Virus record (IMG/VR): IMGVR_UViG_3300027686_001029 | Length of the DNA: 64,000 nucleotides | Source of the DNA: a virus | Direction: 5' to 3' (one strand) | In this document: piece by piece, positions 1-64,000 of the stretch | How positions within the stretch are numbered: the first letter of the stretch is position 1 | Layout: each line of letters opens with the position of its first letter | Program-made: the position numbers and the translations under genes | The notes under the pieces: model-generated | Told to the model about the DNA's origin: nothing | What the model saw: the letters and a program-made list of their open reading frames with translations, nothing else | The model's database searches: none

Positions 1-153
1 TGACTACCTATCTCAACCATTTTTAATTTGTCCTCAATATTTAATTTAATCTGTATAGTGTTAACCAGTTCACATAAACCTAGAAAATGCTTATTACTAT
101 TTTCAGGTCCTTTCCATTCTTTAGGAGGATTAAATCTTAATGTATGTTTCACT

Positions 154-1017
154 TTATAGGTTTTTTATATAGTTTTCTAATAATCTTTTTGGTACCCAGT
201 TTAGTAATTGTTTATTTTGTTTAGTTAATTGAGCTAAAGTCTCTCTATAATTTCCGGGCTGGTCTTCAACGTATTCCGTACTTATATTATTTCCAAACAT
301 TTTAACTACTTCGTTTATAGAATAGTTTATACCTGTGCCAAGCTGCCAATGAGGTTGCGATGCTTTGGATTCAGCTATAGCAATTAAACCTTCAGCAATA
401 TCATCAACATGAGTAAAGTCTCTTCTTTGCTCTCCATCCCCAACTATACTCAAAGGAAGTTTATTGTCTAAAGCATATCTAAACTTACCTATGACAGCAG
501 CCATATGTCCTTCTGTAATTTCTCCTGGACCGTATACGTTATAAAATCTAGCTATTTCGACATTTAACCCAAATACTTCTCTATAGAGGTTGCATATTTC
601 TTCTCCTTGATACTTAAAAAGAGAGTAGGGTGATTTACCTCCTGGTGTATCTAATTTGCTAGCAGATGATGATCCTGCATATATAACTTTAGCTTCATTT
701 AACTTAGCAAACTCAAGTACCTTTAAGGTTCCTGTTACATTATAAAAGAAACATTTTTCAGGATCAGTAAAGGAAGGTTGTATTCTAGACTGTGCTGCTA
801 GGTGGTATATTATATCTACACACCTTGTAGATTTTAAAATCTTATCAATCTCAGTAATACATCCTCTGAGGTATTGAACTCCTTTTACATGGTTCTCCTC
901 TGTACCTGTAGAATAATTATCTAACGATACTAAATTATTATTAGTGTCCTTGGAGAGAATAGTAAGTAGTGCTTTTCCTATAAACCCTGCTCCTCCTGTT
1001 ACTAGTATATGCTTCAT
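154..1017 (-). CDS. NAD-dependent epimerase/dehydratase (extended SDR)
   Basis: ILVTGGAGFIG Rossmann motif, HLAA, YxxxK (YSLFK), RFYNVYGPG, RDFTHVDD. Confidence 0.92.
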   Translation of the reverse strand: MKHILVTGGAGFIGKALLTILSKDTNNNLVSLDNYSTGTEENHVKGVQYLRGCITEIDKILKSTRCVDIIYHLAAQSRIQPSFTDPEKCFFYNVTGTLKVLEFAKLNEAKVIYAGSSSASKLDTPGGKSPYSLFKYQGEEICNLYREVFGLNVEIARFYNVYGPGEITEGHMAAVIGKFRYALDNKLPLSIVGDGEQRRDFTHVDDIAEGLIAIAESKASQPHWQLGTGINYSINEVVKMFGNNISTEYVEDQPGNYRETLAQLTKQNKQLLNWVPKRLLENYIKNL

Positions 1018-1026
1018 ATTTTAACC

Positions 1027-1476
1027 TTATTCAATTGCTTGAAAGAATCCGATTGCCTCTAGAGCAGTCATAAAATCATCTTGTTTAAACTTAGCAGCAT
1101 TAGTCATATCCATTTTAATAGTTTGGTCTGCTGGATATTTTCCTGATGCTAGTTCTTTTTCAGATAAATCGATTGATAGTACTGCTGACCATAACCAGTT
1201 ATCTTTGCTTACACCATCTAAAAATACCATTCCTTTACCCGGTAAGGTAATAGTAGCAGGAAACCATACATTTTTGTCTTCGCCAACATACATTAAATCT
1301 TTGTATAGCTCTGGGGAGGTCTCTAATGTGTTCTTAACTGCTGCTGATCCTTCTGTCATTACTGTACTTGTAGAGAAACCACAGCCCATACAGAGCCAAG
1401 TTTTAGTATTCTCATCAATGTGCTGTTCGTAGCAGGCATTTCCGCCACATTTTTTACATATAACTAAATTATCCAT
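1027..1476 (-). CDS. hypothetical protein with N-terminal Zn ribbon
   Basis: CKKC...CMGC pairs; operon context. Confidence 0.6.
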   Translation of the reverse strand: MDNLVICKKCGGNACYEQHIDENTKTWLCMGCGFSTSTVMTEGSAAVKNTLETSPELYKDLMYVGEDKNVWFPATITLPGKGMVFLDGVSKDNWLWSAVLSIDLSEKELASGKYPADQTIKMDMTNAAKFKQDDFMTALEAIGFFQAIE

Positions 1477-1481
1477 TTTTT

Positions 1482-2786
1482 TTATTTTAATTTTGGTAAA
1501 ACTAACTCTTGAGTCTTCTTCTTTAAAGTAGGTAACTTAAGTTTAGGCATTTCTAATTGAGTCTTTTCTGCAAATACCGGTAAGTATTTAACTAGTAACT
1601 CATCTAACTTAGTAACCATAGTATCAAAAGAGAAGTTTGCTCTAGAGAATTGTGCTTGTTGTTTTCCTTTAGTTTCAAACTTCTTATACTGCTTGAATAC
1701 TTCTTTATACGCCTTAGCAACTGATCCAGGATCTGGTTGAAACCATTGAGCTTCAGGTAGAATCATATCCGGTACTACTGCAGAATTATCAACAGGATGA
1801 ATAGTTCCAGGTAGTAGGTAACTATATTCCGGTTTAAGAAAATCTAGTTGTCCTGACCACCCTGATGCAATGATTGGTTTTTTAGTTAAGCTAAACTCTA
1901 ATAAAGGTCTTCCGAATCCTTCTCCTTTTGTTAAGCTAATCATAGCTTTTACTTTAGGGTGATTGTATAACTCATTTACCTGAGTATCAGACATCTCTCC
2001 ATGTACTAAATATACGTTAGGAAATTTACTACCGTTAACAGATTTACGTATAGAATCTATCTGATCTAATATTGCTTCCCTGTCCATTATTGAAGAACTT
2101 ACTCTAGAAGTTTTCACTATGAGTGCAGGTGTCTTTCCTAATGAGTTTTTGAAAGTTTCAAAGAAAGATTTAATAGTATAGGCTATATTTTTTCTATCAT
2201 GTCCCATTGAACCTTGCATCCAATGTCCACATACTAGGTAAGCAAATGACTCCTTAACTTCTGATAGATCAATAGATGATTTAGCAGGTAAATACTTAGT
2301 TAAGTCAGCTCCTTCTAATAGTACTTCAATAGGCTTTTCTAACTTTACCTGTCTTTCCAATTGGTTTGTCTTCTTATTTTTCATATCAAAAGATGTTCTT
2401 TCGAATACATCTTTAGAGTGTATACTAGATACGAAGTTTACATCCATCTTATTCATACCGTCTATCCATTGAGGAGCTACTAAAGTAGTCTCCATGCCAG
2501 CAGTCATTCCAATATTAAACTCTCCTACTGCTTGGAATTCATTAGGTACGGTTAATTGAATCCAAATTTGTGGTTTAGAAGCTATTTGAGGAACTATTCT
2601 GCTTTTAATAGCAGCTAGCTTATGATCTTTTAAGTAACCGGTTCTTGTATTGCCCCATCTTTGAGCCAATATCTGTACATCGTATTTATCTAATTTCAAT
2701 AGTGCTAAAACAATATCTCTTGCTCTTGCTCCATATCCACTATATGTATCTACTGGTGCACTTATAATTAATAACGGTCTATTCAT
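1482..2786 (-). CDS. glycosyltransferase, GT-B fold (GT4-like)
   Basis: SGYG N-terminal motif; EGFGRPLLE (E-x7-E) signature; GWSGQLDF. Confidence 0.88.
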   Translation of the reverse strand: MNRPLLIISAPVDTYSGYGARARDIVLALLKLDKYDVQILAQRWGNTRTGYLKDHKLAAIKSRIVPQIASKPQIWIQLTVPNEFQAVGEFNIGMTAGMETTLVAPQWIDGMNKMDVNFVSSIHSKDVFERTSFDMKNKKTNQLERQVKLEKPIEVLLEGADLTKYLPAKSSIDLSEVKESFAYLVCGHWMQGSMGHDRKNIAYTIKSFFETFKNSLGKTPALIVKTSRVSSSIMDREAILDQIDSIRKSVNGSKFPNVYLVHGEMSDTQVNELYNHPKVKAMISLTKGEGFGRPLLEFSLTKKPIIASGWSGQLDFLKPEYSYLLPGTIHPVDNSAVVPDMILPEAQWFQPDPGSVAKAYKEVFKQYKKFETKGKQQAQFSRANFSFDTMVTKLDELLVKYLPVFAEKTQLEMPKLKLPTLKKKTQELVLPKLK

Positions 2787-2787
2787 C

Positions 2788-4224
2788 TTAGTAGTTAATT
2801 AGGTTGTGTTGTATTAAAGTTGACGGTCTTTCTATTGCTTGAATTACTTCGTAAACAGGTCTCGGTTTAAAGGAATCAAATGTTTTATTCATACATCTAG
2901 CAACATTACTACTCATAGTAGAAGCAGACATTTGAGCTTCATCCGAAGTTGCAAATTTACGTCCAGTTAATCCTTTTCTATTCCTTTCTTCTTTAGTTAA
3001 GTTATAATTTAACTCTAATGCTGATGAAGCATCTTCTATTGAACATCTATCGTCCCATATGTAAGGAGTTGCAGGTGAGCCTTGTAAGGATATATTAGAA
3101 GGGTATAAAGGAATTGCCCATTCACCGTGATCTTTATAAGTTCCTCTATGGTTAGAAGGAAAATCTGGAGTAAAGTTAATCCATTCTCCTTTTTCATTAG
3201 TAAATCTCATTTGATCTTGCATTCCTCCTGTTGTGTTAGCACATATCATAGTACCTGCCATCATAGATTCAGTTAATGCTAATCCCCATCCTTCGTTAGA
3301 AGACATTAGTAATGTAATATCGGCTAAGTTGTACAGTAGATTCATTTGTGCGGGCGTAAGTCTATCTGTAGAGAAATAAATGTTAACAAATTCTGGATCT
3401 GTTAAGGTTTTCTTAATAGCTTTTAAATCGGTACCGTGTTCGTCTACTTGAGCTGTATGCATTACTAACGCACATTTTTTAGCTTTATCTTTTCCTATTC
3501 TATTACAGAATTCACTATATGCTAAAATAGTATCACCAGGGTGTTTTCTATGTATATTTCTAGAGTTATAAAACACTACGTATTCGATATCTTTATCTCC
3601 AAATAATCCTTTTCTAAATTTATCAAAGTCAGGTGTAGTTACATCGATAGGTTTAAACACTGTTTCATCTATACCGTGAGGTACATATTCTATGATCTTA
3701 CTATCAGCATCATCACCTAAGACAATCTCATTAATGTTTTTAGTTTGTTTAGAAATAGCCATTAATAAATCTACTGAGTTATAATAGTGTTTATTATACA
3801 TTGGAGCAGGGTAGTCATCCCATATGTTTAACCACATAATAGGTATCTCCTGTCTTATTTCTCTTTCAATTTCGAATAACCAAGTCCAGTATCTTGGATC
3901 AGTAAAGATGAATATAGCATCAAATTTATGTATTGACATTAATTGTCTAACTAGATTAGCATCTCCATATCCATTATGAGGTTGGACTTTTACTTCAGCA
4001 TCATCTAGCCCTTTGCCTTTATTAATATCCCCTGATAAGTCAAAAACTTTCCCAACTTCTGGATGCTTTAAAGCTGCTCCTAAGTTATACCAGTTAAAAT
4101 GTTGTGCTGTATTTACTACAATCTCTCTTGCCATCGTTGCAATACCTGAATGCATTCTAATATCGTCGCATAGTAAGAGAATATTTTTTCTTTCCTCTTT
4201 TTTAATATAACCTAACTCTTTCAT
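2788..4224 (-). CDS. glycosyltransferase, GT-B fold (GT4-like)
   Basis: HSGIAT, YVPHGID, RNIHRK, EGWGLALTESM signature. Confidence 0.88.
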   Translation of the reverse strand: MKELGYIKKEERKNILLLCDDIRMHSGIATMAREIVVNTAQHFNWYNLGAALKHPEVGKVFDLSGDINKGKGLDDAEVKVQPHNGYGDANLVRQLMSIHKFDAIFIFTDPRYWTWLFEIEREIRQEIPIMWLNIWDDYPAPMYNKHYYNSVDLLMAISKQTKNINEIVLGDDADSKIIEYVPHGIDETVFKPIDVTTPDFDKFRKGLFGDKDIEYVVFYNSRNIHRKHPGDTILAYSEFCNRIGKDKAKKCALVMHTAQVDEHGTDLKAIKKTLTDPEFVNIYFSTDRLTPAQMNLLYNLADITLLMSSNEGWGLALTESMMAGTMICANTTGGMQDQMRFTNEKGEWINFTPDFPSNHRGTYKDHGEWAIPLYPSNISLQGSPATPYIWDDRCSIEDASSALELNYNLTKEERNRKGLTGRKFATSDEAQMSASTMSSNVARCMNKTFDSFKPRPVYEVIQAIERPSTLIQHNLINY

Positions 4225-4416
4225 TTATTTTCTGAGATTTAATTTGTTAGTCTTATGTACCTTCTCTTTGAACTCCTTATCAGTAAGATAGAGAAAAATA
4301 GAACGATCTGCAAGCTTTTTAAAAGAAAAGTTTTCTTGTAAAGCTGCCATTTTAAATTGATCGAATAAAGGCTGTGTAATTTTAACCGAAGTTAGTTTTT
4401 CTTCTTTTTTAATCAT
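4225..4416 (-). CDS. small protein, possible ribbon-helix-helix DNA binder
   Basis: LTSVKI strand followed by two helices; abuts the GT gene. Confidence 0.5.
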   Translation of the reverse strand: MIKKEEKLTSVKITQPLFDQFKMAALQENFSFKKLADRSIFLYLTDKEFKEKVHKTNKLNLRK

Positions 4417-4465
4417 AACTTTGTTTTTAATTATATAAATATATACTTATATAAATATACCCTTT

Positions 4466-5425
4466 TTATAAAACTGCTTCAGGACAAAGCCTCATCTTTT
4501 TTACATTGCACCATTTACAGTTATCCTTAGTAGGATTAGCTTTATGATCTTCTTCTATATAGTTACCTAGATGATCCACTGCCTTAGTAATAAAGTTTTG
4601 CATTATCTTAAGTACCTTATTAGTATTTCCTTTTCCGGAAGCAGGGCTAAACTCTTGAACTCTTCTTTGCATTGCTGCAAATTCTGCTTCAACCGGTACT
4701 CTTCTTTTAACAACAAAGTACTCCACATCAATTTTATCAATATCAATATTAAATTGCTTTGCAAAAAACTTTTTATATAGTATAAGTTGCTGAGTTTTGT
4801 TAAGGTCTTTTTTATCTAAAGCACTCCATCCTCTAGTTGAGGTCTTGATATCTACAATTTTCCACCTATCTACTCTTGCATCGTAAAATACTAAATCAAT
4901 AAAGCCTTTAAACATTACTCCAGGACGTAACTCTTGGTATAAGAGCGTCTCTACTCCTGCTAAATGTACGCCCTTAGTATTAAAGTATGCACGTCTTTTT
5001 TTCTTGATAAATTCAAAAATATGTTTACCGTCTAACCAGAACATTCTTAAGTCTTCCGCAGTAGCAAAGTGCTCATGTCCATTCTGTGCTTTGGTAGACT
5101 TGTATGCTTTAATCATATTCTCATATAACAATGCATCTACATCCATTGCCATAGCATCTTTTACCTTACCATGATAAAGTACCTGTAACCATTCTTGTAG
5201 GGTTTCGTGAAATGCTGTTCCGAAAGAAGCATGTATTGAACCCTCATAGGGTATAAGTTTCTTAACGTAAGTTAAGTACCACTGTTTAGGACATCTATCG
5301 TAAGTAGAAAGTTGAGAATAAGAAATATGTTTATTCTTCTTAGATTGTTTAATCTTAGATTCCCATACCTCTTTCACTGCAGGTATAGCTTTAGTATTAA
5401 CTGCATCATGATATATCTTCTTCAT
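4466..5425 (-). CDS. PD-(D/E)xK exonuclease, Cas4/AddB-like with Fe-S cysteines
   Basis: ISYSQLSTYDRCPKQW, GFIDLV, IVDIKTS, QLILY, C-terminal CKWC...C (1+3 Cys). Confidence 0.82.
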   Translation of the reverse strand: MKKIYHDAVNTKAIPAVKEVWESKIKQSKKNKHISYSQLSTYDRCPKQWYLTYVKKLIPYEGSIHASFGTAFHETLQEWLQVLYHGKVKDAMAMDVDALLYENMIKAYKSTKAQNGHEHFATAEDLRMFWLDGKHIFEFIKKKRRAYFNTKGVHLAGVETLLYQELRPGVMFKGFIDLVFYDARVDRWKIVDIKTSTRGWSALDKKDLNKTQQLILYKKFFAKQFNIDIDKIDVEYFVVKRRVPVEAEFAAMQRRVQEFSPASGKGNTNKVLKIMQNFITKAVDHLGNYIEEDHKANPTKDNCKWCNVKKMRLCPEAVL

Positions 5426-5432
5426 ATACCTT

Positions 5433-5849
5433 TTACTTTTTCCACATACCGCGTTGGACTAGCTGAGCTATTATTCCATAGTTAGTAACGTCTTGAAACG
5501 TATCTATTATAGTTTCGTTTTGAGCTTTTCTACCAGAGATAATCATATTCTTCCACCTATTAATCTTATCTGAAAGTCTGTACCAAAGGCCAGTCATAGC
5601 GAACTCTGTTTCATCATCTGTGTCTAAATTAGTTCCAGCACTAACATTATGCATTCCATAATCTAAATGTTTTTTAGCAAATAATTCAAACTGTTCATCT
5701 ATGATAGATTGATAACCATCATGTATTGTAGGGTATTCACTTTTTAAAATCTCTCTTGCTGTTTTTACAGGCTCTCCGTGCATTGCGTTCATTATCTCTC
5801 TACTACTCATATTTGTCAAAATATCTTTTAAGGGTTTGTAATACATCAT
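5433..5849 (-). CDS. DUF1599 / nucleotide-modification-associated domain 1-like protein
   Basis: KKHLDYG...RLSDKINRWKNM...ETIIDTFQDVTNYGII. Confidence 0.75.
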   Translation of the reverse strand: MMYYKPLKDILTNMSSREIMNAMHGEPVKTAREILKSEYPTIHDGYQSIIDEQFELFAKKHLDYGMHNVSAGTNLDTDDETEFAMTGLWYRLSDKINRWKNMIISGRKAQNETIIDTFQDVTNYGIIAQLVQRGMWKK

Positions 5850-6021
5850 CAGCTTCTGCTAATGCTTTTGCAGCATCTTCTGCGTTTTTATAAAAATCGT
5901 CGGTAGAATGATCTCCTATACCAGCAGGATTTTCCATTAATAGTTCAAATGTAAGTAATGCTTTTTCTTTCTGAGTTTCGAAAGACTTTTTAAGCATCTT
6001 TATTAGTCTATACTGTGCCAT
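5803..6021 (-). CDS. hypothetical phage protein
   Basis: AAGTT leader and promoter directly upstream; helical NPAGIGDH protein. Confidence 0.6.
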   Translation of the reverse strand: MAQYRLIKMLKKSFETQKEKALLTFELLMENPAGIGDHSTDDFYKNAEDAAKALAEADDVLQTLKRYFDKYE

Positions 6022-6042
6022 AACTTATATATTGTTTAATAC

Positions 6043-6091
6043 TTAAATATACGAAAAAATATTCGGGTCTACAAATATCTAATGATATTTT
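6043..6091. repeat. 49-bp direct repeat, copy 1 (pairs with 7555-7603)
   Basis: ttaaatatacgaaaaaatattcgggtctacaaatatctaatgatatttt; 48/49 identical to copy 2. Confidence 0.95.
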
Positions 6092-6096
6092 TTTCC

Positions 6097-6576
6097 CTAT
6101 GTAAGCTCAGTATGTACTGTTGAATCAATTGTTTGGATATACTTATCAACTAGTCGTGATACTATTTCTGGTTTCCTATCATTCTTGAATGTAACTTTGA
6201 TTTTAGCCGTAGTTGAACGCTTGCCTCCATCTGAATCTACAAGAATTTCCTTTATATTATGTTCGGTGTGTCCTTTTTTCTTAAAGATACCTAATAATGA
6301 TTTTTTTAAAGAAGATGTATTGGTACCACCAAAGTTTAACCTTGCATCGAATTCTATTTCTAATTTTTCAAGACCTATTGAAGAGTGGTCTGCTAATATG
6401 TAAAGAGGTATTACAACATCCTTACCTTGTATTTTCACCGAAGTTGTTTCTGGATTACCTTCATCATCGAAATAATGTCTCAATGAATTTATGTGTTGTC
6501 TTTCACTTAAGTTAGAAGCTACGAGAGCGGCCTCTAAGAGACCACTCACTAACTCCTCAATCTTTAATTTTGCCAT
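6097..6576 (-). CDS. DUF2589-family protein (second paralog)
   Basis: EELVSGLLEAA N-terminus, IPLYILADHSSIGLEKLEIEF, AKIKVTFK...PE..SRL. Confidence 0.7.
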   Translation of the reverse strand: MAKLKIEELVSGLLEAALVASNLSERQHINSLRHYFDDEGNPETTSVKIQGKDVVIPLYILADHSSIGLEKLEIEFDARLNFGGTNTSSLKKSLLGIFKKKGHTEHNIKEILVDSDGGKRSTTAKIKVTFKNDRKPEIVSRLVDKYIQTIDSTVHTELT

Positions 6577-6597
6577 AACTTATTTTTTAATTGTTTA

Positions 6598-7206
6598 CTA
6601 CTCTCCTGAACCACCTTTACCTCCAGCTGCTGGCTGAGTAATAGGATCCATTAGAGTTGTCAGCATATCAGATAATTTTAACATACCCTCTGTTGGAGGT
6701 AATTGTTCTGCATGTACATTTACTTCGTACTTAGCTGAATTATCAGTCTCTCTTGTATTTTCTCTTGTAGTTGAAACTTCACCATGTACTGTTACTTCAA
6801 CTGGGGAAAACCAACTTTTAGATTTTACATCAACAGTTGATTTTATATCCGTTTTAGAGTGATCTTTTACTGTTTCTTTCACTTCCATAGTAAAACTGAT
6901 ATCCGCTTTAGTTATTGCTAAAGATGGGATTGGTACTAATGGTAGCATTGGGATTTGAGAATGAACTATTTGTAATTGTGGTGCTCCACCTTTTGGGTCT
7001 GCAACAAAACGATTTAGTGCAATCTTAAGTTGTTTTGCTTCTCGAGCATCTCCTTCTTTACCTTCTTTTGGTGCTTCAAAAGCTACTTCTTGAATGTAAT
7101 TCCAAGCTACATCGTTTAATGCTGCTTGTCCTTTAGCCATTCCGATTAAAGGTGATACGATTAGGTCTTCGATAGGAAGTCCTCTGAATTGGTCTGCAAT
7201 TGGCAT
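6598..7206 (-). CDS. DUF2589-family protein (first paralog)
   Basis: FRGLPIEDLIVSPL..MAKGQ..L, IPMLPLVPIPSLAI, ENTRETDNSAKYEVNVHA, PEGMLKLSDML. Confidence 0.82.
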   Translation of the reverse strand: MPIADQFRGLPIEDLIVSPLIGMAKGQAALNDVAWNYIQEVAFEAPKEGKEGDAREAKQLKIALNRFVADPKGGAPQLQIVHSQIPMLPLVPIPSLAITKADISFTMEVKETVKDHSKTDIKSTVDVKSKSWFSPVEVTVHGEVSTTRENTRETDNSAKYEVNVHAEQLPPTEGMLKLSDMLTTLMDPITQPAAGGKGGSGE

Positions 7207-7325
7207 AATTTATTTTGTTTGTTTAGTTAATAAAATGAAAACCTTTATTATGTTGCAGATAAGTATAAACCTTTATTTCTGTAACTAATATAAATATATA
7301 AGATTTTCACTTTTAATATAATTAA

Positions 7326-7529
7326 TTAAGAGAATTTAGCAATATCTGAATATTTATTTTTAATCTTTTCCATCTCTCGTAAACCCTCTCTTAAAGTATC
7401 AGTTGCAATATCACTTGTTTCAAAGTTCATTATTACCTCACAATGAGGACAAACTGAGACTGGGTTATCTAATATGTATTGAAGTGTTAAATCGAGTGGA
7501 TTCTTACACGAAGGACAGGGCATTGCCAT
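7326..7529 (-). CDS. small Zn-ribbon protein
   Basis: CPSC...CPHC; promoter and AAGTTAT leader upstream. Confidence 0.7.
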   Translation of the reverse strand: MAMPCPSCKNPLDLTLQYILDNPVSVCPHCEVIMNFETSDIATDTLREGLREMEKIKNKYSDIAKFS

Positions 7530-7554
7530 ATATAACTTATTTACTGTTTATTCT

Positions 7555-7603
7555 TTAAATATACGAAAAAATATTTGGGTCTACAAATATCTAATGATAT
7601 TTT
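7555..7603. repeat. 49-bp direct repeat, copy 2; contains the last codons of 7581-8729 and a promoter
   Basis: ttaaatatacgaaaaaatatttgggtctacaaatatctaatgatatttt. Confidence 0.95.
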
Positions 7604-8729
7604 CTTCCTTTTCGTTTTTAATACCTCCACCGATATCTTTCTTATCTAGCCAAGCTTCAGTATTATCAGAATAGAGTACTCTTATTTTTGAAGGAGATTT
7701 TTGTAATATTTTTATAATTTTCTTCTCTGGAATTGGTTTATCATTCTCATCTGATATTATCCAATCTTCTTCTTTTATAATTTTAGGTGAGTGTAATGTT
7801 CCTTTTACTTTAGGTGCTATAACAGTAATAGGGTCTACTACCTCTATTTCGTTTACGTTTACAGTCTCATCTTTTTTTTTAGTAGGAGGTTCTTCCTCTT
7901 CTAACTCACCGTATAGATTCTTCCTATTAGCGTTGTCGAATGCAAAGTTTGCTGCAATTACTAATGAAATAGCTAAAGGATCAAATACAAATATAATTAC
8001 TAACAACAATATGTTGATAATCTTATCCATAGAAGTACCAGTTAATCCGGAAAGGTATTGAAGTGGACCTAACTCTCCTGCTACTTCAGAATTATTCTCT
8101 AAAGTCAGAATTTCGATTTGATACTTTTGTAAGGAATCGGCTGCCACTTCTCGTTTAGTTTGAACCTTTTGTCGGTTTTCTTCTTCCACTTCGATACGTT
8201 TTTGGGATAACCTAAGCTCTGTAGTAGAGATTGTTGATCGAAAGCCTGAAGATACCGTGGTGTCTCGTACTTGGATGTTTGAAACTTTCGCATTAGATAA
8301 AGTGCTAATGTTATTAGAGATTCTTTCAAGTTCCTGATCATATCGTATAACGTCTTTATTGTAGAAGTCTTTCTTTTGAGTTAAGAAAGCTGTTTGATTG
8401 TTTTTAATTGTTAGCTGTCTATAAGTATCTTGATATGCTGCACTTAAAAAGCCGTATATACCCATACTAGTAATAAGTACTAAAACTACAGCAGCAATAG
8501 AGAGATACGTTCTAAGAAGCTTATTTATAGTGTCCCAATACTGGTATAAGAGTGAAGCTATAACTAGTTTAGCTACCTCCAATGAACCTGCCATTATAAT
8601 TACCTCTAGTGTAGCTCCTGCAAATAGCTTACTTAACCCACTTACGGAGTAAAAAGCAGCTGAGCCGCTTACAGAGAGAGCAGTTAATGCTATAATGGTA
8701 GGGAAAAAGTTTCTTTTAATTCTATTCAT
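7581..8729 (-). CDS. multi-pass membrane protein with long coiled coil
   Basis: three N-terminal TM helices, about 120-aa coiled coil, further TM (IINILLLVIIFVFDPLAISLVIAA), acidic tail. Confidence 0.7.
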   Translation of the reverse strand: MNRIKRNFFPTIIALTALSVSGSAAFYSVSGLSKLFAGATLEVIIMAGSLEVAKLVIASLLYQYWDTINKLLRTYLSIAAVVLVLITSMGIYGFLSAAYQDTYRQLTIKNNQTAFLTQKKDFYNKDVIRYDQELERISNNISTLSNAKVSNIQVRDTTVSSGFRSTISTTELRLSQKRIEVEEENRQKVQTKREVAADSLQKYQIEILTLENNSEVAGELGPLQYLSGLTGTSMDKIINILLLVIIFVFDPLAISLVIAANFAFDNANRKNLYGELEEEEPPTKKKDETVNVNEIEVVDPITVIAPKVKGTLHSPKIIKEEDWIISDENDKPIPEKKIIKILQKSPSKIRVLYSDNTEAWLDKKDIGGGIKNEKEENIIRYL

Positions 8730-9157
8730 TATTGAGCTAGTAAAAGTAAAGTTGCAAATACTCCGATGCCTGAACCTATCTGGTATAGTTTCTTAGCACG
8801 AGCCTCTTTCTTTAATTCTTTTTGTAACTGATTAGAAAGAACATCTGAAGTTTGTAACTGTACGTTTTTATCGCTAATAATTAATTGGTAGTTTTTAACT
8901 TGCTGAGATAAGTTAGTGTTTAATTTAAGTGACTTATCTAACCTGTTATTGGTTTCTTGAATCAATTGATTTAATGTTTTATTAGTCTTTTCTAATCCAT
9001 CAAAGCTGATTAAGTCTTTTACGACTAACTTAGCTATAGGTTTAGTTAATACTATCCTTGTAGTATCTGTAACGGTCTGTGAAAAACTGTTCCAGCTTAT
9101 CATTACTGTAAAGATTAACAGCATCAAGCTGTTTCTGTGTTTCTTTTTTGATAGCAT
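8729..9157 (-). CDS. exported coiled-coil protein with C-terminal TM; spanin-like candidate (start may be 9124)
   Basis: signal peptide ending SFS|Q, coiled coil, hydrophobic C-terminus; overlaps upstream TM-coiled-coil gene next to the amidase. Confidence 0.5.
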   Translation of the reverse strand: MLSKKKHRNSLMLLIFTVMISWNSFSQTVTDTTRIVLTKPIAKLVVKDLISFDGLEKTNKTLNQLIQETNNRLDKSLKLNTNLSQQVKNYQLIISDKNVQLQTSDVLSNQLQKELKKEARAKKLYQIGSGIGVFATLLLLAQ

Positions 9158-9401
9158 ATATCTTAATATTTAAGTTTTTAATTTTCCTATCGTAGTTTGC
9201 TAGCTCTAATACAAGTGAATCAGCTTGTACTTCTAGCGTAATGTTTTTAACTTGTAGAGAATCTATCTTACTCTCTAAAGCTACTATTTGAGACTCATAC
9301 TTAGATACATCTGTTTTTATATCAGTAGGAGCAAAGATCATTCTGTACAACACTATAGCAGCAATAGCAATTATAACGTTCTGTATTAATGTCTTATTCA
9401 T
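9042..9401 (-). CDS. inner-membrane-anchored coiled-coil protein; i-spanin candidate
   Basis: N-terminal TM then heptad repeats; follows the amidase. Confidence 0.5.
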   Translation of the reverse strand: MNKTLIQNVIIAIAAIVLYRMIFAPTDIKTDVSKYESQIVALESKIDSLQVKNITLEVQADSLVLELANYDRKIKNLNIKIYAIKKETQKQLDAVNLYSNDKLEQFFTDRYRYYKDSIN

Positions 9402-9421
9402 ATAGTATAAATATAAGAAAA

Positions 9422-9922
9422 TTACTTTGATCTAGCAACTAATGTACTCTTAAATGCTTCCCAGTCAAAAGCGTTACCAGGGTCAGGTTTACCTTTCCCT
9501 TTACCTCTTACGTGATCACCGGAGCAGTCTGAGTGTCTTACTATGTTATCTATATCTATATTATACTTATTCATCCAGAAACTAAATACATTTACAGCAG
9601 TATCAAATTGATGCTTTGTGTATGTACCTTTTTTCTTAATTTTAGAATTAAACGATGACCAGTCATTTACTCCTGCTACTAATAGTTCAACTCCTAAGTA
9701 ATGTGAGTTGAGATGTTTTAGACCATTCCATTCTGATTTACCTGCATGAAAGGCTTTACTTGGAGACACAATATGTTTGTCATATGTACCGTCAGGTTTA
9801 ATATAACCATGAACGGATAAACCTATTTCTCTTATAAATTCTTTAGCATATAGTGTCTTACCTTCATATACTAGATATTCTGACATACTGTGTAGTATCA
9901 GTCCTTTTGGAACAATTGGCAT
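9422..9922 (-). CDS. N-acetylmuramoyl-L-alanine amidase (Amidase_2), endolysin
   Basis: LILHS, SVHGYI, AFHAG.S.W, LGVEL, IVRHSD, KPDPG.AFDW. Confidence 0.88.
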   Translation of the reverse strand: MPIVPKGLILHSMSEYLVYEGKTLYAKEFIREIGLSVHGYIKPDGTYDKHIVSPSKAFHAGKSEWNGLKHLNSHYLGVELLVAGVNDWSSFNSKIKKKGTYTKHQFDTAVNVFSFWMNKYNIDIDNIVRHSDCSGDHVRGKGKGKPDPGNAFDWEAFKSTLVARSK

Positions 9923-9933
9923 AATAACTTATT

Positions 9934-10269
9934 TTAAAATTTATCGTAATCTATTGAATCTCCACAGTTATCACAGTAACTAGGACCAGTTATAGTATGT
10001 GGATCTGCATCTGTCATTTCTATTGATTCTCCTGGTACGCCGTCATCGTCGCTGGCATTAAACCAAAAGTCTATAATCTTACCATATGAAGCAATAAATG
10101 CACCCAGTACAAGTAAAAGTATTTCCTTCCATTCTGAGCCCATTGCTGCTTCAGAAAATAAAGCTATACCTATACCTACCATAATAAGTAGAAAAGTGAC
10201 TAGAACAACGGTGGTGATAACGAACCTGTTTCTACGTACTCCTTTTTGTTTTTCTGTTATATCTGCCAT
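9934..10269 (-). CDS. holin candidate (2 TM)
   Basis: two hydrophobic helices, basic N-terminus, immediately upstream of the amidase. Confidence 0.55.
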   Translation of the reverse strand: MADITEKQKGVRRNRFVITTVVLVTFLLIMVGIGIALFSEAAMGSEWKEILLLVLGAFIASYGKIIDFWFNASDDDGVPGESIEMTDADPHTITGPSYCDNCGDSIDYDKF

Positions 10270-10271
10270 AA

Positions 10272-10508
10272 TTAACTACATTTACTTTTGATTTCATTAT
10301 ACAGTTCATCTGCATAACCTTGTGGGTTTTCAATATGTTGTTTAGTAGATTCTATTTTTTTTATTAAACACTTCTTAAAGTATTTAGCTTGTTTACCTTT
10401 AAGTAAAGTTTCTTCTGCACATGCTTTCATCCACCCTCTTGGGTCATTACCCTGTATTGATGTTTTTACGTTGTTGATTGCTATAATGCATTGTATTGCG
10501 TCTGCCAT
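10272..10508 (-). CDS. hypothetical protein (Cys-containing)
   Basis: operon-packed ORF. Confidence 0.55.
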   Translation of the reverse strand: MADAIQCIIAINNVKTSIQGNDPRGWMKACAEETLLKGKQAKYFKKCLIKKIESTKQHIENPQGYADELYNEIKSKCS

Positions 10509-10511
10509 AAT

Positions 10512-10916
10512 TTAATATTTATTTGCGGTTTTAACTTCTTCTATAGATTCTTGTAGTTCACTTAAATTAACAGGACATTCTAAATCTAACCCTGCTTTAA
10601 ATATTTCTTCCTTAATTCCGTTATTAAATATAATTAAAGTAGGAGCCATTCTAATTCTATATTTCTTTTTTGTAGCAGGAGCGTCTGCTATATCTACTCT
10701 AAAATATTTAGCACCTTTGATTTTATCCCAGTCTGAAAATGCATTTGCTTCATTAAACTTAGCCCAAAATTCAACTACTACTATATTAAATTCAGGATCA
10801 TCTCCAAATGAATGTTTTTCATTTACCTTTGATTCAAAATTACCGTCTTCAAGAGTATCTTGAGAGTAACTTATCATCGATAACATTATTAAAACTATAT
10901 TTAAGACTTTTTTCAT
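10512..10916 (-). CDS. exported thioredoxin-fold protein lacking CxxC
   Basis: signal peptide (SYS|Q), VVVEFWAKFN where WCxxC is expected, RVDI, APTLIIFNNG cis-Pro region. Confidence 0.7.
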   Translation of the reverse strand: MKKVLNIVLIMLSMISYSQDTLEDGNFESKVNEKHSFGDDPEFNIVVVEFWAKFNEANAFSDWDKIKGAKYFRVDIADAPATKKKYRIRMAPTLIIFNNGIKEEIFKAGLDLECPVNLSELQESIEEVKTANKY

Positions 10917-11233
10917 TATTGCTGCTTTTGAAGCTCATATAATCTATCGTCAATTTTTTCTAACTCCTTTAAGATAGCTTCTACATCTTCTTGAGTATCC
11001 ATTATTGTTTGTCTAATAAGTTCATCCTTCATATCGAACTCCATTCGTTCAATAGGGGGTATTGGAAGCTCTTTAGCTTCTTGTATATCAGCTTTAAGAG
11101 TAAACCACATACCTATAATAGTTGAGATTAATATAAGTATACCTCCTATAGTTTTTAGATCAAAAGCGAAATCTGGTTTTCCATCACCATCTATATCTAC
11201 TCCTACTGATACGTTATCTACTTTTTTTGCCAT
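10916..11233 (-). CDS. single-TM coiled-coil protein
   Basis: DIDGDGKPD motif, TM helix, acidic coiled coil. Confidence 0.6.
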   Translation of the reverse strand: MAKKVDNVSVGVDIDGDGKPDFAFDLKTIGGILILISTIIGMWFTLKADIQEAKELPIPPIERMEFDMKDELIRQTIMDTQEDVEAILKELEKIDDRLYELQKQQ

Positions 11234-11243
11234 TGTTATATTA

Positions 11244-11810
11244 TTAATCTAATAAATATCCATAAGGAGTAGCATTAATATCTAATCCAATTTCTATATT
11301 CTCTAATTTTAAATCTAAAGTCATATTCCTTTGAATATAAGGATTATAAAACTCACCGACTGCTGTTAAACATATAAGTCCTTTATGTGCTCCTCCTAAT
11401 TGACCAGCATCTTGAACCTGTACTTCGTTCCATACTATATAGTCATCTGGGCCTGGTATTTCTACTCCGGCATATTTGTTGTTAATATTTTGCCATGTAT
11501 AAACTCCTTTATCTAATAAAAATTCGTCATCATTAGCATCTGTATCTAATAGGTACATTGCAAAATGCTGTCTATCTAATCTTGGATTACCGTCATCAAT
11601 TTGTAAGTAAAGAATAAATATTTTTTTAGTAATACCATTTTCTTCCTTTACACCACCGAATGTATTAATTACAGAATACTTTTCATAGGGGTCAAATGAC
11701 TCTCCATCAAGAGCAATTTCGAATACAGGTATTAAAGTTTCTACTTGATCGTCTTTGCTACAGCTTAAAATTAAAATAATACAACTTATTGTTAAAAGTA
11801 TATTTTTCAT
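11244..11810 (-). CDS. lipoprotein
   Basis: lipobox-like ILILS|CSKDD with acidic residues after the Cys. Confidence 0.65.
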   Translation of the reverse strand: MKNILLTISCIILILSCSKDDQVETLIPVFEIALDGESFDPYEKYSVINTFGGVKEENGITKKIFILYLQIDDGNPRLDRQHFAMYLLDTDANDDEFLLDKGVYTWQNINNKYAGVEIPGPDDYIVWNEVQVQDAGQLGGAHKGLICLTAVGEFYNPYIQRNMTLDLKLENIEIGLDINATPYGYLLD

Positions 11811-13021
11811 TATCTAAATGTATAGTTAATTCCAAAGGAAGTGTTAAATATTTTAGTATCCCAAAACTTAGTATATTCACCTTCTGCAAATATTCCTATG
11901 TTCTTGGTAATTCTGAATCCAAAATTAGCTCCGAATTGATAATCTTCCCATTGAAGTGGTGCAGCATCTTCTCTCAATCCTCCTTTACCCCAATTTTCTC
12001 TATTAAGGTAACTAAAGTTTTCAGATCCACTGATATATTTATGAAACCCTGGAAGGTAGTTACCGTAAGCATGTAACCAGAAGTTACTTTTATAATGGTA
12101 AAAATCAAACCCTATAATTGGTGATATTAAATTGAATCCTGCTAGGTCATCCCATATTTCATTATTATACCTATTCATTAATTCACCGAAGACTCCATTT
12201 CTAAAATCTATATCAGAATAAGCTACTATATCTCCTAATTCATCCTTCCATATCCAGTTTTGTGTTTCTTCTTGTGTTTCATAGTCAGAATAGGTAGTAA
12301 AGTGGTCTGTATATCCGTATTCGTATCCTAATTCAAACCATTGATTAACAGGTCTTTCTATCATTTCTCCATTATCGGCCTCTACCATTTCAGTTTCGTT
12401 AAGGTAAATTTCAATAGGATTTACTCCATATACTGTTTGATGTGTTCTTCCGATTACACCTGCTGATAAAGAGAATTTCTTTCCAATACCTATTCTAGCT
12501 CTTAATTCAGCTGATTGGTAATTAAATCCTACATTACCTTGTTCTCTTGATTCTATTTTAGCAATATGATATTTGCCTGTATGTCTTAAAAAGTACCTAT
12601 GGTTAGTAAATTCTTCTCCTCTTAATCTTTCTTTTTCCCAATGTATAAGGTATTCAAATCCTTTTACTGCCGACTCTGGTCCAATTAAAGCTGTTTGTTT
12701 TTCTATGTCTGCATTACCTGTCCAGAAGTTTCCAGGTTTATTTTCGTAATCGTATCTTCCTAGCTTTCTTATACCGAATCCTATTCTATAGTCATAGTCA
12801 TAGTATTCAGTTACATCTATTACTTTTGGTATATCATAAAGACCTCCCTCTTCTGGTCTAGCTACGAAGTAATCTTTTCTAGTATTTTCGTATGCATTTG
12901 TTATGTCTCCTGCAACATAAAATGTACTGTACTTTAAAAAGTCCTTATAGAAATTTTCAAAAAATTGTGCATTAACAGAACTAGTTATGAAAAATGCAAC
13001 TAAAAGAATTATATGTCTCAT
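11810..13021 (-). CDS. outer-membrane beta-barrel-like exported protein
   Basis: signal peptide VNA|Q, aromatic-rich alternating strands, C-terminal FNTSFGINYTFR OMP-like signature. Confidence 0.6.
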   Translation of the reverse strand: MRHIILLVAFFITSSVNAQFFENFYKDFLKYSTFYVAGDITNAYENTRKDYFVARPEEGGLYDIPKVIDVTEYYDYDYRIGFGIRKLGRYDYENKPGNFWTGNADIEKQTALIGPESAVKGFEYLIHWEKERLRGEEFTNHRYFLRHTGKYHIAKIESREQGNVGFNYQSAELRARIGIGKKFSLSAGVIGRTHQTVYGVNPIEIYLNETEMVEADNGEMIERPVNQWFELGYEYGYTDHFTTYSDYETQEETQNWIWKDELGDIVAYSDIDFRNGVFGELMNRYNNEIWDDLAGFNLISPIIGFDFYHYKSNFWLHAYGNYLPGFHKYISGSENFSYLNRENWGKGGLREDAAPLQWEDYQFGANFGFRITKNIGIFAEGEYTKFWDTKIFNTSFGINYTFR

Positions 13022-13162
13022 ATTATGTTATAGTATGGTTTATAAATAAATAGCTTTAATTAACAAGAAGAGGGAGGGAGAGTGTACGTCTTAAAAGGAG
13101 TTCTAAGACAATGTACATAATGCTTGTTTTAATCTAATTTTTACTTTATGTTTTTAGGAATA

Positions 13163-13222
13163 CTATAGTCCTAAAATTGAAAAACTAATAAAAAAGCTCA
13201 ATAAGAAAAGAAATACTTTCAT
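13163..13222 (-). CDS. possible 19-aa hydrophobic peptide MKVFLFLLSFFISFSILGL
   Basis: hand translation; lies between a terminator plus late-type motif and a hairpin. Confidence 0.25.
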   Translation of the reverse strand: MKVFLFLLSFFISFSILGL

Positions 13223-13251
13223 AAAACTCTTAGTATATCATCATAAATAGA

Positions 13252-13282
13252 ACAAAAAAAAAGGAACACTTTTGTGTTCCCT
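13252..13282 (-). terminator. rho-independent terminator
   Basis: GGGAACAC-AAAA-GTGTTCCT followed by a run of Ts. Confidence 0.85.
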
Positions 13283-13324
13283 TAATTTTAGTAGTAGTCA
13301 TGAAGACCGCTATAGTTCCATCCT

Positions 13325-13543
13325 TTAGAAGCTTTGAGCTTCCTTTGGTAAGAACTCGACATTAACATGTCCGCATCCTTTGCAGCTGAAAACTGGGATT
13401 GGTACGTAACCGGTTTTGCCGGTACCTGTGAGGATACCTGAGGCTTTTCGGATGATAACTGCTTGTTCGAAGAGGTTTTCGTTGCACTCCTCGCAAAGAA
13501 CTGGGGTAGTTTGATTGATGTCCACATTTAAATTTTGATCCAT
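13325..13543 (-). CDS. Zn-ribbon protein
   Basis: CEEC...PIPVFSCKGCGHVN. Confidence 0.7.
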   Translation of the reverse strand: MDQNLNVDINQTTPVLCEECNENLFEQAVIIRKASGILTGTGKTGYVPIPVFSCKGCGHVNVEFLPKEAQSF

Positions 13544-13552
13544 AAGATTCTC

Positions 13553-13717
13553 TTATCTCTTACCTCCGTAGTAACCTCCTGAAGAAGATCCTCCTCTTGG
13601 TTTTCTCGGCGCTACTGGTTTAGTAGTTTTCTTTGTTACTGTTTTTTTACCTTTTACCTGTGTAAAGTAGTATGCTGCTCCAGCTCCTACAATTACTATT
13701 ATTATAATCCAACTCAT
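13553..13717 (-). CDS. 54-aa membrane-anchored basic protein (not in ORF track)
   Basis: hand translation MSWIIIIVIVGAGAAYYFTQVKGKKTVTKKTTKPVAPRKPRGGSSSGGYYGGKR; fills the gap exactly. Confidence 0.65.
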   Translation of the reverse strand: MSWIIIIVIVGAGAAYYFTQVKGKKTVTKKTTKPVAPRKPRGGSSSGGYYGGKR

Positions 13718-13720
13718 AGT

Positions 13721-14047
13721 TTATTTTTTAGTTGTTTTCTTGGCGGCAGGCTTTCTACCACGTCTTGGTTTTCCTTTTGCTGCATCTGCAACATCTTTTA
13801 CTTGTTTCACTACATCCTTTGCTGCTTCTGCAACATCGGTGAGTTCCTCTTTTACTCGCTTTGCACGGCTCCTTACAGCTTTCTTCGCTGTAGCAACTTT
13901 TGCTTTTGCTTCTTCTACAGTATCCTCAACTTCATCAGGGATTCCATCTGCATCTCTATCGCTAAATAAGTTAAAATACTTAGTGGCAATATAAATTGCT
14001 CCGGCTATAACCGCAACAACTAAAATAGTAATTAAAATTGTTTTCAT
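13721..14047 (-). CDS. membrane-anchored protein with DxDxDG motif and histone-like basic tail
   Basis: N-terminal TM, DRDADGIPD, KGKPRRGRKPAAKKTTKK. Confidence 0.7.
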   Translation of the reverse strand: MKTILITILVVAVIAGAIYIATKYFNLFSDRDADGIPDEVEDTVEEAKAKVATAKKAVRSRAKRVKEELTDVAEAAKDVVKQVKDVADAAKGKPRRGRKPAAKKTTKK

Positions 14048-14084
14048 TTAATTGAATTTGTTAATATTAACTTTATTATAAATA

Positions 14085-14591
14085 TCACCAATTTTTAGGG
14101 ACCGGCTTAACCCGTAAAGTTCTACTTTTATACTTATTATCTACTTTAAAAAAGAATGTTAATAAGTCTTTATGAGATTTTATAACCTCTTTATCGTACT
14201 GCTCTTTACTCATTTTAAAATAAAATAAAAAACATTTTTTAAGTTCTTCAAGCTTATTTTTTTCGTCCTTATCTCTATCTTCCTGCAAGCGTTTAATCCT
14301 TGCGTTGTCTAATGATATAGCTTCTATATACTGCACTTGGTCATGACCTAGTTTAATATACTTTTCATTTATTCTATGCTGAACTAATTCTATTTCAAAA
14401 GTATAAGATCCTAAATTAAAATCACCGTTAGTAATTCTATCTTTCAATGGGTGTAGACTACTAAGAGGTTTATTTCTTAGGGTATAGGATCTCCACCACA
14501 TAAATCGGTCGTACTTTTTTTTATAGTAATTAGTAGATAAATAATTTTCTAACCACTTTACGGAATGTATAGGCTTATAAGGTTCAAACAT
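14085..14591 (-). CDS. hypothetical protein
   Basis: ORF with its own upstream promoter. Confidence 0.6.
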   Translation of the reverse strand: MFEPYKPIHSVKWLENYLSTNYYKKKYDRFMWWRSYTLRNKPLSSLHPLKDRITNGDFNLGSYTFEIELVQHRINEKYIKLGHDQVQYIEAISLDNARIKRLQEDRDKDEKNKLEELKKCFLFYFKMSKEQYDKEVIKSHKDLLTFFFKVDNKYKSRTLRVKPVPKNW

Positions 14592-14593
14592 AT

Positions 14594-14627
14594 ATTAAAT
14601 ATAAGAACTTTAATTCAATTATACAAC
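14594..14627 (-). promoter_or_regulatory. host-sigma-type promoter GTTG-N20-TATATTTA
   Basis: same spacing recurs at 6043, 7555, 23701, 29571, 30691, 33493, 40297 and 48416. Confidence 0.7.
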
Positions 14628-14872
14628 TATTCTCCTATGTCAATTATTTTCATTGCAACTCGAATTACCTCCTCATCGTATTCACAGAGTAGGGTATAAG
14701 CTTTTTTCTTTAGTTCTAATGATACTTTCTGTGGGTGTTGAATTACTGATCTTTCAGATATATCTCCTCCAAATGGACGTTCAGTAATAGTATCACCTCC
14801 GTCAGGGGATTCATAAATCTTTAGTTTTTTATCTTCTTGCATTTCATGCCATTTTTTTACACTGTCGCTCAT
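14627..14872 (-). CDS. hypothetical phage protein
   Basis: IYESPDGG.TI..RPFG motif; operon-packed. Confidence 0.6.
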   Translation of the reverse strand: MSDSVKKWHEMQEDKKLKIYESPDGGDTITERPFGGDISERSVIQHPQKVSLELKKKAYTLLCEYDEEVIRVAMKIIDIGE

Positions 14873-14873
14873 C

Positions 14874-15824
14874 TTATAGCCAATTAAATTTGTTCCCCAT
14901 ATGTCCCCATTCAGCTGTCTTACTGAATATAGGCTCTTTTAACCCTAAGAATTTAATAATACCTCTAGGACTTAAATCATAATCACGTATTACTGAAGAG
15001 CTTCCGTCTACTATAGCTGTAGCTTCCAATGGTTGATCATGACCTATGGCATAAGCTAATCTTACTGTTACTTCTTTAGCTTTAAACTCTTTTAAGTAGT
15101 CTACTGCTATTCTTCTAGCCATATAGGCTGCTGATCTATCTACTTTAGTACAGTCTTTTCCGCTAAATGCTCCTCCTCCAAGAGGAACTCTAGGACCGTA
15201 ATTATCTACTGCTAATTTTCTTCCAGTCAGTCCAGCATCAGCATCAAATCCTCCTAATGACCAATCCCCTGCAGGATTCGCAAAAGCAGTTTTTAAGTTT
15301 AAGTTAAACTCTACTAGAAATTCATCAATAAGTTTAAGGAGTTCTTCTTTAGGTGCATTTTGAAATGAAGCTACAACACTTACGTTCCCACTGCCGTCTA
15401 AAGTTACTTGAGTTTTTCCATCAAATGGATAAACCTTGTATATCTTCTTGGCTAATTTTCTAGCTAAGTAATACTCTTGTGGAACCATTTCGTCGTTGTC
15501 GTCACAAGCATAACCTATCATAATACCCTGATCTCCTGCTCCTCCTGTGTCAACTCCTTGAGATATTTCTGGTGATTGACGAACAATGTTAGTTTGCACA
15601 CCAATATCTTTACCGTAGACTCCTTTTACAACTGAAGGTATATCGACAAAGGCCGATGTCGTTAATTCTCCAGTTACAGTTATAATTCCATGACCTCCCA
15701 TAGTTTCAATTGCTGCTCTAGTATTAGGGTCTTGTTTAAGACATTCATCAAATATTGCATCTGAGATTCTATCGCATATTTTATCGGGATGATTTGGTGT
15801 TACTATTTCTGCTGTTCTAACCAT
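14874..15824 (-). CDS. metK: S-adenosylmethionine synthetase
   Basis: HPDKICDRISDA, GAGDQGIMIGYA, DAGLTGRK, GGGAFSGKDCTKVDRSAAY. Confidence 0.95.
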   Translation of the reverse strand: MVRTAEIVTPNHPDKICDRISDAIFDECLKQDPNTRAAIETMGGHGIITVTGELTTSAFVDIPSVVKGVYGKDIGVQTNIVRQSPEISQGVDTGGAGDQGIMIGYACDDNDEMVPQEYYLARKLAKKIYKVYPFDGKTQVTLDGSGNVSVVASFQNAPKEELLKLIDEFLVEFNLNLKTAFANPAGDWSLGGFDADAGLTGRKLAVDNYGPRVPLGGGAFSGKDCTKVDRSAAYMARRIAVDYLKEFKAKEVTVRLAYAIGHDQPLEATAIVDGSSSVIRDYDLSPRGIIKFLGLKEPIFSKTAEWGHMGNKFNWL

Positions 15825-16366
15825 TTGTGTAAAACGTTTTTAAAATTATTATATCCGGCTGCTGCGTTAGCCAGCCAACGAGAGGATTCTCCATCATCGC
15901 TTATCCATTTATACAAAGATACGGAAACATTTTCAGACTGACAAACTTTTGCTATAGAATATCCTTCCATGTCTACTATATCACATTCTCGTATCTTAGT
16001 CGTATAGTTATTACTGTAGACTCCTTCTATATCATAAAAGATATCGGTAGTAAATAACTTAGTAGGGGAATCAGATACTTTAATTGGCAGATGTTCCGGA
16101 ACTACACAACCGTAGAAGTCATCGTGTATTACACCAACTTTAAGTACTTCTCCTACTTTATGGTTTTTTAGGTTTCCACAAGAGCCAAAATTTATAACAT
16201 GGTGCGGTATTTCTCCAGCATGAGTTAACTTGTAGTTATCTATTAATTTTTTTATATTTAAAGCAGATTCAACTTTACCTACTCCAATAATATGGATTGG
16301 AATACCAAAAAGTTCTGTATCATGGTGCTCTAATTTAGTAGCCGATACTAATAAGATATTAGACAT
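15803..16366 (-). CDS. MTA/SAH nucleosidase-like (PNP/UDP_1 family)
   Basis: GVGKVESA, INFGSCG, VDMEG, ISDD. Confidence 0.8.
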   Translation of the reverse strand: MSNILLVSATKLEHHDTELFGIPIHIIGVGKVESALNIKKLIDNYKLTHAGEIPHHVINFGSCGNLKNHKVGEVLKVGVIHDDFYGCVVPEHLPIKVSDSPTKLFTTDIFYDIEGVYSNNYTTKIRECDIVDMEGYSIAKVCQSENVSVSLYKWISDDGESSRWLANAAAGYNNFKNVLHKWLEQQK

Positions 16367-16842
16367 TTAGTGTTGTGATTTTTCTCGATACCGATATCAA
16401 CTAAACATAAAGTATCGAGAACTTCATATCCAGCCATTTTACATAACTCTATTGCTGCTTTCATAGTACCGCCCGTTGCGTATATATCGTCAACAATCAC
16501 TACCTTCCCTTTTCCTTTCATCATTTGAATAGTATCTTCTCCGTATTCTAATTTATAGTTTAGAGTGACTAAGTTAATAGGGGGTAATTTACCTTCTTTT
16601 CTTATAAGTTTTAATCCGTTTCCTGGAGATATCGATAGTGCAGATGCAAATATAAATCCTCTTGATTCAATTCCTACCCAATAATCTACTTTTTCATACT
16701 CTACCAAACCTGCCATTCTTCTGACGGAGTCGTTAAATACATACTCTTTTTCTAATAAAGGTTGAATATCTCTATAGACTATTCCTTTGATAGGAAAGTC
16801 TTCAACATCTTTAATATAATCTTTTAAATTCATTACCACCAC
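16348..16842 (-). CDS. apt: adenine phosphoribosyltransferase
   Basis: DFPIKGIVYRDI, GIESRGFIF, RKEGKLP, LEYGED, IVDDIYATGGT. Confidence 0.92.
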   Translation of the reverse strand: MVVMNLKDYIKDVEDFPIKGIVYRDIQPLLEKEYVFNDSVRRMAGLVEYEKVDYWVGIESRGFIFASALSISPGNGLKLIRKEGKLPPINLVTLNYKLEYGEDTIQMMKGKGKVVIVDDIYATGGTMKAAIELCKMAGYEVLDTLCLVDIGIEKNHNTKCLISY

Positions 16843-17744
16843 GGATTAGTTTTATTATAACGTTCACATTGAATATCTACTTCTTCTAAAGTAGCAGTTT
16901 TACCCGAGTCAATCATATTTTTCATTTCCAGATAAAGTCTATACTGCCAACCTACATTCATATGTATATCCCTTGATTCCTCTACAGGCGAATTTGGATT
17001 AACTCTAAATACTTTACTGAATTCGGCCATGTCATTATACTCTACACATCCGAAATGAAAATCTTGCCAAAAGTATGGAGTAATATTATTTTTTTCACAT
17101 AGGTATAAGATCGCGAGCAGATTTGAACGATGTACATAATAACTATAGTCTTGGTCAAGCAATAATCTACGTAAAGCTTTTCCGGACTTGTCATCCCATG
17201 TAATATCATAAAAACCGTAATCAAGATGAGGGAACATCGTCTCCCAATGGTTATATATAGGTTTATTGTGCTCTTCTTCTTCTTCCCCTAAAGAAAAATC
17301 ATACCTGTCGTGGTGAGGGTAGAATATAAAGCATTTATCTGCTTTTACTTTATCGATATATTGTTCCAACATTCTAAAACCGGTCTGTATGCCGGAGCCT
17401 GGAGCTGCCATATTGTAGAAACGTCCGCCTATTTGCTCGTTTAGTATATGACTCCAAGTATTTTCAAGGTAGTGTCCGGTGCCAAAAGTGTGACTGCAAC
17501 CTAAAAAAATATTCCCATTATGCTCGGTAGAAAATTCATCGGCTCTAAAACCATATTTATTATACTTATACTCAATTGGATTCTCAACATAATAATCGTA
17601 ATCTTTTAACTTAGGCCAATTATTATCTTTAGCCTCTTTATAGTTAATTAAAAAATTTTTATTTGAATCACTTCCTTCCCAATATTGTGTACTATCTCGG
17701 AATCGATAGTTAAGGTGTTTATCTCCTTTTTTCGTCGTTAACAT
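16833..17744 (-). CDS. SGNH-hydrolase-like protein
   Basis: YNKYGFR, FLGCSHTFG (GxS block I), YNMAAPGSG. Confidence 0.55.
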   Translation of the reverse strand: MLTTKKGDKHLNYRFRDSTQYWEGSDSNKNFLINYKEAKDNNWPKLKDYDYYVENPIEYKYNKYGFRADEFSTEHNGNIFLGCSHTFGTGHYLENTWSHILNEQIGGRFYNMAAPGSGIQTGFRMLEQYIDKVKADKCFIFYPHHDRYDFSLGEEEEEHNKPIYNHWETMFPHLDYGFYDITWDDKSGKALRRLLLDQDYSYYVHRSNLLAILYLCEKNNITPYFWQDFHFGCVEYNDMAEFSKVFRVNPNSPVEESRDIHMNVGWQYRLYLEMKNMIDSGKTATLEEVDIQCERYNKTNPWW

Positions 17745-17814
17745 ACTTTGCTTTGTTATATATAAATATTAACTTTTGTTAAATTCGCGCGTGGCAGAAG
17801 GAACGACGCCCTCT

Positions 17815-18183
17815 CTACTTCCCACCTGATTCTTTCCAGAAAGACTGCACCCCTAGCACTATAAAGCAAAGAAGCAACTGTACTGCTATCTTTAAGGTAA
17901 ATTTTTCCTCGAAGAATAATTGAATCATAATAGCATAAACTATCATCCCAATTGCAAAGCCTATAAACCTAGCTCCCCATATTGATCCATAACCTTCTAC
18001 GTTATATTTAGTAGCTAATATGAATACATAAGTTAATGGAACTGATAGAGCATACATACCCCACCATTTTTCGTCAAGTTCTGGGTATTTAAACTGTAGG
18101 TTGTGTTGAAACCATGCTCCTACTTGAGCAATTACGGTAATCGCGGCTCCTAAAATAATATAGTACCAATTTAAGTCTTTCAT
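17815..18183 (-). CDS. 4-TM membrane protein (DMT/SMR-like)
   Basis: four hydrophobic segments in about 115 aa; FEEKFTLK loop. Confidence 0.55.
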   Translation of the reverse strand: MKDLNWYYIILGAAITVIAQVGAWFQHNLQFKYPELDEKWWGMYALSVPLTYVFILATKYNVEGYGSIWGARFIGFAIGMIVYAIMIQLFFEEKFTLKIAVQLLLCFIVLGVQSFWKESGGK

Positions 18184-18195
18184 AGTTAAAAAATA

Positions 18196-18216
18196 AAACC
18201 CGCCGAAGCGGGCTTT
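18196..18216 (-). terminator. rho-independent terminator with UUCG loop
   Basis: GCCCGC-TTCG-GCGGGT then TTTATTTTT. Confidence 0.88.
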
Positions 18217-18230
18217 GATTTAATGGTACC

Positions 18231-18401
18231 TTACTTGCTTTCCTCAACTGAAGCCTTTCTGTAGTCTGTAATCAATTTCTTGATTTCACCTGCAGCTTTT
18301 CTAGCTCTTTGTTGTGAAGCTTTAGTAGAACCTTCATTGTTCTCAGCTAAAGTGTTAAAATTAGCTTCGATTTGATCAAATAATTCTTGTTTACTTGCCA
18401 T
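18231..18401 (-). CDS. histone H1-like (Hc1-type) 56-aa protein (not in ORF track)
   Basis: hand translation MASKQELFDQIEANFNTLAENNEGSTKASQQRARKAAGEIKKLITDYRKASVEESK; KA..RARKA..E...YRKAS pattern of the Bacteroidota Hc1 family. Confidence 0.8.
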   Translation of the reverse strand: MASKQELFDQIEANFNTLAENNEGSTKASQQRARKAAGEIKKLITDYRKASVEESK

Positions 18402-18421
18402 AGTTATTATATTTAATTTAA

Positions 18422-20080
18422 TTAACCTAGCAACATATTTGGATCTACTCCTCCTACATTACCCTTATTGTCGTCTTCTTTATTAATTGATACCACCGCT
18501 TCTGTAATTAGCATAGTGCTAGCTACTGATGCAGCATTTTCCAAGGCAAGACGTGTAACCTTTGTTGGATCAATAATTCCTGTTATATCATCCATATTGT
18601 AGAAAGTATCAGTACGTGAGTTATACCCGTACCAGAAATCTCCGTTAGTAATTAACTCTTCTTCAATATCTCCGATTTTATTTTCCGATAATCCTCCGTT
18701 AGTAAGTATCTTAGTAAAAGGTGACTCACATGCAGCAATTACTATTTCTACTCCTGCTTTTTCATGTAAGTTATATTCACTATCATCATCTGTTAATATA
18801 CCCACAAGTTGTTTAGAGGCTTTTAGCAAAGCTACTCCACCTCCTGGTAGTATACCTTCTTCTAAAGCTGCTTGAGTAGCATGTAGAGCATCATCCACTC
18901 TATCTTTTTTCTCTTTCATTTCAACTTCAGTATGCCCTCCAACGTATACAATAGCTATCCCTCCTATAAATTTAGCTAACCTACTTTGTAAGTTTTCTTT
19001 TTCATAAGGGGAAGTAGATTTATCGATTGCATTTTTAATTTCCTCCATTCGTTTCTGAATGTCTTCTTCGTTTCCTTTAGCATCGATAATAGTCGTATTA
19101 TCCTTCCCTACTGTCACTTTATGTGCAGTACCTAACCATTTAGTATCGAATTTATCTAATCTTTGACCTTTTTCAGATGATACTACTTGACCTCCTGTTA
19201 AGGTAGCGATATCCTGTAGAATAGCTTTCTTACGATCACCAAAGTCAGGTGCTTTAACTGCTACTACCGGTAAGATACCTCTCATTTTATTTACTACCAT
19301 AGTAGACAATGCCTCTCCGTCAATATCGTCAGCTATTATAACTAATGACTTGTTCTGTTGAGAAACACCTTCTAAGATAGGTAAAAGCTCTTTAATATTA
19401 GTTAAACGTTTATCCGTAATTAAGATTAAAGGTTCATCTAGTACTGCTGTCATAGTATTATTGTCGGTGACAAAATATGGAGATTTATAACCTCTATCAA
19501 ATTGCATTCCTTCAACAGTCTCTAAATAAGTTTCACCTGTTCTTGATTCTTCAATAGTAACTACTCCATCTCTTCCGACTTTATCAATTGCGGTTGCAAT
19601 CAAAGTACCTACTTCTTCATCATTATTAGATGAAATTGTAGCAACTTGTTTAATTAAAGCTTCATCTGTAATATCTTTAGAGTTTTCAATTAGGTAATCA
19701 GTAACTACATTTACAGCTTTACTGATTCCTTTTTTAATATCTACAGCATTTGCACCATCGTACATCCTACTCATTCCATCATTTAATATTGTCTGAGCTA
19801 ATAAGGTAGATGTCGTAGTTCCATCTCCAGCTTGTTCTGCTGTTTTAATGGAAGCTTGTTTAACTATCTGTGCTCCAATATTCTCTTGTGGATCTGTTAA
19901 TTCAATTGACTTTGCTACTGTAACTCCGTCTTTAGTAGATACTGGGTTACCTTGTGCTTGTTCGATAATTACATTACGGCCAGATGGTCCTAATGTTGAC
20001 GTTACTGCGTTTGCAAGTGCATCAACTCCTTGAGCTAATTTCTGTCTTGCATCATTTGAAAAAATAATTGATTTACTCAT
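18422..20080 (-). CDS. groEL: chaperonin GroEL
   Basis: TLGPSGRNV, TKDGVTVAK, GDGTTT, EGMQFDRGY, GGGVAL. Confidence 0.97.
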   Translation of the reverse strand: MSKSIIFSNDARQKLAQGVDALANAVTSTLGPSGRNVIIEQAQGNPVSTKDGVTVAKSIELTDPQENIGAQIVKQASIKTAEQAGDGTTTSTLLAQTILNDGMSRMYDGANAVDIKKGISKAVNVVTDYLIENSKDITDEALIKQVATISSNNDEEVGTLIATAIDKVGRDGVVTIEESRTGETYLETVEGMQFDRGYKSPYFVTDNNTMTAVLDEPLILITDKRLTNIKELLPILEGVSQQNKSLVIIADDIDGEALSTMVVNKMRGILPVVAVKAPDFGDRKKAILQDIATLTGGQVVSSEKGQRLDKFDTKWLGTAHKVTVGKDNTTIIDAKGNEEDIQKRMEEIKNAIDKSTSPYEKENLQSRLAKFIGGIAIVYVGGHTEVEMKEKKDRVDDALHATQAALEEGILPGGGVALLKASKQLVGILTDDDSEYNLHEKAGVEIVIAACESPFTKILTNGGLSENKIGDIEEELITNGDFWYGYNSRTDTFYNMDDITGIIDPTKVTRLALENAASVASTMLITEAVVSINKEDDNKGNVGGVDPNMLLG

Positions 20081-20390
20081 CTTTGCTTTCTTTTATAACT
20101 GCTAAAATCTCTCTATCTTGTGCTATGTAGTACTCTTCTCCTTCAAAGTCTATTCGTAAAGTACCTAGTTTTGGGACTAATACAATATCTCCTGGTTTAC
20201 AAGAACGTACTAAAATAAGTTTAGAAGGATCTAATTCTGATTGTCGGCCTGAACCGATAGCTAAAACTTCTCCCATTTCTGGTTTTTCTTTTCCCATATC
20301 GGGAATAACTATAGACCCGTAAGTCTGTTCCCCTTCATCAATCGGCTTTATTAGTATCCGATCATTTGTAGGCTGTAACTGTTTTGACAT
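20073..20390 (-). CDS. groES: co-chaperonin GroES
   Basis: LQPTNDRILIK, GSIVIPD, EKP..GEVLAIG.G, EILAVI. Confidence 0.93.
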   Translation of the reverse strand: MSKQLQPTNDRILIKPIDEGEQTYGSIVIPDMGKEKPEMGEVLAIGSGRQSELDPSKLILVRSCKPGDIVLVPKLGTLRIDFEGEEYYIAQDREILAVIKESKDE

Positions 20391-20439
20391 ATGTAACGTT
20401 TTTATTTATTATTAATATACGATTATTATATATAAGAGC

Positions 20440-20451
20440 AAACCCTAGAGC
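20440..20451. repeat. inverted repeat arm downstream of hsp20 (pairs with 20952-20963)
   Basis: accctagagc at 20442-20451 is the exact reverse complement of gctctagggt at 20952-20961. Confidence 0.75.
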
Positions 20452-20459
20452 GGGTTAAT

Positions 20460-20897
20460 TTAGCTAATTTTTAAAGTTTTTGATTCTTTTCCTTTAGCAT
20501 AAGGTATTGAAACTTGCAATAAGCCGTTTTTAAACTCAGCTTTTGCTTTTTGTAGGTCAAATCTGCTATCAATCTTCCAACCTAAATTAAAAGATCTTTT
20601 AGCGATTCCTCTATAAATGTATTCCGTCTGTGAACAATCACAGTCTGGTTCACATTGGCAATCGTCTTTTGTTTTGTTATAATTGATTTTAATAATATTA
20701 CCCTCAATTAAGATTTCGATTTCTTCTTTTGGAATACCGGTACAGGCTATATCTAAGCCAAGGCCGTCTTCTACTTCGTAAATATCTACTGGGTGGGGTA
20801 ATTTTGACTCTTCTAACGTTTGATAGTTTTGAGTCTTTTGCAAAAAATTGCGGACTAAAATGTCGAACGGATTACGTTCTTGAAAAATATTACTCAT
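20460..20897 (-). CDS. small heat-shock protein Hsp20 (IbpA-like)
   Basis: PVDIYE, YIYRGIAKRSF, AEFKNGLLQVSIP. Confidence 0.93.
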   Translation of the reverse strand: MSNIFQERNPFDILVRNFLQKTQNYQTLEESKLPHPVDIYEVEDGLGLDIACTGIPKEEIEILIEGNIIKINYNKTKDDCQCEPDCDCSQTEYIYRGIAKRSFNLGWKIDSRFDLQKAKAEFKNGLLQVSIPYAKGKESKTLKIS

Positions 20898-20951
20898 ATT
20901 GATGTAGTTTTGTGGAGTCCTAAGATCTCCGGTTAAAATAAAATAAAAATT

Positions 20952-20963
20952 GCTCTAGGGTCT
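20952..20963. repeat. inverted repeat arm upstream of hsp20
   Basis: gctctagggtct; see 20440-20451. Confidence 0.75.
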
Positions 20964-20988
20964 ATTCTTATTTAATATAAATAGCAGT

Positions 20989-21204
20989 TTATTTGCATTT
21001 AGTAATAAATTCTAAGTAAGGAACATCTACGTTTTGTACGTTAACGCTCATTAGCTTAGGTTTCCATGCAAGAGGATCGCTTTTATTGTCTAAAATGTTT
21101 TCTATAATTTGGAGACTACGTTCCGAAAAATCTTCTACGTACCCTACTCTCTTTGATCTCCAATCTCCTTTTTTTTGTTTTTTCATAATTCTATTAATGT
21201 CCAT
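20989..21204 (-). CDS. hypothetical protein
   Basis: overlaps the polA stop; plausible coupled ORF. Confidence 0.5.
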   Translation of the reverse strand: MDINRIMKKQKKGDWRSKRVGYVEDFSERSLQIIENILDNKSDPLAWKPKLMSVNVQNVDVPYLEFITKCK

Positions 21205-23596
21205 CTCTCCAATTATTAGAAATCTCTGGAGGTGCTTTTAAAGTTACTCCTGGTAGATGTGTAGTATTCTCCATAATCTCCTGTACTACTGGGGCAAACA
21301 TCTCTACATCTTTAGCATCACAGTTAATAATAAGTTGATCATGAACTTGTGCCTGTACTTTAGCATCTATTCCTAATTCTTTAGCCTTTAAGTTAACTTT
21401 TAATGCTGCTCTATTTACTACTGCTGCAGCAAGGGATTGTAATTGAAAGTTTAAACAGTTATTAAGTCCGTTACGGTAGTCTCTATAAGCTTGAGTTACT
21501 TGGTCTCTAGGAGAAGTAATCTTACCAGTTTTCATATCAGTTTTAACAGGTATCTGCATCTCTAAATCTTTTCTAAATCTCCAATCCATTAATCTATCAC
21601 CTAATTTCTCATGAAGCCTCTTTACTTTAGGTAAATGACGTATCCTTCCTAAAAAGTTTTGAATACTACCGTGCTCTTTAACTTGTATTCTAGAGTTTTC
21701 TCTCCATTTAGCTAATCCTGGAAATCCGTCTAAGTATCCTTTAATTAGTCCTTCTGCAGTCTTTTGATCAACTCCTAAAGTCATCTTTAATGCATATGCT
21801 TCCATACCGTAAGCTACTCCTAGTGAATAAGCTTTTGCTTTATTACGAGCTAGTACATCTAACTTTTTTAAGTAGTTATCAGCTTTTTTATCAGCAGATA
21901 CACCATTAGGAAATCTATCTGTCTGCTCATTCATCTTTTCAGTTTGAATAGCAACGTAAGAGTAGAAATCCCAACCATTAGCAAATATCTCTTGAAGTTT
22001 TTCATCTCCTGAAACTGATGCAAAGCAATGAGGTTCTAAAGATTCATAATCTGCATCAATAACCTTCCTACCTTCTCCAGCTATTAAGAAAGCTCTTACA
22101 ATATTTACATACTTCATAATAATAGGAGCATCTTCACCTTCTTCTAAAGGTTTAGGTAACTGTTGAGCATCTGATCCGTATCGACCAGATACAGTCCCGT
22201 TTTGCTTAAAGTAGAAATAGTATTTACCGTCTTCCTGACGGTCTCTAAACCTGTCTACGTAAGTAGATTTGATCTTAAGTAACTTATTATATATACGTAA
22301 GTTCTCAGCCCAGGTATAGTCTTTAGCTAGGGTCTCTACCATACTCATATCAAACTTATCCCTACCGGATTTAGTATTAGCTCCTGCAGTAATAGGTTTT
22401 ACTCCCATGTACTTAAAGACTATTTCACCTAAGTGCTTTTTAGATTGAATATTAATATACTCTCCATTATTTGATTCTTTCCATAGAGCCATTGAAATAC
22501 GGTAACGTTCTACCTCTTCTATTAATTCTTCATTACCGGTCAATAGAAACTCTTTTACTACTCTTTCTTTATCCGTAGAAGGTTCAAAAGCTTCTATATT
22601 TTTTTGAGTCAGAGAGTATTTACCAGTTTTATCTGATTTAGGTAAAGGTATAGAGTATCTTTGAATAAGGCTCTGAGCCCAATTACCTTTATGGGATACA
22701 GGGTATGCATTGAGAGCTGTTCCCATCACCCATGTTTGAGCTTCGTCAGTATCTAATAAAGATTTCATTACTATCTCTTTATTAATTTTTAAATCTTCAG
22801 ATATAGTTTTATGAGTTTCTTCAATTAAGTCCATATCTAATTCAACACCGTGTGCTTCCATAGGAACAGTTACTTCCCTATAAACAGGCATTACTTCATC
22901 TTCGAAGAAGAACTTTTCCAAGCCCTCATCTCTAAGCTTATCCAAATATAAATTACAAATACGAAGGGTAAGGTCAGTATCAGCAGCAGCATATTTTGAA
23001 AGTATATCCAAATCAGCTTTATATATTTGAAAGCTTTCTTTTGTAACGGATCCTCCATTTTTCTTTATGCTTTCTTTTAGTTCTACTTGTTCTTCATTAG
23101 CAGCTTTTTCAACATCAAGCCCTAATGCCTCTTGGTTCATAATAGCAATAGATTTTAGACCAAAAGGATTACCAAAACCAAATGCACCTTCTTCATAAAC
23201 TGTATGAACAAGTAATCCTGTATCAACCCATACGTCTGGTAATAAATCTATACCGTAGTAATTACTGATAAACTGGACATCAAAAGAAGCATTATGAAAT
23301 ACTAACTTCTTTCCTTTAAGTAACTTTAATAAGTTTTTAGAAATAACCTCAGTAGAGGTACCTTTAATTTCTTGGAGCATAAGCTCTTCTCTATGGTAAT
23401 CCCATACTAGAGTAGGTAGGTAAAAACCTACTCCTTCATCTCCTGATACTGACCATCCTATAATTTTATCCTTACGAGGATTAAGACCAGTAGTCTCTGT
23501 ATCTACTGCAATTGTATCTGAGTCAAGGATATGTTGGTGAAGTAATTCTAACGTTTCACTATCTTGAACTGTGTAATACTTTTTCTCTAACTTCAT
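21194..23596 (-). CDS. polA: family A DNA polymerase with 3'-5' exonuclease
   Basis: DTETTG, HNASFD, YAAAD; motif A DADYESLE, motif B RNKAKAYSLGVAYG, motif C QVHDQ. Confidence 0.95.
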   Translation of the reverse strand: MKLEKKYYTVQDSETLELLHQHILDSDTIAVDTETTGLNPRKDKIIGWSVSGDEGVGFYLPTLVWDYHREELMLQEIKGTSTEVISKNLLKLLKGKKLVFHNASFDVQFISNYYGIDLLPDVWVDTGLLVHTVYEEGAFGFGNPFGLKSIAIMNQEALGLDVEKAANEEQVELKESIKKNGGSVTKESFQIYKADLDILSKYAAADTDLTLRICNLYLDKLRDEGLEKFFFEDEVMPVYREVTVPMEAHGVELDMDLIEETHKTISEDLKINKEIVMKSLLDTDEAQTWVMGTALNAYPVSHKGNWAQSLIQRYSIPLPKSDKTGKYSLTQKNIEAFEPSTDKERVVKEFLLTGNEELIEEVERYRISMALWKESNNGEYINIQSKKHLGEIVFKYMGVKPITAGANTKSGRDKFDMSMVETLAKDYTWAENLRIYNKLLKIKSTYVDRFRDRQEDGKYYFYFKQNGTVSGRYGSDAQQLPKPLEEGEDAPIIMKYVNIVRAFLIAGEGRKVIDADYESLEPHCFASVSGDEKLQEIFANGWDFYSYVAIQTEKMNEQTDRFPNGVSADKKADNYLKKLDVLARNKAKAYSLGVAYGMEAYALKMTLGVDQKTAEGLIKGYLDGFPGLAKWRENSRIQVKEHGSIQNFLGRIRHLPKVKRLHEKLGDRLMDWRFRKDLEMQIPVKTDMKTGKITSPRDQVTQAYRDYRNGLNNCLNFQLQSLAAAVVNRAALKVNLKAKELGIDAKVQAQVHDQLIINCDAKDVEMFAPVVQEIMENTTHLPGVTLKAPPEISNNWRDGH

Positions 23597-23618
23597 ATAT
23601 AACCTTTATTTAATTTAG

Positions 23619-23691
23619 TTGCGCTGGAAGGATTCGAACCTTCGACCTCTAGGTTATGAGCCTAGCGAGCTGGCCACTGCTCTACAGCGCT
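23619..23691 (-). tRNA. tRNA-Met (CAT), initiator-like; CCA not encoded
   Basis: hand-folded cloverleaf: D stem GAGC/GCTC, anticodon arm CTAGG-CTCATAA-CCTAG, T arm GAAGG-TTCGAAT-CCTTC, A1xA72 mismatch. Confidence 0.93.
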
Positions 23692-23720
23692 ATATTATAT
23701 CTAAATATAAGAATAATTTT

Positions 23721-24296
23721 TCAATTCTCCAACATTTCTTCAGGTAAATCTTTCTTATCAATTTTCGTTTCACACATAGTTTCTAATTGAGATATTACAT
23801 GTCTCTTAGCTAATATATCTCCAGTATAAAAGGTATATATCATACTAAGTTTTTGAACTTCTATTTGTTTAGATAGACTTTTAATACTTCCCTCTAGTAG
23901 CTCTTCATCTTCCTCTTCAATATCAAACTTAACATCATTCAATCCAGCTAACTCTAATAATTCTAACATATCGTTAGATTCATATGCTTTTTTTGCAGAT
24001 AAGAAATCTTCCTCTTTACCTCCTTTGTCAGGGTGTAATCTTTTTGATAGTTCTCTGAATAACTTTTTAACCTTATTATGTTTTTTAGATTTAGGGGTAT
24101 TTTCAATCTCTTCTGGGTCTTTCAGTTCTCCAGTTTCAGTATTTATTAACATCTCTTTATCTTTGACAAAGTACTTTCCAAAACGTTTATTCCAATCTTC
24201 TAAATGACTTTCACATATATCGTTAATATCTTCAAGTTCCAATTTTAAATACTGGTGCTTTAATGAATACTTCTTTATATATCTAGATTTCGACAT
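23721..24296 (-). CDS. J-domain-containing protein
   Basis: VKKLFRELSKRLHPDKGG..E.F...KKAY (HPD motif). Confidence 0.75.
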   Translation of the reverse strand: MSKSRYIKKYSLKHQYLKLELEDINDICESHLEDWNKRFGKYFVKDKEMLINTETGELKDPEEIENTPKSKKHNKVKKLFRELSKRLHPDKGGKEEDFLSAKKAYESNDMLELLELAGLNDVKFDIEEEDEELLEGSIKSLSKQIEVQKLSMIYTFYTGDILAKRHVISQLETMCETKIDKKDLPEEMLEN

Positions 24297-24565
24297 TAAA
24301 TTCCTTCCCCATAAAGGTCAAATAATTCAGGTTCTTTTTCTTCTACAATTTTTTCGTGTTCTATAATAGCATATAGTTTACCGTTGAGAGGTTCTAACCT
24401 ATAGTGCCCTTTAAATTTAGTTTTTCTCAAATATGCCGTTAATGCCGGAACTAATCCTTCAATAACAGTAGACTGGTCTCTTTCCAGAACCCAATTATCT
24501 CCAGGAGCTTTTCTTTTAGCGATTAATACGTTTTCTTCTTCTATAACTGTTTCTATATTGCTCAT
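24296..24565 (-). CDS. hypothetical protein
   Basis: operon-packed ORF. Confidence 0.6.
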   Translation of the reverse strand: MSNIETVIEEENVLIAKRKAPGDNWVLERDQSTVIEGLVPALTAYLRKTKFKGHYRLEPLNGKLYAIIEHEKIVEEKEPELFDLYGEGI

Positions 24566-25386
24566 ACTACTGCTCTACCTTTTAATTCTAACCAATCCTT
24601 ATTCTCTCTTACTGTATCATTTAGTTCTAATACGCTTTCAAAAAAAATAGGGTCGATTCCTTTGCTTTTGTATAAATAGACTAAAGCGTTAAGATCTTTA
24701 GGTAAGCAATGTCCTCCAAAGCCTAACTCCCCATCAGGGCCTGGTACTGCTAGATGTGCTTTTCCAATACGTGGATCTAAAGTAGCATATTCAACAACTT
24801 TATCGTAATCTAGATTTATAGCTTCACATAACCTGTATACTTCATTAGCAAAAGTAACTTTAGTTGCTAAAAAAGCATTAGTAAAGTACTTAACCATTTC
24901 AGCATGTGCTGCACCTGTTTTTACGATAGTAGCATTAGGAAATACTTTAACATATACTTGCTTAAGTAAAGTAGTAGAAGGTCTAGGACCTCCTAAAATA
25001 ACTCTAGTAGTATTTTTAAAGTCTTCTTCTGCTGATACTTCAGATAAAAATTCAGGATTAAATACGATACTCATATCTGAGTAAATTGAGTTTAATTCAT
25101 CTGTGGTACCCGGTGGTACAGTAGACTTAATTACTATAGTTTCTCTATACCCCAAGAAATTAAGATCGTCTAATGCTTGTCTTAGTATATCGGTACTACA
25201 AGCTCCTGAAGATTCCATTGGGGTAGGTAAGCATAAAAATACTATTCCGCATTTTTGTACTATAATTTCTAAAGTAGAATTACACTTATCCTTATCTAGG
25301 TCATATGTAAATACTTCATAATAGCTTTTAAACTTTTTATAGATTGCATCACCTACAAAGCCTTGTCCTACAATTCCTATGTTCAT
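24562..25386 (-). CDS. UDP-glucose/GDP-mannose dehydrogenase family (no C-terminal domain)
   Basis: GQGFVG, CLPTP, IKSTVPPGTT, FNPEFL, AEMVKY..NAFLA.KVTF.NE, GFGGHCLPKD. Confidence 0.88.
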   Translation of the reverse strand: MNIGIVGQGFVGDAIYKKFKSYYEVFTYDLDKDKCNSTLEIIVQKCGIVFLCLPTPMESSGACSTDILRQALDDLNFLGYRETIVIKSTVPPGTTDELNSIYSDMSIVFNPEFLSEVSAEEDFKNTTRVILGGPRPSTTLLKQVYVKVFPNATIVKTGAAHAEMVKYFTNAFLATKVTFANEVYRLCEAINLDYDKVVEYATLDPRIGKAHLAVPGPDGELGFGGHCLPKDLNALVYLYKSKGIDPIFFESVLELNDTVRENKDWLELKGRAVV

Positions 25387-25389
25387 AAC

Positions 25390-26295
25390 TTATTGACGTA
25401 GAGTTTTTCTAATACAAAACATTGGGTTAGTAAAAAACTCTGGTATTAGCATTTGGTGGGTTGCTCTAATAGGGTTAATATCTATTCCTCCTCTGCGGGT
25501 ATACAGACAAGCAACCATTAATTGTTCTGGTTTGAATCTTTCTGTTAAGTGAGAATAAATCATTTCGCATATCTCTTCATGAAAGTGACTTACTGTTCTA
25601 TGACTAACTATGTATTTAGCAAGAGATTCTGCGGTAGGTACTTCATCTCCTTTGATAAAGATAAATATATCTCCCCAATCTGGTTGATCAGTTACTCTAC
25701 AATTAGAACGTAATAAATTTGATCGAACCTTAAGTTCTCGAGCATCAATAGAACCTTCTAACTGATTAGCATCTGATTTAAATGCTGTAAAATCGATTGC
25801 ATCTAAATTAGCTAATTCTCCAATTTCTTCGAATTCTTCAGAAAAAGACAAGGTTTCCATTTCAAAATCAGAAGAATAGAAACTAACTGTAGTTATAGTA
25901 TCAAGTAGTTCATCTAAATCTCTCTTTATTCTTGCTTCAATTCCTGCGATGCAGTCTGCTGCATTGTCACCTATCTTAGTCATATTAAATGAATTAAGAT
26001 AAAGTTTAATCGATTTAGACTCAACGTGGTTTTCACTATCAGCCGGACATACTATTTTAACCATACCGGCAACAGGTTGACCTTTTGTAGTAATAGCAGA
26101 AACTTCATAAGCATTCCATGTATCTACACCTACGAATTCCTTACCTGTTAATCCATATCCTTCTCGATTAAGATATCTTGGTATCTTAACTAAAAGTTCT
26201 GGAGAGTAAGTATCTTTATAACCTGCTCCGCCTACAGTTCCTAAATGTTTGGATGCAATATCCTTTACTTGTTCGTAATTTTTAACTTCTGACAT
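25390..26295 (-). CDS. queF: NADPH-dependent preQ0 reductase (bimodular QueF)
   Basis: GVDTWNAYE, VESKSIKLYLNSF, SNCRVTDQPDWG, FHEEICE, YTRRGGIDINP. Confidence 0.93.
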   Translation of the reverse strand: MSEVKNYEQVKDIASKHLGTVGGAGYKDTYSPELLVKIPRYLNREGYGLTGKEFVGVDTWNAYEVSAITTKGQPVAGMVKIVCPADSENHVESKSIKLYLNSFNMTKIGDNAADCIAGIEARIKRDLDELLDTITTVSFYSSDFEMETLSFSEEFEEIGELANLDAIDFTAFKSDANQLEGSIDARELKVRSNLLRSNCRVTDQPDWGDIFIFIKGDEVPTAESLAKYIVSHRTVSHFHEEICEMIYSHLTERFKPEQLMVACLYTRRGGIDINPIRATHQMLIPEFFTNPMFCIRKTLRQ

Positions 26296-26297
26296 AA

Positions 26298-26669
26298 TTA
26301 TCCTTTAAATATTTGTTTTTTACCACCTTCGTATTGATAAGCGTGGCCATTCTCTACCAGTAGTTTATTTAATGAGGTTTCTTCTCCGTCGATATCAATA
26401 AAAATCTCAGCAAGTATTCGACCGTACTTCCCTTTACCGTAAGATTGAATAACAAACTTACCATCATTCATCTCCATATATTTCTCAGTAAATTTAGAAG
26501 CTTCTATACCTTTAGCTTTCTCTTCTAAATTTCTAGTTCTCTTTTCCCAAGTATCAACTCCTTTAAATCTTAATCTGGCTCTAACCCAAGTATCAAATCC
26601 TAGATCGATCATTACATCTGCTGTATCACCATCAACTACTCTTAATAATTTTGCTCCGTATTTATACAT
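26298..26669 (-). CDS. SNase/thermonuclease-family nuclease
   Basis: RVVDGDT, RFKGVDT.E, GKYGRILA. Confidence 0.85.
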   Translation of the reverse strand: MYKYGAKLLRVVDGDTADVMIDLGFDTWVRARLRFKGVDTWEKRTRNLEEKAKGIEASKFTEKYMEMNDGKFVIQSYGKGKYGRILAEIFIDIDGEETSLNKLLVENGHAYQYEGGKKQIFKG

Positions 26670-27183
26670 TTATAAAATTTAATATTTGCTCTACTCTTTG
26701 CATAGGAGAGCCAGTTATCGTCAAATAAGGTTGACGTACGTCTTCTAATACTGCTTTAAACTCTTCATCAATATCTACTCTCCACTTTTCATTTATACTT
26801 CTAACTCCATCATCTACAGAATCAAATTCTATAGGAAAATAAATATAATGAGTATACTCGTTTTTAATCCTATTCCAAGTAGCATCTATATATTTCCACG
26901 TCTCTTCTGATACGTTATCCATAAATCTTGTATATACTACAACATCCATAAAGCATCTATCGAGTACTTGATTATAAGGTTGTAATAAAGCTTCTAAATG
27001 AAAACAACTAATAGCTAATTGAGTAGCATCAGTTCCTTTTTCATTGATAGGAAAACCATAAGAACCTACCGTTCTAGTAGATTCGTTAACAAAGTCGTAC
27101 TTTGGTAATTTATTCTTTAGTAATTCATACACAGTAGTCTTACCTGTACTACTAGCTCCTACTAACGCAATTCTCTTTGTCAT
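26662..27183 (-). CDS. P-loop kinase/ATPase (AAA_28, NMP-kinase-like)
   Basis: GASSTGKTT, LDRCFMD, DGVRS. Confidence 0.8.
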   Translation of the reverse strand: MTKRIALVGASSTGKTTVYELLKNKLPKYDFVNESTRTVGSYGFPINEKGTDATQLAISCFHLEALLQPYNQVLDRCFMDVVVYTRFMDNVSEETWKYIDATWNRIKNEYTHYIYFPIEFDSVDDGVRSINEKWRVDIDEEFKAVLEDVRQPYLTITGSPMQRVEQILNFINV

Positions 27184-27215
27184 ACAACCTTTTTATTTAA
27201 TACAATATACGAACT

Positions 27216-27785
27216 TTATTTTTTATTACCGAATAATTCATTAGTAAATTCAATCCAAAGATATAGAGACCTATCTTTAAATACTTTCCACATCTCTTCT
27301 TCAGTTATACTAAATGCATTAAACCTAATTTCTTTTAGAACTTTTCCTTCATCTACTCCTTCTACTACTTTGTGTATTACACATCCCATAACTTCATGCT
27401 TAGCTTCAAAAGCTCTAATTTGAGGATCCTTTCCTTTTAATTCTGGGTAGACAGTTATTAGTCCTGGATGACCGTTAAATATGTTGAAGCTTTGAGTAAC
27501 TTCAGAAGGTAGAATTCTCAGCCAACCGTGTAATGTAATAATCGCATCTGGAAAATACTGAAGTACGTCTAGATATTCATTCACTTTAGGTTTATTACTA
27601 AAGGTAAAATATCCTTTTTCTTCTATTCTAGGATCTATAGTTCTAGCATCATTAGGTCTCTCATTAGTAATAATACGGGATGGCCACTTACCTGTGCTTT
27701 CAGCAAGATCAGCTATTTCTGCTCCTGTTTGAGAGAAAAAAGCAATCCAGGTTTGTTTGCCAGATTTAATTTTTATATCTTTCAT
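27216..27785 (-). CDS. PurN-like formyltransferase; probable dPreQ1 formyltransferase (DpdN-like)
   Basis: FSQTG, LHGWLRIL, NGHPG, IHKV..GVDEG; sits between a TGT-fold gene and queF. Confidence 0.75.
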   Translation of the reverse strand: MKDIKIKSGKQTWIAFFSQTGAEIADLAESTGKWPSRIITNERPNDARTIDPRIEEKGYFTFSNKPKVNEYLDVLQYFPDAIITLHGWLRILPSEVTQSFNIFNGHPGLITVYPELKGKDPQIRAFEAKHEVMGCVIHKVVEGVDEGKVLKEIRFNAFSITEEEMWKVFKDRSLYLWIEFTNELFGNKK

Positions 27786-28600
27786 ATTCCTGCTATAGGT
27801 GTTGATCCATTAACGAACCACCTAAATTTCTGTATATTATTTAATACGGTGGGTATTTCTATATCGTCAATATCTGTGTTAATAAGTTCGAATAACTTCT
27901 GCGATTCTTTACTCCATAAGCCATCAGATCCGTAAGTTATGTCTTTTAATCCGTGTACTACAGGATTTGAAGTATCTAAAGAGTATATCCAACTGTAGTC
28001 TAAATGTTTATAGTACGAAAATTCCTGGGGAAGTGAACATCCTAATAAGTGATGAGGTTTATCTTTATTAATAACACCGTCTCTAAGTAAATCTCCAAGT
28101 AGCTTAACACGTCCTAGCATCCAACTAACGTATTTATTAGGATGAGGAAAAGACTCAGTATAATACGAATAATCAAAGGATATAGCAATCATATCACAAG
28201 GTGATAATTCATCTATAGCTTTATAACAGTCTTTAATTTCCTGATAAGTCTTACCTTGAACCACCCCTATACTCTTACCCGGTACATTATTATACTTTTT
28301 AAACCAGCTAGCCATTTGCGACATAGTTTTTTCAGCATTTTCTAAAGCATCTGGTACTATATACCATGTAGGTTTAAGCAATTGTACCCAGTTAGAAAAC
28401 TTATCAGCATCAAAGGCTTCTTCTAATTCAAAAATAGAGTTGTCTAATATTACTTCTCTTCCTTTTCTTACTGCTTTTTCAAACTGCCTTAAGTATTCTG
28501 GATCTTCTTCTAGTAAATGTACTAATGCATAGTCATAATCAGTTAGTCTTTGAACTTCATCAAAAATACTATTCGGAGATTCATGAGCAATCTTAATCAT
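27782..28600 (-). CDS. TGT-fold guanine transglycosylase, DpdA-like (DpdA3-type candidate)
   Basis: TGT catalytic pattern ILDNS, VPD, VVQG, HLLG, SLDTS; short, no tRNA-binding Zn domain; inside the que cluster. Confidence 0.72.
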   Translation of the reverse strand: MIKIAHESPNSIFDEVQRLTDYDYALVHLLEEDPEYLRQFEKAVRKGREVILDNSIFELEEAFDADKFSNWVQLLKPTWYIVPDALENAEKTMSQMASWFKKYNNVPGKSIGVVQGKTYQEIKDCYKAIDELSPCDMIAISFDYSYYTESFPHPNKYVSWMLGRVKLLGDLLRDGVINKDKPHHLLGCSLPQEFSYYKHLDYSWIYSLDTSNPVVHGLKDITYGSDGLWSKESQKLFELINTDIDDIEIPTVLNNIQKFRWFVNGSTPIAGI

Positions 28601-28778
28601 CTTTATTAATTTCCTTTAAAGCGTTATTTAATAATTCTATTGAGCTATCTACTTTTAAAGCAGCATTATTAAGCTTAGCAGTATAATTGCTTACTTCTTT
28701 AATAGCTTTTTCAGCTATTTCTACTGGGATCATTTCTACTCCTTCTACTACTACGATATTTTCTTTCCATGTATTCAT
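28593..28778 (-). CDS. small coiled-coil protein
   Basis: translationally coupled on both sides. Confidence 0.55.
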   Translation of the reverse strand: MNTWKENIVVVEGVEMIPVEIAEKAIKEVSNYTAKLNNAALKVDSSIELLNNALKEINKDD

Positions 28779-29347
28779 ATCCCTAAGTGTTGCTGTGGTC
28801 TAGTTTTAACAATTTCATCATCTGTAAAGAATTGTTTAAGGTCCGGTCTGAAGTAGTTAGTGCTTTTCATTACTTTTCTATCTCTAGTACGGTAGACAAT
28901 ATACCGTCCTTCCTCAATCTTTTCAAAATGACAGGCCTCACCTTGTTCCTTACTTCTTTGGCGGACGGTCTGTATGGCTTCTTTTTCAGTTTCACAAGCT
29001 TTTGACATATTAGAGGCTTGTACTTCTTGATATGCTGGCCATATCTTGTTCTTAAGGCCATGTAGCATAGTACCGTTCCCAAGGGAAACATAAGTAATAT
29101 CGCACAAAGCATCCAAAATTTCCACAATGTCTCCTCTTTCGCAAGCTTCTTTATATTCTTGGAGCTCTTCAAGGATAAAGTCGTAAACAAATCTCCATTC
29201 TTTTTCACTAGGGATAGTTGGTTCATAGTTATTAGGTTTGTTAAACGTTTTGTTAAACTCTTCTACTTCATCTACGAAAGGAACTCCGTTAACCCATACG
29301 GGTAATACTTTTTCTTCTACTTCAAATAATGATAGTTGCTCACCCAT
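28775..29347 (-). CDS. MazG-like / PRA-PH NTP pyrophosphohydrolase
   Basis: V.EFNKTF, EELQEY, EILDALCDITYV, EVQASNMSK, KVMKS. Confidence 0.88.
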   Translation of the reverse strand: MGEQLSLFEVEEKVLPVWVNGVPFVDEVEEFNKTFNKPNNYEPTIPSEKEWRFVYDFILEELQEYKEACERGDIVEILDALCDITYVSLGNGTMLHGLKNKIWPAYQEVQASNMSKACETEKEAIQTVRQRSKEQGEACHFEKIEEGRYIVYRTRDRKVMKSTNYFRPDLKQFFTDDEIVKTRPQQHLGI

Positions 29348-29348
29348 A

Positions 29349-29549
29349 TTAGATTACTTTTAAAATTCTTGATTCTGTAAGGCTTATGATTCTGAAATCT
29401 CTTTCTCCTTCGTTTTCTAAGTACTTATAAACTTTAGATTCAGCTTCAGTACCGCCCATAGCGTCAACCAAATAAATTTCTTTTACTTTTTGAATACGAC
29501 CTCTATCGTTTTCTCTTTCAAACTGGGTAGTAACTTGCCAATATGTCAT
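29349..29549 (-). CDS. DUF4494-like protein
   Basis: KVKEIYLVDA...TEAE.K pattern of the Bacteroidota DUF4494 family. Confidence 0.6.
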   Translation of the reverse strand: MTYWQVTTQFERENDRGRIQKVKEIYLVDAMGGTEAESKVYKYLENEGERDFRIISLTESRILKVI

Positions 29550-29602
29550 AATAATGCTTTTTTAATTTAATTTAATATACGATTAATTTTACTTCTATAC
29601 AA

Positions 29603-29971
29603 CTATTCTCTATTATAGTCATCTTCATATCTGATTATGTCTGATTCATCAAATATACCTGCATTACTATGCTGCACTTCAATAAAAATCATATCTTTGT
29701 TATCCTGTACGTTATTAATATTTCTTATTCTATGTTTAGCTCCTTCTGGTATATAAACAGTATTCTTCTCCGTCAAAACACTATCTGAGCCATCTAAAGT
29801 ATATCCTGCCATTCCCTGTACTATAGTCCAAGTCTCTGATCTATGTTTATGAGATTGATAGGATAGTTGTCCGCCAGGTTTAACTGTAATCATTTTTACC
29901 TTACAAAAAGGACTATCAAGTAAAACTTGATACTCCCCCCAAGGTCTTATATCATGTTCTAATGTCTGCAT
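29603..29971 (-). CDS. mannose-6-phosphate isomerase type II cupin (ManC C-terminal-like)
   Basis: RPWGEY, LSYQSHKHRSETW, HRIRN, IEVQ, DIIRYED.Y.R. Confidence 0.88.
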   Translation of the reverse strand: MQTLEHDIRPWGEYQVLLDSPFCKVKMITVKPGGQLSYQSHKHRSETWTIVQGMAGYTLDGSDSVLTEKNTVYIPEGAKHRIRNINNVQDNKDMIFIEVQHSNAGIFDESDIIRYEDDYNRE

Positions 29972-30672
29972 ATACTTGCTAATTCTATATTCTTATAAAA
30001 CTCTGCTTTTGCAGAATCCTCATCTAAAAATGCTCCTGTTAACTTAGCTGTCTGCATTGAAGCTCCTTGATGCTTTACTCCTCTACAGCTTACACAGTTA
30101 TGAGTAGCATTAATTTGAACTGCTACTCCTAAATTACCATCACAAATTTTATTAACAGCATTATGTATGGCAACTGTTAATTGTTCTTGAATGGCTCCTC
30201 TTCTTCCAAATTGTTCTACTATTCTATTTAATTTGGATAATCCAACAACCTTCCCAGACTCTGAAGCAATATAGGCTATGCTAACAGTCCCACCTATTGT
30301 TTGGTGGTGGTGACTACACATTGACGTTACAGGTATATTAGACTCTTGTACGATTCCGTCGTAGCCGTCGCTAGGGAATGCTGTAACTCGGTCTAAAGGT
30401 TCAAATCTACCTTTCCATAGATCATTAACGTATGCTTTAGCTACTCTCATAGGAGTATCAGAAGAGTTGGGATCGTTTTCCCAGTCAGTTCCAAGAGCGG
30501 TTAAGAAGTCACCAAATGCTGTTGCTGCATTAGTAATAATCTCTTGTTTCTCTTCTGATGATAACCTTGCTTCAGGTCCTTCGGTTAGTTGTTTCTTTGC
30601 TAATTGACTGGATATACCATTAGCGAATCCAGCTTGAACTAATTCTGTTCCTTCTATAAACTTCTTTGCCAT
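29959..30672 (-). CDS. folE: GTP cyclohydrolase I
   Basis: TPMRVAK, SMCSHHH, GLSKLNRIV, IQEQLT, HNCVSCRG. Confidence 0.95.
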   Translation of the reverse strand: MAKKFIEGTELVQAGFANGISSQLAKKQLTEGPEARLSSEEKQEIITNAATAFGDFLTALGTDWENDPNSSDTPMRVAKAYVNDLWKGRFEPLDRVTAFPSDGYDGIVQESNIPVTSMCSHHHQTIGGTVSIAYIASESGKVVGLSKLNRIVEQFGRRGAIQEQLTVAIHNAVNKICDGNLGVAVQINATHNCVSCRGVKHQGASMQTAKLTGAFLDEDSAKAEFYKNIELASICRH

Positions 30673-30705
30673 TCTTATAACTTATTTATACTTAAATATA
30701 CGATT

Positions 30706-31110
30706 TTATTTTGTAGTATCCAAATAACCTTGTATGGTTTTTGAATCTTTTTTTTCCCAAGGGTAAACTATCCATTCAGGTCCTATATGCTGTGCAAAAT
30801 AATCTGGTTTAAATGTAGATTGTTTTTTATAATGAAGTGTTGCATATAAAGGTTGGGGGAACTTATACTGAAACTGTTTTAAAGTTTCTCCTGTATCAGC
30901 TATATCATCAAGTACTAATAGGCTTGGATAATGATTGCTTGGGTTTTCCATATACTCAATTCCGAACCTATGTGAGTAGAGTATTGCTAAAATCGTACCT
31001 CCTCTTGGTACTCCTGTAACGTATCCTACCTGTCCTTTTGTCTGTTGGTATATATTATCTAGAAGGGAGTTTATATCTTCCCACGTTAAAAAAACTTTCT
31101 TTACGCTCAT
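30706..31110 (-). CDS. type I phosphoribosyltransferase (Gpt/Hpt-like); start probably 31110
   Basis: GVPRGG, LVLDDIADTGETL, WIVYPWE; ATGA overlap with upstream small ORF. Confidence 0.85.
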   Translation of the reverse strand: MSVKKVFLTWEDINSLLDNIYQQTKGQVGYVTGVPRGGTILAILYSHRFGIEYMENPSNHYPSLLVLDDIADTGETLKQFQYKFPQPLYATLHYKKQSTFKPDYFAQHIGPEWIVYPWEKKDSKTIQGYLDTTK

Positions 31111-31241
31111 ACAATATTTGTTGTCCAAAACTGGTTATCGATTATATAACTCTGATCTTTACTTTTCCAGTATAATTCTCTTACTTTACTTCCTAATTCT
31201 TGATCGTTAGGATTTTCTTCTACTAATTTATTAAGGTTCAT
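31107..31241 (-). CDS. 44-aa protein (not in ORF track)
   Basis: hand translation MNLNKLVEENPNDQELGSKVRELYWK...; coupled to both neighbours. Confidence 0.55.
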   Translation of the reverse strand: MNLNKLVEENPNDQELGSKVRELYWKSKDQSYIIDNQFWTTNIV

Positions 31242-31542
31242 AATTTAATCCAAAAAATTTATAATTGTTTTTAACTGCTTCTAATTCTCCTGCTTCTATT
31301 GCATCTTCTTCTGTTTCGTATATAGCCTCAACTGGGCATTCTGGAATACAGGCTCCGCAATCTATACATTCGTCTGGGTTAATATATAGGCTTTTGCCTA
31401 TCAATTGCTCTTTAGTCATATTCGCAACTTCTGCTCCTGCACCTTCAATATCTATAGGACCATGTATACAATCTACAGGACAAACAGCAACACAAGCTGT
31501 ATCACATGTACTAATACAGGGACTTCCTATAATGTAGCTCAT
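31231..31542 (-). CDS. ferredoxin (dicluster, FdxA-like)
   Basis: CISTCDTACVAVCPVDCI and CIDCGACIPECPVEAI. Confidence 0.92.
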   Translation of the reverse strand: MSYIIGSPCISTCDTACVAVCPVDCIHGPIDIEGAGAEVANMTKEQLIGKSLYINPDECIDCGACIPECPVEAIYETEEDAIEAGELEAVKNNYKFFGLNYEP

Positions 31543-31775
31543 AAAGTAACTTTTTTCATAAATTTGTTTACAGCATCTGTAGAGGATGTTCCGGTTGCTA
31601 TATCCTCTGTAACTATTAGAGCACCATATAGGTTAGACATTATCTCCCCAATCACGTCTAGTTCTTCACTAGTAACTTTTCTTGCTTCTGAGATGTCTTC
31701 TAATACCTTTAAAGTAATATTAATTTCATCTTCGTTAGAAGTTTTTACGATTTGTTTAATTACTTGTAGTTTCAT
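31539..31775 (-). CDS. DUF6952-like protein
   Basis: MKLQVIK...EELDVIGEIMSNLYGAL...NKFMK, resembles a Flavobacteria family. Confidence 0.55.
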   Translation of the reverse strand: MKLQVIKQIVKTSNEDEINITLKVLEDISEARKVTSEELDVIGEIMSNLYGALIVTEDIATGTSSTDAVNKFMKKVTL

Positions 31776-31793
31776 TATAAGTTATTTATTAGG

Positions 31794-32573
31794 TTATACT
31801 TCTCTTTGATCCTCAAATGCTATAATATGTGGTCTCCAAGTCATCCTATATCCATTATCTCTAACCCAATCAAATAGTACCGGGTAAGATTTAAATAAAG
31901 CTTCTCTTGAATCTCCACTTGGCATAAACCAGACTTTATCCTGAGGTACTTCTAAAATACCTATGCATTCTAATATCTCCTGTAATGCGAAATCATCCTT
32001 TCCGTCCCATACAGGTTTAATATGGTAGTCTGAGTGGTAAGCAATACTTTTCTTCATTGCATCATAATTAAGCCTAAACTTATTATGCTGTTTAATCATC
32101 CTTTCGTCAGTAATCTTACCTTGTGGTGTTGCCACTCCAAGTACAGGTACCGAATTAGAGAACTTGGGACTGATCGAAAGCAGATTGATAGGATAATCCG
32201 TAGGTACAAAATGACTACCTTCATTCTCCATTGTAATAAAAATATTTTTTTCATTTGCAAAATGTGTTAGTTCATTAACCAGTTTACCATGCATAGAAGG
32301 TGAACCTCCTGTAAGCATCATTTCTTTTATATGAGGATTTTTCTCATATGCTTTAATAATGTCATTAAAGTTATATTGACCTTTATCTGGATGTATTGAT
32401 GTATACCAGCTATCACACCAGCCACCTTCTCCAAAATAACATCTGTGAGTACATCCTGTGGTTCTAATTACTACTGTAGGGTACCCTGCTCTTGATCCTT
32501 CAGATTGAACAGCAGTATATATCTCTACAATAGGTAAATTCTTATCATAATCTACTACTCTACCTAGGCTCAT
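31794..32573 (-). CDS. queE: 7-carboxy-7-deazaguanine synthase (radical SAM)
   Basis: EIYTAVQSEGSRAG.P.V.IRTTGCTHRC...WCDS, LTGGSP, SPK, PHI. Confidence 0.93.
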   Translation of the reverse strand: MSLGRVVDYDKNLPIVEIYTAVQSEGSRAGYPTVVIRTTGCTHRCYFGEGGWCDSWYTSIHPDKGQYNFNDIIKAYEKNPHIKEMMLTGGSPSMHGKLVNELTHFANEKNIFITMENEGSHFVPTDYPINLLSISPKFSNSVPVLGVATPQGKITDERMIKQHNKFRLNYDAMKKSIAYHSDYHIKPVWDGKDDFALQEILECIGILEVPQDKVWFMPSGDSREALFKSYPVLFDWVRDNGYRMTWRPHIIAFEDQREV

Positions 32574-33027
32574 ATGTTGCTGTATTTTTAGCGTGTTCTC
32601 TAAATTCTACTTTTGATATTTTTACTCTTCCTTCAGTTTCTGCCTCAATAAAAGGATTTAATTTATCAAATATAAACTGTGAAAATCTTTCTCCTCCTGT
32701 TGCTGGTATTACTCTTATTTGAGCTACACCTGCATCATCCATTTTTTTAAATGATTCTAAGAAAGGATCATCTTCGGCTACTATAAAAGTATGGTCAAAC
32801 ATATAGTCCATCCACTCTTTAGCAGACATACCATCAATCTTCCCTTTCGCCCTTTTCATTCCTCCGAAATCCCATACCCAGTTTCTTTCGTCTAAATCTC
32901 CTTCAAACCAAATTTTAAAAGAAATACCGTAACCGTGTAAAAACCTACAGTGAGTAGTTTCAGCTTTCCATTGTCTAAAGACTGTACTGAATCCTTCAAA
33001 TACTTTTGTTGATTTAAATTTACTCAT
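32560..33027 (-). CDS. queD: 6-carboxy-5,6,7,8-tetrahydropterin synthase; start probably 33027
   Basis: CRFLHGY, WVWDFGG, FDHT, EHAKN. Confidence 0.9.
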   Translation of the reverse strand: MSKFKSTKVFEGFSTVFRQWKAETTHCRFLHGYGISFKIWFEGDLDERNWVWDFGGMKRAKGKIDGMSAKEWMDYMFDHTFIVAEDDPFLESFKKMDDAGVAQIRVIPATGGERFSQFIFDKLNPFIEAETEGRVKISKVEFREHAKNTATYEPR

Positions 33028-33184
33028 GCTTACAACTTTTTTTATGATTAAACATTCCTCCACATTTACATTTTATATATGTAACTGCTGCCAATACCAT
33101 TGGACTTCCTGCTAGTAAGGTAAGTGCGTTAGGATGCCAATGATCCCCGCAAATGCCTACTGCGTGCTTTAAAATTTCTATCAT
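33020..33184 (-). CDS. 54-aa Cys/His-rich protein (not in ORF track)
   Basis: hand translation MIEILKHAVGICGDHWHPNALTLL...CKCGGMFNHKKSCKHE; overlaps both neighbours. Confidence 0.6.
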   Translation of the reverse strand: MIEILKHAVGICGDHWHPNALTLLAGSPMVLAAVTYIKCKCGGMFNHKKSCKHE

Positions 33185-33444
33185 ACTAATTCCTCTATTA
33201 TACCAATTACTTCAGAAACAATTAAAACACTAGCTGCTGCTAATAAGTTAATAGGTATAAGTATATAACCAAATATACGAATTCCTGACTTAATAAACGA
33301 CACTATCTGGTGTTTTTTTGCGTCTGGGTAGTTAATAAAGGAGTCTGGTAAAGGGTTTGAGTTTTGTCTGTTGAGTAGATACTCTTCGTTTGTAACTCTT
33401 CTTGACTCTACATCGTAGAGTTCTTTTTCAATTATACTATTCAT
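33181..33444 (-). CDS. hypothetical protein with C-terminal TM
   Basis: HQIVSFIKSGIRIFGY...EVIGIIEELV. Confidence 0.6.
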   Translation of the reverse strand: MNSIIEKELYDVESRRVTNEEYLLNRQNSNPLPDSFINYPDAKKHQIVSFIKSGIRIFGYILIPINLLAAASVLIVSEVIGIIEELV

Positions 33445-33504
33445 ATTTCGTGTTTTTAAAGTGGTGCTGTGACACTATGTCTTATATTTATATTACAATA
33501 TAAG

Positions 33505-33534
33505 AAGAAAAAGGGTAGTAAACAACTACCCCTT
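33505..33534 (-). terminator. rho-independent terminator overlapping the next promoter
   Basis: GGGTAGT-TGTTT-ACTACCC then TTTTTC. Confidence 0.8.
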
Positions 33535-33542
33535 AGTTTATT

Positions 33543-34436
33543 TTAATATAAAGCATTCCAAGTTGAACCGTTATAAAAATACGGTTTAATTGGACTACTT
33601 GATGATACTGCGAATGCTCCGGCTGCTAATCCTGCAGATGGAAGAGGATGTTGTGGCTGTAATGTTAATACGTTAGATGCACTTACGAAAAGTGATGCTG
33701 ATAGTGGGTATACAGCATTAATATGACCATTATCCTGTATAGTTAGTCTAACAGTTGATCCATATGCTCCTGTTTCTTGAGTTGCAAATGTTATCTTAGC
33801 TCCTGAAGAGCTTACTGCTGATTTTGTTACAGTTCCTGTAATTTGTACAGGTTCAGAATAATCTGTCCAAGTTAGAGCGTTACCTGTTCTTGTAGAACCT
33901 GAGTTTACTACTCTTCCTGCTATTCTAAATATATTATCGCCTACTAGTGCGGGTGATTCAGCTCCTGGTACACCTCTTGATTTTATAAATACAAAGTTTC
34001 CTGCTGACTGGTCAGTTGAAGCTTGGTCAATCCAAATCTCAGATCTATAATTTTTTAACCCAATTTTAGCCGGGTACCAGTGATGTTGTCCTATCTCTAC
34101 AGATCCTGTAATAGATAAACTACCTGTGTGGTTTATTTTTCCTCTAATTAACTGCTCACCTATAAACGTATTACTACTAGTTAGTGCGTATTTCGCATTA
34201 TTAACATAAGATGCGGTAGTTGCGGTAGTTGCTTTTGTAGATACAGATGATGATAGTGCAGTAACAATAGAAGTTAGCCCAGATCCGTCTCCAACAAATG
34301 ATCCTGAGAATGATCCTGTAAGGTTATTGAAAGATGCAGAAAGTGCATTTCCAAGTCCATCTTCAAATCTATTATTAGTCCACTGTACTACTTTTCCGTA
34401 GGTATCCTTTATTTTACTTCCTGTTAAATTTGCCAT
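33543..34436 (-). CDS. Ser/Thr/Gly-rich virion fibre-like protein
   Basis: TGSFSGSFVGDGSGLT repeats, beta-rich, C-terminal YFYNGSTWNAL; late-type motif upstream and terminator downstream. Confidence 0.55.
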   Translation of the reverse strand: MANLTGSKIKDTYGKVVQWTNNRFEDGLGNALSASFNNLTGSFSGSFVGDGSGLTSIVTALSSSVSTKATTATTASYVNNAKYALTSSNTFIGEQLIRGKINHTGSLSITGSVEIGQHHWYPAKIGLKNYRSEIWIDQASTDQSAGNFVFIKSRGVPGAESPALVGDNIFRIAGRVVNSGSTRTGNALTWTDYSEPVQITGTVTKSAVSSSGAKITFATQETGAYGSTVRLTIQDNGHINAVYPLSASLFVSASNVLTLQPQHPLPSAGLAAGAFAVSSSSPIKPYFYNGSTWNALY

Positions 34437-34462
34437 GAGTATACTGTATAAAAATAAATAGG

Positions 34463-34579
34463 TTAAAAATTCTTATAGGTGAAAGGATCTCTCTTTTTCA
34501 TTTCAGCTATCCTTTTTTCAAAGTTCTTTTCTCTTTTTCTATTAGCAAAGTATGCTTTTATCTTCTGAATCAAGTTCAT
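34463..34579 (-). CDS. 38-aa basic peptide (not in ORF track)
   Basis: hand translation MNLIQKIKAYFANRKREKNFEKRIAEMKKRDPFTYKNF. Confidence 0.5.
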   Translation of the reverse strand: MNLIQKIKAYFANRKREKNFEKRIAEMKKRDPFTYKNF

Positions 34580-35207
34580 ATATTTGTTTTTTAGTGAAAA
34601 ACTTAGGTTTTATATTATTTAGTAGTAAAGAAAAAGCTATTCCCATACCTTCACCATTGCCCCTATGGTTATAAATAGACTTCTCAAACATACTATTGTA
34701 CTCTATTATAGGTTTAAGTACCTCTATATACTTAGTAACATTTCTCAACCTACTGTCGTAAGGGATGTAAAATACGGTTTCTAGTAATGGTCTTAATAAA
34801 TTTATAGGGAAATCTGCAAGTTTTAAGTAGTCTGTTAATTTGTCCCAATAGGAACCATTTATATCTGTATCTTTCCATATAGAATTGCCGTAGTCCCAGT
34901 ACCCTACAAAACAATAATCGTCACTTCCTTTAAAATGCTGGTGGAAGTCTGGTGTCATTGCATGTATTTTATTAGCATCAACAAAAAGTACTCCTTGTTT
35001 TTCTTTTAACGCTAATTGAAATGCATATATCAACTTATCGTAGTATGAAAATATAATATTATTATAGGTTGTAGTATCGTATTCCTTGAACCGTTCGGGA
35101 TCATCGGTTAACACTCTAATATCGTATATTTTTCTATCTAATATCTTTAATAGTTTTTCAGCTGATTCTGTATACGGTTTATTTATTGCAGTTGTAGCTA
35201 AAATCAT
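34542..35207 (-). CDS. hypothetical protein, possibly GT-A-like
   Basis: RVLTDDP, VLFVDA; coupled to the carbamoyltransferase. Confidence 0.45.
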   Translation of the reverse strand: MILATTAINKPYTESAEKLLKILDRKIYDIRVLTDDPERFKEYDTTTYNNIIFSYYDKLIYAFQLALKEKQGVLFVDANKIHAMTPDFHQHFKGSDDYCFVGYWDYGNSIWKDTDINGSYWDKLTDYLKLADFPINLLRPLLETVFYIPYDSRLRNVTKYIEVLKPIIEYNSMFEKSIYNHRGNGEGMGIAFSLLLNNIKPKFFTKKQIYELDSEDKSILC

Positions 35208-36865
35208 GTTTTTCTGATTAAAAAGTTACCTATAACTAAAAAATTAATTTTAGAAGATATAAACCTCTCTATTGCCTGTTTTGGAGTCATCGTAATAGTT
35301 TGGTCTTTTAGGTTAAAAGATGTATTAAGTACTACTGCTTTATTTGATAACCTACCTACTTGTTTAATAAGGTCATAATATCTTTTATTTTGAGCTTGTG
35401 TTACAGTGTGTACTCTACAGCTACCGTCTATATGTGTTGCTGCAGGTAGGTATTTAGTTTTAGCTTGTACTACTTGATTCATATAGGGAATATTCTCTTT
35501 CACGTGGAACCACATGGAGGCCTCTTCCTCTATAACAGACGGAGCAAAGGGTCTAAATCCTTCTCGTTCTTTAATAATAAGGTTGAGTCTTTGTCTCATT
35601 TCTGGATCTGATGGAGAGGCTAGGATACTTCTATTACCTAAAGCTCTAGCTCCAAATTCCATTCTACCTTGGAACCATGCTACTATATTTTGATTATTAA
35701 TTAACTCAGCAGTTTTTTGAATTAATTTTGAATCAGATAGTTTAAATGCCTGAATATGCTCTTTATAGTTCTGTATCTCTTTGGAAATTTCTTTATTACT
35801 GTATTCTGGTCCTAAGAATGGATTTGAATTTTCTTCCCTTTTTAACTCCGTTGAAATATTACTAAAGCAAGCTCCAATTGCTGATCCAGCATCTGATGGA
35901 GCATTAGGGATATGGATAGACTTAAAGTACTTATAAGCAAGTGTATTAGCTACACCATTATACGCACAGCCTCCTCCTAAACATAAGTTATTTGATTTAG
36001 TTAAGTATTTTGTTCTTTCTACAAGTTTTAAAAACTGTATCTCATATATTTTTTGTAATGCTGCTGCTAAATCTTTATGTTCTTGAGTAACTTTTTCTTC
36101 AGGTAATCTAGGAGGTAGATCTAAAAGTGAAGCTAGTTTTTTATTAAACATAATTTTATCTGAGTATTCCCATGTAAAGTACTTCTGTTTAATATAGAAT
36201 TTATTAGTAGTATTTTCAAATACACTAGCTAACTTCTCTTTATACCTGCTTGGGTCTCCATAAGGTGCTAATCCCATAACTTTATACTCGCCTTCATTAG
36301 GTTTAAAGCCTAGAAACGAAGTAATAGTTGAGTAAAACATACCTAGTGAATTAGGGAAATCAATTGAAACTTTCTTTTCTATTCTATTACCTATACCTAA
36401 TGATACAGTAGCTGTTTCCCATTCTCCTACTCCATCAATAGTTAAAATTGCTGAATCAATATAAGGAGAGGTATAGTAACTATAAGCAGCATGAGAAGCA
36501 TGGTGAGGAGTATATACAATCTCTCCGGTGAATCCCATATTCTGTAAAAGCAACTTAATATCGTGTATTTTTTGCTCTTTAAGAAACTTTCGTCTTTGAA
36601 AATACGTCCTAAAAAATTTCTTATTAAACGTAGTAAGTACTCTATCTTTTTTAATAATTGGGTCTTCATACCAGCATACTTGATCTATATCTTTTATGGT
36701 TAGTCCTTCTTCTTCTAAACAGAAGTTTATAGCATTAATTGGGAAAGATAAGTCATGTTTAATTTCAGTAAATCTTTCTTCCTCTACTGCTACTTTGACT
36801 TTTCCGTCAATTAGTATACAAGCTGCAGCGTCGTGATAAAATGCGGATATTCCTAATTGCTTCAT
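35204..36865 (-). CDS. carbamoyltransferase (NodU/CmcH/TobZ family)
   Basis: FYHDAAA, EEERF, HHASHAA, IDGVGE, EGEYKVMGLAPYG, GRMEFGARALGNRS, REGFRPFAP, LNTSFN. Confidence 0.95.
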   Translation of the reverse strand: MKQLGISAFYHDAAACILIDGKVKVAVEEERFTEIKHDLSFPINAINFCLEEEGLTIKDIDQVCWYEDPIIKKDRVLTTFNKKFFRTYFQRRKFLKEQKIHDIKLLLQNMGFTGEIVYTPHHASHAAYSYYTSPYIDSAILTIDGVGEWETATVSLGIGNRIEKKVSIDFPNSLGMFYSTITSFLGFKPNEGEYKVMGLAPYGDPSRYKEKLASVFENTTNKFYIKQKYFTWEYSDKIMFNKKLASLLDLPPRLPEEKVTQEHKDLAAALQKIYEIQFLKLVERTKYLTKSNNLCLGGGCAYNGVANTLAYKYFKSIHIPNAPSDAGSAIGACFSNISTELKREENSNPFLGPEYSNKEISKEIQNYKEHIQAFKLSDSKLIQKTAELINNQNIVAWFQGRMEFGARALGNRSILASPSDPEMRQRLNLIIKEREGFRPFAPSVIEEEASMWFHVKENIPYMNQVVQAKTKYLPAATHIDGSCRVHTVTQAQNKRYYDLIKQVGRLSNKAVVLNTSFNLKDQTITMTPKQAIERFISSKINFLVIGNFLIRKT

Positions 36866-37905
36866 AACAGTTCTGAGAAATTATTGTGAACTTTATCTTG
36901 TGGTAAAATTCTTTTTATAGTATTAACGAAATCTTCATGGTTTCTATGGGAAGTATCAAATATATTATGCTCTTTAAATTCTTCTTCACTAAAAGTACCC
37001 CAATTAATAAGTCTACTAAAGTAAATATCCGATTTTTCTTTACATATACCAACTATTAGCTCAATAAAGTCTTCCATTTCATGATAATTACTATTTTGCA
37101 CAACAAAAGAGGTTTTTATATGTTTTAAGGTAGGAATGGTGTATATATAGTTTAAATTACTTATAAGTTCTTTCCATTTTCCTCCTAACCTTACTTTATT
37201 TTCATAAGTATTTTGAGTAGCTGCATCAATTGATACCTCAGTGCTCTTTACGTATTCATGTACGTTAGACATACTATTCCACATTTTTTTATTCCACTTA
37301 GTAGCGTTAGTATGAAGGTGTATCCAGTAGAGATTTGGATACTTACTTTTATCGAAGTTCTTTAAGAAGTTTCTAAATCCTACTGATACGAAAGGATCAC
37401 CGGTTCCTGTTAAAGACAGTAGTTGTACGTACTCTCCTAAACTCTCTTCTATCTCTTCTATAGTCTTTTGTACTTTAGTTATAGTTGACTTATTAGCAGT
37501 AATAATTTCCACTCTGCAGGTAGGGCATTTTAAATTGCAGGTATAATCAAAGGAATATTGAACCGTATTAGGGTATATAGGTTTACCTTGTTTATAGTCG
37601 TTAATTGTATTTTGTAAAGTATCAGGTAGCTTCCCTCTGTCTACCATTGGACGGATCACTTTAGGTGCAGTTTTGTCTCTTAAGCCGGAAAGTAGTGAAC
37701 AAAGATTTTCATCACAGTACCTATAAGAACCATCGAGAATAGAATCTCGAATTTCATTCGCTTCTTTAGAGTTCCAAGCTTCTAATGGTGATATGTTTTC
37801 TGGTAATTTTTTGCTAACCCAAGCAGGGCAACATAAAAAACTTGTTTTATCATGGACTTCTAAATTTACGAAAGGATTTGCACATATATAATCCTTTTTA
37901 TTCAT
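36862..37905 (-). CDS. radical SAM protein with N-terminal auxiliary Cys cluster
   Basis: CNLKCPTC, TGTGDPF, VSIDAA; N-terminal C..PF...CC...YC...C. Confidence 0.85.
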   Translation of the reverse strand: MNKKDYICANPFVNLEVHDKTSFLCCPAWVSKKLPENISPLEAWNSKEANEIRDSILDGSYRYCDENLCSLLSGLRDKTAPKVIRPMVDRGKLPDTLQNTINDYKQGKPIYPNTVQYSFDYTCNLKCPTCRVEIITANKSTITKVQKTIEEIEESLGEYVQLLSLTGTGDPFVSVGFRNFLKNFDKSKYPNLYWIHLHTNATKWNKKMWNSMSNVHEYVKSTEVSIDAATQNTYENKVRLGGKWKELISNLNYIYTIPTLKHIKTSFVVQNSNYHEMEDFIELIVGICKEKSDIYFSRLINWGTFSEEEFKEHNIFDTSHRNHEDFVNTIKRILPQDKVHNNFSELL

Positions 37906-38674
37906 GTATAAAGTATAAATCTTTACTTATAAATAACTTTATATAGTCATTTAAATCTTTTTGTTTAAAATGAGTTTCAAATTTTGCGTTAGATACTAAA
38001 GGCTCATACTTCTTAATATAAGCCTCTAGCGTTGTACCTTGATTTAAAAAATAATGCATTACAGGCGTTTCATCGCTTACTATTTCAATATCTTCTTCTT
38101 GATTTATTCTAATAAATTCCTCAGCTATGCTTAGATCTGAGCAGTATACAAAGGATGTGTTAGGAACTACTACGTTGTTTGCCCATTGCCAATTATATTT
38201 CTGGAGTACAGATTGGTGTTTATGTAAGTATTTTATATCTTCCCTGCTTATATCTTTCCATTCTTTAAGAACATACTCTTCGTAGTTATTAGGAAAACAA
38301 TAAAGAGGTATTTGAAGTTTACTGTTTTGCTCTTCTAACCTACTATAAAAATTAAAATCAAGTGGTTTCTGTTGGTAAATATCCCAGTCAAGAAATATAA
38401 TTTGTTCGTATAGCTCTACTCCAGTCTTTATAGCTACAAGCTTATGCAGGAAAAAAGTATGTGATTCATAGAAGTAGTGTGTTCCGTACTCATAAGGATC
38501 TTTAGACATTAATATAGCTTCATACCCAAAAGATTTAATAAAATCATAATTGCTTTCGCCCCATACGAACACTACTTCATCAAATCTTTGTTCTTTAGAG
38601 CATCTTATAATTTCTTTTCTTGGTTTACTATCATGATGTTCTAAATCTCCCCATAGGGCTCTAATAAATTTCAT
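37898..38674 (-). CDS. hypothetical protein, possibly GT-A-like
   Basis: HKL.AI...IIFLDWDI (DxD), PNTSFVY. Confidence 0.5.
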   Translation of the reverse strand: MKFIRALWGDLEHHDSKPRKEIIRCSKEQRFDEVVFVWGESNYDFIKSFGYEAILMSKDPYEYGTHYFYESHTFFLHKLVAIKTGVELYEQIIFLDWDIYQQKPLDFNFYSRLEEQNSKLQIPLYCFPNNYEEYVLKEWKDISREDIKYLHKHQSVLQKYNWQWANNVVVPNTSFVYCSDLSIAEEFIRINQEEDIEIVSDETPVMHYFLNQGTTLEAYIKKYEPLVSNAKFETHFKQKDLNDYIKLFISKDLYFIHE

Positions 38675-38702
38675 ATGATAGATTTAAGTATTTCCCAATA
38701 AT

Positions 38703-39518
38703 TTAAGAATAACCTAATTCTGCAGCAGTACTGTAGTCGACTAGTATTTTTTCTACATGTGCTTTCGCAACATTATAATCAACCGGTCCAGTTTCGTTCT
38801 CGTACTGTACAGGGTCATCCACACCGAGTGCGATAAAAGCTTCAATCCTTTCAACAGATGATGCTGATTTGTAATCGCTATTACCGCTAGGATAGGGCTT
38901 ATAAGAAGTATTAGTACGTTTGTACACTTCATTAAAAACAATTCCGAGCTCTTCAACCAATTGTTGTCCATCTTTTAATATTCCAAATTTGTCTGTTTCT
39001 AAATAAGGTGTAAAATACCCTACCTTATCTGCTTCCCAATTACCTAATCTAAAGGCATTGTCATCTGCATCTCTAAACTCTTGTCTACAGTCTGGATATA
39101 CTGCATGATCACCTGCATGTATACCTAATGCAATATCTGTATTATTACCATTAGCCATTGCTTCTGATAGAGCTACTGCTTGTACTAACGAAGCAAATAT
39201 TTTGTTTCTATTAGGTACTACTGTAGCTTTCATGTTATCCTGTTCATAATGACCTTCAGGTACATCTGCTCCTCCTTCAGTAAGTGCTGAATTTAGTAAG
39301 TTTACTAATCCGTCTAGTTTAATTACCTGGTACTTGATACCAAAATCTTTCTCATTTAGGTAATCTACTAACGATTGTGCTCTTTCAAGCTCTACTTTAT
39401 GCTTTTGACCGTAATCGAAAGATATTGCAGTTACATTGTCATACTCTGATAAACATCTGAGTAGTAAAGTAGAGGAATCCATCCCTCCCGATAAGGATAT
39501 TACAACATTTTTTGCCAT
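38703..39518 (-). CDS. queC: 7-cyano-7-deazaguanine synthase
   Basis: SLSGGMDSSTL, FDYGQKH, TVVPNRNKIF, HAGDHAVYPDCRQEF. Confidence 0.92.
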   Translation of the reverse strand: MAKNVVISLSGGMDSSTLLLRCLSEYDNVTAISFDYGQKHKVELERAQSLVDYLNEKDFGIKYQVIKLDGLVNLLNSALTEGGADVPEGHYEQDNMKATVVPNRNKIFASLVQAVALSEAMANGNNTDIALGIHAGDHAVYPDCRQEFRDADDNAFRLGNWEADKVGYFTPYLETDKFGILKDGQQLVEELGIVFNEVYKRTNTSYKPYPSGNSDYKSASSVERIEAFIALGVDDPVQYENETGPVDYNVAKAHVEKILVDYSTAAELGYS

Positions 39519-39573
39519 TTGTATAAATTTAATTTTTGCCAGGTATTAATAAGGATATAGGCGAATCCTATTT

Positions 39574-39876
39574 TTAAAAGTTAAATCTACTACTTATCTC
39601 GTTATGTATAGTTTCATATCTATTAACATATTGATTTAAATCGTATACTTTACTTTCTCCATTATTAAGTCTCTCTTTTACTACTGTTTTTAAAGCAGCA
39701 TTGAAGTTAGAAGGGTAGCTAATAGTTTTAATATACTCTGTTTTATTCTCTCCCTTAATAACTCTTTCGTAGACTGTATAACCTCCTGATTGAGATTTAG
39801 CAATAAAAAAAGGTTCCATTACTTTATCTTGTATAACTGTATCCCCAGAAGGAATACTATTTGGGTTTCTTAACAT
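39574..39876 (-). CDS. hypothetical protein
   Basis: operon-packed ORF. Confidence 0.6.
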   Translation of the reverse strand: MLRNPNSIPSGDTVIQDKVMEPFFIAKSQSGGYTVYERVIKGENKTEYIKTISYPSNFNAALKTVVKERLNNGESKVYDLNQYVNRYETIHNEISSRFNF

Positions 39877-39880
39877 ATTA

Positions 39881-40141
39881 TTACGTGTTTATTAGTTTAA
39901 TTAATGCATTTTTATCTAATCTACCTTGTACTAAATTAACTCTATTATCCTCTTTAATTATTAAAGTAGCAGGAATATTAGAGACTTTATATTTAGCAGC
40001 AAAACCTGTAGTATCTTTATCAATATTTACTTCAGAAAATTCATGTTCATCTTTTAACTCTTCTGCAACTATACTAAAAGTCTTCGCATACAGTTTACAG
40101 GGGCCACACCAATTGGCGTATACTTTAATTACCTTTGCCAT
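39881..40141 (-). CDS. thioredoxin
   Basis: WCGPC, IPATL. Confidence 0.92.
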   Translation of the reverse strand: MAKVIKVYANWCGPCKLYAKTFSIVAEELKDEHEFSEVNIDKDTTGFAAKYKVSNIPATLIIKEDNRVNLVQGRLDKNALIKLINT

Positions 40142-40146
40142 AATTA

Positions 40147-40275
40147 TTATTTTTTATTGTAAGTGTCTGCTTTAGAGAAGCGTTTTTGTCTACTTTCAGT
40201 TTTAACAGTTGGTCTATTTACTGCTAACCATTCTTTGAGTTGAGTAATTCTTTGTTTTGCGGAGTTTCTTGACAT
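40147..40275 (-). CDS. 42-aa basic protein (not in ORF track)
   Basis: hand translation MSRNSAKQRITQLKEWLAV...; promoter and AAGTTAT leader upstream. Confidence 0.5.
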   Translation of the reverse strand: MSRNSAKQRITQLKEWLAVNRPTVKTESRQKRFSKADTYNKK

Positions 40276-40324
40276 ATTTATAACTTATTTGTTTATATTA
40301 ATATACGAAATAATTATTAATCTA

Positions 40325-40858
40325 TCAACTAAATCTACCGTAAAATTGACTTGATCCAGTAAATGTAGTTAAAGTGATAGATAGTGGGTTATCTGTAGAT
40401 ACTGCTGAACCTCCTGAACTTGCATGAAACCATCCACCAAAGGTTGTTGGATATACTGGGTTAGCTTTTATAGTAAAGTTAGGATATGTATTAAAATTAA
40501 CTTTTTGAGCAATTGAACTAGTAACTGGTCCGGCTGCAATGGGATAGGTTACTTCAACAGTAGAGTTCCTACCGCTTGAATCTGTAGCAAATACATCAAA
40601 GTATCTAGTTGCAGGGTTAGCATTTCCTATAACATTTAAACTACCAGTTGTATTAATACATGCATTGTCTTTTGATCGTCCCCAAAATACATTATAAGCA
40701 TCAGGTATATCATTTATTGTAACGCCTGAACCTGTTAATGCTGAAGCAGAAACTATCGTTATTAGGTTACTAGCAGTAATAGCAGTATGGTATATTTCTA
40801 TAGTTGTTAAATCGAAACCTAATGATCCACTTTCTCGTATGTTAATTGACTTGCTCAT
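40325..40858 (-). CDS. Ser/Thr-rich beta-sandwich protein, probably virion-associated
   Basis: Ig-like composition, FGGW....GG motif; late-type motif upstream. Confidence 0.5.
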   Translation of the reverse strand: MSKSINIRESGSLGFDLTTIEIYHTAITASNLITIVSASALTGSGVTINDIPDAYNVFWGRSKDNACINTTGSLNVIGNANPATRYFDVFATDSSGRNSTVEVTYPIAAGPVTSSIAQKVNFNTYPNFTIKANPVYPTTFGGWFHASSGGSAVSTDNPLSITLTTFTGSSQFYGRFS

Positions 40859-40880
40859 ATAATATAAATAGCTTATTTAT

Positions 40881-42596
40881 TTAACCATCACAGCTTAAAC
40901 AGTTCTCATCCGTTCTACTTCCAATGTCTCCGTTGATTACACTATCAGTACGTAGGTAATATAGTGTTTTTATTCCTAATCTCCAAGCTGTTTGATGTAC
41001 TTCGTTAATAAACTTAGGACTATCCGTAGGATCGAAAGCTAAATTAAGAGATTGTGTTTGATCTATATACTTTTGTCTAGCTGCTGCCTGTTCTACTAAC
41101 TGCAATTGATTTATTTCTGCAAAAGTAAGAAATATAGGTTTATCTTCATGTGGCATAACACTTTCAGGTAGATTAGCTATAGACCCTCTATCTTTCATTA
41201 TTTGATCCCATACTTCTTCTGTGTTTGATCCTTTTCCTTCAAGGTAAGACTCTAAAGCTGAGTTTTTTCTTATAAATGTTCCTTTAGCTGAATTAAACGT
41301 AAATATGTTAGCTGGTATTGGTTCGATTCCTGCAGATATTCCTCCTACGATCGTACTATTAGAAACTGTTGGTGCTATAGCTAGAGTATGGGTATTTCTC
41401 ATTCCAGTTCCTCTACACCAAAGAGGTTCCCCGTACTCGTCTGCTAACTTTCTTGAAGCTGCTTCTGATTGGTTTTTTATTTGTGAAAATATCTGATGAG
41501 TATAAGAGGTAGCAGCTAAAGATGCGAAAGGAATTCTTTCGTTCTGTAAGAATGTATGCCATCCCAGTACTCCGAGTCCAATAGCTCTTCCTTTTTTAGC
41601 TGATCTTGCTGCTCTTACTAGTGATTCTCTTCCTGATACTTTATCAAGAAACTCTTCTAGTACTCCGTCTAAAAAGTATATAGCAGTTTCTATTAAATCG
41701 CTATTTTTCCATTCATGCCATTTAGTTAGATTAACTGAAGATAAACAGCATATAAACGAATGCTCTTCGTCTGTGTGGAGTGTAATCTCTGAGCATATAT
41801 TAGTCATACTTACATCCAAGTTGTTCTTTTTATATGCAGCAGGATTTGCATTATTAACATTATCCTTAAACATAATATAGGGTTCACCTGTTTCCATTCG
41901 AGACTTCAGTATAGTCACCCATAATTCCATTGCATCAGGGTCTCTATGCTCTAATTTTTGCATATATGTATCATCCACTACAACACATTGATGTAGGTTT
42001 AGACACTGTCTATTAGGGTCTCCTTTAGGTCTTCTTATCTCTAGAAACTCTTTAATATCTGGATGATTAATGTCTAGGTTTACAGAAGCGGCTCCTCTTC
42101 TTACTGCACCTTGATTAGTTGCAATAATAGTAGAATCATAAATCTTTGCCCAAGGAATAACTCCTTCTGATTGTCCTATTCCTTCTCTTCCGATCTGTTC
42201 TCCTCTACCTCTTACTTTAGATAGTCCAATTCCAACTCCTCCTCCTAAAGAAGTAAGTCTCATTAGTTCAGCATTAGTAAGACCTATTCCTCTTATTGAA
42301 TCTGGGGTATCTATACCGAAACAAGAGATTGGGAGTCCCTTATCTGTACCGGTATTAGATAAAACAGGTGAGGCTAAGTTCAACCAACCTTTCCACATAT
42401 AGCGGAAAAACTTATTCGCTAGATCAGGTCGATCTAATCTTTTGGCAATTGTATCTGCAACACGTTTATATGCCTTTTTTGGAGTTTCGTCCGGTAGTAA
42501 GTAACCTTTCGATATTGTTGCTAATGAAACTTCATTCATCCACTCAGGATAATCTTTACCTACCTCCCAAGTTGCAGTGTCTACGTCTATTCCCAT
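40881..42596 (-). CDS. nrdA: ribonucleotide reductase class I alpha subunit (no ATP cone)
   Basis: ASPVLSN, ISCF, GGGVG, TNICSEI, AIAPT, KTLYY, C-terminal CLSCDG. Confidence 0.95.
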   Translation of the reverse strand: MGIDVDTATWEVGKDYPEWMNEVSLATISKGYLLPDETPKKAYKRVADTIAKRLDRPDLANKFFRYMWKGWLNLASPVLSNTGTDKGLPISCFGIDTPDSIRGIGLTNAELMRLTSLGGGVGIGLSKVRGRGEQIGREGIGQSEGVIPWAKIYDSTIIATNQGAVRRGAASVNLDINHPDIKEFLEIRRPKGDPNRQCLNLHQCVVVDDTYMQKLEHRDPDAMELWVTILKSRMETGEPYIMFKDNVNNANPAAYKKNNLDVSMTNICSEITLHTDEEHSFICCLSSVNLTKWHEWKNSDLIETAIYFLDGVLEEFLDKVSGRESLVRAARSAKKGRAIGLGVLGWHTFLQNERIPFASLAATSYTHQIFSQIKNQSEAASRKLADEYGEPLWCRGTGMRNTHTLAIAPTVSNSTIVGGISAGIEPIPANIFTFNSAKGTFIRKNSALESYLEGKGSNTEEVWDQIMKDRGSIANLPESVMPHEDKPIFLTFAEINQLQLVEQAAARQKYIDQTQSLNLAFDPTDSPKFINEVHQTAWRLGIKTLYYLRTDSVINGDIGSRTDENCLSCDG

Positions 42597-42604
42597 AATT
42601 TATT

Positions 42605-43582
42605 TTAAAATGCTGTTGACCAGTCTAAATGACCTTTACTATAATTTGTTACTCTACTTGCAAAGAAATCTGTTTGTTGTTTACCTGCGATGACTGCATC
42701 AAACCATTTCATAGTTTTTAATGCTCCTTTATCAATATCTTCTGATGGAATAATAGGTGTTAGCCCTAAGTCACTCATTTTGATATTAACTCTATGTCTA
42801 ATAAAGTTTTTTAATTCGTCTTTAGTTAAATTTTCTAAATCTCCCATTTCGAATGTCTTATCAATAAAGTCAAATTCTAATTTTATTGCTAATAGTGCTG
42901 CTTCTTCTATTTCTTTAATTAACTTTTTAGTTTTGAATTCAGGATGCTCCTCCATTAAAGTTCTAAATAACCAACATCCAGCGTTAGAGTGTAAAGATTC
43001 ATCTCTCACTGACCATTCTACTATTTGTCCTACTCCTTTTAACTTATTTCTCATTTTAAAAGAAAGTAAAACAGCAAAGGAAGAAAATAAATTAACACCT
43101 TCTGTAAATGCAGAAAAAATTGCAAGTGATTTAGCTCTTTCATGCCAGTTTGCAGTACCATCATGATTATCTCTAACATTCATTAAAGATTCTATTTTAG
43201 CCATAGTAGCTTCATCTTGTAGGAATTCTGAGAAGTCATCTAATCCTAATTGCTCATTTAGTAAAGAGTATGCCTCAGCATGAATAGTTTCTGATGAACC
43301 TAAAGTTGTGCCCATCATAATTATTTCAGGTTTTCTGAACCATTTAGTTACTAAGGTAGACCAGTAGTCGTTTACTATAGTTTCAGTTTGTGCAAATCCT
43401 TTTAGTATTTGACCTATTACGTTTTTTTCGTATGGTTTTAAATTACTTTTCCAGTCTGTTACATCATTTGCCATTGGTACCTCTGTATGTAGCCAGTGTG
43501 CTTGTTGTTGTTTTAACCAGTAGTCGTATGCCTGTGGGTATTCAAACGGTTTATAAACAATTCTTTCATTAAGTAAACTCAT
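42605..43582 (-). CDS. nrdB: ribonucleotide reductase class I beta subunit
   Basis: YKPFEYP, ETIHAEAYS, EGVNLFSSF, RDESLH, TDFF..RVTNY. Confidence 0.95.
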   Translation of the reverse strand: MSLLNERIVYKPFEYPQAYDYWLKQQQAHWLHTEVPMANDVTDWKSNLKPYEKNVIGQILKGFAQTETIVNDYWSTLVTKWFRKPEIIMMGTTLGSSETIHAEAYSLLNEQLGLDDFSEFLQDEATMAKIESLMNVRDNHDGTANWHERAKSLAIFSAFTEGVNLFSSFAVLLSFKMRNKLKGVGQIVEWSVRDESLHSNAGCWLFRTLMEEHPEFKTKKLIKEIEEAALLAIKLEFDFIDKTFEMGDLENLTKDELKNFIRHRVNIKMSDLGLTPIIPSEDIDKGALKTMKWFDAVIAGKQQTDFFASRVTNYSKGHLDWSTAF

Positions 43583-43619
43583 ATATCTTTATATATTATT
43601 GATTGATTTAGACAAGAAA

Positions 43620-43646
43620 TCCTCGATAATCTTTGACTGTCGAGGA
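43620..43646 (-). terminator. hairpin after the helicase gene, possible terminator
   Basis: TCCTCGA...TCGAGGA followed by TTTCTT. Confidence 0.5.
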
Positions 43647-43688
43647 CATTTAATAAATAGAATATATATTCTACTTTCGCCCTAAAAA

Positions 43689-45041
43689 TTATAGTTTTTT
43701 ATCAAATACTTTATTCATTACATCTTTATCCAAATTATACTTCGGAGTATTTTCATCAGCAATTAAATCTTGTGCTGACATTTTCTCTAAAAATTCTATC
43801 CTACCGTTATTAGTATCCATTTTTATGTTATAAGTCATACCGTCTTGGCCGTATCTATTTTTCATGACGTGTATTCTTCCTGTTCCAAGTACTTTATCTT
43901 CTTTCTGACGTGATAAGGATATACATAGGTCTGCTACCATCATCTTATCGTAAGATCCTGCTGCTTTATCTCCTTCTATAATTGTATCTTTAGCTCCCAT
44001 TCTATTAACTTGGGAAGGAGTAATAATAGGTATTTTTAATTCCTTAGCTAATCCTTTAGTTGCAATAAATACATCATCAATTTCATCTTTACGTTCTGCA
44101 AACTTATTTCCTTTAGAGGGTGCTCGTAAGTAGTCTACATAGTCAATAACAACTAAGTCTGGTTTATGTTCCATATCCATACATTTTTGAATGTGTGACT
44201 TAATAGTGTTAACTGTAGCTCCTTTTGGAGGGTACTCCTTAACTATTAACTTACCTTTAAGGTTATCTACGTACTTCTGTACTTCCTCACGGTGTTGATT
44301 AACTTCATCGATAGAGTATCCTGTAAAATAGCAGTCAAAGCGCTTGCCAACGTAGTCTTCTCCGAGTTCCAAAGTGTAATAATTAACGTTGTACCCAAGG
44401 CTAACAGCGTGAGCAGCAATAGCAACCATAGTCCACGACTTACCGCCACCAGGATTACCAAATACAATACCAAGGTCCCCAGGTCCGAACCCTCCTTGAA
44501 TAGCATCGTTAAAGATAGGCCAAGGAGTAGCAACAGTAGGACGATAGTCAGTTCTATACCGCGTTTCAACATCTTTATTATATTCATGTCCAATATTTTT
44601 ATCCATCCCGGCTTTCATTGCAGTTTCGATTGTATTTCTTATACCGTCGAAATCACCAGCTTTTAATAAGTCTGCTGAGTTAAGGATAGCGTGTTTCATT
44701 TCTTGATTCTTACAGAAAGTTGTAAATTCTTCCTGTACATATTCTAAGTCATCTTGAGATGCCTCATAAGAAGTTCTTAATTCTTCTTTTAATGCAACTA
44801 TCAACACTTCGTTTTCAACTTTTTGTAGCTCTACTTTGAGTACATCCATTGTTACAACGGTGTGGTACTTATCAAAGTATTCTGTAATCTTATTAATAAT
44901 CCACTTATGTGAATCTGCATCAAAATACTCCTCTCTAATTGTATCTCTAACATTTAAAAGAAAGGTCTTATCCGTAAGGAGAGAACCTAAAACTTTTAAC
45001 TGGAAACCTTTACCGTACTCTTGAAGTCTTTTTAATGTCAT
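43689..45041 (-). CDS. replicative SF4 helicase (DnaB/gp41-like)
   Basis: GNPGGGKS, YTLEL, VVIDYVD, SQVNR, KNRYG. Confidence 0.93.
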   Translation of the reverse strand: MTLKRLQEYGKGFQLKVLGSLLTDKTFLLNVRDTIREEYFDADSHKWIINKITEYFDKYHTVVTMDVLKVELQKVENEVLIVALKEELRTSYEASQDDLEYVQEEFTTFCKNQEMKHAILNSADLLKAGDFDGIRNTIETAMKAGMDKNIGHEYNKDVETRYRTDYRPTVATPWPIFNDAIQGGFGPGDLGIVFGNPGGGKSWTMVAIAAHAVSLGYNVNYYTLELGEDYVGKRFDCYFTGYSIDEVNQHREEVQKYVDNLKGKLIVKEYPPKGATVNTIKSHIQKCMDMEHKPDLVVIDYVDYLRAPSKGNKFAERKDEIDDVFIATKGLAKELKIPIITPSQVNRMGAKDTIIEGDKAAGSYDKMMVADLCISLSRQKEDKVLGTGRIHVMKNRYGQDGMTYNIKMDTNNGRIEFLEKMSAQDLIADENTPKYNLDKDVMNKVFDKKL

Positions 45042-45070
45042 ATAACCGTTTTATTATTCTATAAATATAA

Positions 45071-45493
45071 TTAATTTTTGTCTAATAGCCAACTACTTGA
45101 CTGTATCTTTTGCCCTAATCCGTCAATTAACTTTATCCCTAATTCTTTACATATTAATGATTCAGGAATAGTATCATTATTCTGGTCTCCTCCATTAGCA
45201 AAAGATAGTACGTGAGTTTCACCATATATAGCATGTACTTCTTTTAAACTTTGAATTTGAGTTTTATCAATATCCACAGATACCATAGCCCAGTCAACAT
45301 ATTTTATTGCTTTAATAATTGTTAACCTTTCTTCTTCGAGTTGAAATTCTTTAGAACCTTTTAAATACCTTTGCAAGTCTGAGTTAACTATTACTATTAG
45401 CATATCTCCTACTCCTTTAGCAATCTCTAATAATTCTAAATGACCTTTATGAATGGGGTTAAAATACCCGCTAACTATTGTTGCTTTTTTCAT
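45071..45493 (-). CDS. cytidylyltransferase-like protein (HxGH)
   Basis: SGYFNPIHKGH, IVIVNSD, FANGGD, SSSWL. Confidence 0.88.
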   Translation of the reverse strand: MKKATIVSGYFNPIHKGHLELLEIAKGVGDMLIVIVNSDLQRYLKGSKEFQLEEERLTIIKAIKYVDWAMVSVDIDKTQIQSLKEVHAIYGETHVLSFANGGDQNNDTIPESLICKELGIKLIDGLGQKIQSSSWLLDKN

Positions 45494-46511
45494 TTACCGT
45501 TGTTAATCTTCTAAAATTTTCTAGCCAACCTTCTGTGTTCTTAGTTATACCTTCTATCTTATCTATTTCTAGTAAAGATAAAAATACTCCTACTCGCAGG
45601 GTAGGAATGGGAGCTTTAATAACCTCCATAACATGCTCTTTTTCTTTATCGTCAAGTACAGTTTTATGCAAGTCCATTAATTCAAAATTGGTTTCAACTC
45701 TATCCCATTCTGTGATAATCTTAGGAAATATTTTTTTACCGTCTAATTTTCCTTCACAGACTTCGTAAACATACTCTAAACCAGTATTAGGTTCAGTAAC
45801 TAATTTAGGGAACTCTTTAATTATTGTTTTTATCCCTAATCCTTTTACTCCTGCTAAATTATCAGAATTATCACCTAATAAAGCTTTTACAACGTTGTAG
45901 TTGGTAACGTCTACTTTTAATTCTTCAGCTATATTATCCTTAGTAAACAGTACTTTTCTAATAGGAGAGTATACTTCTACTGTATCGTCTACAAGTTGTA
46001 GGAAATCTTTATCTGAAGATACTATTGTTAATTTTTTAGAATTAGAAAATGATGCTTGTTTACCTATATAGGCTATAATATCATCTGCTTCAAGTTTGTC
46101 AAGTATAATTTGCTGGACTGGTAGGTGTTCTATATAGTCCATAGTCCTATAAAGCTGTGCTATTAATGCTTCTGTTTCTTCAGCTTTAGTATCATATAAC
46201 CCCCAATGTGTTATCCTATTAGTAGCTCGATTAGCTTTATAGTTAGGATCAATATTTTTCCTATTACCTGATCCTCCTTTTCCATCCCATACTATTACAA
46301 CTCTTGTAGGATCAAAAGTACGTGTAACGTAACCAAGAGAACGCAAGAAGCCAACCAGACCTCCTATATGGTGGCCTGATGGATTCATTGCCTTAAGAAG
46401 AGAAAAACTACGAATTAACATATTCATAGCATCGATCACTAAAATGTGGTCGTTCACTTCTCGGGGCGGGGTCTCTTTTAAGTTATTAAGTATATTACTA
46501 TAGTTTGCCAT
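45471..46511 (-). CDS. 5'-3' exonuclease / flap endonuclease (RNase H-like)
   Basis: LVIDAMN, VWDG, YKANR, EADD, SSDKDFLQL, GDNSDNLAGVKGLG. Confidence 0.92.
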   Translation of the reverse strand: MANYSNILNNLKETPPREVNDHILVIDAMNMLIRSFSLLKAMNPSGHHIGGLVGFLRSLGYVTRTFDPTRVVIVWDGKGGSGNRKNIDPNYKANRATNRITHWGLYDTKAEETEALIAQLYRTMDYIEHLPVQQIILDKLEADDIIAYIGKQASFSNSKKLTIVSSDKDFLQLVDDTVEVYSPIRKVLFTKDNIAEELKVDVTNYNVVKALLGDNSDNLAGVKGLGIKTIIKEFPKLVTEPNTGLEYVYEVCEGKLDGKKIFPKIITEWDRVETNFELMDLHKTVLDDKEKEHVMEVIKAPIPTLRVGVFLSLLEIDKIEGITKNTEGWLENFRRLTTVNEKSNNS

Positions 46512-47581
46512 TAATCTAAAATATTAGGTGTGATTCTTTCTTCTTCAAGGTCTCCCTCTTCTATTAAGTCGAAATCTATAGTACCTACTAATTTTAGCCA
46601 GTGATCTTTATGTGCATCTCTATATTTATCTATTGCTTTTTTATCATCTTCGATAAAACCATGTGAAGTCATTACAACTCTACCTCTTGATTGTACGCCA
46701 CCTATATGGTTTTTTTCTATCTGAATGTTTGTTCTTTTAGCAAACTCTACCTGTAAGCCATTCTTTACAGCTTTAATTTTAGAAGTACCTGGATTAGTAA
46801 TATTTCCAAACGTTACAACTAAAGTAGCGTCATACCACATGGACATACCTCCTTTGTTCTGTAATTTAGGCTGTCCCATCGGATGCTCAGGTTTCATTGT
46901 CCAAACCTTATTGATAGCAACTAATGTATTAGTATAAGGTGAGTTTTCTTTTCTAGATAATAGAATCTTTTGATTTAGGTTATTACCGAATTGAGTAGAC
47001 ATTGCTCCTGCATTCCATTCATTATTATTCTTATTAGAACGAATTGATAAATCACAAGGTATAGATCCGATTGAATCCCAGAAGAAGCACATATCATATG
47101 GTAAGTTACCTTTTGCTTGTTCATCCATTAAGTCAGCCATATATACCGCTACTTCTTCAATAGAATTTAACGAACCTCTATCTGCATATAAAAAATGACC
47201 TTCGTAATCCGTTACGGTACCGTTTTTATCGGTTACCTCATCGAACTCTAATCCCATCTCTTTAGCATGATCCCAAGACCATTTCATCTCAGATATAATG
47301 AATACTGGTAGAATACCTGCTTTTTGAGCATTTACTGCTGCTTCTAATAACGCGGTAGTTTTTCCAGTATCACTATGTCCTCTTAATAAAGTTATATGTC
47401 CTGTTGGAATACCAGGTAGTGAAGTAATATCTTGAAATGCCTTAGACAAGGGAATCCAACCTTGCTCCTTAAATTTTACGGATGCATTTGAGAATCCTTT
47501 CTTCTTTTTAAAATTACCAAGATTAAAATTTTTCTTGACAGCCGCACTCGCGGCTTCTTGGACTTCCTTTTTCTTTGCCAT
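46511..47581 (-). CDS. RecA/UvsX-like recombinase
   Basis: GHSDTGKTT, WDSIGS, INKVW, GG...YDA. Confidence 0.85.
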   Translation of the reverse strand: MAKKKEVQEAASAAVKKNFNLGNFKKKKGFSNASVKFKEQGWIPLSKAFQDITSLPGIPTGHITLLRGHSDTGKTTALLEAAVNAQKAGILPVFIISEMKWSWDHAKEMGLEFDEVTDKNGTVTDYEGHFLYADRGSLNSIEEVAVYMADLMDEQAKGNLPYDMCFFWDSIGSIPCDLSIRSNKNNNEWNAGAMSTQFGNNLNQKILLSRKENSPYTNTLVAINKVWTMKPEHPMGQPKLQNKGGMSMWYDATLVVTFGNITNPGTSKIKAVKNGLQVEFAKRTNIQIEKNHIGGVQSRGRVVMTSHGFIEDDKKAIDKYRDAHKDHWLKLVGTIDFDLIEEGDLEEERITPNILD

Positions 47582-47591
47582 TTATTGTTTT

Positions 47592-48383
47592 TTACTCGTT
47601 AAATAAATCTGTAAACTTTTCTGCTTTTGTTGATCCTTGCGATTGAGCTGTCTCTAAAGAAAAATCAGTAGTAGTAGGTGCAGGTACAACTCCAGGAGTA
47701 GCAGCAGGAGCATCTGATTCTATCTCTGCAGATGGATCAAGATATTTCTGTAATTGCTTCTTTACAAAGTCGTATGCCATAGGTTTATGAACCTCCATAG
47801 GATCTGGTTGTTCTTTTAACCATGCTTCTACTAAAGTATTATTATCGGATAAAGCAGTTTGCTTAGGTTTAATACGAACAGTAGTCTGTGGGTAAGGGTT
47901 ACCTTGTACTTGTTCTACTACTAAATCCCATCCGTTAATCACGTCCGTAATATCACCGATATCTTCATCAGCAATTAGAGAGTATAGAGCTTTCTGAATA
48001 GTAACTCCGAATCCCCATAGTCTTACTCCTTGGTCTTCTTGACCTCTTACTATAACAGGAGCAAATACTCTTGTTTTAGGGTTAAGTTTACCAGCTAAAG
48101 ACCAATTGTCTCTATCAGAAGTCTTTTTTAATTCATTTACGAACTCTTCAATAGGGTCTTGTTTACCGAAGTTAGATAGAGCTACCATAGGTCGTTCTCC
48201 TACTCCATAGTGAAATTTCATTTCTTTGAATGGCATTGCCGGATCAAAAAATGATGGAAGCAGACGAACTGTCTGTTTTCCTAATTCAGGTTTCCAAAAG
48301 ATTTTGGTGTAGTCAGTTTTTTCTCTCTCCTGACCATTTGAGTTTAAGGCATCTAGTTTAGCCTTGATTGCATTTAAATCCAT
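47592..48383 (-). CDS. single-stranded DNA-binding protein (gp32-like)
   Basis: FWKP..G...VRLLP, FHY, acidic/aromatic C-terminus DLFNE; next to recA. Confidence 0.8.
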   Translation of the reverse strand: MDLNAIKAKLDALNSNGQEREKTDYTKIFWKPELGKQTVRLLPSFFDPAMPFKEMKFHYGVGERPMVALSNFGKQDPIEEFVNELKKTSDRDNWSLAGKLNPKTRVFAPVIVRGQEDQGVRLWGFGVTIQKALYSLIADEDIGDITDVINGWDLVVEQVQGNPYPQTTVRIKPKQTALSDNNTLVEAWLKEQPDPMEVHKPMAYDFVKKQLQKYLDPSAEIESDAPAATPGVVPAPTTTDFSLETAQSQGSTKAEKFTDLFNE

Positions 48384-48441
48384 ATATATAACATTTAATT
48401 AATAACCTATTATTCTATAATATAAGAATAATTTTTCGAAC

Positions 48442-48894
48442 TTACAACTCTAATATCTTATAAAGTTTAGTATTTATCCTTTTTAATTCGTCTCCTTTGG
48501 TTAAAAGTATACAGTTTTTGAAGTCTGGCCAATTAACTCGGAAAGTATTGTCTGCTACTCCTCCATTTAACTCTTTAATTAGTGTATTCAATGCATTAAT
48601 TGTATATAATGTATTAGATTCTTTCTTTCTGTGTACTAGGATAGTATTCTCTAAAAAATTAGAAATATTACCAAAGTCTACATTATACGTACAGATGTAT
48701 TCATCTTGACTCTTTGCATACAGTATAAAGATCTTGTTGTAAATGATCTTATATTTTTCCTGTATTTGCGTGAGAGTTGAATCTAGATTTTGCTCTGTAG
48801 AAAATGTGCAAAATAATTTGTTACTCATATCGTCGTTTATCCTAATAGGCTCGAAATCGTAGCTAAATGTGTTCGTGTCTTGAATGTCTATCAT
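48442..48894 (-). CDS. hypothetical phage protein
   Basis: LVHRKKESNTLYTINALN motif; operon-packed. Confidence 0.6.
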   Translation of the reverse strand: MIDIQDTNTFSYDFEPIRINDDMSNKLFCTFSTEQNLDSTLTQIQEKYKIIYNKIFILYAKSQDEYICTYNVDFGNISNFLENTILVHRKKESNTLYTINALNTLIKELNGGVADNTFRVNWPDFKNCILLTKGDELKRINTKLYKILEL

Positions 48895-48916
48895 TCTAAT
48901 ATAAATATGAGTTACT

Positions 48917-50236
48917 TTATAAAACTAAACTGTTTGAATACTTAAATTTAACGGGGTATAACGAGTTGCATTCTAAAATAGACTGCAATTCACTTATTAT
49001 ATGTTCTCCATCATCATCACTTAAGTCGATAATTAAAGCGTCATAGATATATAACACTAGTTCACTTTTCTTATTATCTAAATACCTAAGTACTTCTTTT
49101 AATATAGTAATATTATTTGAGGTCTCCAACGATTGCATCATATAGTTCATTAACTTTGCTGGATGCATCTCTTTTAATGCTTTAGTAAACGGCTTTCCTG
49201 ATTGAGGATTATATACAACTCCATCTTTTTCATATGTAGCCCAAAGAGTATCTATGTACTCTTGTACTTTAATAAATATTTCTAAATTTTTATGCTCTTC
49301 TGGTATTTTACCGTATATTGCTTGAAAATTAATCTGTTTTGCCTGTATATACTGTTCATCAGTAATATCTTTAGTTCCGTAATAAAATTCAGCAAGTTGT
49401 TTGTGGGCTGATTCTGCTGTTAACTTGTAGTTAATCTGATTACAAAGTAGACGCAAGTGATAACCGTCAAAATCAAGCTCAACAAATCGGTTATTTTTAG
49501 GTCTGAAAGATTTCCTGTGTTCTTCAGATTTTGGTATTGCAGCGAAATTAACGCTATTAAAAGCATTAGTAGGTCTAGATGTAGCATTATATAAATTGTA
49601 TGAAGTTAGTACTGATTTATTAAGTGTGTTGTATTTAGGGTCCCTTGGTGTAAATAATTTAATGTAATCTTCATAATTTACTCCTATACCCGGTTGTTCT
49701 ATTAAGTAAAATACATTAGTAGCGGTTTTATTATAAAAATCAAACCCTTTTGGTATATCAAACCCTATTACGTGTTTAACTGAATTGTATGTATCCTCAC
49801 AGGATTCGTGTAATTTAGCAATTGGTATGATTCTGTTAATATCATCAATTGTTCTGTACCTTGAATAGAGGTTATTGTTAATTTCCTTACTATACTCTAA
49901 TCTATCGTACTTAGTCATTGAATATAACAGTGATAGATCTATTGCTCCCTGTAAATTGAAGTGGTATAACAGATCCTTTTTGTTTAATGTATATAGTAGT
50001 GGTATTTTCGAAAGAATTGCAGAGACACAAGATTTCGATAGGTTAACTCCTTCTTCATGGTCGATAGGGATAATATATCCTTTAGTATCATGGACGGGTC
50101 GTAAATATACTGCAACAGTTTTAGATAATTTAGGATGGTAGTAGTTATTAGTAGTTATAACATCTACGTATAACCCATCTTTTGATAATTCCAGTAATTT
50201 TTCGAGTTTAGACTCTTCTTCAACTATATAAAACAC
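48917..50236 (-). CDS. second, short and degenerate family A polymerase-like protein (GTG start)
   Basis: SRPTN, motif A ELDFDGYHLR, motif B KQINFQAIYG, NYMMQSLET, motif C IYDAL. Confidence 0.8.
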   Translation of the reverse strand: MFYIVEEESKLEKLLELSKDGLYVDVITTNNYYHPKLSKTVAVYLRPVHDTKGYIIPIDHEEGVNLSKSCVSAILSKIPLLYTLNKKDLLYHFNLQGAIDLSLLYSMTKYDRLEYSKEINNNLYSRYRTIDDINRIIPIAKLHESCEDTYNSVKHVIGFDIPKGFDFYNKTATNVFYLIEQPGIGVNYEDYIKLFTPRDPKYNTLNKSVLTSYNLYNATSRPTNAFNSVNFAAIPKSEEHRKSFRPKNNRFVELDFDGYHLRLLCNQINYKLTAESAHKQLAEFYYGTKDITDEQYIQAKQINFQAIYGKIPEEHKNLEIFIKVQEYIDTLWATYEKDGVVYNPQSGKPFTKALKEMHPAKLMNYMMQSLETSNNITILKEVLRYLDNKKSELVLYIYDALIIDLSDDDGEHIISELQSILECNSLYPVKFKYSNSLVL

Positions 50237-50287
50237 TTGTATAACCTTTTTATTTAATATAAGAATAAATAAGTTATAAAAAAACTA

Positions 50288-51148
50288 TTACAGCATTTGA
50301 TCTCGATCTCTATTTGAACCTCCGCTTCTACCTCCTGATCTTCTAGTGCTTATCATTCCTTTTGGATCATTTACCCTTCTTCTTTGAGGACTCGGTGTTT
50401 TTTTCTTTTTAACTCTCTCAATATTTTTCTCCTTAACTACTATTTCTTTTTCTACCTTAGGGGTAATAGGTCGAGGTATTGGTTTTGATTTAGGATTCAA
50501 TAAATCATTTAACTGGTTTAATGCACCTTCAATATCAATTTTAGATTTATAAGGTACGAAAGGTTTTAACTTAGCTTTTTCAGCTGCTATTGCGGCTTGA
50601 ATAAATGAGTTAGCTTGTCCTTCCGTAAGTATAAATTCAGTAGTATCGTTTAAAATTAAAGCAATACCTGGGAATATTATTTGCGATTGATCAATTACGT
50701 CTTGATTTTTACGTTTTAACCCCGGGTGCTGATAGTCATTAATAATGGTATCTTCTGCAAGTCCTACTATATTCCACTGTACCTTTAAGGTTCTTCTATA
50801 TAATTTACCTTCTTTTTGTTCAGCAAGATATTGTTTAGGATCAGTTTCTACAATTTTATTTTTTCTTATGTCTCTTATAAAATACCTATCGTATGTTTTT
50901 TTCTGATAGTCTTTATATGTAGGTTTTCTATAAACTCTAGTCAATCCTAATTCTTTAGCAACTAAGTTTGGATCTATATCAGGAACAAATTCTAGGGATA
51001 CTGATTCAGCTGTTACTTCTTCTCCTTTGTAAAAATTACCTAGAAAATCTTGCACAAACTTACCGCCGAAAGCTCTTCCAGTTACTTTATCAAGTAGTTT
51101 CCCACCGATCTTTCCTCCTACTATTTGTTTTATCTTAGGTATATACAT
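50288..51148 (-). CDS. hypothetical protein with Arg/Lys-rich tail
   Basis: RYF.RD.R...I.E motif; end of the tail operon. Confidence 0.55.
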   Translation of the reverse strand: MYIPKIKQIVGGKIGGKLLDKVTGRAFGGKFVQDFLGNFYKGEEVTAESVSLEFVPDIDPNLVAKELGLTRVYRKPTYKDYQKKTYDRYFIRDIRKNKIVETDPKQYLAEQKEGKLYRRTLKVQWNIVGLAEDTIINDYQHPGLKRKNQDVIDQSQIIFPGIALILNDTTEFILTEGQANSFIQAAIAAEKAKLKPFVPYKSKIDIEGALNQLNDLLNPKSKPIPRPITPKVEKEIVVKEKNIERVKKKKTPSPQRRRVNDPKGMISTRRSGGRSGGSNRDRDQML

Positions 51149-53547
51149 TACATTCCAGTTGAATACATTAAAGCTTTAACATTTGTAACCCATTTATTAT
51201 CTGCGCCTACATCATGAGATATTCCTGTTATAATATACGCAAATCTTTTATACCTATCAGGTAAAATAGTATTATTTATTCTAAAGGTAAGTCCTATTTT
51301 GAATCCTGCTATTCCTTGTAGCTTTAAAGACAGTTCAATAGGTACAGGTAGTGGATCAAAACTAAATTCTTTATCAATATCCAGTCGCAATTGTTCTTTT
51401 ATATTTTTAGCCCCTTGTTCTGCTATTATAGGCCAAATATAGGTATTAGTCACACCCTCACTTAATTGATCGTATCCTTTTCTTAGTAATTCTGTGTAAT
51501 TAAGTTTGGGGTCTTCATCGGATTTTTGAGATTCTTCTTTGTCAATTTTACATGCCTTTTCTGCTTTAGCATTTGCCTTGTATGGAAAGTGTCTGTCTAC
51601 TGCTCCTAAATTCCATTGCATCATAGCCTCAACATTAGAGTTATACCCAGACCCTACTGATCCTTGAGCTGCTATGGAAACTTGAGAAGAAGTGTTAGAT
51701 GATATTTTGCTCTCTACACCTAATTCTAAGACTGTAGAATTTAATCCGGATTCTGCAATAATAGGTATCCCTCCTTTAAGGCCTCCTGATGGGAACCCTC
51801 TATCTACTATAGTGAACATCTTCAAGTTTTGGTCAAACATATACGTAAAATGGTTTATTCCTCCAAATGCATCATTAATAATGTTACATATTAAATCAAT
51901 AAATGTGAGTATAGACTTTTCTCCATCAACCATCGTCTCTTCATATGCTTGAAGTATAGAATCTGTTTCTATTAATACTGATAAACAGTCATCTATAGGT
52001 ACTCCTTTTTTAATGGCAGCTACATTTAAACTCACATTAAAGCCTTTTCCTTTTACTACGTTATCTGGATTTAATGTCGGGGTGCCTAATTTTATTGCTT
52101 TTGTAGGTGCTATACTATAGTGTGATTTATAGGTTTTAAACTTTTCCCCTAGTTGTTCACTAAATAATACTACCGCTTCTCCGTTTGAAGCATTCTTAGG
52201 CATTTCTATTGAGTTAATAATAGAAAGTAGGGTACGGAACGAAATGTAAGTTAAATTTTCACCTGGTGTTAGAAACTTATTAAACATTATTGATGCCCAA
52301 CGAAGTAAGTTACCCCCCATAGTGTTAGAACTATCATCATTTACTGCTTCTGATTTTACTACAAAAAACTCTAAAGTAGTAGAGCTACAATCATGGTTAT
52401 ATAATCCCTTATAAAGCTTCCGTTGCTGTTTATCAGTTATAGATTGAGCTCCTGTTAAATAGTCGTATATTTTGACACCTAATGCATACGGTTTTTTTAG
52501 TCCTGCCAGTGCTCGCTTCTTTATCTCACCGCGAAGTGCCATTTCCAAAGGGTAGTCATAACCATCTTTAGCATTATCTGCATTATGGGTCCAAATATCA
52601 TTTCCAAATATTTGCAAATTTCGAAGGAGAAAGTGCATGGCTGATATATCTTCAGTGTCGTCTCTTCCTTTCTCACCATCTGGTCCAGGGTTACATACAA
52701 ATGTGGTTATCTGTACTCCAGTTTTTAAACTTTCTACAATCGATCCTTTTGAAGTAAGTTTAACTGTGCATTTATATGTACCGTCTTTATTAAAAGAGTA
52801 CGAAAAGTTAGTTATAAATCCGAAGAGTCCGTCGTAATTATAATCTGTTTTTTTCTTAAGTTTATCTATTTGAAGTACTATGTCATCAGCTTTATCAGAT
52901 GATTTAAACCAAAGATCTTCGCTAATTTTTTCTCCTGCAGTTTTAACTCTATTTCCGTCATTATCTATATATACCGTATGGCCCCATTCTAACAACGCAG
53001 AGTATCCAGGTCTAAAGAAGAGCAATTCAGCATCCTCTAACTGTTCTTGAGAGTTAAGTGTAAAATTAACTGTTGCTGTTCTTAACTGACCGTATGCTCC
53101 TTTGGTTGCTACAGATATACCCGTTAATCCTGGCATTGGTCTGAATCCCATACTATCGTAGTTCAGGTAAGCTTCTGTATCTCTTTGTAAAGCAGCAGCT
53201 CCGTGATAATCATCAGAGTCTTTGCTGTTAAGTATCCCTGATCTAGGTGTTTTACTATCGGGGTTTAAAGTTCCTCCTAATAGTTCGTAATTCTGTGCTT
53301 TAATTGGGCTCCCTCTTTTAACATTCGTATTAATTATACAGTTATTTTTAGATGCATTAAAGATATCTCGAGCATCATTATAAGTAACTTTGTTAACACT
53401 AGATCTAAATATTGCAAACCCAGTATTTGAATTTATAGCTTCCATCTCATCTAAAGTTTTATTATTAGATGAAAGTGCTTCTCCTCGTACCTTAATTTGT
53501 TTTGCTACTTTATCGGGAATAGGTGAACCTAATACTTGTTTTGACAT
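51148..53547 (-). CDS. baseplate hub / tail protein
   Basis: RPMPGLT, LFFRPGYSALLEWG, GFITNFSYS, Y.ITGISHDV...WVT; follows a LysM-like gene. Confidence 0.65.
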   Translation of the reverse strand: MSKQVLGSPIPDKVAKQIKVRGEALSSNNKTLDEMEAINSNTGFAIFRSSVNKVTYNDARDIFNASKNNCIINTNVKRGSPIKAQNYELLGGTLNPDSKTPRSGILNSKDSDDYHGAAALQRDTEAYLNYDSMGFRPMPGLTGISVATKGAYGQLRTATVNFTLNSQEQLEDAELLFFRPGYSALLEWGHTVYIDNDGNRVKTAGEKISEDLWFKSSDKADDIVLQIDKLKKKTDYNYDGLFGFITNFSYSFNKDGTYKCTVKLTSKGSIVESLKTGVQITTFVCNPGPDGEKGRDDTEDISAMHFLLRNLQIFGNDIWTHNADNAKDGYDYPLEMALRGEIKKRALAGLKKPYALGVKIYDYLTGAQSITDKQQRKLYKGLYNHDCSSTTLEFFVVKSEAVNDDSSNTMGGNLLRWASIMFNKFLTPGENLTYISFRTLLSIINSIEMPKNASNGEAVVLFSEQLGEKFKTYKSHYSIAPTKAIKLGTPTLNPDNVVKGKGFNVSLNVAAIKKGVPIDDCLSVLIETDSILQAYEETMVDGEKSILTFIDLICNIINDAFGGINHFTYMFDQNLKMFTIVDRGFPSGGLKGGIPIIAESGLNSTVLELGVESKISSNTSSQVSIAAQGSVGSGYNSNVEAMMQWNLGAVDRHFPYKANAKAEKACKIDKEESQKSDEDPKLNYTELLRKGYDQLSEGVTNTYIWPIIAEQGAKNIKEQLRLDIDKEFSFDPLPVPIELSLKLQGIAGFKIGLTFRINNTILPDRYKRFAYIITGISHDVGADNKWVTNVKALMYSTGM

Positions 53548-53552
53548 AACTA

Positions 53553-53858
53553 CTATAATTTCTCATTAAATTCAGTAAATAGGTTCTTAGCAGCTGTACC
53601 GTTAGCAGGAATTCTTAACTGTACACCCGGTTTTACTATCAGCCCATCTGTTTTAGATACATTTGCTGATGCTATTACCCACCAGAGTTTATGGTCTCCG
53701 TAAAACTGCTGTGCTAAAGTATCGTATCTATCACTACCTGTTGTAATAACATATAAGTCATTATCAGTAACAGGTATGTCTGGGTAAATGGCATTTTTAT
53801 AGTACCTTTTCCCTTCATCTGTTTTTAATACCTCTATTTCTTTATATCTATTAGCCAT
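53553..53858 (-). CDS. LysM / tail-X-like baseplate protein
   Basis: DRYDTLAQQFYGDHKLWWVIASAN...GVQLRIP. Confidence 0.8.
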   Translation of the reverse strand: MANRYKEIEVLKTDEGKRYYKNAIYPDIPVTDNDLYVITTGSDRYDTLAQQFYGDHKLWWVIASANVSKTDGLIVKPGVQLRIPANGTAAKNLFTEFNEKL

Positions 53859-55777
53859 TAGTTGGATGGATCGATTACATTGGTAGCGTTAGTACTAAAG
53901 TCTCTTCCTGTATCTGGGCTTTTTCCAAAGTCTCCGGTTCCTACCTCAACACTTGCGTTTCTACCTCCAATATACTTTCTTAAGCTAGAGGTTATTTTTT
54001 CTGCGTTTACATTAAAATTATGTATGGGTGTAAATGCAATTGAACAGTCAAGAACATGTGGTACTAGGGGATTTTTTTTGCCGACACTTTGATTATTAGT
54101 TTCCCATTGGTAGGATGTGTTCCAGCTTAAATTTACACTTGTTATAAAGCCTTTTACGTTATTAAGGTAGTTTCCTATAGTTACTGCAGTCAAAGTTCCT
54201 TTCATAAAAGCTCCTTCAGTGTTATAAGTTGGAGCAGTAGTAGATACTAGTCCATTAATTTTTTGGTACATAGGTATTAATTCCTCTCTTGAAAATGCTG
54301 CTATTTTAAATGAAAAGTCTATTGTTCTATCAAATCCTTGATAAGTATAGAATTGTTCAGCTCTACCTACGTATCTTTCTCCGCCCCAGTCTCCAGTGTA
54401 ATTATCAGCTAAGCTATCTAAAAAAGCTCTAAAGTATATAAACCTTTCATCATCATTAGGTGTAATTATTTGAAATTCGAAAGGAATAATATCCTCTACT
54501 TCTGATTTACCGAGTATTGATTGTGTTTGCTCAGCTAATAGTCCTATTGCATCAGGATAAAGAGACGGTTTACTATTAGTACCACCTTTATTATACCTAT
54601 TACGTAAGGTTATATTACTATTTATATAGTTTGTTTCGTTCTTTTTTGTACCTACTGGCCTATAAACATTTAAGTCGCTAGTATCTGGTTTAGGATCAGT
54701 CCATCCTGCTTCTCCTATTAGTCCTTTTCTGTTTGACCTAGTTGTAGTGCCGTCGTTAACTAATTTTCGAAGTAAAGCATCGTTTTCTGTTGCAATACGA
54801 GTTGATATAGGAACGTTAATTTTACTTCTGCCTGAATTAGTAGTACCAACTGCGTTTTCATCGTCGCTGTTGAGATAACCGTTATTACGGTCAAAAGGTT
54901 TAGAGTTTGTTGGTTCTGTTAGTTGAACTTTTTCTAAAGAAGCATCTAACAAAGAGCCTAAGAATGGAATATTGTTTTTTAGTAATAAACTGTTAGTTGC
55001 AAGACTTGGTGTTCCTGGTAAGTTAAATCTAGCAAGAGCTTTACTCACAAAAGGTGGTTTACTCAAACTGTATATTGCTTTTAGTGCAAATGCTCCTAAT
55101 GGTGCAGCATATTTTGCGAAAAGTTCTAATGATACGTCGCTACCAAATTCTGAGTTTTGAATAGATAAATCACTTTCAAACTGACTATTATTAAGTATAC
55201 CTCCGTCTTCTAATCTACCGGATATTGTTTGACCTTTTAAAGCTTTTGATGCCCCGTCTACTCCTCCACCGATATCAGCAAAATCTTTTACTTTTTGAAT
55301 AAATCTTCCTAAGCCGGTGCTAGCTTCCTCTCGGCCTCCTTCTCTAAGGTAGCCGTTTGCTCCTAATCCCTGTATAAAATGGGTACCTGTACCATTAACT
55401 GGTGCTTGTGCCAGAATAGACAGGGTAGTCTTAGCATTATTTAGTGCGGTATTTAATACCTGTTTACCTATACGTTTACCTAGTTCTTTAAAATTAAACT
55501 TACCTTTCTTAGACTTACCAAGATTTTTTAAGTTTAATTCGTTTCCATACTGATAAAGTAGTGCTTGATTGGCTTGAAATTTGAGACCTTGTTTAGATAA
55601 TAGTAACTTACCTAATCTCTCAGTATCTGTTATACGTGAATTGATTTGGTTATACTTATTACCTATTTTATCTTCGATAATAGGAGAACCGTTACGGTAC
55701 TCACTGTACTTAAGTGAGCGTAAATTAGTTTGTTCTCCTTTTAGCAGAGATGTTTTAAGGCCTTTATTTTCCGCCAT
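53858..55777 (-). CDS. baseplate / tube-initiator-like protein
   Basis: C-terminal FRAFLDSL.DNY...W...YVGRAE.FYTYQGFDR.I.FSF domain. Confidence 0.65.
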   Translation of the reverse strand: MAENKGLKTSLLKGEQTNLRSLKYSEYRNGSPIIEDKIGNKYNQINSRITDTERLGKLLLSKQGLKFQANQALLYQYGNELNLKNLGKSKKGKFNFKELGKRIGKQVLNTALNNAKTTLSILAQAPVNGTGTHFIQGLGANGYLREGGREEASTGLGRFIQKVKDFADIGGGVDGASKALKGQTISGRLEDGGILNNSQFESDLSIQNSEFGSDVSLELFAKYAAPLGAFALKAIYSLSKPPFVSKALARFNLPGTPSLATNSLLLKNNIPFLGSLLDASLEKVQLTEPTNSKPFDRNNGYLNSDDENAVGTTNSGRSKINVPISTRIATENDALLRKLVNDGTTTRSNRKGLIGEAGWTDPKPDTSDLNVYRPVGTKKNETNYINSNITLRNRYNKGGTNSKPSLYPDAIGLLAEQTQSILGKSEVEDIIPFEFQIITPNDDERFIYFRAFLDSLADNYTGDWGGERYVGRAEQFYTYQGFDRTIDFSFKIAAFSREELIPMYQKINGLVSTTAPTYNTEGAFMKGTLTAVTIGNYLNNVKGFITSVNLSWNTSYQWETNNQSVGKKNPLVPHVLDCSIAFTPIHNFNVNAEKITSSLRKYIGGRNASVEVGTGDFGKSPDTGRDFSTNATNVIDPSN

Positions 55778-55780
55778 TTA

Positions 55781-55927
55781 TTAGTCTCTTGCTGCTGGTG
55801 GTGTAGCATCAACAATATTAGATCCTAAAGCATCTTCTGGTCTGTTGTCTTCGTAAGTTCCTAATGCAGGAAGCTCACCTTTCAATCCTAAGATGGAATT
55901 TGGTAATTGATCTTTTTTGATTCCCAT
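55781..55927 (-). CDS. 48-aa protein (not in ORF track)
   Basis: hand translation MGIKKDQLPNSILGLKGELP...; late-type motif upstream. Confidence 0.55.
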   Translation of the reverse strand: MGIKKDQLPNSILGLKGELPALGTYEDNRPEDALGSNIVDATPPAARD

Positions 55928-55991
55928 GATTTTAAATTTAATTGGTTATATTATTATTATAAGTATAAATAGATAGTAAAAAAGGTATTAT

Positions 55992-58778
55992 CTACCCTAG
56001 TCCTGGATTTTTAGCTAATGCTGCTTGGACTTTATCTCCATCTAAGTACACATCAAAACTTTTATTTTTCATGACTGCTTTAAGTTGCTGCAGTTCTTTT
56101 ATAACATTATTATTACTAGTTTCTTCATTATCTCCTGTAATACCTGTTATTAAATCTGTTATTGCTCCTGTTGCTGCCACCATTGGTGCGGCGAATGCTG
56201 TGGTTATAACTAGATCTTGTAATTCATCTAATTTTTCAGTATCTAATTTATTTAATGCTGAAGCAACTAGTCCTATACCTGCTGCTATAGTAGTTAATGA
56301 TGTTCCAACACTTAGTAAGTCGGGAGCTAACGTAGAAATAGATTTTAATAAAGGTAAAGATAGGTATAACAAAGGTGCAGCTAGAAGTAATTGACCTGCA
56401 AATAACGCTAATCCTGATCCTGCTACTATGAGTGCCGGTCCTAATGCGTAGAGAAATCCTAATTTATCTAGTGTCATTCCATCTAAGAAGGTATGAAACT
56501 CTTTTGCTACTAACGGAATTATTGTTGCAATACCGTTAAATACAGATGTGATTATTGTACCGAATGCTTCGATAGCGGGTGCGGCTGCTCTTAATCCAAG
56601 TCCAATTCCTATAATTCCTAAGGCTATCACACCTACACCAGCTGCAGTTGCAGGGTTGGCAAATACCGCTAAACCTGCTGCGATTGCTTGAGCAGATAAG
56701 GCGAATGATGATCCGAATAATCTTGACGAGGTGGTTGCTGTGGTTTGTGCTGCTGAGTATCCGAGTAGGTTTGCTGTTCCTGCTATAATTTTTTTGGAAA
56801 ACAGAGAGATTCCTCCTGCTAATTTAGTAAAAAGGAATCCTACCGCTTTAAAAGGCAACATAATTAAAGATCTTCCAAAGAGTAGTACTGCACCTACTAC
56901 AGGTCCTCCAAAGCCTTTTGCAAAACTATCTATAAATTCAATAGATTTAGCTATTGCATAAGCTAAAGGTTTTACAATCGACCCGAGTACATCTACAATA
57001 GGAATAAGTACCTCTAGAACAGGTGAAAAAGATTGTGCTAATTTAGAAACCATTAAATTTAACTTAGTCTGTACATCTAAAGCTTCTGAAGCTTCAATTG
57101 TTATTCCTCTTGCAGCTGCTTTTTGTTTCTTTGTTAAGTTTAATCCTTGAGACTGGTTAATTAGCATTTCAGCCATTTCCTGTTTACTCATTCCCATTGC
57201 TTCAGAAATAGCATTTTGTTGTATTCTATTCATATTAGCAAACTCTAGTGCTGATGCTCCTTGTTTGCTTAGTTCTTGTGCTAATCCTGCTAAATCATTA
57301 TTTAATGCTAGTTCTCTAGCTTTACCTAATCTTATATGTTTACCTGTTAATAGTTGAGCTTCTAATTCACTTTCTATAGAAGATTCAAAGTCCATTAATT
57401 TATCTGCTATACTATTAACTTTAGATAAATCTATACCTAATTTACGTGCTGCTGCTGCTGCTTCTGAAAGTGCAGTAGGGCTATTGCCTAATGATAAAGC
57501 TATATCGTCACTTACGTTTAGTACGTCTTTCATTACCTCGTGTGGACTAACAATTGAATCATTTAATGTATTGAATGCTGAAACAGAGTTATATATGTTG
57601 TCGTTAAATGTACCTACGTTTCCTCCAAATGTTTTACTTAGTCTGCCTATTTGAATAGCTTCATCGCTGCTTAACCCTAAAAGATTTTTTGCTTCAGCTA
57701 ACCTACTTAGATCTTCTTTAGAAAATACAGACGTACTAAGCATTCCTAATTTTCTAGTTGCCTCGGCTGATAATTCTAGTGTTTGAGCAGCTGATGCTAA
57801 GTTAGTGTTAAGACTTGCAAAATTAGTATCAGTTCTACCTGTTTGTCTTTGAAAGTCTGTCTGTGCCTTATTTACTGCTAAAAATGCTTTTAATATATTA
57901 CCTAAGATGACTACTGGGTCTGTTAATGCAGCTCCTATTGCTTTTGCAGCTCCTTTTGCACCTATCAAAGCAACTTGAAGTCTACTTCCCTCTTTAGCTG
58001 CTTCTCGCATTTCTTCAGTTGTCTCCTTTAGTATATCCTGTACTTGTGAAGAAGAAATACCTAATTTAGTCATCAGTCCTCCTACTCCTTCTAATGCAGC
58101 ACCGGATAATCCCATTGCTTTATTAATTCGTAGTTGTAACTGTATTTGTTCTTCTGTCTTATTAAGTAATTCTTGGGTTATATCAACATTGTCTGTTCCT
58201 ATACCTCTTCTAGATATCTCTAGTGCTATAAGTGCTCTTGTCTCATCAGACGAGTCTTTTAATGCCTTTAGATTCATTATTGCGTCTAATGCAGAATCAT
58301 GATTATGAGAATTGCCGTCTGATTTTAGATTATTTAACTGTTTTGTTAAATTTACACCGGTGGTTTGGGAGATAATGTTGACGGCAGCGGAAGCAGCATG
58401 CGCATCTTGTAATACTATTTTTTGCTTAAGACTCTGCAATTGAATTAGGCTCATATCAGCGGATCCAGATTCAACATCTTTTAGTTTCTCAGCAGCATTA
58501 GTAATCTGTCTCATTGCAGACCTACTTCTTCCTAATTCTGTTGTTTGACCTTTAAATTCTGATGCTATTGCTTTGACTCTTTCAAATAGAGATGATGCTG
58601 TTCCTTCAAGATTAGCTAATTCACGACGTTCTTCTCTAATAGCTTGATTTATAGCCTGTTGAGATCTAGCTCTATCAGAACCTATCTTAGTGGTATCTGC
58701 TCCAGTCTTTTTCTCAAGTGCATTTAAATCTTTGAGAAGTTTCTGTCTTTCTCTTAAGTCGTCGTTCTGCTTTGCCAT
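55992..58778 (-). CDS. tail tape measure protein
   Basis: long Ala/Leu helical protein with hydrophobic repeats; position after tube and chaperone. Confidence 0.88.
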   Translation of the reverse strand: MAKQNDDLRERQKLLKDLNALEKKTGADTTKIGSDRARSQQAINQAIREERRELANLEGTASSLFERVKAIASEFKGQTTELGRSRSAMRQITNAAEKLKDVESGSADMSLIQLQSLKQKIVLQDAHAASAAVNIISQTTGVNLTKQLNNLKSDGNSHNHDSALDAIMNLKALKDSSDETRALIALEISRRGIGTDNVDITQELLNKTEEQIQLQLRINKAMGLSGAALEGVGGLMTKLGISSSQVQDILKETTEEMREAAKEGSRLQVALIGAKGAAKAIGAALTDPVVILGNILKAFLAVNKAQTDFQRQTGRTDTNFASLNTNLASAAQTLELSAEATRKLGMLSTSVFSKEDLSRLAEAKNLLGLSSDEAIQIGRLSKTFGGNVGTFNDNIYNSVSAFNTLNDSIVSPHEVMKDVLNVSDDIALSLGNSPTALSEAAAAARKLGIDLSKVNSIADKLMDFESSIESELEAQLLTGKHIRLGKARELALNNDLAGLAQELSKQGASALEFANMNRIQQNAISEAMGMSKQEMAEMLINQSQGLNLTKKQKAAARGITIEASEALDVQTKLNLMVSKLAQSFSPVLEVLIPIVDVLGSIVKPLAYAIAKSIEFIDSFAKGFGGPVVGAVLLFGRSLIMLPFKAVGFLFTKLAGGISLFSKKIIAGTANLLGYSAAQTTATTSSRLFGSSFALSAQAIAAGLAVFANPATAAGVGVIALGIIGIGLGLRAAAPAIEAFGTIITSVFNGIATIIPLVAKEFHTFLDGMTLDKLGFLYALGPALIVAGSGLALFAGQLLLAAPLLYLSLPLLKSISTLAPDLLSVGTSLTTIAAGIGLVASALNKLDTEKLDELQDLVITTAFAAPMVAATGAITDLITGITGDNEETSNNNVIKELQQLKAVMKNKSFDVYLDGDKVQAALAKNPGLG

Positions 58779-58809
58779 TAGGTAGTAGTTCTATATAGTA
58801 TAAATAGTT

Positions 58810-58833
58810 AAGGCCCGCCTATTTGCGAGCCTT
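58810..58833 (-). other. hairpin spanning the stop of the +1-frame ORF
   Basis: AAGGCTCGC-AAATAG-GCGGGCCTT. Confidence 0.6.
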
Positions 58834-59073
58834 TGTACTATATGAAGGTTTTTTAATATTCGGTCCCATTGATGGAGTGCTGTTAGCTGGTTTTCCTTTA
58901 GCAGCTTCCTGCTCTGCTTCATAAAAATCAATTATCTTTCTGTGAGTAAAGTTTCTTAACCATATGGGCATATTATATATTGTGTTATAGTTGTAACCTC
59001 CTTTTCCATGAAATACTATATCATGAACTTGATTAAATATGTTTACTCTATATTGTTGCGTCAGGCCAAAGAA
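58819..59073 (-). CDS. gp51-like tail chaperone extension, probably expressed by frameshift from 59048-59791
   Basis: 84 open codons FFGLTQQYRVNIFNQVHDIVFHGKGGY..NMPIWLR...; no ATG until codon 35. Confidence 0.7.
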   Translation of the reverse strand, partial: FFGLTQQYRVNIFNQVHDIVFHGKGGYNYNTIYNMPIWLRNFTHRKIIDFYEAEQEAAKGKPANSTPSMGPNIKKPSYSTKARK

Positions 59074-59791
59074 AGTTAATTCCTATCGGAATTGTAACCC
59101 CTCCTTCTGGTCCGTTCTCTGGGTAGAACGTTAGATCGACGTCTGGTGATACTTCTGCCATATGTTTTCTAAAAGATCTTGAGTCTCTAGCAAGAAATAA
59201 GTTATCTACGAAATCTCTTACTGCCTTGGTATCTCCATTACCGTCAACTGATGTAATAGTATGTTTAAGTCTAGTAGATAATTCAGGAGAAGCATCTTTG
59301 TTAAATTTCTTTAACCCTCTTACTTCAGCATCTACCTTTTGTTCATCACCGTGAGTTAGTAACTTAAAGGTTATCACTGTACCTGATGAAGGTAAAGTAT
59401 ACTCTAACTCATTATTACCATCTTTAAATTTTGAAAGGTCTACGTCCTTATGTCCTAATTGAGAAAGATCAACTGTTTCTTTTTCTCCTCCATAAGTAAT
59501 TTCGTATTCTGCTCCATACCCTAAGATACGTGCTGCAACTAATAGTGCATTTTTATCTCCTGATAAGATTGTACTGTAGTCGATAGTTTTGTCTACAATT
59601 AATGCCTGTAATAATTTATCTATTACTGTGCCTTTTTCAATGTAGTTTTGATTTGTTAAAATATCTTCTTCTTTTGCAGTCATATACTTCATCTCTATCG
59701 TTCCGGATGATAAAGGTGAGTCTTTAGAATACAATAAGCCTTTTGAAGGTAATTCAACTTGTTCCGTTGGGAATTTAGTCTCTGTGCTCAT
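59048..59791 (-). CDS. tail assembly chaperone / gp26-like protein
   Basis: VELPSKG, MTAKEEDIL, RILGYG, LPSSG..ITFKLLT, C-terminal NFLWP. Confidence 0.8.
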   Translation of the reverse strand: MSTETKFPTEQVELPSKGLLYSKDSPLSSGTIEMKYMTAKEEDILTNQNYIEKGTVIDKLLQALIVDKTIDYSTILSGDKNALLVAARILGYGAEYEITYGGEKETVDLSQLGHKDVDLSKFKDGNNELEYTLPSSGTVITFKLLTHGDEQKVDAEVRGLKKFNKDASPELSTRLKHTITSVDGNGDTKAVRDFVDNLFLARDSRSFRKHMAEVSPDVDLTFYPENGPEGGVTIPIGINFLWPDATI

Positions 59792-59854
59792 AAATTTTAT
59801 TTTGTGTAACTATAGTTATATATAAATATAAGATAAATAACTTTATAAAACAAC

Positions 59855-59879
59855 AAAACCCGACAAAAAGTCGGGCTTT
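59855..59879 (-). terminator. rho-independent terminator after the tube gene
   Basis: GCCCGAC-TTTTT-GTCGGGT then TTTGTTGTTTT. Confidence 0.85.
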
Positions 59880-59898
59880 ATTTTTAATACTATAATGT

Positions 59899-60384
59899 TT
59901 AGTAGTTGAGAACGCAATAATCCATTGCTACTGTAATCTGTAGTTCTGCTGCATCTGAATTTGCCCAGTCAAACGATCCTTGTTGCATGTTTGTAATAAA
60001 CGCTCCTTGAATAATCCATTCTGATACGATATCACCTACAGGTCCTAATAGATTTAATGTTAAATCTTTTTTGTAGAAATCTGAGTATCCTGCTCTTCCT
60101 GTTACGGATTCATAAGATAAACGAGCCCAGTCCATTACTGCTTGTGCTCCAGAAGGTGTTATAGGATCATATAATGTCATGTCCATGTTATTCCAAGATC
60201 TTTTTCCTCGGATTTTTCTATATGTGTTGATATGATCAAGCTTCACCTCTTCATCCTCAAATGAAGGTGCAGTTACAGATTTTATCATGAAAGATGGAAT
60301 TCCATCTACATACATGACAAACCTATTCTGTACCTTAGGTTCAAAGGCTTTAAACATTATTTCGTTTGGATCTAATACTGCCAT
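59899..60384 (-). CDS. tail tube protein (gp19-like)
   Basis: FEPKVQNRF, YDPI.PS.AQ.VM.W, YKKD..L..LGP.G...EW...GAF, MDY. Confidence 0.9.
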   Translation of the reverse strand: MAVLDPNEIMFKAFEPKVQNRFVMYVDGIPSFMIKSVTAPSFEDEEVKLDHINTYRKIRGKRSWNNMDMTLYDPITPSGAQAVMDWARLSYESVTGRAGYSDFYKKDLTLNLLGPVGDIVSEWIIQGAFITNMQQGSFDWANSDAAELQITVAMDYCVLNY

Positions 60385-60420
60385 TTTATTTTCGTTTATT
60401 ATAAATATTCACGTTTTAAA

Positions 60421-62178
60421 TTATCCTGCAAAAGTTGCTCCACCTGGCTCAACTGTAAAGTCAAGTACGATGTATTCTACTGTCTTAGCTGGTTGGATAA
60501 ATATCTGACCTACTAATTGGTTTCTGTCAACTACGTCTGCAGTGTTGTTTGTGTCATCCATTACTACTCTGAAAGCGTAAAGACCTTGTCTTTGTACTAC
60601 TGATTCTAAGTAAGGATTAACTTGCGATAAGAAAGCGTTTCTAGTTTGGATAGTATTCTGTTCGAATATTAAAGTTTTAGAAACATCTCCTACAAATTTC
60701 TTAAGTGAAATTAATAGTCTTCTCACGTTTACTCTATCAAGAGCTGATTTTTTCTTTTGTAAGGTCTTTTGACCGAATACTGAAATACCAGATCCTGGGA
60801 ACGTTGCAATTGGGTTAATGTTATTTGTATAAAGAGTATCTCTTTGAGTTCTCGTTAACTTTCTTTCTGCTTGTATAACATTTCCAATACCTCCTCTAGT
60901 AAGACCTGCTGGTGCGAACCAAGGTGCTGCTGCTCCATCTGTAAAGGCATATACTCCTGGAATAACTGTCGAAGCAGGTATCCATACGTTTCTACCAGAC
61001 TCAGATTGAGTCTGTAACCAAGGCCAGTAAGTAGCTGCATACGAACTATTAATTGTATTTGCTGCTGCTGTTGCATTGGATACTGTTGCTCCATATTGCT
61101 CTACATCTACTACTGCGATACAATCTCCTCTTGTCTCTGCTAAAGAGATAATAGAATCAATCGGTGCTTTGTGAGTAGCGAAGTCATATATTAAACCTGG
61201 TGCTGATATAACGTTAAATACGTATTCGTCTTTGTTGTTTAATATTGAAATAGCATCTGTATAGTTAGGACCTGTTAATCCTTGAGTATCTAGATTAGAT
61301 ATATCTCCATTAAATTTCATTGCTCTATGTGAAGAAGCTTCTAAACCAGTTGCTCCAAAGAAAGAACCAGAAGATTTAGACGGTAGAGATCCTGAATAAG
61401 AAAAGCCATCAGATGCTACTCCTACTGTTAGTCCGTCATTACCTAAGTAATCTATTGTCTTGTTTGCTACTGAAGCGACTCTAATATAATTTGATCTTGT
61501 AACATATTCTCCTGATGATATTACAAAAGTAGCACCGTCTCCATCTGTTGTCTTGGATAGTGTTTGGTTACCAATTTGTCTTTCTATGTAATTAGAAGAA
61601 TTCGGGTCTAAAGAAACGTTATTAAAAGTTTCTAGTACAATTTTATTTTTTGTATTATCGTCTCCACGTCTAATTATAAGGCTAAATTCACCTACTTTAG
61701 TATTAACGTTAGATACTTCCCATCTTAGGTTGTCAGCTGAACCAGTTACTAATGAACCATCACTATTTTGGTGAGTTGTTCCTGTGCCTGCTTCTGCATT
61801 GTAAATTGTACCTCTACCTAGAGTAGTTAAGGTAAAAGGGTTAGTAATTGATGCTGTCTGTGCTGTTATAGTAGTATTGGTTGCTGATGTAAATGAACCA
61901 GTTACTACTCTAGTAATTACCGCTGTGTTACCGCCTTGGTTAAAATAAGATTTAACTGCAATTGAAGTAAGGTATTCGTAGTTATTAGAGCCAGATTTAA
62001 GAGTCGTACCAAAAAGTCTTTGGTATTGACCGTATGATGTTACAAGTGTAGGAACTTCTACGGGTCCTTTTACCGATGGACCAATGAACGCTGCTCCAGC
62101 TTCTACTGGGGATGGTGCGATAAATGATACATCGTTTTCGCGTGCTAGTACACCTGGTGAGATTAATGCTTCTGCCAT
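60421..62178 (-). CDS. contractile tail sheath protein (gp18-like)
   Basis: SPGV..RE.D.S, YWPW, WFAPAG..RG, INPIATFPG, GQKTLQ...SALDRVNVRRL. Confidence 0.95.
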   Translation of the reverse strand: MAEALISPGVLARENDVSFIAPSPVEAGAAFIGPSVKGPVEVPTLVTSYGQYQRLFGTTLKSGSNNYEYLTSIAVKSYFNQGGNTAVITRVVTGSFTSATNTTITAQTASITNPFTLTTLGRGTIYNAEAGTGTTHQNSDGSLVTGSADNLRWEVSNVNTKVGEFSLIIRRGDDNTKNKIVLETFNNVSLDPNSSNYIERQIGNQTLSKTTDGDGATFVISSGEYVTRSNYIRVASVANKTIDYLGNDGLTVGVASDGFSYSGSLPSKSSGSFFGATGLEASSHRAMKFNGDISNLDTQGLTGPNYTDAISILNNKDEYVFNVISAPGLIYDFATHKAPIDSIISLAETRGDCIAVVDVEQYGATVSNATAAANTINSSYAATYWPWLQTQSESGRNVWIPASTVIPGVYAFTDGAAAPWFAPAGLTRGGIGNVIQAERKLTRTQRDTLYTNNINPIATFPGSGISVFGQKTLQKKKSALDRVNVRRLLISLKKFVGDVSKTLIFEQNTIQTRNAFLSQVNPYLESVVQRQGLYAFRVVMDDTNNTADVVDRNQLVGQIFIQPAKTVEYIVLDFTVEPGGATFAG

Positions 62179-62206
62179 GTTTTGTATGTTAAAATTATGA
62201 GTCTAT

Positions 62207-62214
62207 TATAAATA
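62207..62214 (-). promoter_or_regulatory. late-type promoter motif TATTTATA (coding strand)
   Basis: also precedes structural or envelope genes at 60400, 59821, 58799, 55964, 40863, 20976, 13041, 9406 and 7289. Confidence 0.65.
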
Positions 62215-62292
62215 TCGTCTATATATCGAAAACAGCCTAAAATAACTAATGACTCTTTTACTAATATAAATATGTTTTAATTAGCGTAAAAG

Positions 62293-62544
62293 TTACTCAA
62301 TAGTATTATATTTTCCATTCTCTAAATCTAACTGTCCTTTACCGTAAGTCGATTCTAGTAATTCAGCTAATTCCACCTCTTTATTCTTTAAGTGCTTGTG
62401 TATATTTTCAGCTTGTTCTTTTCTTTCTTTTAGTGTAATTTCCTGTACGTATAGGTTACCGAAATCTTGTTGTAATTTTCCTTGATCTATCTGTAATTGT
62501 TTGATTTGTGCTATTATTGGTTTACTTACTATAAAATCCGGCAT
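62293..62544 (-). CDS. coiled-coil protein
   Basis: heptads ending YGKGQLDLENG. Confidence 0.65.
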   Translation of the reverse strand: MPDFIVSKPIIAQIKQLQIDQGKLQQDFGNLYVQEITLKERKEQAENIHKHLKNKEVELAELLESTYGKGQLDLENGKYNTIE

Positions 62545-62583
62545 TGTTTATTAATTTAAATTGGTTTAAAACTCTTTTGTTAT

Positions 62584-63504
62584 TTAACATTGGTTGCTAT
62601 GGTAGTGTTCTTCTTTATCTTCTGTTAAGATAGGATTGAACCAGAAGTCATATACTTTTGTTGCCCAGTGTTTATGTGCTTTTTCATCGTAGTGATGATC
62701 TTTTGCATGTTCAGAAATCTTCATATCTGGGTTTTGTTTCATATGTCCATAAAAAGACCTATCGTGATCTAAAAATGCATAGTGGTATTTACTATCTTCT
62801 CTATACATCCTTAATAGGTTTATATAAGTTTTTTTAATCGGGTGGTGAGCATAGGCTTTAGGAATATAATCAAAACCGGGTAAACTATTTATAGTATTTC
62901 CATGATACTTTTGTATATTTAAACTTTTTAGCCAGTGATTCATACTTACTATCTTCTGTAGCATAATATAGTCACTGAATAAGTTATCAAATAACATAAC
63001 TTTTGCTTTTTTTAATTCACTTAAATTTAGTATATACTCAGGAGTTAAATTTTCTAAGCGATTAGTATCCAACGCAGGTGATAATGATATGAGTGAGTTA
63101 TGTGGGTAAAGTTGATCCAGACCTTCAGGTTTACTTTCGTCTTTAGGAACGTATACTTCATACCTATCTACACCACTCCAAAATAATATTACAATAATAT
63201 CTTCTGGTAGATATTTCGGTTTCCTAGATTCTGCGTTTTTACCTTGTTCCGGTACTGAATCAAAATCTTTTTCTTCTCCTAGTATAACATTATCAATAAT
63301 CCAATCTTGAGTGGTTCTGAAGATAGTATCATTACTAGCGCCGGGTTGGGCAATATTTACTACCTCTTTTACTTTCAATAGGTCTCCTAAGTGTTTAGGC
63401 CATGCTTTATGGTAACAATTTGGTTGATAAACATATTCCATTTCTGAGCCTGCAGTATGACTGCATCCATTTACTAATAAAATCTTATTCTTAAAATCCT
63501 TCAT
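62584..63504 (-). CDS. SGNH-hydrolase-like protein
   Basis: LVNGCSHTAG, NIAQPGASN, C-terminal DHHYDEKAH. Confidence 0.6.
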   Translation of the reverse strand: MKDFKNKILLVNGCSHTAGSEMEYVYQPNCYHKAWPKHLGDLLKVKEVVNIAQPGASNDTIFRTTQDWIIDNVILGEEKDFDSVPEQGKNAESRKPKYLPEDIIVILFWSGVDRYEVYVPKDESKPEGLDQLYPHNSLISLSPALDTNRLENLTPEYILNLSELKKAKVMLFDNLFSDYIMLQKIVSMNHWLKSLNIQKYHGNTINSLPGFDYIPKAYAHHPIKKTYINLLRMYREDSKYHYAFLDHDRSFYGHMKQNPDMKISEHAKDHHYDEKAHKHWATKVYDFWFNPILTEDKEEHYHSNQC

Positions 63505-63999
63505 TTATTCTATTACGATATTAGGTAGTTCAATAGGCGGTACTCTACTCTGTGTTAATGTTACCGGTCTATCCTTTTTACGGTACATTTCATGTATTGT
63601 AGGTTTAGTAATTACTTTGTCTACTTCTACTGAGGTTATATTACCCTGAAGTTCAATAGTATCTTGAAAACTTAAATCTCCGTGTTCATTATCTCTTTCC
63701 CATTTAAGTATATCTTCCATTTTAGGAGTTTGTCCTTTATGTTTAAACTTATGATATAGGTTAAATTTAAATGTACCGTCTGATTCTACTCTAACTTCCA
63801 TACTACTTGCATAATTTGTTGCAATACTCCCCCAAGACATAATATCTTTTTCTGGTTCAAAATTTATTACCAGTTCAAAAGAGTTAAATATTCGGTAAAG
63901 ACCATATATAACTGAAAAGTATTCATTAGAAAGGTAAAGACTCTGAGCTGAGTATGATGGAACTTCTTTAATAAGAGCAAAATTTAAGTTATCCTCTTG
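63505..63999 (-). CDS. hypothetical protein, 5'-truncated by the window edge
   Basis: frame of the 63505-63840 ORF stays open without a stop up to 63999. Confidence 0.65.
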   Translation of the reverse strand, partial: QEDNLNFALIKEVPSYSAQSLYLSNEYFSVIYGLYRIFNSFELVINFEPEKDIMSWGSIATNYASSMEVRVESDGTFKFNLYHKFKHKGQTPKMEDILKWERDNEHGDLSFQDTIELQGNITSVEVDKVITKPTIHEMYRKKDRPVTLTQSRVPPIELPNIVIE

Positions 64000-64000
64000 G

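Follow-up and report, generated by a model that had tools for sequence, protein, structure and literature searches.

Small transmembrane holins are regarded as the proteins that initiate phage lysis, and both holins and spanins are transmembrane or lipoprotein-anchored proteins. The beta-pore-forming toxins (aerolysin/epsilon-toxin, alpha-haemolysin and the bi-component leukocidins, and anthrax protective antigen) have a hairpin of Ser/Thr and small hydrophobic residues with an aromatic tip. The bi-component leukocidins are organised as two paralogues, and binary toxins associate with variable enzymatic "cargo." In PVL phages, the two-component leukocidin genes adjoin holin and amidase genes. 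In defence systems, Pepco (Trypco1/2) acts as a beta-barrel pore effector that a protease activates (Evans et al. 2025, bioRxiv 10.1101/2025.11.14.688446); this small soluble protein has a disordered C-terminal tail, is proposed to build its beta-barrel pore from inside the cell, and has an associated protease/STAND sensor.

We analysed a 64,000-nucleotide stretch of DNA (the window) from a 177-kb IMG/VR virus genome with ~33% G+C, in which nearly all genes lie on the window's minus strand. An initial annotation had described a phage-borne system of two DUF2589-like proteins (here A and B) and a zinc-ribbon protein, and the source record bears out the phage-borne part of that description; the three ORFs are also where it placed them. 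The features of this trio and its surroundings are:

7581-10269, minus strand: lysis-type block, upstream context outside the cassette
7532-7608, no strand assigned: direct repeat, copy 1 (from the 77-nt repeat comparison)
7326-7529, minus strand: zinc-ribbon gene, ORF of 67 aa with CPSC...CPHC
7207-7325, minus strand: spacer of 119 nt between the zinc-ribbon gene and A, with ATAAAGGTTT twice; possible internal regulatory site
6598-7206, minus strand: A, DUF2589 paralogue, ORF of 202 aa (Pfam 94.8 bits)
6736-6876, minus strand: part of A that encodes the inserted beta-hairpin (residues ~111-157)
6097-6576, minus strand: B, DUF2589 paralogue, ORF of 159 aa (Pfam 48.5 bits)
6020-6096, no strand assigned: direct repeat, copy 2, 91% identical to copy 1

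We tentatively propose that these three genes, an accessory module acquired by horizontal movement, encode soluble proteins that form a pore late in infection and so help signal-less enzymes to cross or rupture the envelope. Like the genes of holin-endolysin(-spanin) cassettes and of holin/hydrolase-dependent ("type 10") secretion, the trio is found beside signal-less endolysins of interchangeable families. Unlike holins and spanins, A, B, and the zinc-ribbon protein have no transmembrane helix, signal peptide, or lipobox, and compared with holin lysis the mechanism suggested by their sequences would be a beta-hairpin pore formed by soluble proteins. By analogy, Pepco is the nearest mechanistic counterpart of A, and the two have a small soluble build and a C-terminal tail in common. 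A is larger (202 vs. 117 aa) and comes with a paralogue that lacks the hairpin and with a zinc-ribbon partner, and the trio has no associated protease or STAND sensor: no serine or cysteine protease fused to a sensor was found in the cassette, among its neighbours, or among the recurrent neighbours across lineages. The trio has no match to the Trypco/Pepco families at E up to 0.1 (the Pfam scan returns DUF2589 only). A has the hairpin signature in common with the beta-pore-forming toxins, its pairing with B recalls the two paralogues of the leukocidins, and the variable enzymes beside DUF2589 pairs recall the cargo of binary toxins, but the fold and sequence searches gave no match to these toxins and A has no secretion signal. 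Finally, a chromosomal cassette in Myroides sp. WP-1 likewise has A-type and B-type members, a homologous zinc ribbon, and an adjacent wall hydrolase without a signal peptide, whereas the window's module is carried by a phage, contains a single A and a single B, and was inserted at a distance of 1.9 kb from the endolysin.

The DUF2589 pair and its zinc-ribbon partner

Both A and B match the Pfam model PF11655 (DUF2589; 154 positions) over nearly its entire length: A at positions 1-153 with 94.8 bits (E 8.7e-27) and B at positions 2-153 with 48.5 bits (E 1.6e-12). Both scores are above the gathering cut-off of 23 bits, in agreement with the initial annotation, which had read the pair as two divergent DUF2589 paralogs. 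The clades of A and B align weakly with each other by hhalign (E 0.034), so the case for paralogy is their common match to the Pfam model in the same register. B starts 21 nt past the stop codon of A, and a Pfam search of the whole 177-kb genome found no other DUF2589 genes.

As a sequence family, A and B are simply new members of PF11655. What is new is the lack of any characterised relative, and how much this matters depends on the mechanism being confirmed. The close homologues (992 for A and 409 for B) are all unnamed metagenomic proteins, and the wider family comprises 786 clusters at 50% identity. Neither protein has a match in PHROGs, PADLOC, or NCBIfam, and the matches in the ESM Atlas are to DUF2589 or unnamed clusters only. 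Megablast of the region against GenBank phages gave no match; tblastn of A against the same phages gave one 23% match, to an unannotated faecal contig, and no cultured phage as a carrier. The literature that we searched mentions DUF2589 only in passing and describes no function for it. The initial annotation had taken DUF2589 pairs to be mainly bacterial, which is contradicted by a pattern scan that found just this one clade of A on as many as 188 IMG/VR contigs of up to 483 kb. (The diverse alignment of A is too variable for pattern scanning, and a locus search with a single protein gave no match.)

The zinc-ribbon protein has PCPxC...CPxC and then a C-terminal helix ending in KY..IAKF. In Pfam it has weak, sub-threshold zinc-ribbon matches only. 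The four cysteines and the C-terminal helix are conserved in 49 distinct sequences, which were taken from the loci described below; a direct homologue search, limited by its word index, gave 3 proteins.

We defined the cassette as a hairpin-bearing A, a hairpin-less B, and a ~65-aa CxxC...CxxC protein within 2 kb on one strand. This arrangement is present in the window, at ~90 loci in 21 lineages, and in Myroides. At the ~90 loci (94 were fetched), the three genes lie within 1.3-1.7 kb of each other. Grouping these loci at 90% identity of A gave the 21 lineages, with all three genes found in 20, and the order of the genes is Zn-A-B in 14 lineages, A-B-Zn in 5, B-Zn-A in 1, and A-Zn-B in 1. Linkage that is kept through rearrangement is good evidence that the zinc ribbon works with the DUF2589 pair. 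The initial annotation had included the zinc ribbon in the system as a putative regulator or antidote; with the trio occurring in four orders across 21 lineages, and in bacteria as well, a functional link to A and B is supported more strongly than was proposed there. It is a constant third member alongside the DUF2589 pair.

All three proteins appear to be soluble. None has a signal peptide, and their N-termini are polar and lack a lipobox. Hydrophobic windows of 19 residues are rare among the homologues: 9 of 95 for A, where they reflect only a Pro-rich PLLPLVP stretch that is not a transmembrane helix, 0 of 93 for B, and 1 of 92 for the zinc ribbon, so that no transmembrane helix is predicted in any of them. 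We considered and rejected a canonical holin, given the lack of a transmembrane helix in A, B, or the zinc ribbon, even though they are encoded near a signal-less endolysin in 7 of 20 lineages (within 60 bp in two). We also rejected a spanin, as none of the three has an N-terminal transmembrane anchor or a lipobox cysteine.

In bacteria, DUF2589 is patchy, being found in 11 of the 201 Bacteroidota genomes that we sampled. Two Myroides isolates (including WP-1) carry a chromosomal DUF2589 cassette with a zinc ribbon that is 30% identical to the window's (pairwise E 4e-7). The order of genes is two DUF2589 genes, a 65-aa zinc ribbon, a B-type DUF2589 gene, and an enzyme with PG_binding_1 and Peptidase_M15_4 domains; a histidine kinase and a LuxR-type regulator adjoin the cassette. 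The enzyme has no signal peptide, and the operon encodes no transmembrane protein. In more distant bacterial relatives, the DUF2589 pair adjoins other signal-less proteins; in one such lineage, the neighbour is a protein with an Anthrax_toxA domain, and one of the paralogues is fused to a lectin-like Laminin_G_3 domain. The pattern is one of a constant DUF2589 core with variable signal-less enzymes.

Two other arrangements were seen in distant relatives. On contig L129, four RebB (R-body) genes (3093-4774, minus strand) adjoin a distant B-A pair of DUF2589 genes, which lies on the other strand. And on L128 (4678-5034) and L130 (2087-2374), which hold distant bacterial relatives, a protein of 95-118 aa takes the place of the zinc ribbon beside the DUF2589 pair; it has no Cys pairs and has the motif LNR.L...P.GRII.

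An accessory insertion between two direct repeats

The three genes are bracketed by a 77-nt direct repeat, with 91% identity between the copies. Copy 1 consists of the last 8 codons of an upstream gene for a 382-aa protein and the intergenic region up to the start of the zinc-ribbon gene. Copy 2 directly follows the stop codon of B; it retains a relic of the 3' end of the 382-aa gene and runs into the start codon of a 72-aa gene. The repeat occurs only in these two copies, at the ends of the cassette, both in the window and in the 177-kb genome. In the viral contig L109, the order of genes is thioredoxin-like, holin-like, amidase, 119-aa, 142-aa, and 382-aa, followed after 60 nt by DUF1599 and nuclease genes, and this single junction aligns with both copies of the repeat. 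Furthermore, none of the 15 IMG/VR contigs that carry the 382-aa gene (L109 and 14 others) has the trio near it. The bracketing repeat and the empty site in L109 indicate that the trio is accessory and mobile in this lineage; in this phage, it is a recent accessory insertion. We also considered the 72-aa gene (5803-6021), which encodes a helical protein, as a fourth partner, and rejected it because it has no homologue at other trio loci.

The trio had been assigned an early-type promoter before the zinc ribbon and a late-type motif before A, and neither assignment is supported. The sequence upstream of the zinc ribbon is the 77-nt unit, which is present only twice in the genome, at the cassette ends, and so is not a general promoter class. 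Upstream of A, exact ATAAAGGTTT is found at 7239-7248 and 7267-7276, 28 nt apart in the spacer between the zinc ribbon and A, and nowhere else in the 64-kb window. In a scan for sigma-70-type promoters, sites were no more numerous than in shuffled sequences.

In L007, L013, and L014, which are the phages whose trios are most similar to the window's, the genes directly upstream of the trio are syntenic with 10512-13021 of the window (a thioredoxin-like 134-aa gene and genes for proteins of 105, 188, and 403 aa). This implies that the lysis-type block and the trio have been rearranged with respect to one another from one lineage to the next.

An accessory cassette between direct repeats that close relatives lack could instead be a moron for superinfection exclusion, defence, or abortive infection, with a pore-former that is restrained by B and/or the zinc ribbon until a competing phage or a stress triggers it to kill or depolarise the cell. 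Such a role would also fit the patchiness of DUF2589 in Bacteroidota, the regulators that adjoin the bacterial copies, and the precedent of soluble beta-barrel pore effectors in defence, such as Pepco (bioRxiv 10.1101/2025.11.14.688446). We consider it improbable: PADLOC gave no meaningful match for A, B, or the zinc ribbon, neither the trio nor its immediate surroundings encode a sensor, protease, or NTPase, and the genes that recur nearby are those for wall hydrolases and holin-like proteins and not those for defence. The insertion counts against our own proposal of a lytic pore as well, in that the cassette is dispensable: L109 and 14 relatives do without it.

The lysis-type neighbourhood

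Immediately upstream of the trio in the window is a block of five genes:

9934-10269, minus strand: holin-like protein of 111 aa with 2 transmembrane segments (2-TM), motif EWKE(I/L)LL.LLGAF..GK..D(F/Y)WF
9422-9922, minus strand: Amidase_2 endolysin (Pfam) without a signal peptide
9042-9401, minus strand: 119-aa protein with an N-terminal transmembrane segment and a coiled coil
8729-9157, minus strand: 142-aa protein with a signal-like N-terminus, a coiled coil, and a C-terminal transmembrane segment
7581-8729, minus strand: 382-aa protein with several transmembrane segments and a long coiled coil, no family match

The amidase lies 1.9 kb upstream of the trio. The genes for the 119-aa and 142-aa proteins, which directly follow the endolysin, overlap by 116 nt in different frames, and both are kept in L109; this overlapped layout is like that of the Rz/Rz1 spanins, but these proteins have no lipobox cysteine. 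The 382-aa protein is kept at 66-87% identity in 15 viral contigs, always after lysis-type genes. L109 has the lysis block without the trio.

For a survey across lineages, we took 20 lineages with one representative each. In 7 of the 20, the 3 kb upstream of the trio include a wall hydrolase that is recognised by Pfam, and these hydrolases belong to four families (Phage_lysozyme in 3 lineages, GH19 with PG_binding_1 in 2, M23 in 1, and Amidase_2, in the window, in 1). Hydrolases account for 7 of 83 upstream ORFs, as against at least 1 of 135 control ORFs among the 25 commonest families listed, where the controls come from the remaining 9 kb of flank (ORFs downstream of the trio or at a distance of 3-6 kb). 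With the control count at its minimum of 1 in 135, the enrichment upstream is significant at the level of ORFs (Fisher p 0.005) and of lineages (p 0.04). In the two GH19 lineages, the hydrolase gene ends 7 and 56 bp before the trio. The neighbouring endolysins are on the same strand as the trio, which is usually downstream, and all six of the hydrolases that we checked lack a signal peptide. Counted against our proposal are the 13 of 20 lineages with no Pfam-recognised hydrolase within 3 kb upstream and the one lineage in which a major capsid gene (Gp23) is upstream of the trio.

Members of the 2-TM holin-like family are encoded ahead of the endolysin in the window and in L107-L109; at 25 other loci, they lie directly before or inside the trio. 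This 111-aa family, which lacks a Pfam or PHROG name, is a candidate holin family. Also, a single metagenomic protein fuses an Amidase_2 domain to an A-type DUF2589 domain; as it comes from just one contig and one member of its cluster, we count it as weak support.

Two other kinds of genes were seen near the trio. A family of ~200-aa proteins with the motif WSEGCQVF and no Pfam match is encoded near the trio in five lineages (L092:883-1494, L093:7670-8260, L055:2428-3066, L007:9007-9615, and L014:6547-7155); it matches phrog_3000 and the C-terminal half of the endolysin PHROG phrog_33083, and it is probably an unnamed cell-wall hydrolase domain. And in two large phage contigs, a TonB-dependent receptor (CarboxypepD_reg, Plug, and OMP_b-brl_3 domains) is encoded ~1 kb downstream of the trio (L009:9470-11947 and L064:8298-10550).

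The initial annotation had suggested, among other functions, a lysis aid that acts late, and the neighbourhood of lysis genes fits this idea. Counted against our proposal is that cargo expressed late in infection may also be encoded near lysis cassettes. The trio's position, with two paralogues directly downstream of a lysis block, resembles that of the leukocidin genes in PVL phages. Along with a hairpin of the beta-pore-forming-toxin type, and the bacterial lineage with a Laminin_G_3 fusion and an Anthrax_toxA-domain neighbour, this raises the idea of a late pore-forming toxin or translocator that is released at host lysis and acts against other cells, such as competitors or grazers. This idea leaves unexplained why wall hydrolases of several families are the usual neighbour and why Amidase_2 is fused to a DUF2589 domain, and the proteins have no signal peptides. 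It is also hard to reconcile with the Myroides operon: with a hydrolase and no holin, something in that operon must open the producer's own membrane. We think a released toxin quite improbable, and we prefer a pore that acts in the cell that makes it, late in infection.

The hairpin of A and the proposed mechanism

A consists of an N-terminal helix, a four-stranded sheet with a long inserted hairpin, a C-terminal helix, and a variable tail. AlphaFold2, run with an alignment of 84 sequences, gave a model (pLDDT 74.8) with a confident core, in which ~110 residues form a helix-sheet-helix unit (helix 12-42; strands 59-68, 77-86, 96-110, and 155-168; helix 173-186). Past the invariant Pro188, the tail is variable and rich in Gly, Pro, and Gln. 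The monomer model leaves residues 114-153 unmodelled (pLDDT <50); a segment that takes up its fold only within an oligomer or a membrane would be expected to behave in this way.

The unmodelled segment is the insert. Its neck is polar (Ser/Thr), the residues of its arms (121-130 and 135-145) alternate between Val/Ala and Ser/Thr, and its tip is made of W, G, P, and F. The initial annotation had noticed a Thr/Ser/Val segment with an aromatic tip, and it is indeed present, at residues ~122-146 with a WF tip. Compared with shuffled sequences, the two-residue hydrophobic alternation is significant (p 0.0005-0.008) and is conserved within the clade as well as throughout the family, and the alternation and the aromatic tip are kept across 84 diverse family members. 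The arms, with ~10-11 residues each, are long enough to span a membrane. Judging from this conservation, we describe the segment as a predicted amphipathic beta-hairpin of membrane-spanning length.

B does not have the hairpin. At the same position, an alignment of 62 sequences shows a nearly invariant helix, S..LKKSLLG.FKKK, that is cationic and amphipathic. A hetero-oligomer whose hairpins may form a beta-barrel or tube had been suggested; the hairpin is real in A, and because B lacks it, a ring with hairpins from both proteins is not what the sequences show. The AlphaFold2 model of B (pLDDT 49) is too poor for a fold search, and the sequence profile of B has only chance-level matches in the PDB.

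No solved structure was matched by the confident core of A, either in fold or in sequence: Foldseek of the model against the PDB gave no match at E up to 0.001, the sequence profile gave no match in the PDB, and exhaustive structural alignment (VIA-align wide) gave a best Z of 3.6. Against the viral model library BFVD, only unnamed family members were found. A ring or scaffold outside the membrane (for instance, a barrel collar that is soluble, which is possible given that the apolar face of the hairpin is Val/Ala and only moderately hydrophobic, or an assembly factor or minor virion part) would suit the trio's place after the Gp23 capsid gene in one lineage and the FliF S-ring, injectisome rings, and baseplate parts among the best structural rows (Z ~3), yet those scores are at noise level, close relatives with otherwise the same gene order lack the cassette, and bacterial chromosomes carry it too, alongside regulators and a hydrolase, so we rate this as improbable as a released toxin.

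Returning to the pore, we propose the following steps. A, B, and the zinc-ribbon protein would be made without a signal peptide or transmembrane helix. A would oligomerise, and its amphipathic hairpins would assemble into a beta-barrel inserted into the target membrane. B may be a co-subunit, or else a partner for membrane targeting or gating, and the zinc-ribbon protein may bind A or B as an assembly or timing factor. The pore would then let signal-less wall hydrolases reach the peptidoglycan, or it would rupture the membrane in the manner of a holin or an outer-membrane disruptor. Because the holin-like/endolysin block in this phage is already complete, the trio would modulate or reinforce lysis and would not be its sole route.

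Our tentative preference for this mechanism reflects the linkage of the trio, the hairpin, the solubility of the proteins, the hydrolase and holin-like neighbours, the Myroides cassette, the Amidase_2 fusion, and the Anthrax_toxA cargo. Against it, we count the unmatched fold of A, the derivation of the oligomer and the pore from a sequence pattern, and the putative holin-like and spanin-like genes that the phage already has. A broader claim seems to us rather doubtful: that A and B with the zinc ribbon are an unrecognised, fold-unmatched class of soluble beta-hairpin pore-formers, common to large phages and bacteria and mobile as a cassette, that gives signal-less hydrolases or toxins a holin-independent route. 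The module is small and has cultured carriers (Myroides), so it is directly testable. If the proposal is true, then a widespread soluble three-protein membrane opener with a beta-hairpin barrel would be a new principle of lysis and export. It would explain how signal-less endolysins and toxin-like enzymes exit from cells in Bacteroidota, their phages, and other groups, and it would give a function to a Pfam domain of unknown function with hundreds of sequence clusters.

Follow-up and report, generated by a model that had tools for sequence, protein, structure and literature searches.

A predicted guanine-replacement module of the immuto_2-6A type in an uncultured marine phage

Closest described systems

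The nearest characterised phage to the source phage of this locus is Flavobacterium phage immuto_2-6A (MW353175), referred to below as immuto. The virion DNA of immuto contains 7-(formylamino)methyl-7-deazaguanine (fdPreQ1), shows no dG peak by LC-MS and is restriction-resistant (Cui et al. 2023, NAR 51:9214, PMC10516641). The original prediction for this locus had tied the combination of DpdA3, DpdN and QueF to fdPreQ1 and near-complete G replacement in immuto, which agrees with that study. Campylobacter phage CP220 (dADG) and Cellulophaga phage phiST (dDG) encode enzymes of the same DpdA3 subfamily to which the source phage enzyme is assigned here, with a small P-loop protein adjoining DpdA3 and an NTP pyrophosphohydrolase nearby, as in the source phage. 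Their G replacement is complete, and their pathways stop at CDG, which places QueF and DpdN outside their route (Cui et al. 2023, PMC10516641). Replacement is complete in the three tested DpdA3 phages, immuto included, and reaches at most ~30% with other DpdA subfamilies (PMC10516641). Reconstitution of DpdA3 activity in E. coli failed, also for the founding members (Cui et al. 2023, PMC10516641).

The bacterial Dpd system (DpdA/DpdB/DpdC, Salmonella Montevideo, PDB 7ui4) also exchanges guanine for 7-deazaguanine in DNA. Its DpdA (bDpdA) has in common with DpdA3 a TGT-type TIM barrel (VIA Z 17.0), an HLLG...(S/T)xD motif and a nucleophile Asp. The bacterial protein is 436 aa long with a large DNA-associated insertion, Ins8, whereas DpdA3 is a 272-aa minimal barrel. 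It requires the ParB-like ATPase DpdB (PMC10164549) and modifies <0.1% of G (PMC10516641), whereas the partner linked to DpdA3 is a kinase-fold P-loop protein; within the annotated interval of the source phage, no DpdB gene appeared. The Z-genome (2-aminoadenine) phages with PurZ/MazZ/DatZ offer an analogy only. They replace one purine completely, and their biosynthetic genes are linked to a dNTP hydrolase of the MazG-like and/or HD type and to the phage polymerase (PMC8342488), as is the case here. The Z pathway, which operates without a transglycosylase, has been proven to act before replication, whereas a transglycosylase is the signature enzyme of the module described here.

Gene content of the locus

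The source phage is an uncultured marine phage known from metagenomes alone, with a genome of 177,020 bp (177 kb) against 160 kb for immuto. The window is the whole stretch of 64,000 nucleotides that was analysed. The interval 25390–39518 encodes QueC, QueD, QueE, FolE, QueF, a TGT-fold protein and a PurN-like protein, all on the minus strand. This is the seven-gene set of the original prediction, and all seven were found using Pfam and NCBIfam, with the TGT-fold gene recognised by its AF2 model and QueE by identity. The description of this interval as a complete pathway holds for the enzymes but not for one compact pathway, as a 5.5-kb cassette splits queC from queD. Further conserved genes, absent from the earlier list, are interleaved with the pathway and encode purine-PRT-like, MazG-like, AAA_28 kinase-like, SNase, cupin, ferredoxin, DUF6952 and DUF4494 proteins (Table 1). 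A UDP-sugar-dehydrogenase-like gene is also present in the genome.

Table 1. Predicted features of the 7-deazaguanine locus, in order of position
Feature	Position	Strand	Evidence
QueF, bimodular NADPH-dependent preQ0 reductase making preQ1	25390..26295	-	QueF_N 1e-28 and QueF 4e-18
Staphylococcal-nuclease-like (SNase) nuclease, accessory	26298..26669	-	Pfam SNase 2e-10
AAA_28 P-loop protein, predicted nucleoside/nucleotide-kinase fold	26662..27183	-	Pfam AAA_28 2.3e-16; AF2 pLDDT 91.8
DpdN, predicted PurN-like formyltransferase	27216..27785	-	Formyl_trans_N 8e-12; 47% identity to immuto DpdN
DpdA3-type 7-deazaguanine transglycosylase (predicted)	27782..28600	-	272 aa, pI 5.0, minimal TGT TIM barrel (AF2, identity, motifs)
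MazG-like all-alpha NTP pyrophosphohydrolase (PRA-PH family)	28775..29347	-	Pfam PRA-PH 4.6e-11
Small cupin, like ManC/PMI C-terminal domain	29603..29971	-	Pfam MannoseP_isomer 8.5e-26
FolE, GTP cyclohydrolase I	29959..30672	-	Pfam 3.6e-42; NCBIfam FolE 2e-41
Purine (6-oxopurine) phosphoribosyltransferase-like (PRT)	30706..31128	-	NCBIfam xanthine PRT 2.6e-9; PDB 1vdm, 4trb 2e-7; PRPP motif
4Fe-4S dicluster ferredoxin	31231..31542	-	Pfam Fer4 families ~2e-9; NCBIfam FdxA 5e-20
DUF6952 protein	31539..31775	-	Pfam DUF6952 2.5e-20
QueE, radical-SAM 7-carboxy-7-deazaguanine synthase	31794..32573	-	NCBIfam QueE models 7.5e-14, under their cut-offs
QueD, 6-carboxytetrahydropterin synthase	32560..33063	-	Pfam PTPS 8.9e-15
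Island: GT-like u258, twitch radical SAM, NodU-type carbamoyltransferase, GT-like u221, fibre-like u297, u87	33181..38674	-	Pfam/NCBIfam/PHROG
QueC, preQ0 (7-cyano-7-deazaguanine) synthase	38703..39518	-	Pfam QueC 6.5e-40; 65.5% identity to immuto QueC

All five enzymes of the preQ1 pathway (FolE, QueD, QueE, QueC, QueF) are present. QueF, QueC and QueE fall below their NCBIfam equivalog cut-offs (233 vs 293, 140 vs 150 and 52 vs 206 bits, respectively), so their assignment leans on orthology to phage genes (62–80% identity to immuto). The generic models match QueE weakly, and it exhibits 80% identity to the QueE of immuto and 71% to that of phiST. The QueF protein (62% identity to immuto) keeps the ESKSIKLY motif and the SNCRVT..QPDWGD cysteine region. 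The queD gene overlaps the start of queE and is present in 59 of the first 80 relatives. The ferredoxin and DUF6952 protein (31231..31775) could possibly act as electron donor for QueE.

Immuto has the identical gene set, comprising FolE, QueD, QueE, QueC, QueF, DpdA3 and DpdN, and the two phages also have in common the accessory genes for the PRT, DUF4494, the NTP pyrophosphohydrolase and the AAA_28 protein annotated as 'thymidylate kinase'. The two loci are collinear (QueD-QueE-..-PRT-FolE-DUF4494-NTP-PPase-..-DpdA-DpdN-kinase-QueF-..-PolA), and the module adjoins PolA in both. Protein identities range from 47 to 80% (DpdA 74%, QueC 66%), DpdN being the least conserved module gene, and nucleotide similarity is 79% over just 11% of the core region. 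Between queC and queD, immuto has ThyA and a tRNA cluster that the source phage lacks, whereas the source phage has a carbamoyltransferase/rSAM/GT-like cassette. The SNase, the cupin and the UDP-sugar-dehydrogenase-like gene also go beyond the gene content of immuto. The SNase gene occurs at the same position in 16 of 80 relatives and the cupin gene in 24 of 80, and whether the cupin belongs to the pathway is uncertain. The MazG-like and PRT-like genes are found in 78 and 67 of 80 close relatives, respectively.

The predicted transglycosylase and formyltransferase

The TGT-fold gene product has no match in a Pfam search and was compared with the founders of the DpdA3 subfamily (phiST CGPG_00065, the Campylobacter phage homologs and immuto DpdA). 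Placement among the DpdA subfamilies, one of the checks named with the original prediction, points to DpdA3, given 74% identity to immuto DpdA3, 41% to CP220 gp056 (E 6e-57) and a profile-profile match to phiST gp042 (hhalign 99%, E 5e-18). The AF2 model (pLDDT 95.7, pTM 0.92) has the (beta/alpha)8 fold of the TGT superfamily. The top 50 Foldseek matches are all tRNA-guanine transglycosylases (E 1.5e-7, TM 0.6), and VIA gives Z-scores of 17.9 to ArcTGT (rmsd 3.0, 235 aa), 17.0 to DpdA 7ui4 and 16.2 to TGT, compared with at most 15.4 to generic TIM barrels. Among 60 aligned family sequences, D53 never varies, and conservation of D84 and D209 reaches at least 90%. Within the HLLG...SLD motif, D209 aligns to the nucleophile Asp256 of bDpdA and L186 to Leu236 (HMMER; PMC10164549). 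The D53-x3-F57 spacing equals that of Asp95/Phe99, and D84 and GVVQG fit TGT motifs, with the D53 and D84 equivalences resting on motif and strand position and not on residue-level structural alignment. All three active-site aspartates of TGT/DpdA enzymes have counterparts, with Asp53 as the predicted acid/base, Asp84 in base recognition and Asp209 as the nucleophile. By sequence, fold and active site, this protein is a predicted member of the DpdA3 subfamily.

A rival reading is that the TGT-fold protein acts on tRNA, or that the genes boost the preQ1/queuosine precursor for host tRNA, with no modification of phage DNA. Hutinet et al. 2019 (PMC6884629) raised such a role for phages having preQ0 genes without DpdA. 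Here it is highly improbable. The TGT-fold gene is orthologous to the DpdA3 of immuto, a phage with chemically established DNA modification (PMC10516641), the Pfam model for tRNA-TGT fails to detect it, and the protein is too short for the zinc/tRNA-binding subdomain. The tRNA queuosine pathway pairs Tgt with QueA, and neither PF01702 (canonical TGT) nor PF02547 (QueA) has a match at E<=1 in the whole 177,020-bp genome, although both were detected in control genomes. The absence of queA, originally noted for the window, thus extends genome-wide. The sole tRNA in the genome is tRNA-Met, and queuosine synthesis has no role for DpdN.

The dpdN gene directly follows dpdA, its start overlapping the dpdA stop by 4 nt. 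The product has the Formyl_trans_N fold and the PurN Asn-His-Asp triad (N104, H106 and D145), which is invariant across 75 homologs. It aligns to GAR transformylases at the PurN catalytic motifs NxHP(S/G)L and VHxVxExxDxG. DpdN is encoded together with DpdA and the full FolE-to-QueF pathway, the combination by which Cui et al. defined group 1. Formyl transfer by DpdN to the aminomethyl group of preQ1/dPreQ1 is a predicted activity in every member, immuto included, with the base, a nucleotide or DNA as candidate substrates.

Taken with the orthology to immuto, these features make fdPreQ1 the predicted product in the DNA of the source phage, with a probability of roughly 0.75. FolE, QueD, QueE and QueC would convert GTP to the free base preQ0, which QueF would reduce to preQ1 (7-aminomethyl-7-deazaguanine). 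The DpdA3-type transglycosylase would then put the deazaguanine base in the place of guanine through a double displacement of the TGT type, and DpdN would transfer a formyl group, presumably taken from 10-formyl-tetrahydrofolate, to the exocyclic aminomethyl nitrogen. FdPreQ1 would thereby occupy every or almost every G position and protect the genome against restriction enzymes. The MazG-like hydrolase may deplete the dGTP pool, the kinase-fold P-loop protein may act in phosphorylation, and the purine PRT may salvage released guanine back to GMP/GTP. We infer the identity of the base with that of immuto, and likewise the order of insertion and formylation, the DpdA3 substrate (DNA or nucleotide) and the roles of these three accessory proteins. 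The guanine-replacement system of immuto is already known, and the source phage is, as judged from its genes, another carrier.

The variable island and the conserved neighbours of dpdA3

The original prediction allowed for the same or a further modified base. Orthology and collinearity with immuto support the same base, and the further modified base finds no positive support. The enzymes absent in immuto (carbamoyltransferase, radical SAM, two GT-like proteins, cupin and UDP-sugar-dehydrogenase-like protein) could in principle change the final base. Another or further-elaborated deazaguanine, or a second DNA modification, made by the NodU-type carbamoyltransferase, twitch radical SAM, two GT-A-like proteins, cupin and sugar-dehydrogenase-like protein is nevertheless unlikely. 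Four of the cassette genes overlap start-to-stop between queC and queD, and 19 of the first 80 relatives also have a carbamoyltransferase here, in many cases directly upstream of u87-queD. One phage carbamoyltransferase, the 5hmC carbamoyltransferase, is a proven DNA modifier, and its Pfam co-occurrence includes PRA-PH (PMC8670742). The slot beside dpdA3 also varies, with a solid GNAT (4e-11) in place of DpdN in one relative (L076) and a kinase extended at its C-terminus by a fused, weakly GNAT-matching domain in two others (L012 and L014).

Against this, the cassette is variable, the rSAM gene occurring in 3 of the first 80 relatives and u258 and u297 in none, and the island's partner genes differ between relatives. 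The partners elsewhere are subtilase, sulfotransferase-like and fibre-like proteins (common N-terminus, variable C-terminus), which resembles surface/glycan biology. Within the island itself, u297 is Ser/Thr/Gly-rich and fibre-like, and Atlas leads for the GT-like genes point to GT8/GT6. The 5hmC carbamoyltransferase system (MetaGPA, eLife 2021) pairs its carbamoyltransferase with a ThyA-type dCMP hydroxymethylase. The source phage genome has the carbamoyltransferase, but no PF00303 match, immuto-ThyA homolog, ThyX or dCMP deaminase was found in it, and it is therefore without a hydroxymethyl-pyrimidine acceptor. The carbamoyltransferase family targets hydroxyls, which fdPreQ1 does not have, and the nearest phage homologs are 'Nol-like' proteins (27–32% identity) of cyanophages and pelagiphages without deazaguanine genes. 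DpdN is intact and under purifying selection. The carbamoyltransferase/radical-SAM cassette is probably a variable island outside the pathway.

The genes dpdA3, dpdN, the kinase-like gene and queF are tightly linked in a fixed four-gene block. Among 59 non-redundant IMG/VR loci whose downstream flank was long enough, dpdA3 is accompanied by DpdN in 54, by the kinase in 54 and by QueF in 58, with all three present in 50 and the order always identical. None of the 54 DpdN-bearing loci is without QueF. Natural fusions of DpdA3 with DpdN (P0045 and P0123) and with QueF were found, and none with the kinase among the 150 best representatives.

The P-loop kinase-fold protein is conserved within the block, and a P-loop gene and an NTP pyrophosphohydrolase gene accompany DpdA3 in CP220 and phiST as well, which keeps a nucleotide-level route to the same product in view as a less likely alternative. 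In this route the DpdA3 module would act at least partly on nucleosides or nucleotides, before replication. The MazG-like enzyme would remove dGTP and may supply dGMP; either a deoxynucleoside or deoxynucleotide would have its base exchanged by DpdA3, or the PRT would provide the phage RNR with the ribonucleotide. After phosphorylation of the product by the kinase-fold protein, the phage PolA would incorporate the modified dNTP, and the PRT would recycle the freed guanine.

Consistent with this, the AF2 model of the block's P-loop protein gives VIA Z-scores of 17.5 and 16.3 to the ribosylnicotinamide-kinase domain of NadR and 15.6 to human deoxyguanosine kinase. This AAA_28 protein is homologous to gp057 (hhalign 99.9%), which adjoins DpdA3 in the very distant CP220, and phiST has at this place a non-homologous AAA_18 protein that resembles it in the Walker A motif only. 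In three lineages of three, DpdA3 has an NTP pyrophosphohydrolase nearby, as MazG gp039 in phiST and as the HD domain of gp055 in CP220. DpdA3 is acidic and too short for the bDpdA Ins8 insertion or the TGT zinc subdomain. The complete replacement in the tested DpdA3 phages, the ADG nucleoside seen in infected cells (PMC10516641) and the kinase fusions of L012 and L014 point the same way, as does a modified-dGTP route proposed for Campylobacter phages, cited in PMC6884629.

On the other side, all characterised TGT-superfamily enzymes act on polynucleotides, and Cui et al. 2023 (PMC10516641) place the modification after replication, on the grounds that DpdA is present in every modified phage. 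A remote chromosomal DpdA3-like gene of Longispora adjoins an HhH-GPD DNA glycosylase, pointing to DNA-level chemistry. By tblastn, MazG was found in 12 and PRT in 8 of 49 more divergent loci. The P-loop protein could be a plain dNMP kinase or an ATP-using DpdA3 helper analogous to DpdB, and the lack of DpdA3-kinase fusions noted above also counts against a nucleotide-level route.

Relationship to Flavobacterium phage immuto and gene order

The only GenBank phages exhibiting nucleotide similarity to this phage are three Flavobacterium "immuto" phages, with 79% identity over 11% of the core region. Protein identities to vB_FspM_immuto_2-6A (immuto) are 74% for DpdA, 47% for DpdN, 62% for QueF, 66% for QueC and 80% for QueE, and gene order in the immuto annotation is the same, also for the PRT, DUF4494, NTP pyrophosphohydrolase and "thymidylate kinase" genes. 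Immuto DNA has no dG peak, contains 345,000 7-(formylamino)methyl-7-deazaguanine (fdPreQ1) residues per 10^6 nt and is resistant at G-containing restriction sites (Cui et al. 2023, PMC10516641). The original prediction relied on the association of DpdA3, DpdN and QueF with fdPreQ1 in immuto, which is accurate according to that study; there, DpdN was predicted from gene neighbourhood only and DpdA3 activity was not obtained in E. coli. Orthology and the same gene order support the proposed immuto-type guanine replacement, and with it the placement of this uncultured phage as a new member of the immuto-type DpdA3/DpdN system, with fdPreQ1 as the predicted product.

The window represents the reverse strand of positions 99555-163554 in the 177,020-bp IMG/VR record, which has a CheckV completeness of 100%. 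Every gene from 21 to 43 kb of the window is located on the minus strand, among them all of the genes originally listed: folE, queD, queE, queC, queF, the TGT-fold gene and the adjacent PurN paralog. The absence of queA holds for the entire 177,020-bp genome, in which no canonical Tgt was identified either. The sole tRNA of the genome is a tRNA-Met, whereas immuto carries a tRNA cluster.

Genes of the deazaguanine region in transcription order
Gene or element	Position	Strand	Placement
QueC	38703-39518	-	first in transcription order
5.5-kb cassette: GT-like u258, twitch radical SAM, NodU-type carbamoyltransferase, GT-like u221, fibre-like u297, u87	33181-38674	-	after QueC
QueD	32560-33063	-	after cassette
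QueE	31794-32573	-	after QueD
DUF6952 + 4Fe-4S dicluster ferredoxin	31231-31775	-	directly downstream of queE
Purine-PRT-like gene	30706-31128	-	between ferredoxin and FolE
FolE	29959-30672	-	after purine-PRT-like gene
Small cupin (ManC/PMI C-terminal type)	29603-29971	-	after folE
DUF4494		-	between cupin and MazG-like gene
MazG-like PRA-PH hydrolase	28775-29347	-	
61-aa ORF		-	between MazG-like gene and TGT-fold gene
TGT-fold gene (DpdA3)	27782-28600	-	
PurN paralog (DpdN)	27216-27785	-	
AAA_28 P-loop gene	26662-27183	-	
SNase (staphylococcal-nuclease-like)	26298-26669	-	between kinase-like gene and queF
QueF	25390-26295	-	
Nucleotide-sugar-dehydrogenase-like ORF, truncated	24562-25386	-	after QueF
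Two small ORFs, tRNA-Met, DNA polymerase A		-	after nucleotide-sugar-dehydrogenase-like ORF

The ferredoxin and DUF6952 proteins could be an electron source for the radical-SAM enzyme QueE. Of the first 80 relatives, 24 likewise carry the cupin gene between folE and the MazG-like gene, and phage phiST encodes a cupin approximately 2 kb upstream of queD (L134:3897-4328). The SNase gene is found at the same gap in 16 of the first 80 relatives, and a putative role in degrading host DNA while sparing modified DNA would fit. The nucleotide-sugar-dehydrogenase-like ORF (274 aa) spans only profile positions 69-298 of 413 (TIGR03026), with the Rossmann start at the N-terminus and the C-terminal domain missing, and may be a remnant or truncated form; it is not at this position in the first 80 relatives, though one locus (L104) has a UGDH-like match upstream of dpdA.

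Within the cassette, u258, the radical SAM, carbamoyltransferase and u221 genes (34542-38674) overlap start-to-stop by 4-8 nt, which suggests a single operon with translational coupling. Both GT-like ORFs, u258 and u221, fall into virus-only families for which leads point to GT8 and GT6, and the radical SAM protein matches the NCBIfam entry "N-terminal twitch radical SAM" (NF033640, 9e-21, below cut-off). The nearest phage homologs of the carbamoyltransferase are "Nol-like" proteins of cyanophages and pelagiphages (27-32% identity). One phage carbamoyltransferase, acting on 5hmC, is a proven DNA modifier (PMC8670742), but the same function was rejected here: ThyA, ThyX and dCMP deaminase are all missing from the 177-kb genome, and with them the required hydroxymethylase, while immuto encodes a 423-aa ThyA. 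Of the first 80 relatives, 19 have the carbamoyltransferase, 3 the radical SAM gene and none u258 or u297; the partner genes in relatives include those for a subtilase, a sulfotransferase-like protein and fibre-like proteins resembling u297 at the N-terminus only. A role of the cassette in DNA modification is quite improbable, and it is interpreted here as a glycan or surface island unrelated to the pathway.

The u297 ORF (33543-34436) encodes a Ser/Thr/Gly-rich, fibre-like protein within the early/replication gene region. Directly after the carbamoyltransferase, relatives encode proteins of 366-557 aa with u297-like first 40-80 residues, followed by divergent sequence. This pattern of a shared N-terminus and divergent C-terminus is that of receptor-binding or decoration proteins. 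Given the two GT-like genes and the carbamoyltransferase beside u297, a glycosylated fibre is conceivable.

The transglycosylase and formyltransferase

The TGT-fold gene product did not match any Pfam or NCBIfam entry, and a PDB sequence search returned no hits at E<=10. It exhibits 41% identity with gp056 of Campylobacter phage CP220, and a 60-sequence family profile matched gp042 of Cellulophaga phage phiST with 99% probability, placing the protein in the DpdA3 subfamily. An AF2 model built from diverse homologs (pLDDT 95.7) returned only tRNA-guanine transglycosylases in Foldseek (E 1.5e-7), and the top three hits of an all-against-all structural search were ArcTGT (Z 17.9), DpdA 7ui4 (Z 17.0) and bacterial TGT (Z 16.2). 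Based on the CP220 identity, the phiST profile match and the structural matches of the model, this gene is a dpdA3.

The DpdA of PDB entry 7ui4 (bDpdA) is a DNA preQ0 insertase with assigned roles for Leu236 and the nucleophile Asp256 (PMC10164549). The family profile gave a sub-significant match to this entry (E 0.12), used for motif alignment only, in which the HLLG...SLD motif aligned with the bDpdA segment holding both residues. The Asp95/Phe99 pair is reproduced by D53-N-S-I-F57, and D84 and GVVQG occupy, by motif and strand position, the places of the TGT base-recognition residues. In the 60-sequence alignment D53 never varies, and conservation of D84 and D209 is at least 90%. One E. coli Tgt sequence, compared with the family in hhalign, gave a weak match (probability 11%). 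With its 272 aa, the protein forms a minimal, acidic barrel (pI 5.0), leaving no room for the Ins8 insertion of bDpdA or the TGT zinc subdomain.

The end of dpdA and the beginning of dpdN share 4 nt. DpdN aligns with GAR transformylases over the catalytic half. Its N104, H106 and D145 are invariant across 75 homologs, and FSQxGxEI, LHGxLR and YPxLKGKDPQ, motifs specific to the family, do not vary there either.

The conserved block and possible routes of replacement

At least 581 IMG/VR stretches encode relatives of DpdA3, and 1,540 related clusters emerged when 1.8 billion cluster representatives were searched. Among 59 non-redundant loci with at least 3.5 kb downstream of dpdA, 54 encode DpdN, 54 the AAA_28 protein and 58 QueF; the three occur together in 50, always in the order dpdA-dpdN-P-loop-queF, which holds down to 50% DpdA identity. 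DpdN without QueF was not observed in these 59 loci. Natural fusions join an N-terminal DpdA3 to DpdN among the cluster representatives (P0045 and P0123, 447 aa) and to QueF in a search of longer proteins (P0151-P0153, 531-568 aa), providing independent evidence that transglycosylase, preQ0 reductase and formyltransferase work together. No DpdA3-kinase fusion was found in the 150 best representatives. Two other architectures are a 317-aa N-terminal extension before DpdA3 (P0006, 586 aa) and a NUMOD3 motif after the barrel (P0005).

Some close relatives do not encode DpdN. Loci L012 (6123-7079) and L014 (10331-11287) encode a 318-aa AAA_28 protein whose C-terminal extension has a weak GNAT match (E 0.002, below cut-off) that PDB sequences do not support. 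In L076 (2841-7422), where a radical SAM gene precedes dpdA, a NUMOD3 homing endonuclease, a 508-aa HAD-plus-GNAT protein (4e-11) and a glyoxalase-fold protein follow it, and L110 (10001-12093) contains dpdA-kinase-queF only. The predicted products of such loci are dPreQ1 or undescribed N-acyl-preQ1 derivatives. The four-gene block, the fusion proteins, the kinase-fold partner common to distant DpdA3 phages and the acyltransferases in the DpdN slot are all new relative to the original prediction.

The AAA_28 model (pLDDT 91.8) is structurally most similar to the NadR ribosylnicotinamide-kinase domain (Z 17.5 and 16.3) and human deoxyguanosine kinase (Z 15.6), with further matches to thymidylate kinases and dNK. 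This P-loop protein could be a helper ATPase comparable to DpdB, the ParB-like partner of bDpdA, though its fold is that of small-molecule kinases and not of ParB. In CP220 an AAA_28 homolog directly follows DpdA3 (30% identity, profile 99.9%), and an HD-plus-AAA_33 protein lies ahead of it. The phiST order is FolE, MazG, gp040, AAA_18 P-loop, DpdA3 and polymerase; gp041, the AAA_18 protein, was rejected as an AAA_28 homolog, having nothing in common beyond Walker A. A small P-loop protein of the kinase type, together with an NTP pyrophosphohydrolase, is thus paired with DpdA3 in all three chemically characterised lineages, each of which shows complete G replacement.

A modified-dGTP route for Campylobacter phages is a proposal cited in an earlier paper (PMC6884629); kinases, PRTs and a pre-replicative route are not discussed by Cui et al. 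(PMC10516641). That DpdA3 modules include a nucleoside- or nucleotide-level step, and are not purely post-replicative, is considered unlikely. A modified dGTP analogue would be fed to the phage polymerase, dGTP destroyed and released guanine recycled, which would account for 100% replacement in DpdA3 phages only and would make DpdA3 the first TGT-superfamily enzyme acting on a mononucleotide or nucleoside. The kinase-fold protein inside the block and the purine PRT and NTP pyrophosphohydrolases recurrent near it favour such a step, but every known TGT-superfamily enzyme acts on polynucleotides, and a remote chromosomal DpdA3 homolog in Longispora adjoins an HhH-GPD DNA glycosylase. Under either route, the purine-PRT-like enzyme would be well placed to recycle guanine freed by base exchange.

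The Longispora sp. ORF (L153:3912-8729, on a 686-kb contig) is DpdA3-like at 28% over 188 aa. Upstream of it are genes for a radical SAM protein, a thymidylate-kinase/AAA_28-like P-loop protein, an FAD oxidoreductase and the HhH-GPD family protein, and together these may form an uncharacterised bacterial DNA-modification or repair cluster.

Occurrence and significance

The 7.7-kb module stretch has near-identical DNA (97-98% of sampled words) in 14 DNA runs from seven studies of marine and sponge metagenomes, a set that may include the source sample. Mismatch-free matches to pieces of the module in marine metatranscriptome contigs from three studies are a weak hint of expression, as contigs of RNA libraries cannot prove transcription. 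Palindromes containing G/C are not depleted, with median observed/expected ratios of 0.94-0.97 versus 0.93-1.04 for A/T-only palindromes, which fits a protected genome without being diagnostic of one.

Hypermodification with fdPreQ1 is rare, chemically characterised and known from one cultured phage lineage, and its predicted range is extended here to a large group of uncultured phages. The resistance of such DNA to many restriction enzymes makes these phages relevant to host-range ecology. The four-gene block, the DpdA3-DpdN and DpdA3-QueF fusions and the kinase-fold partner common with Campylobacter phages provide handles on complete G replacement, and GNAT-type acyltransferases in place of DpdN predict deazaguanine derivatives that are not yet described.
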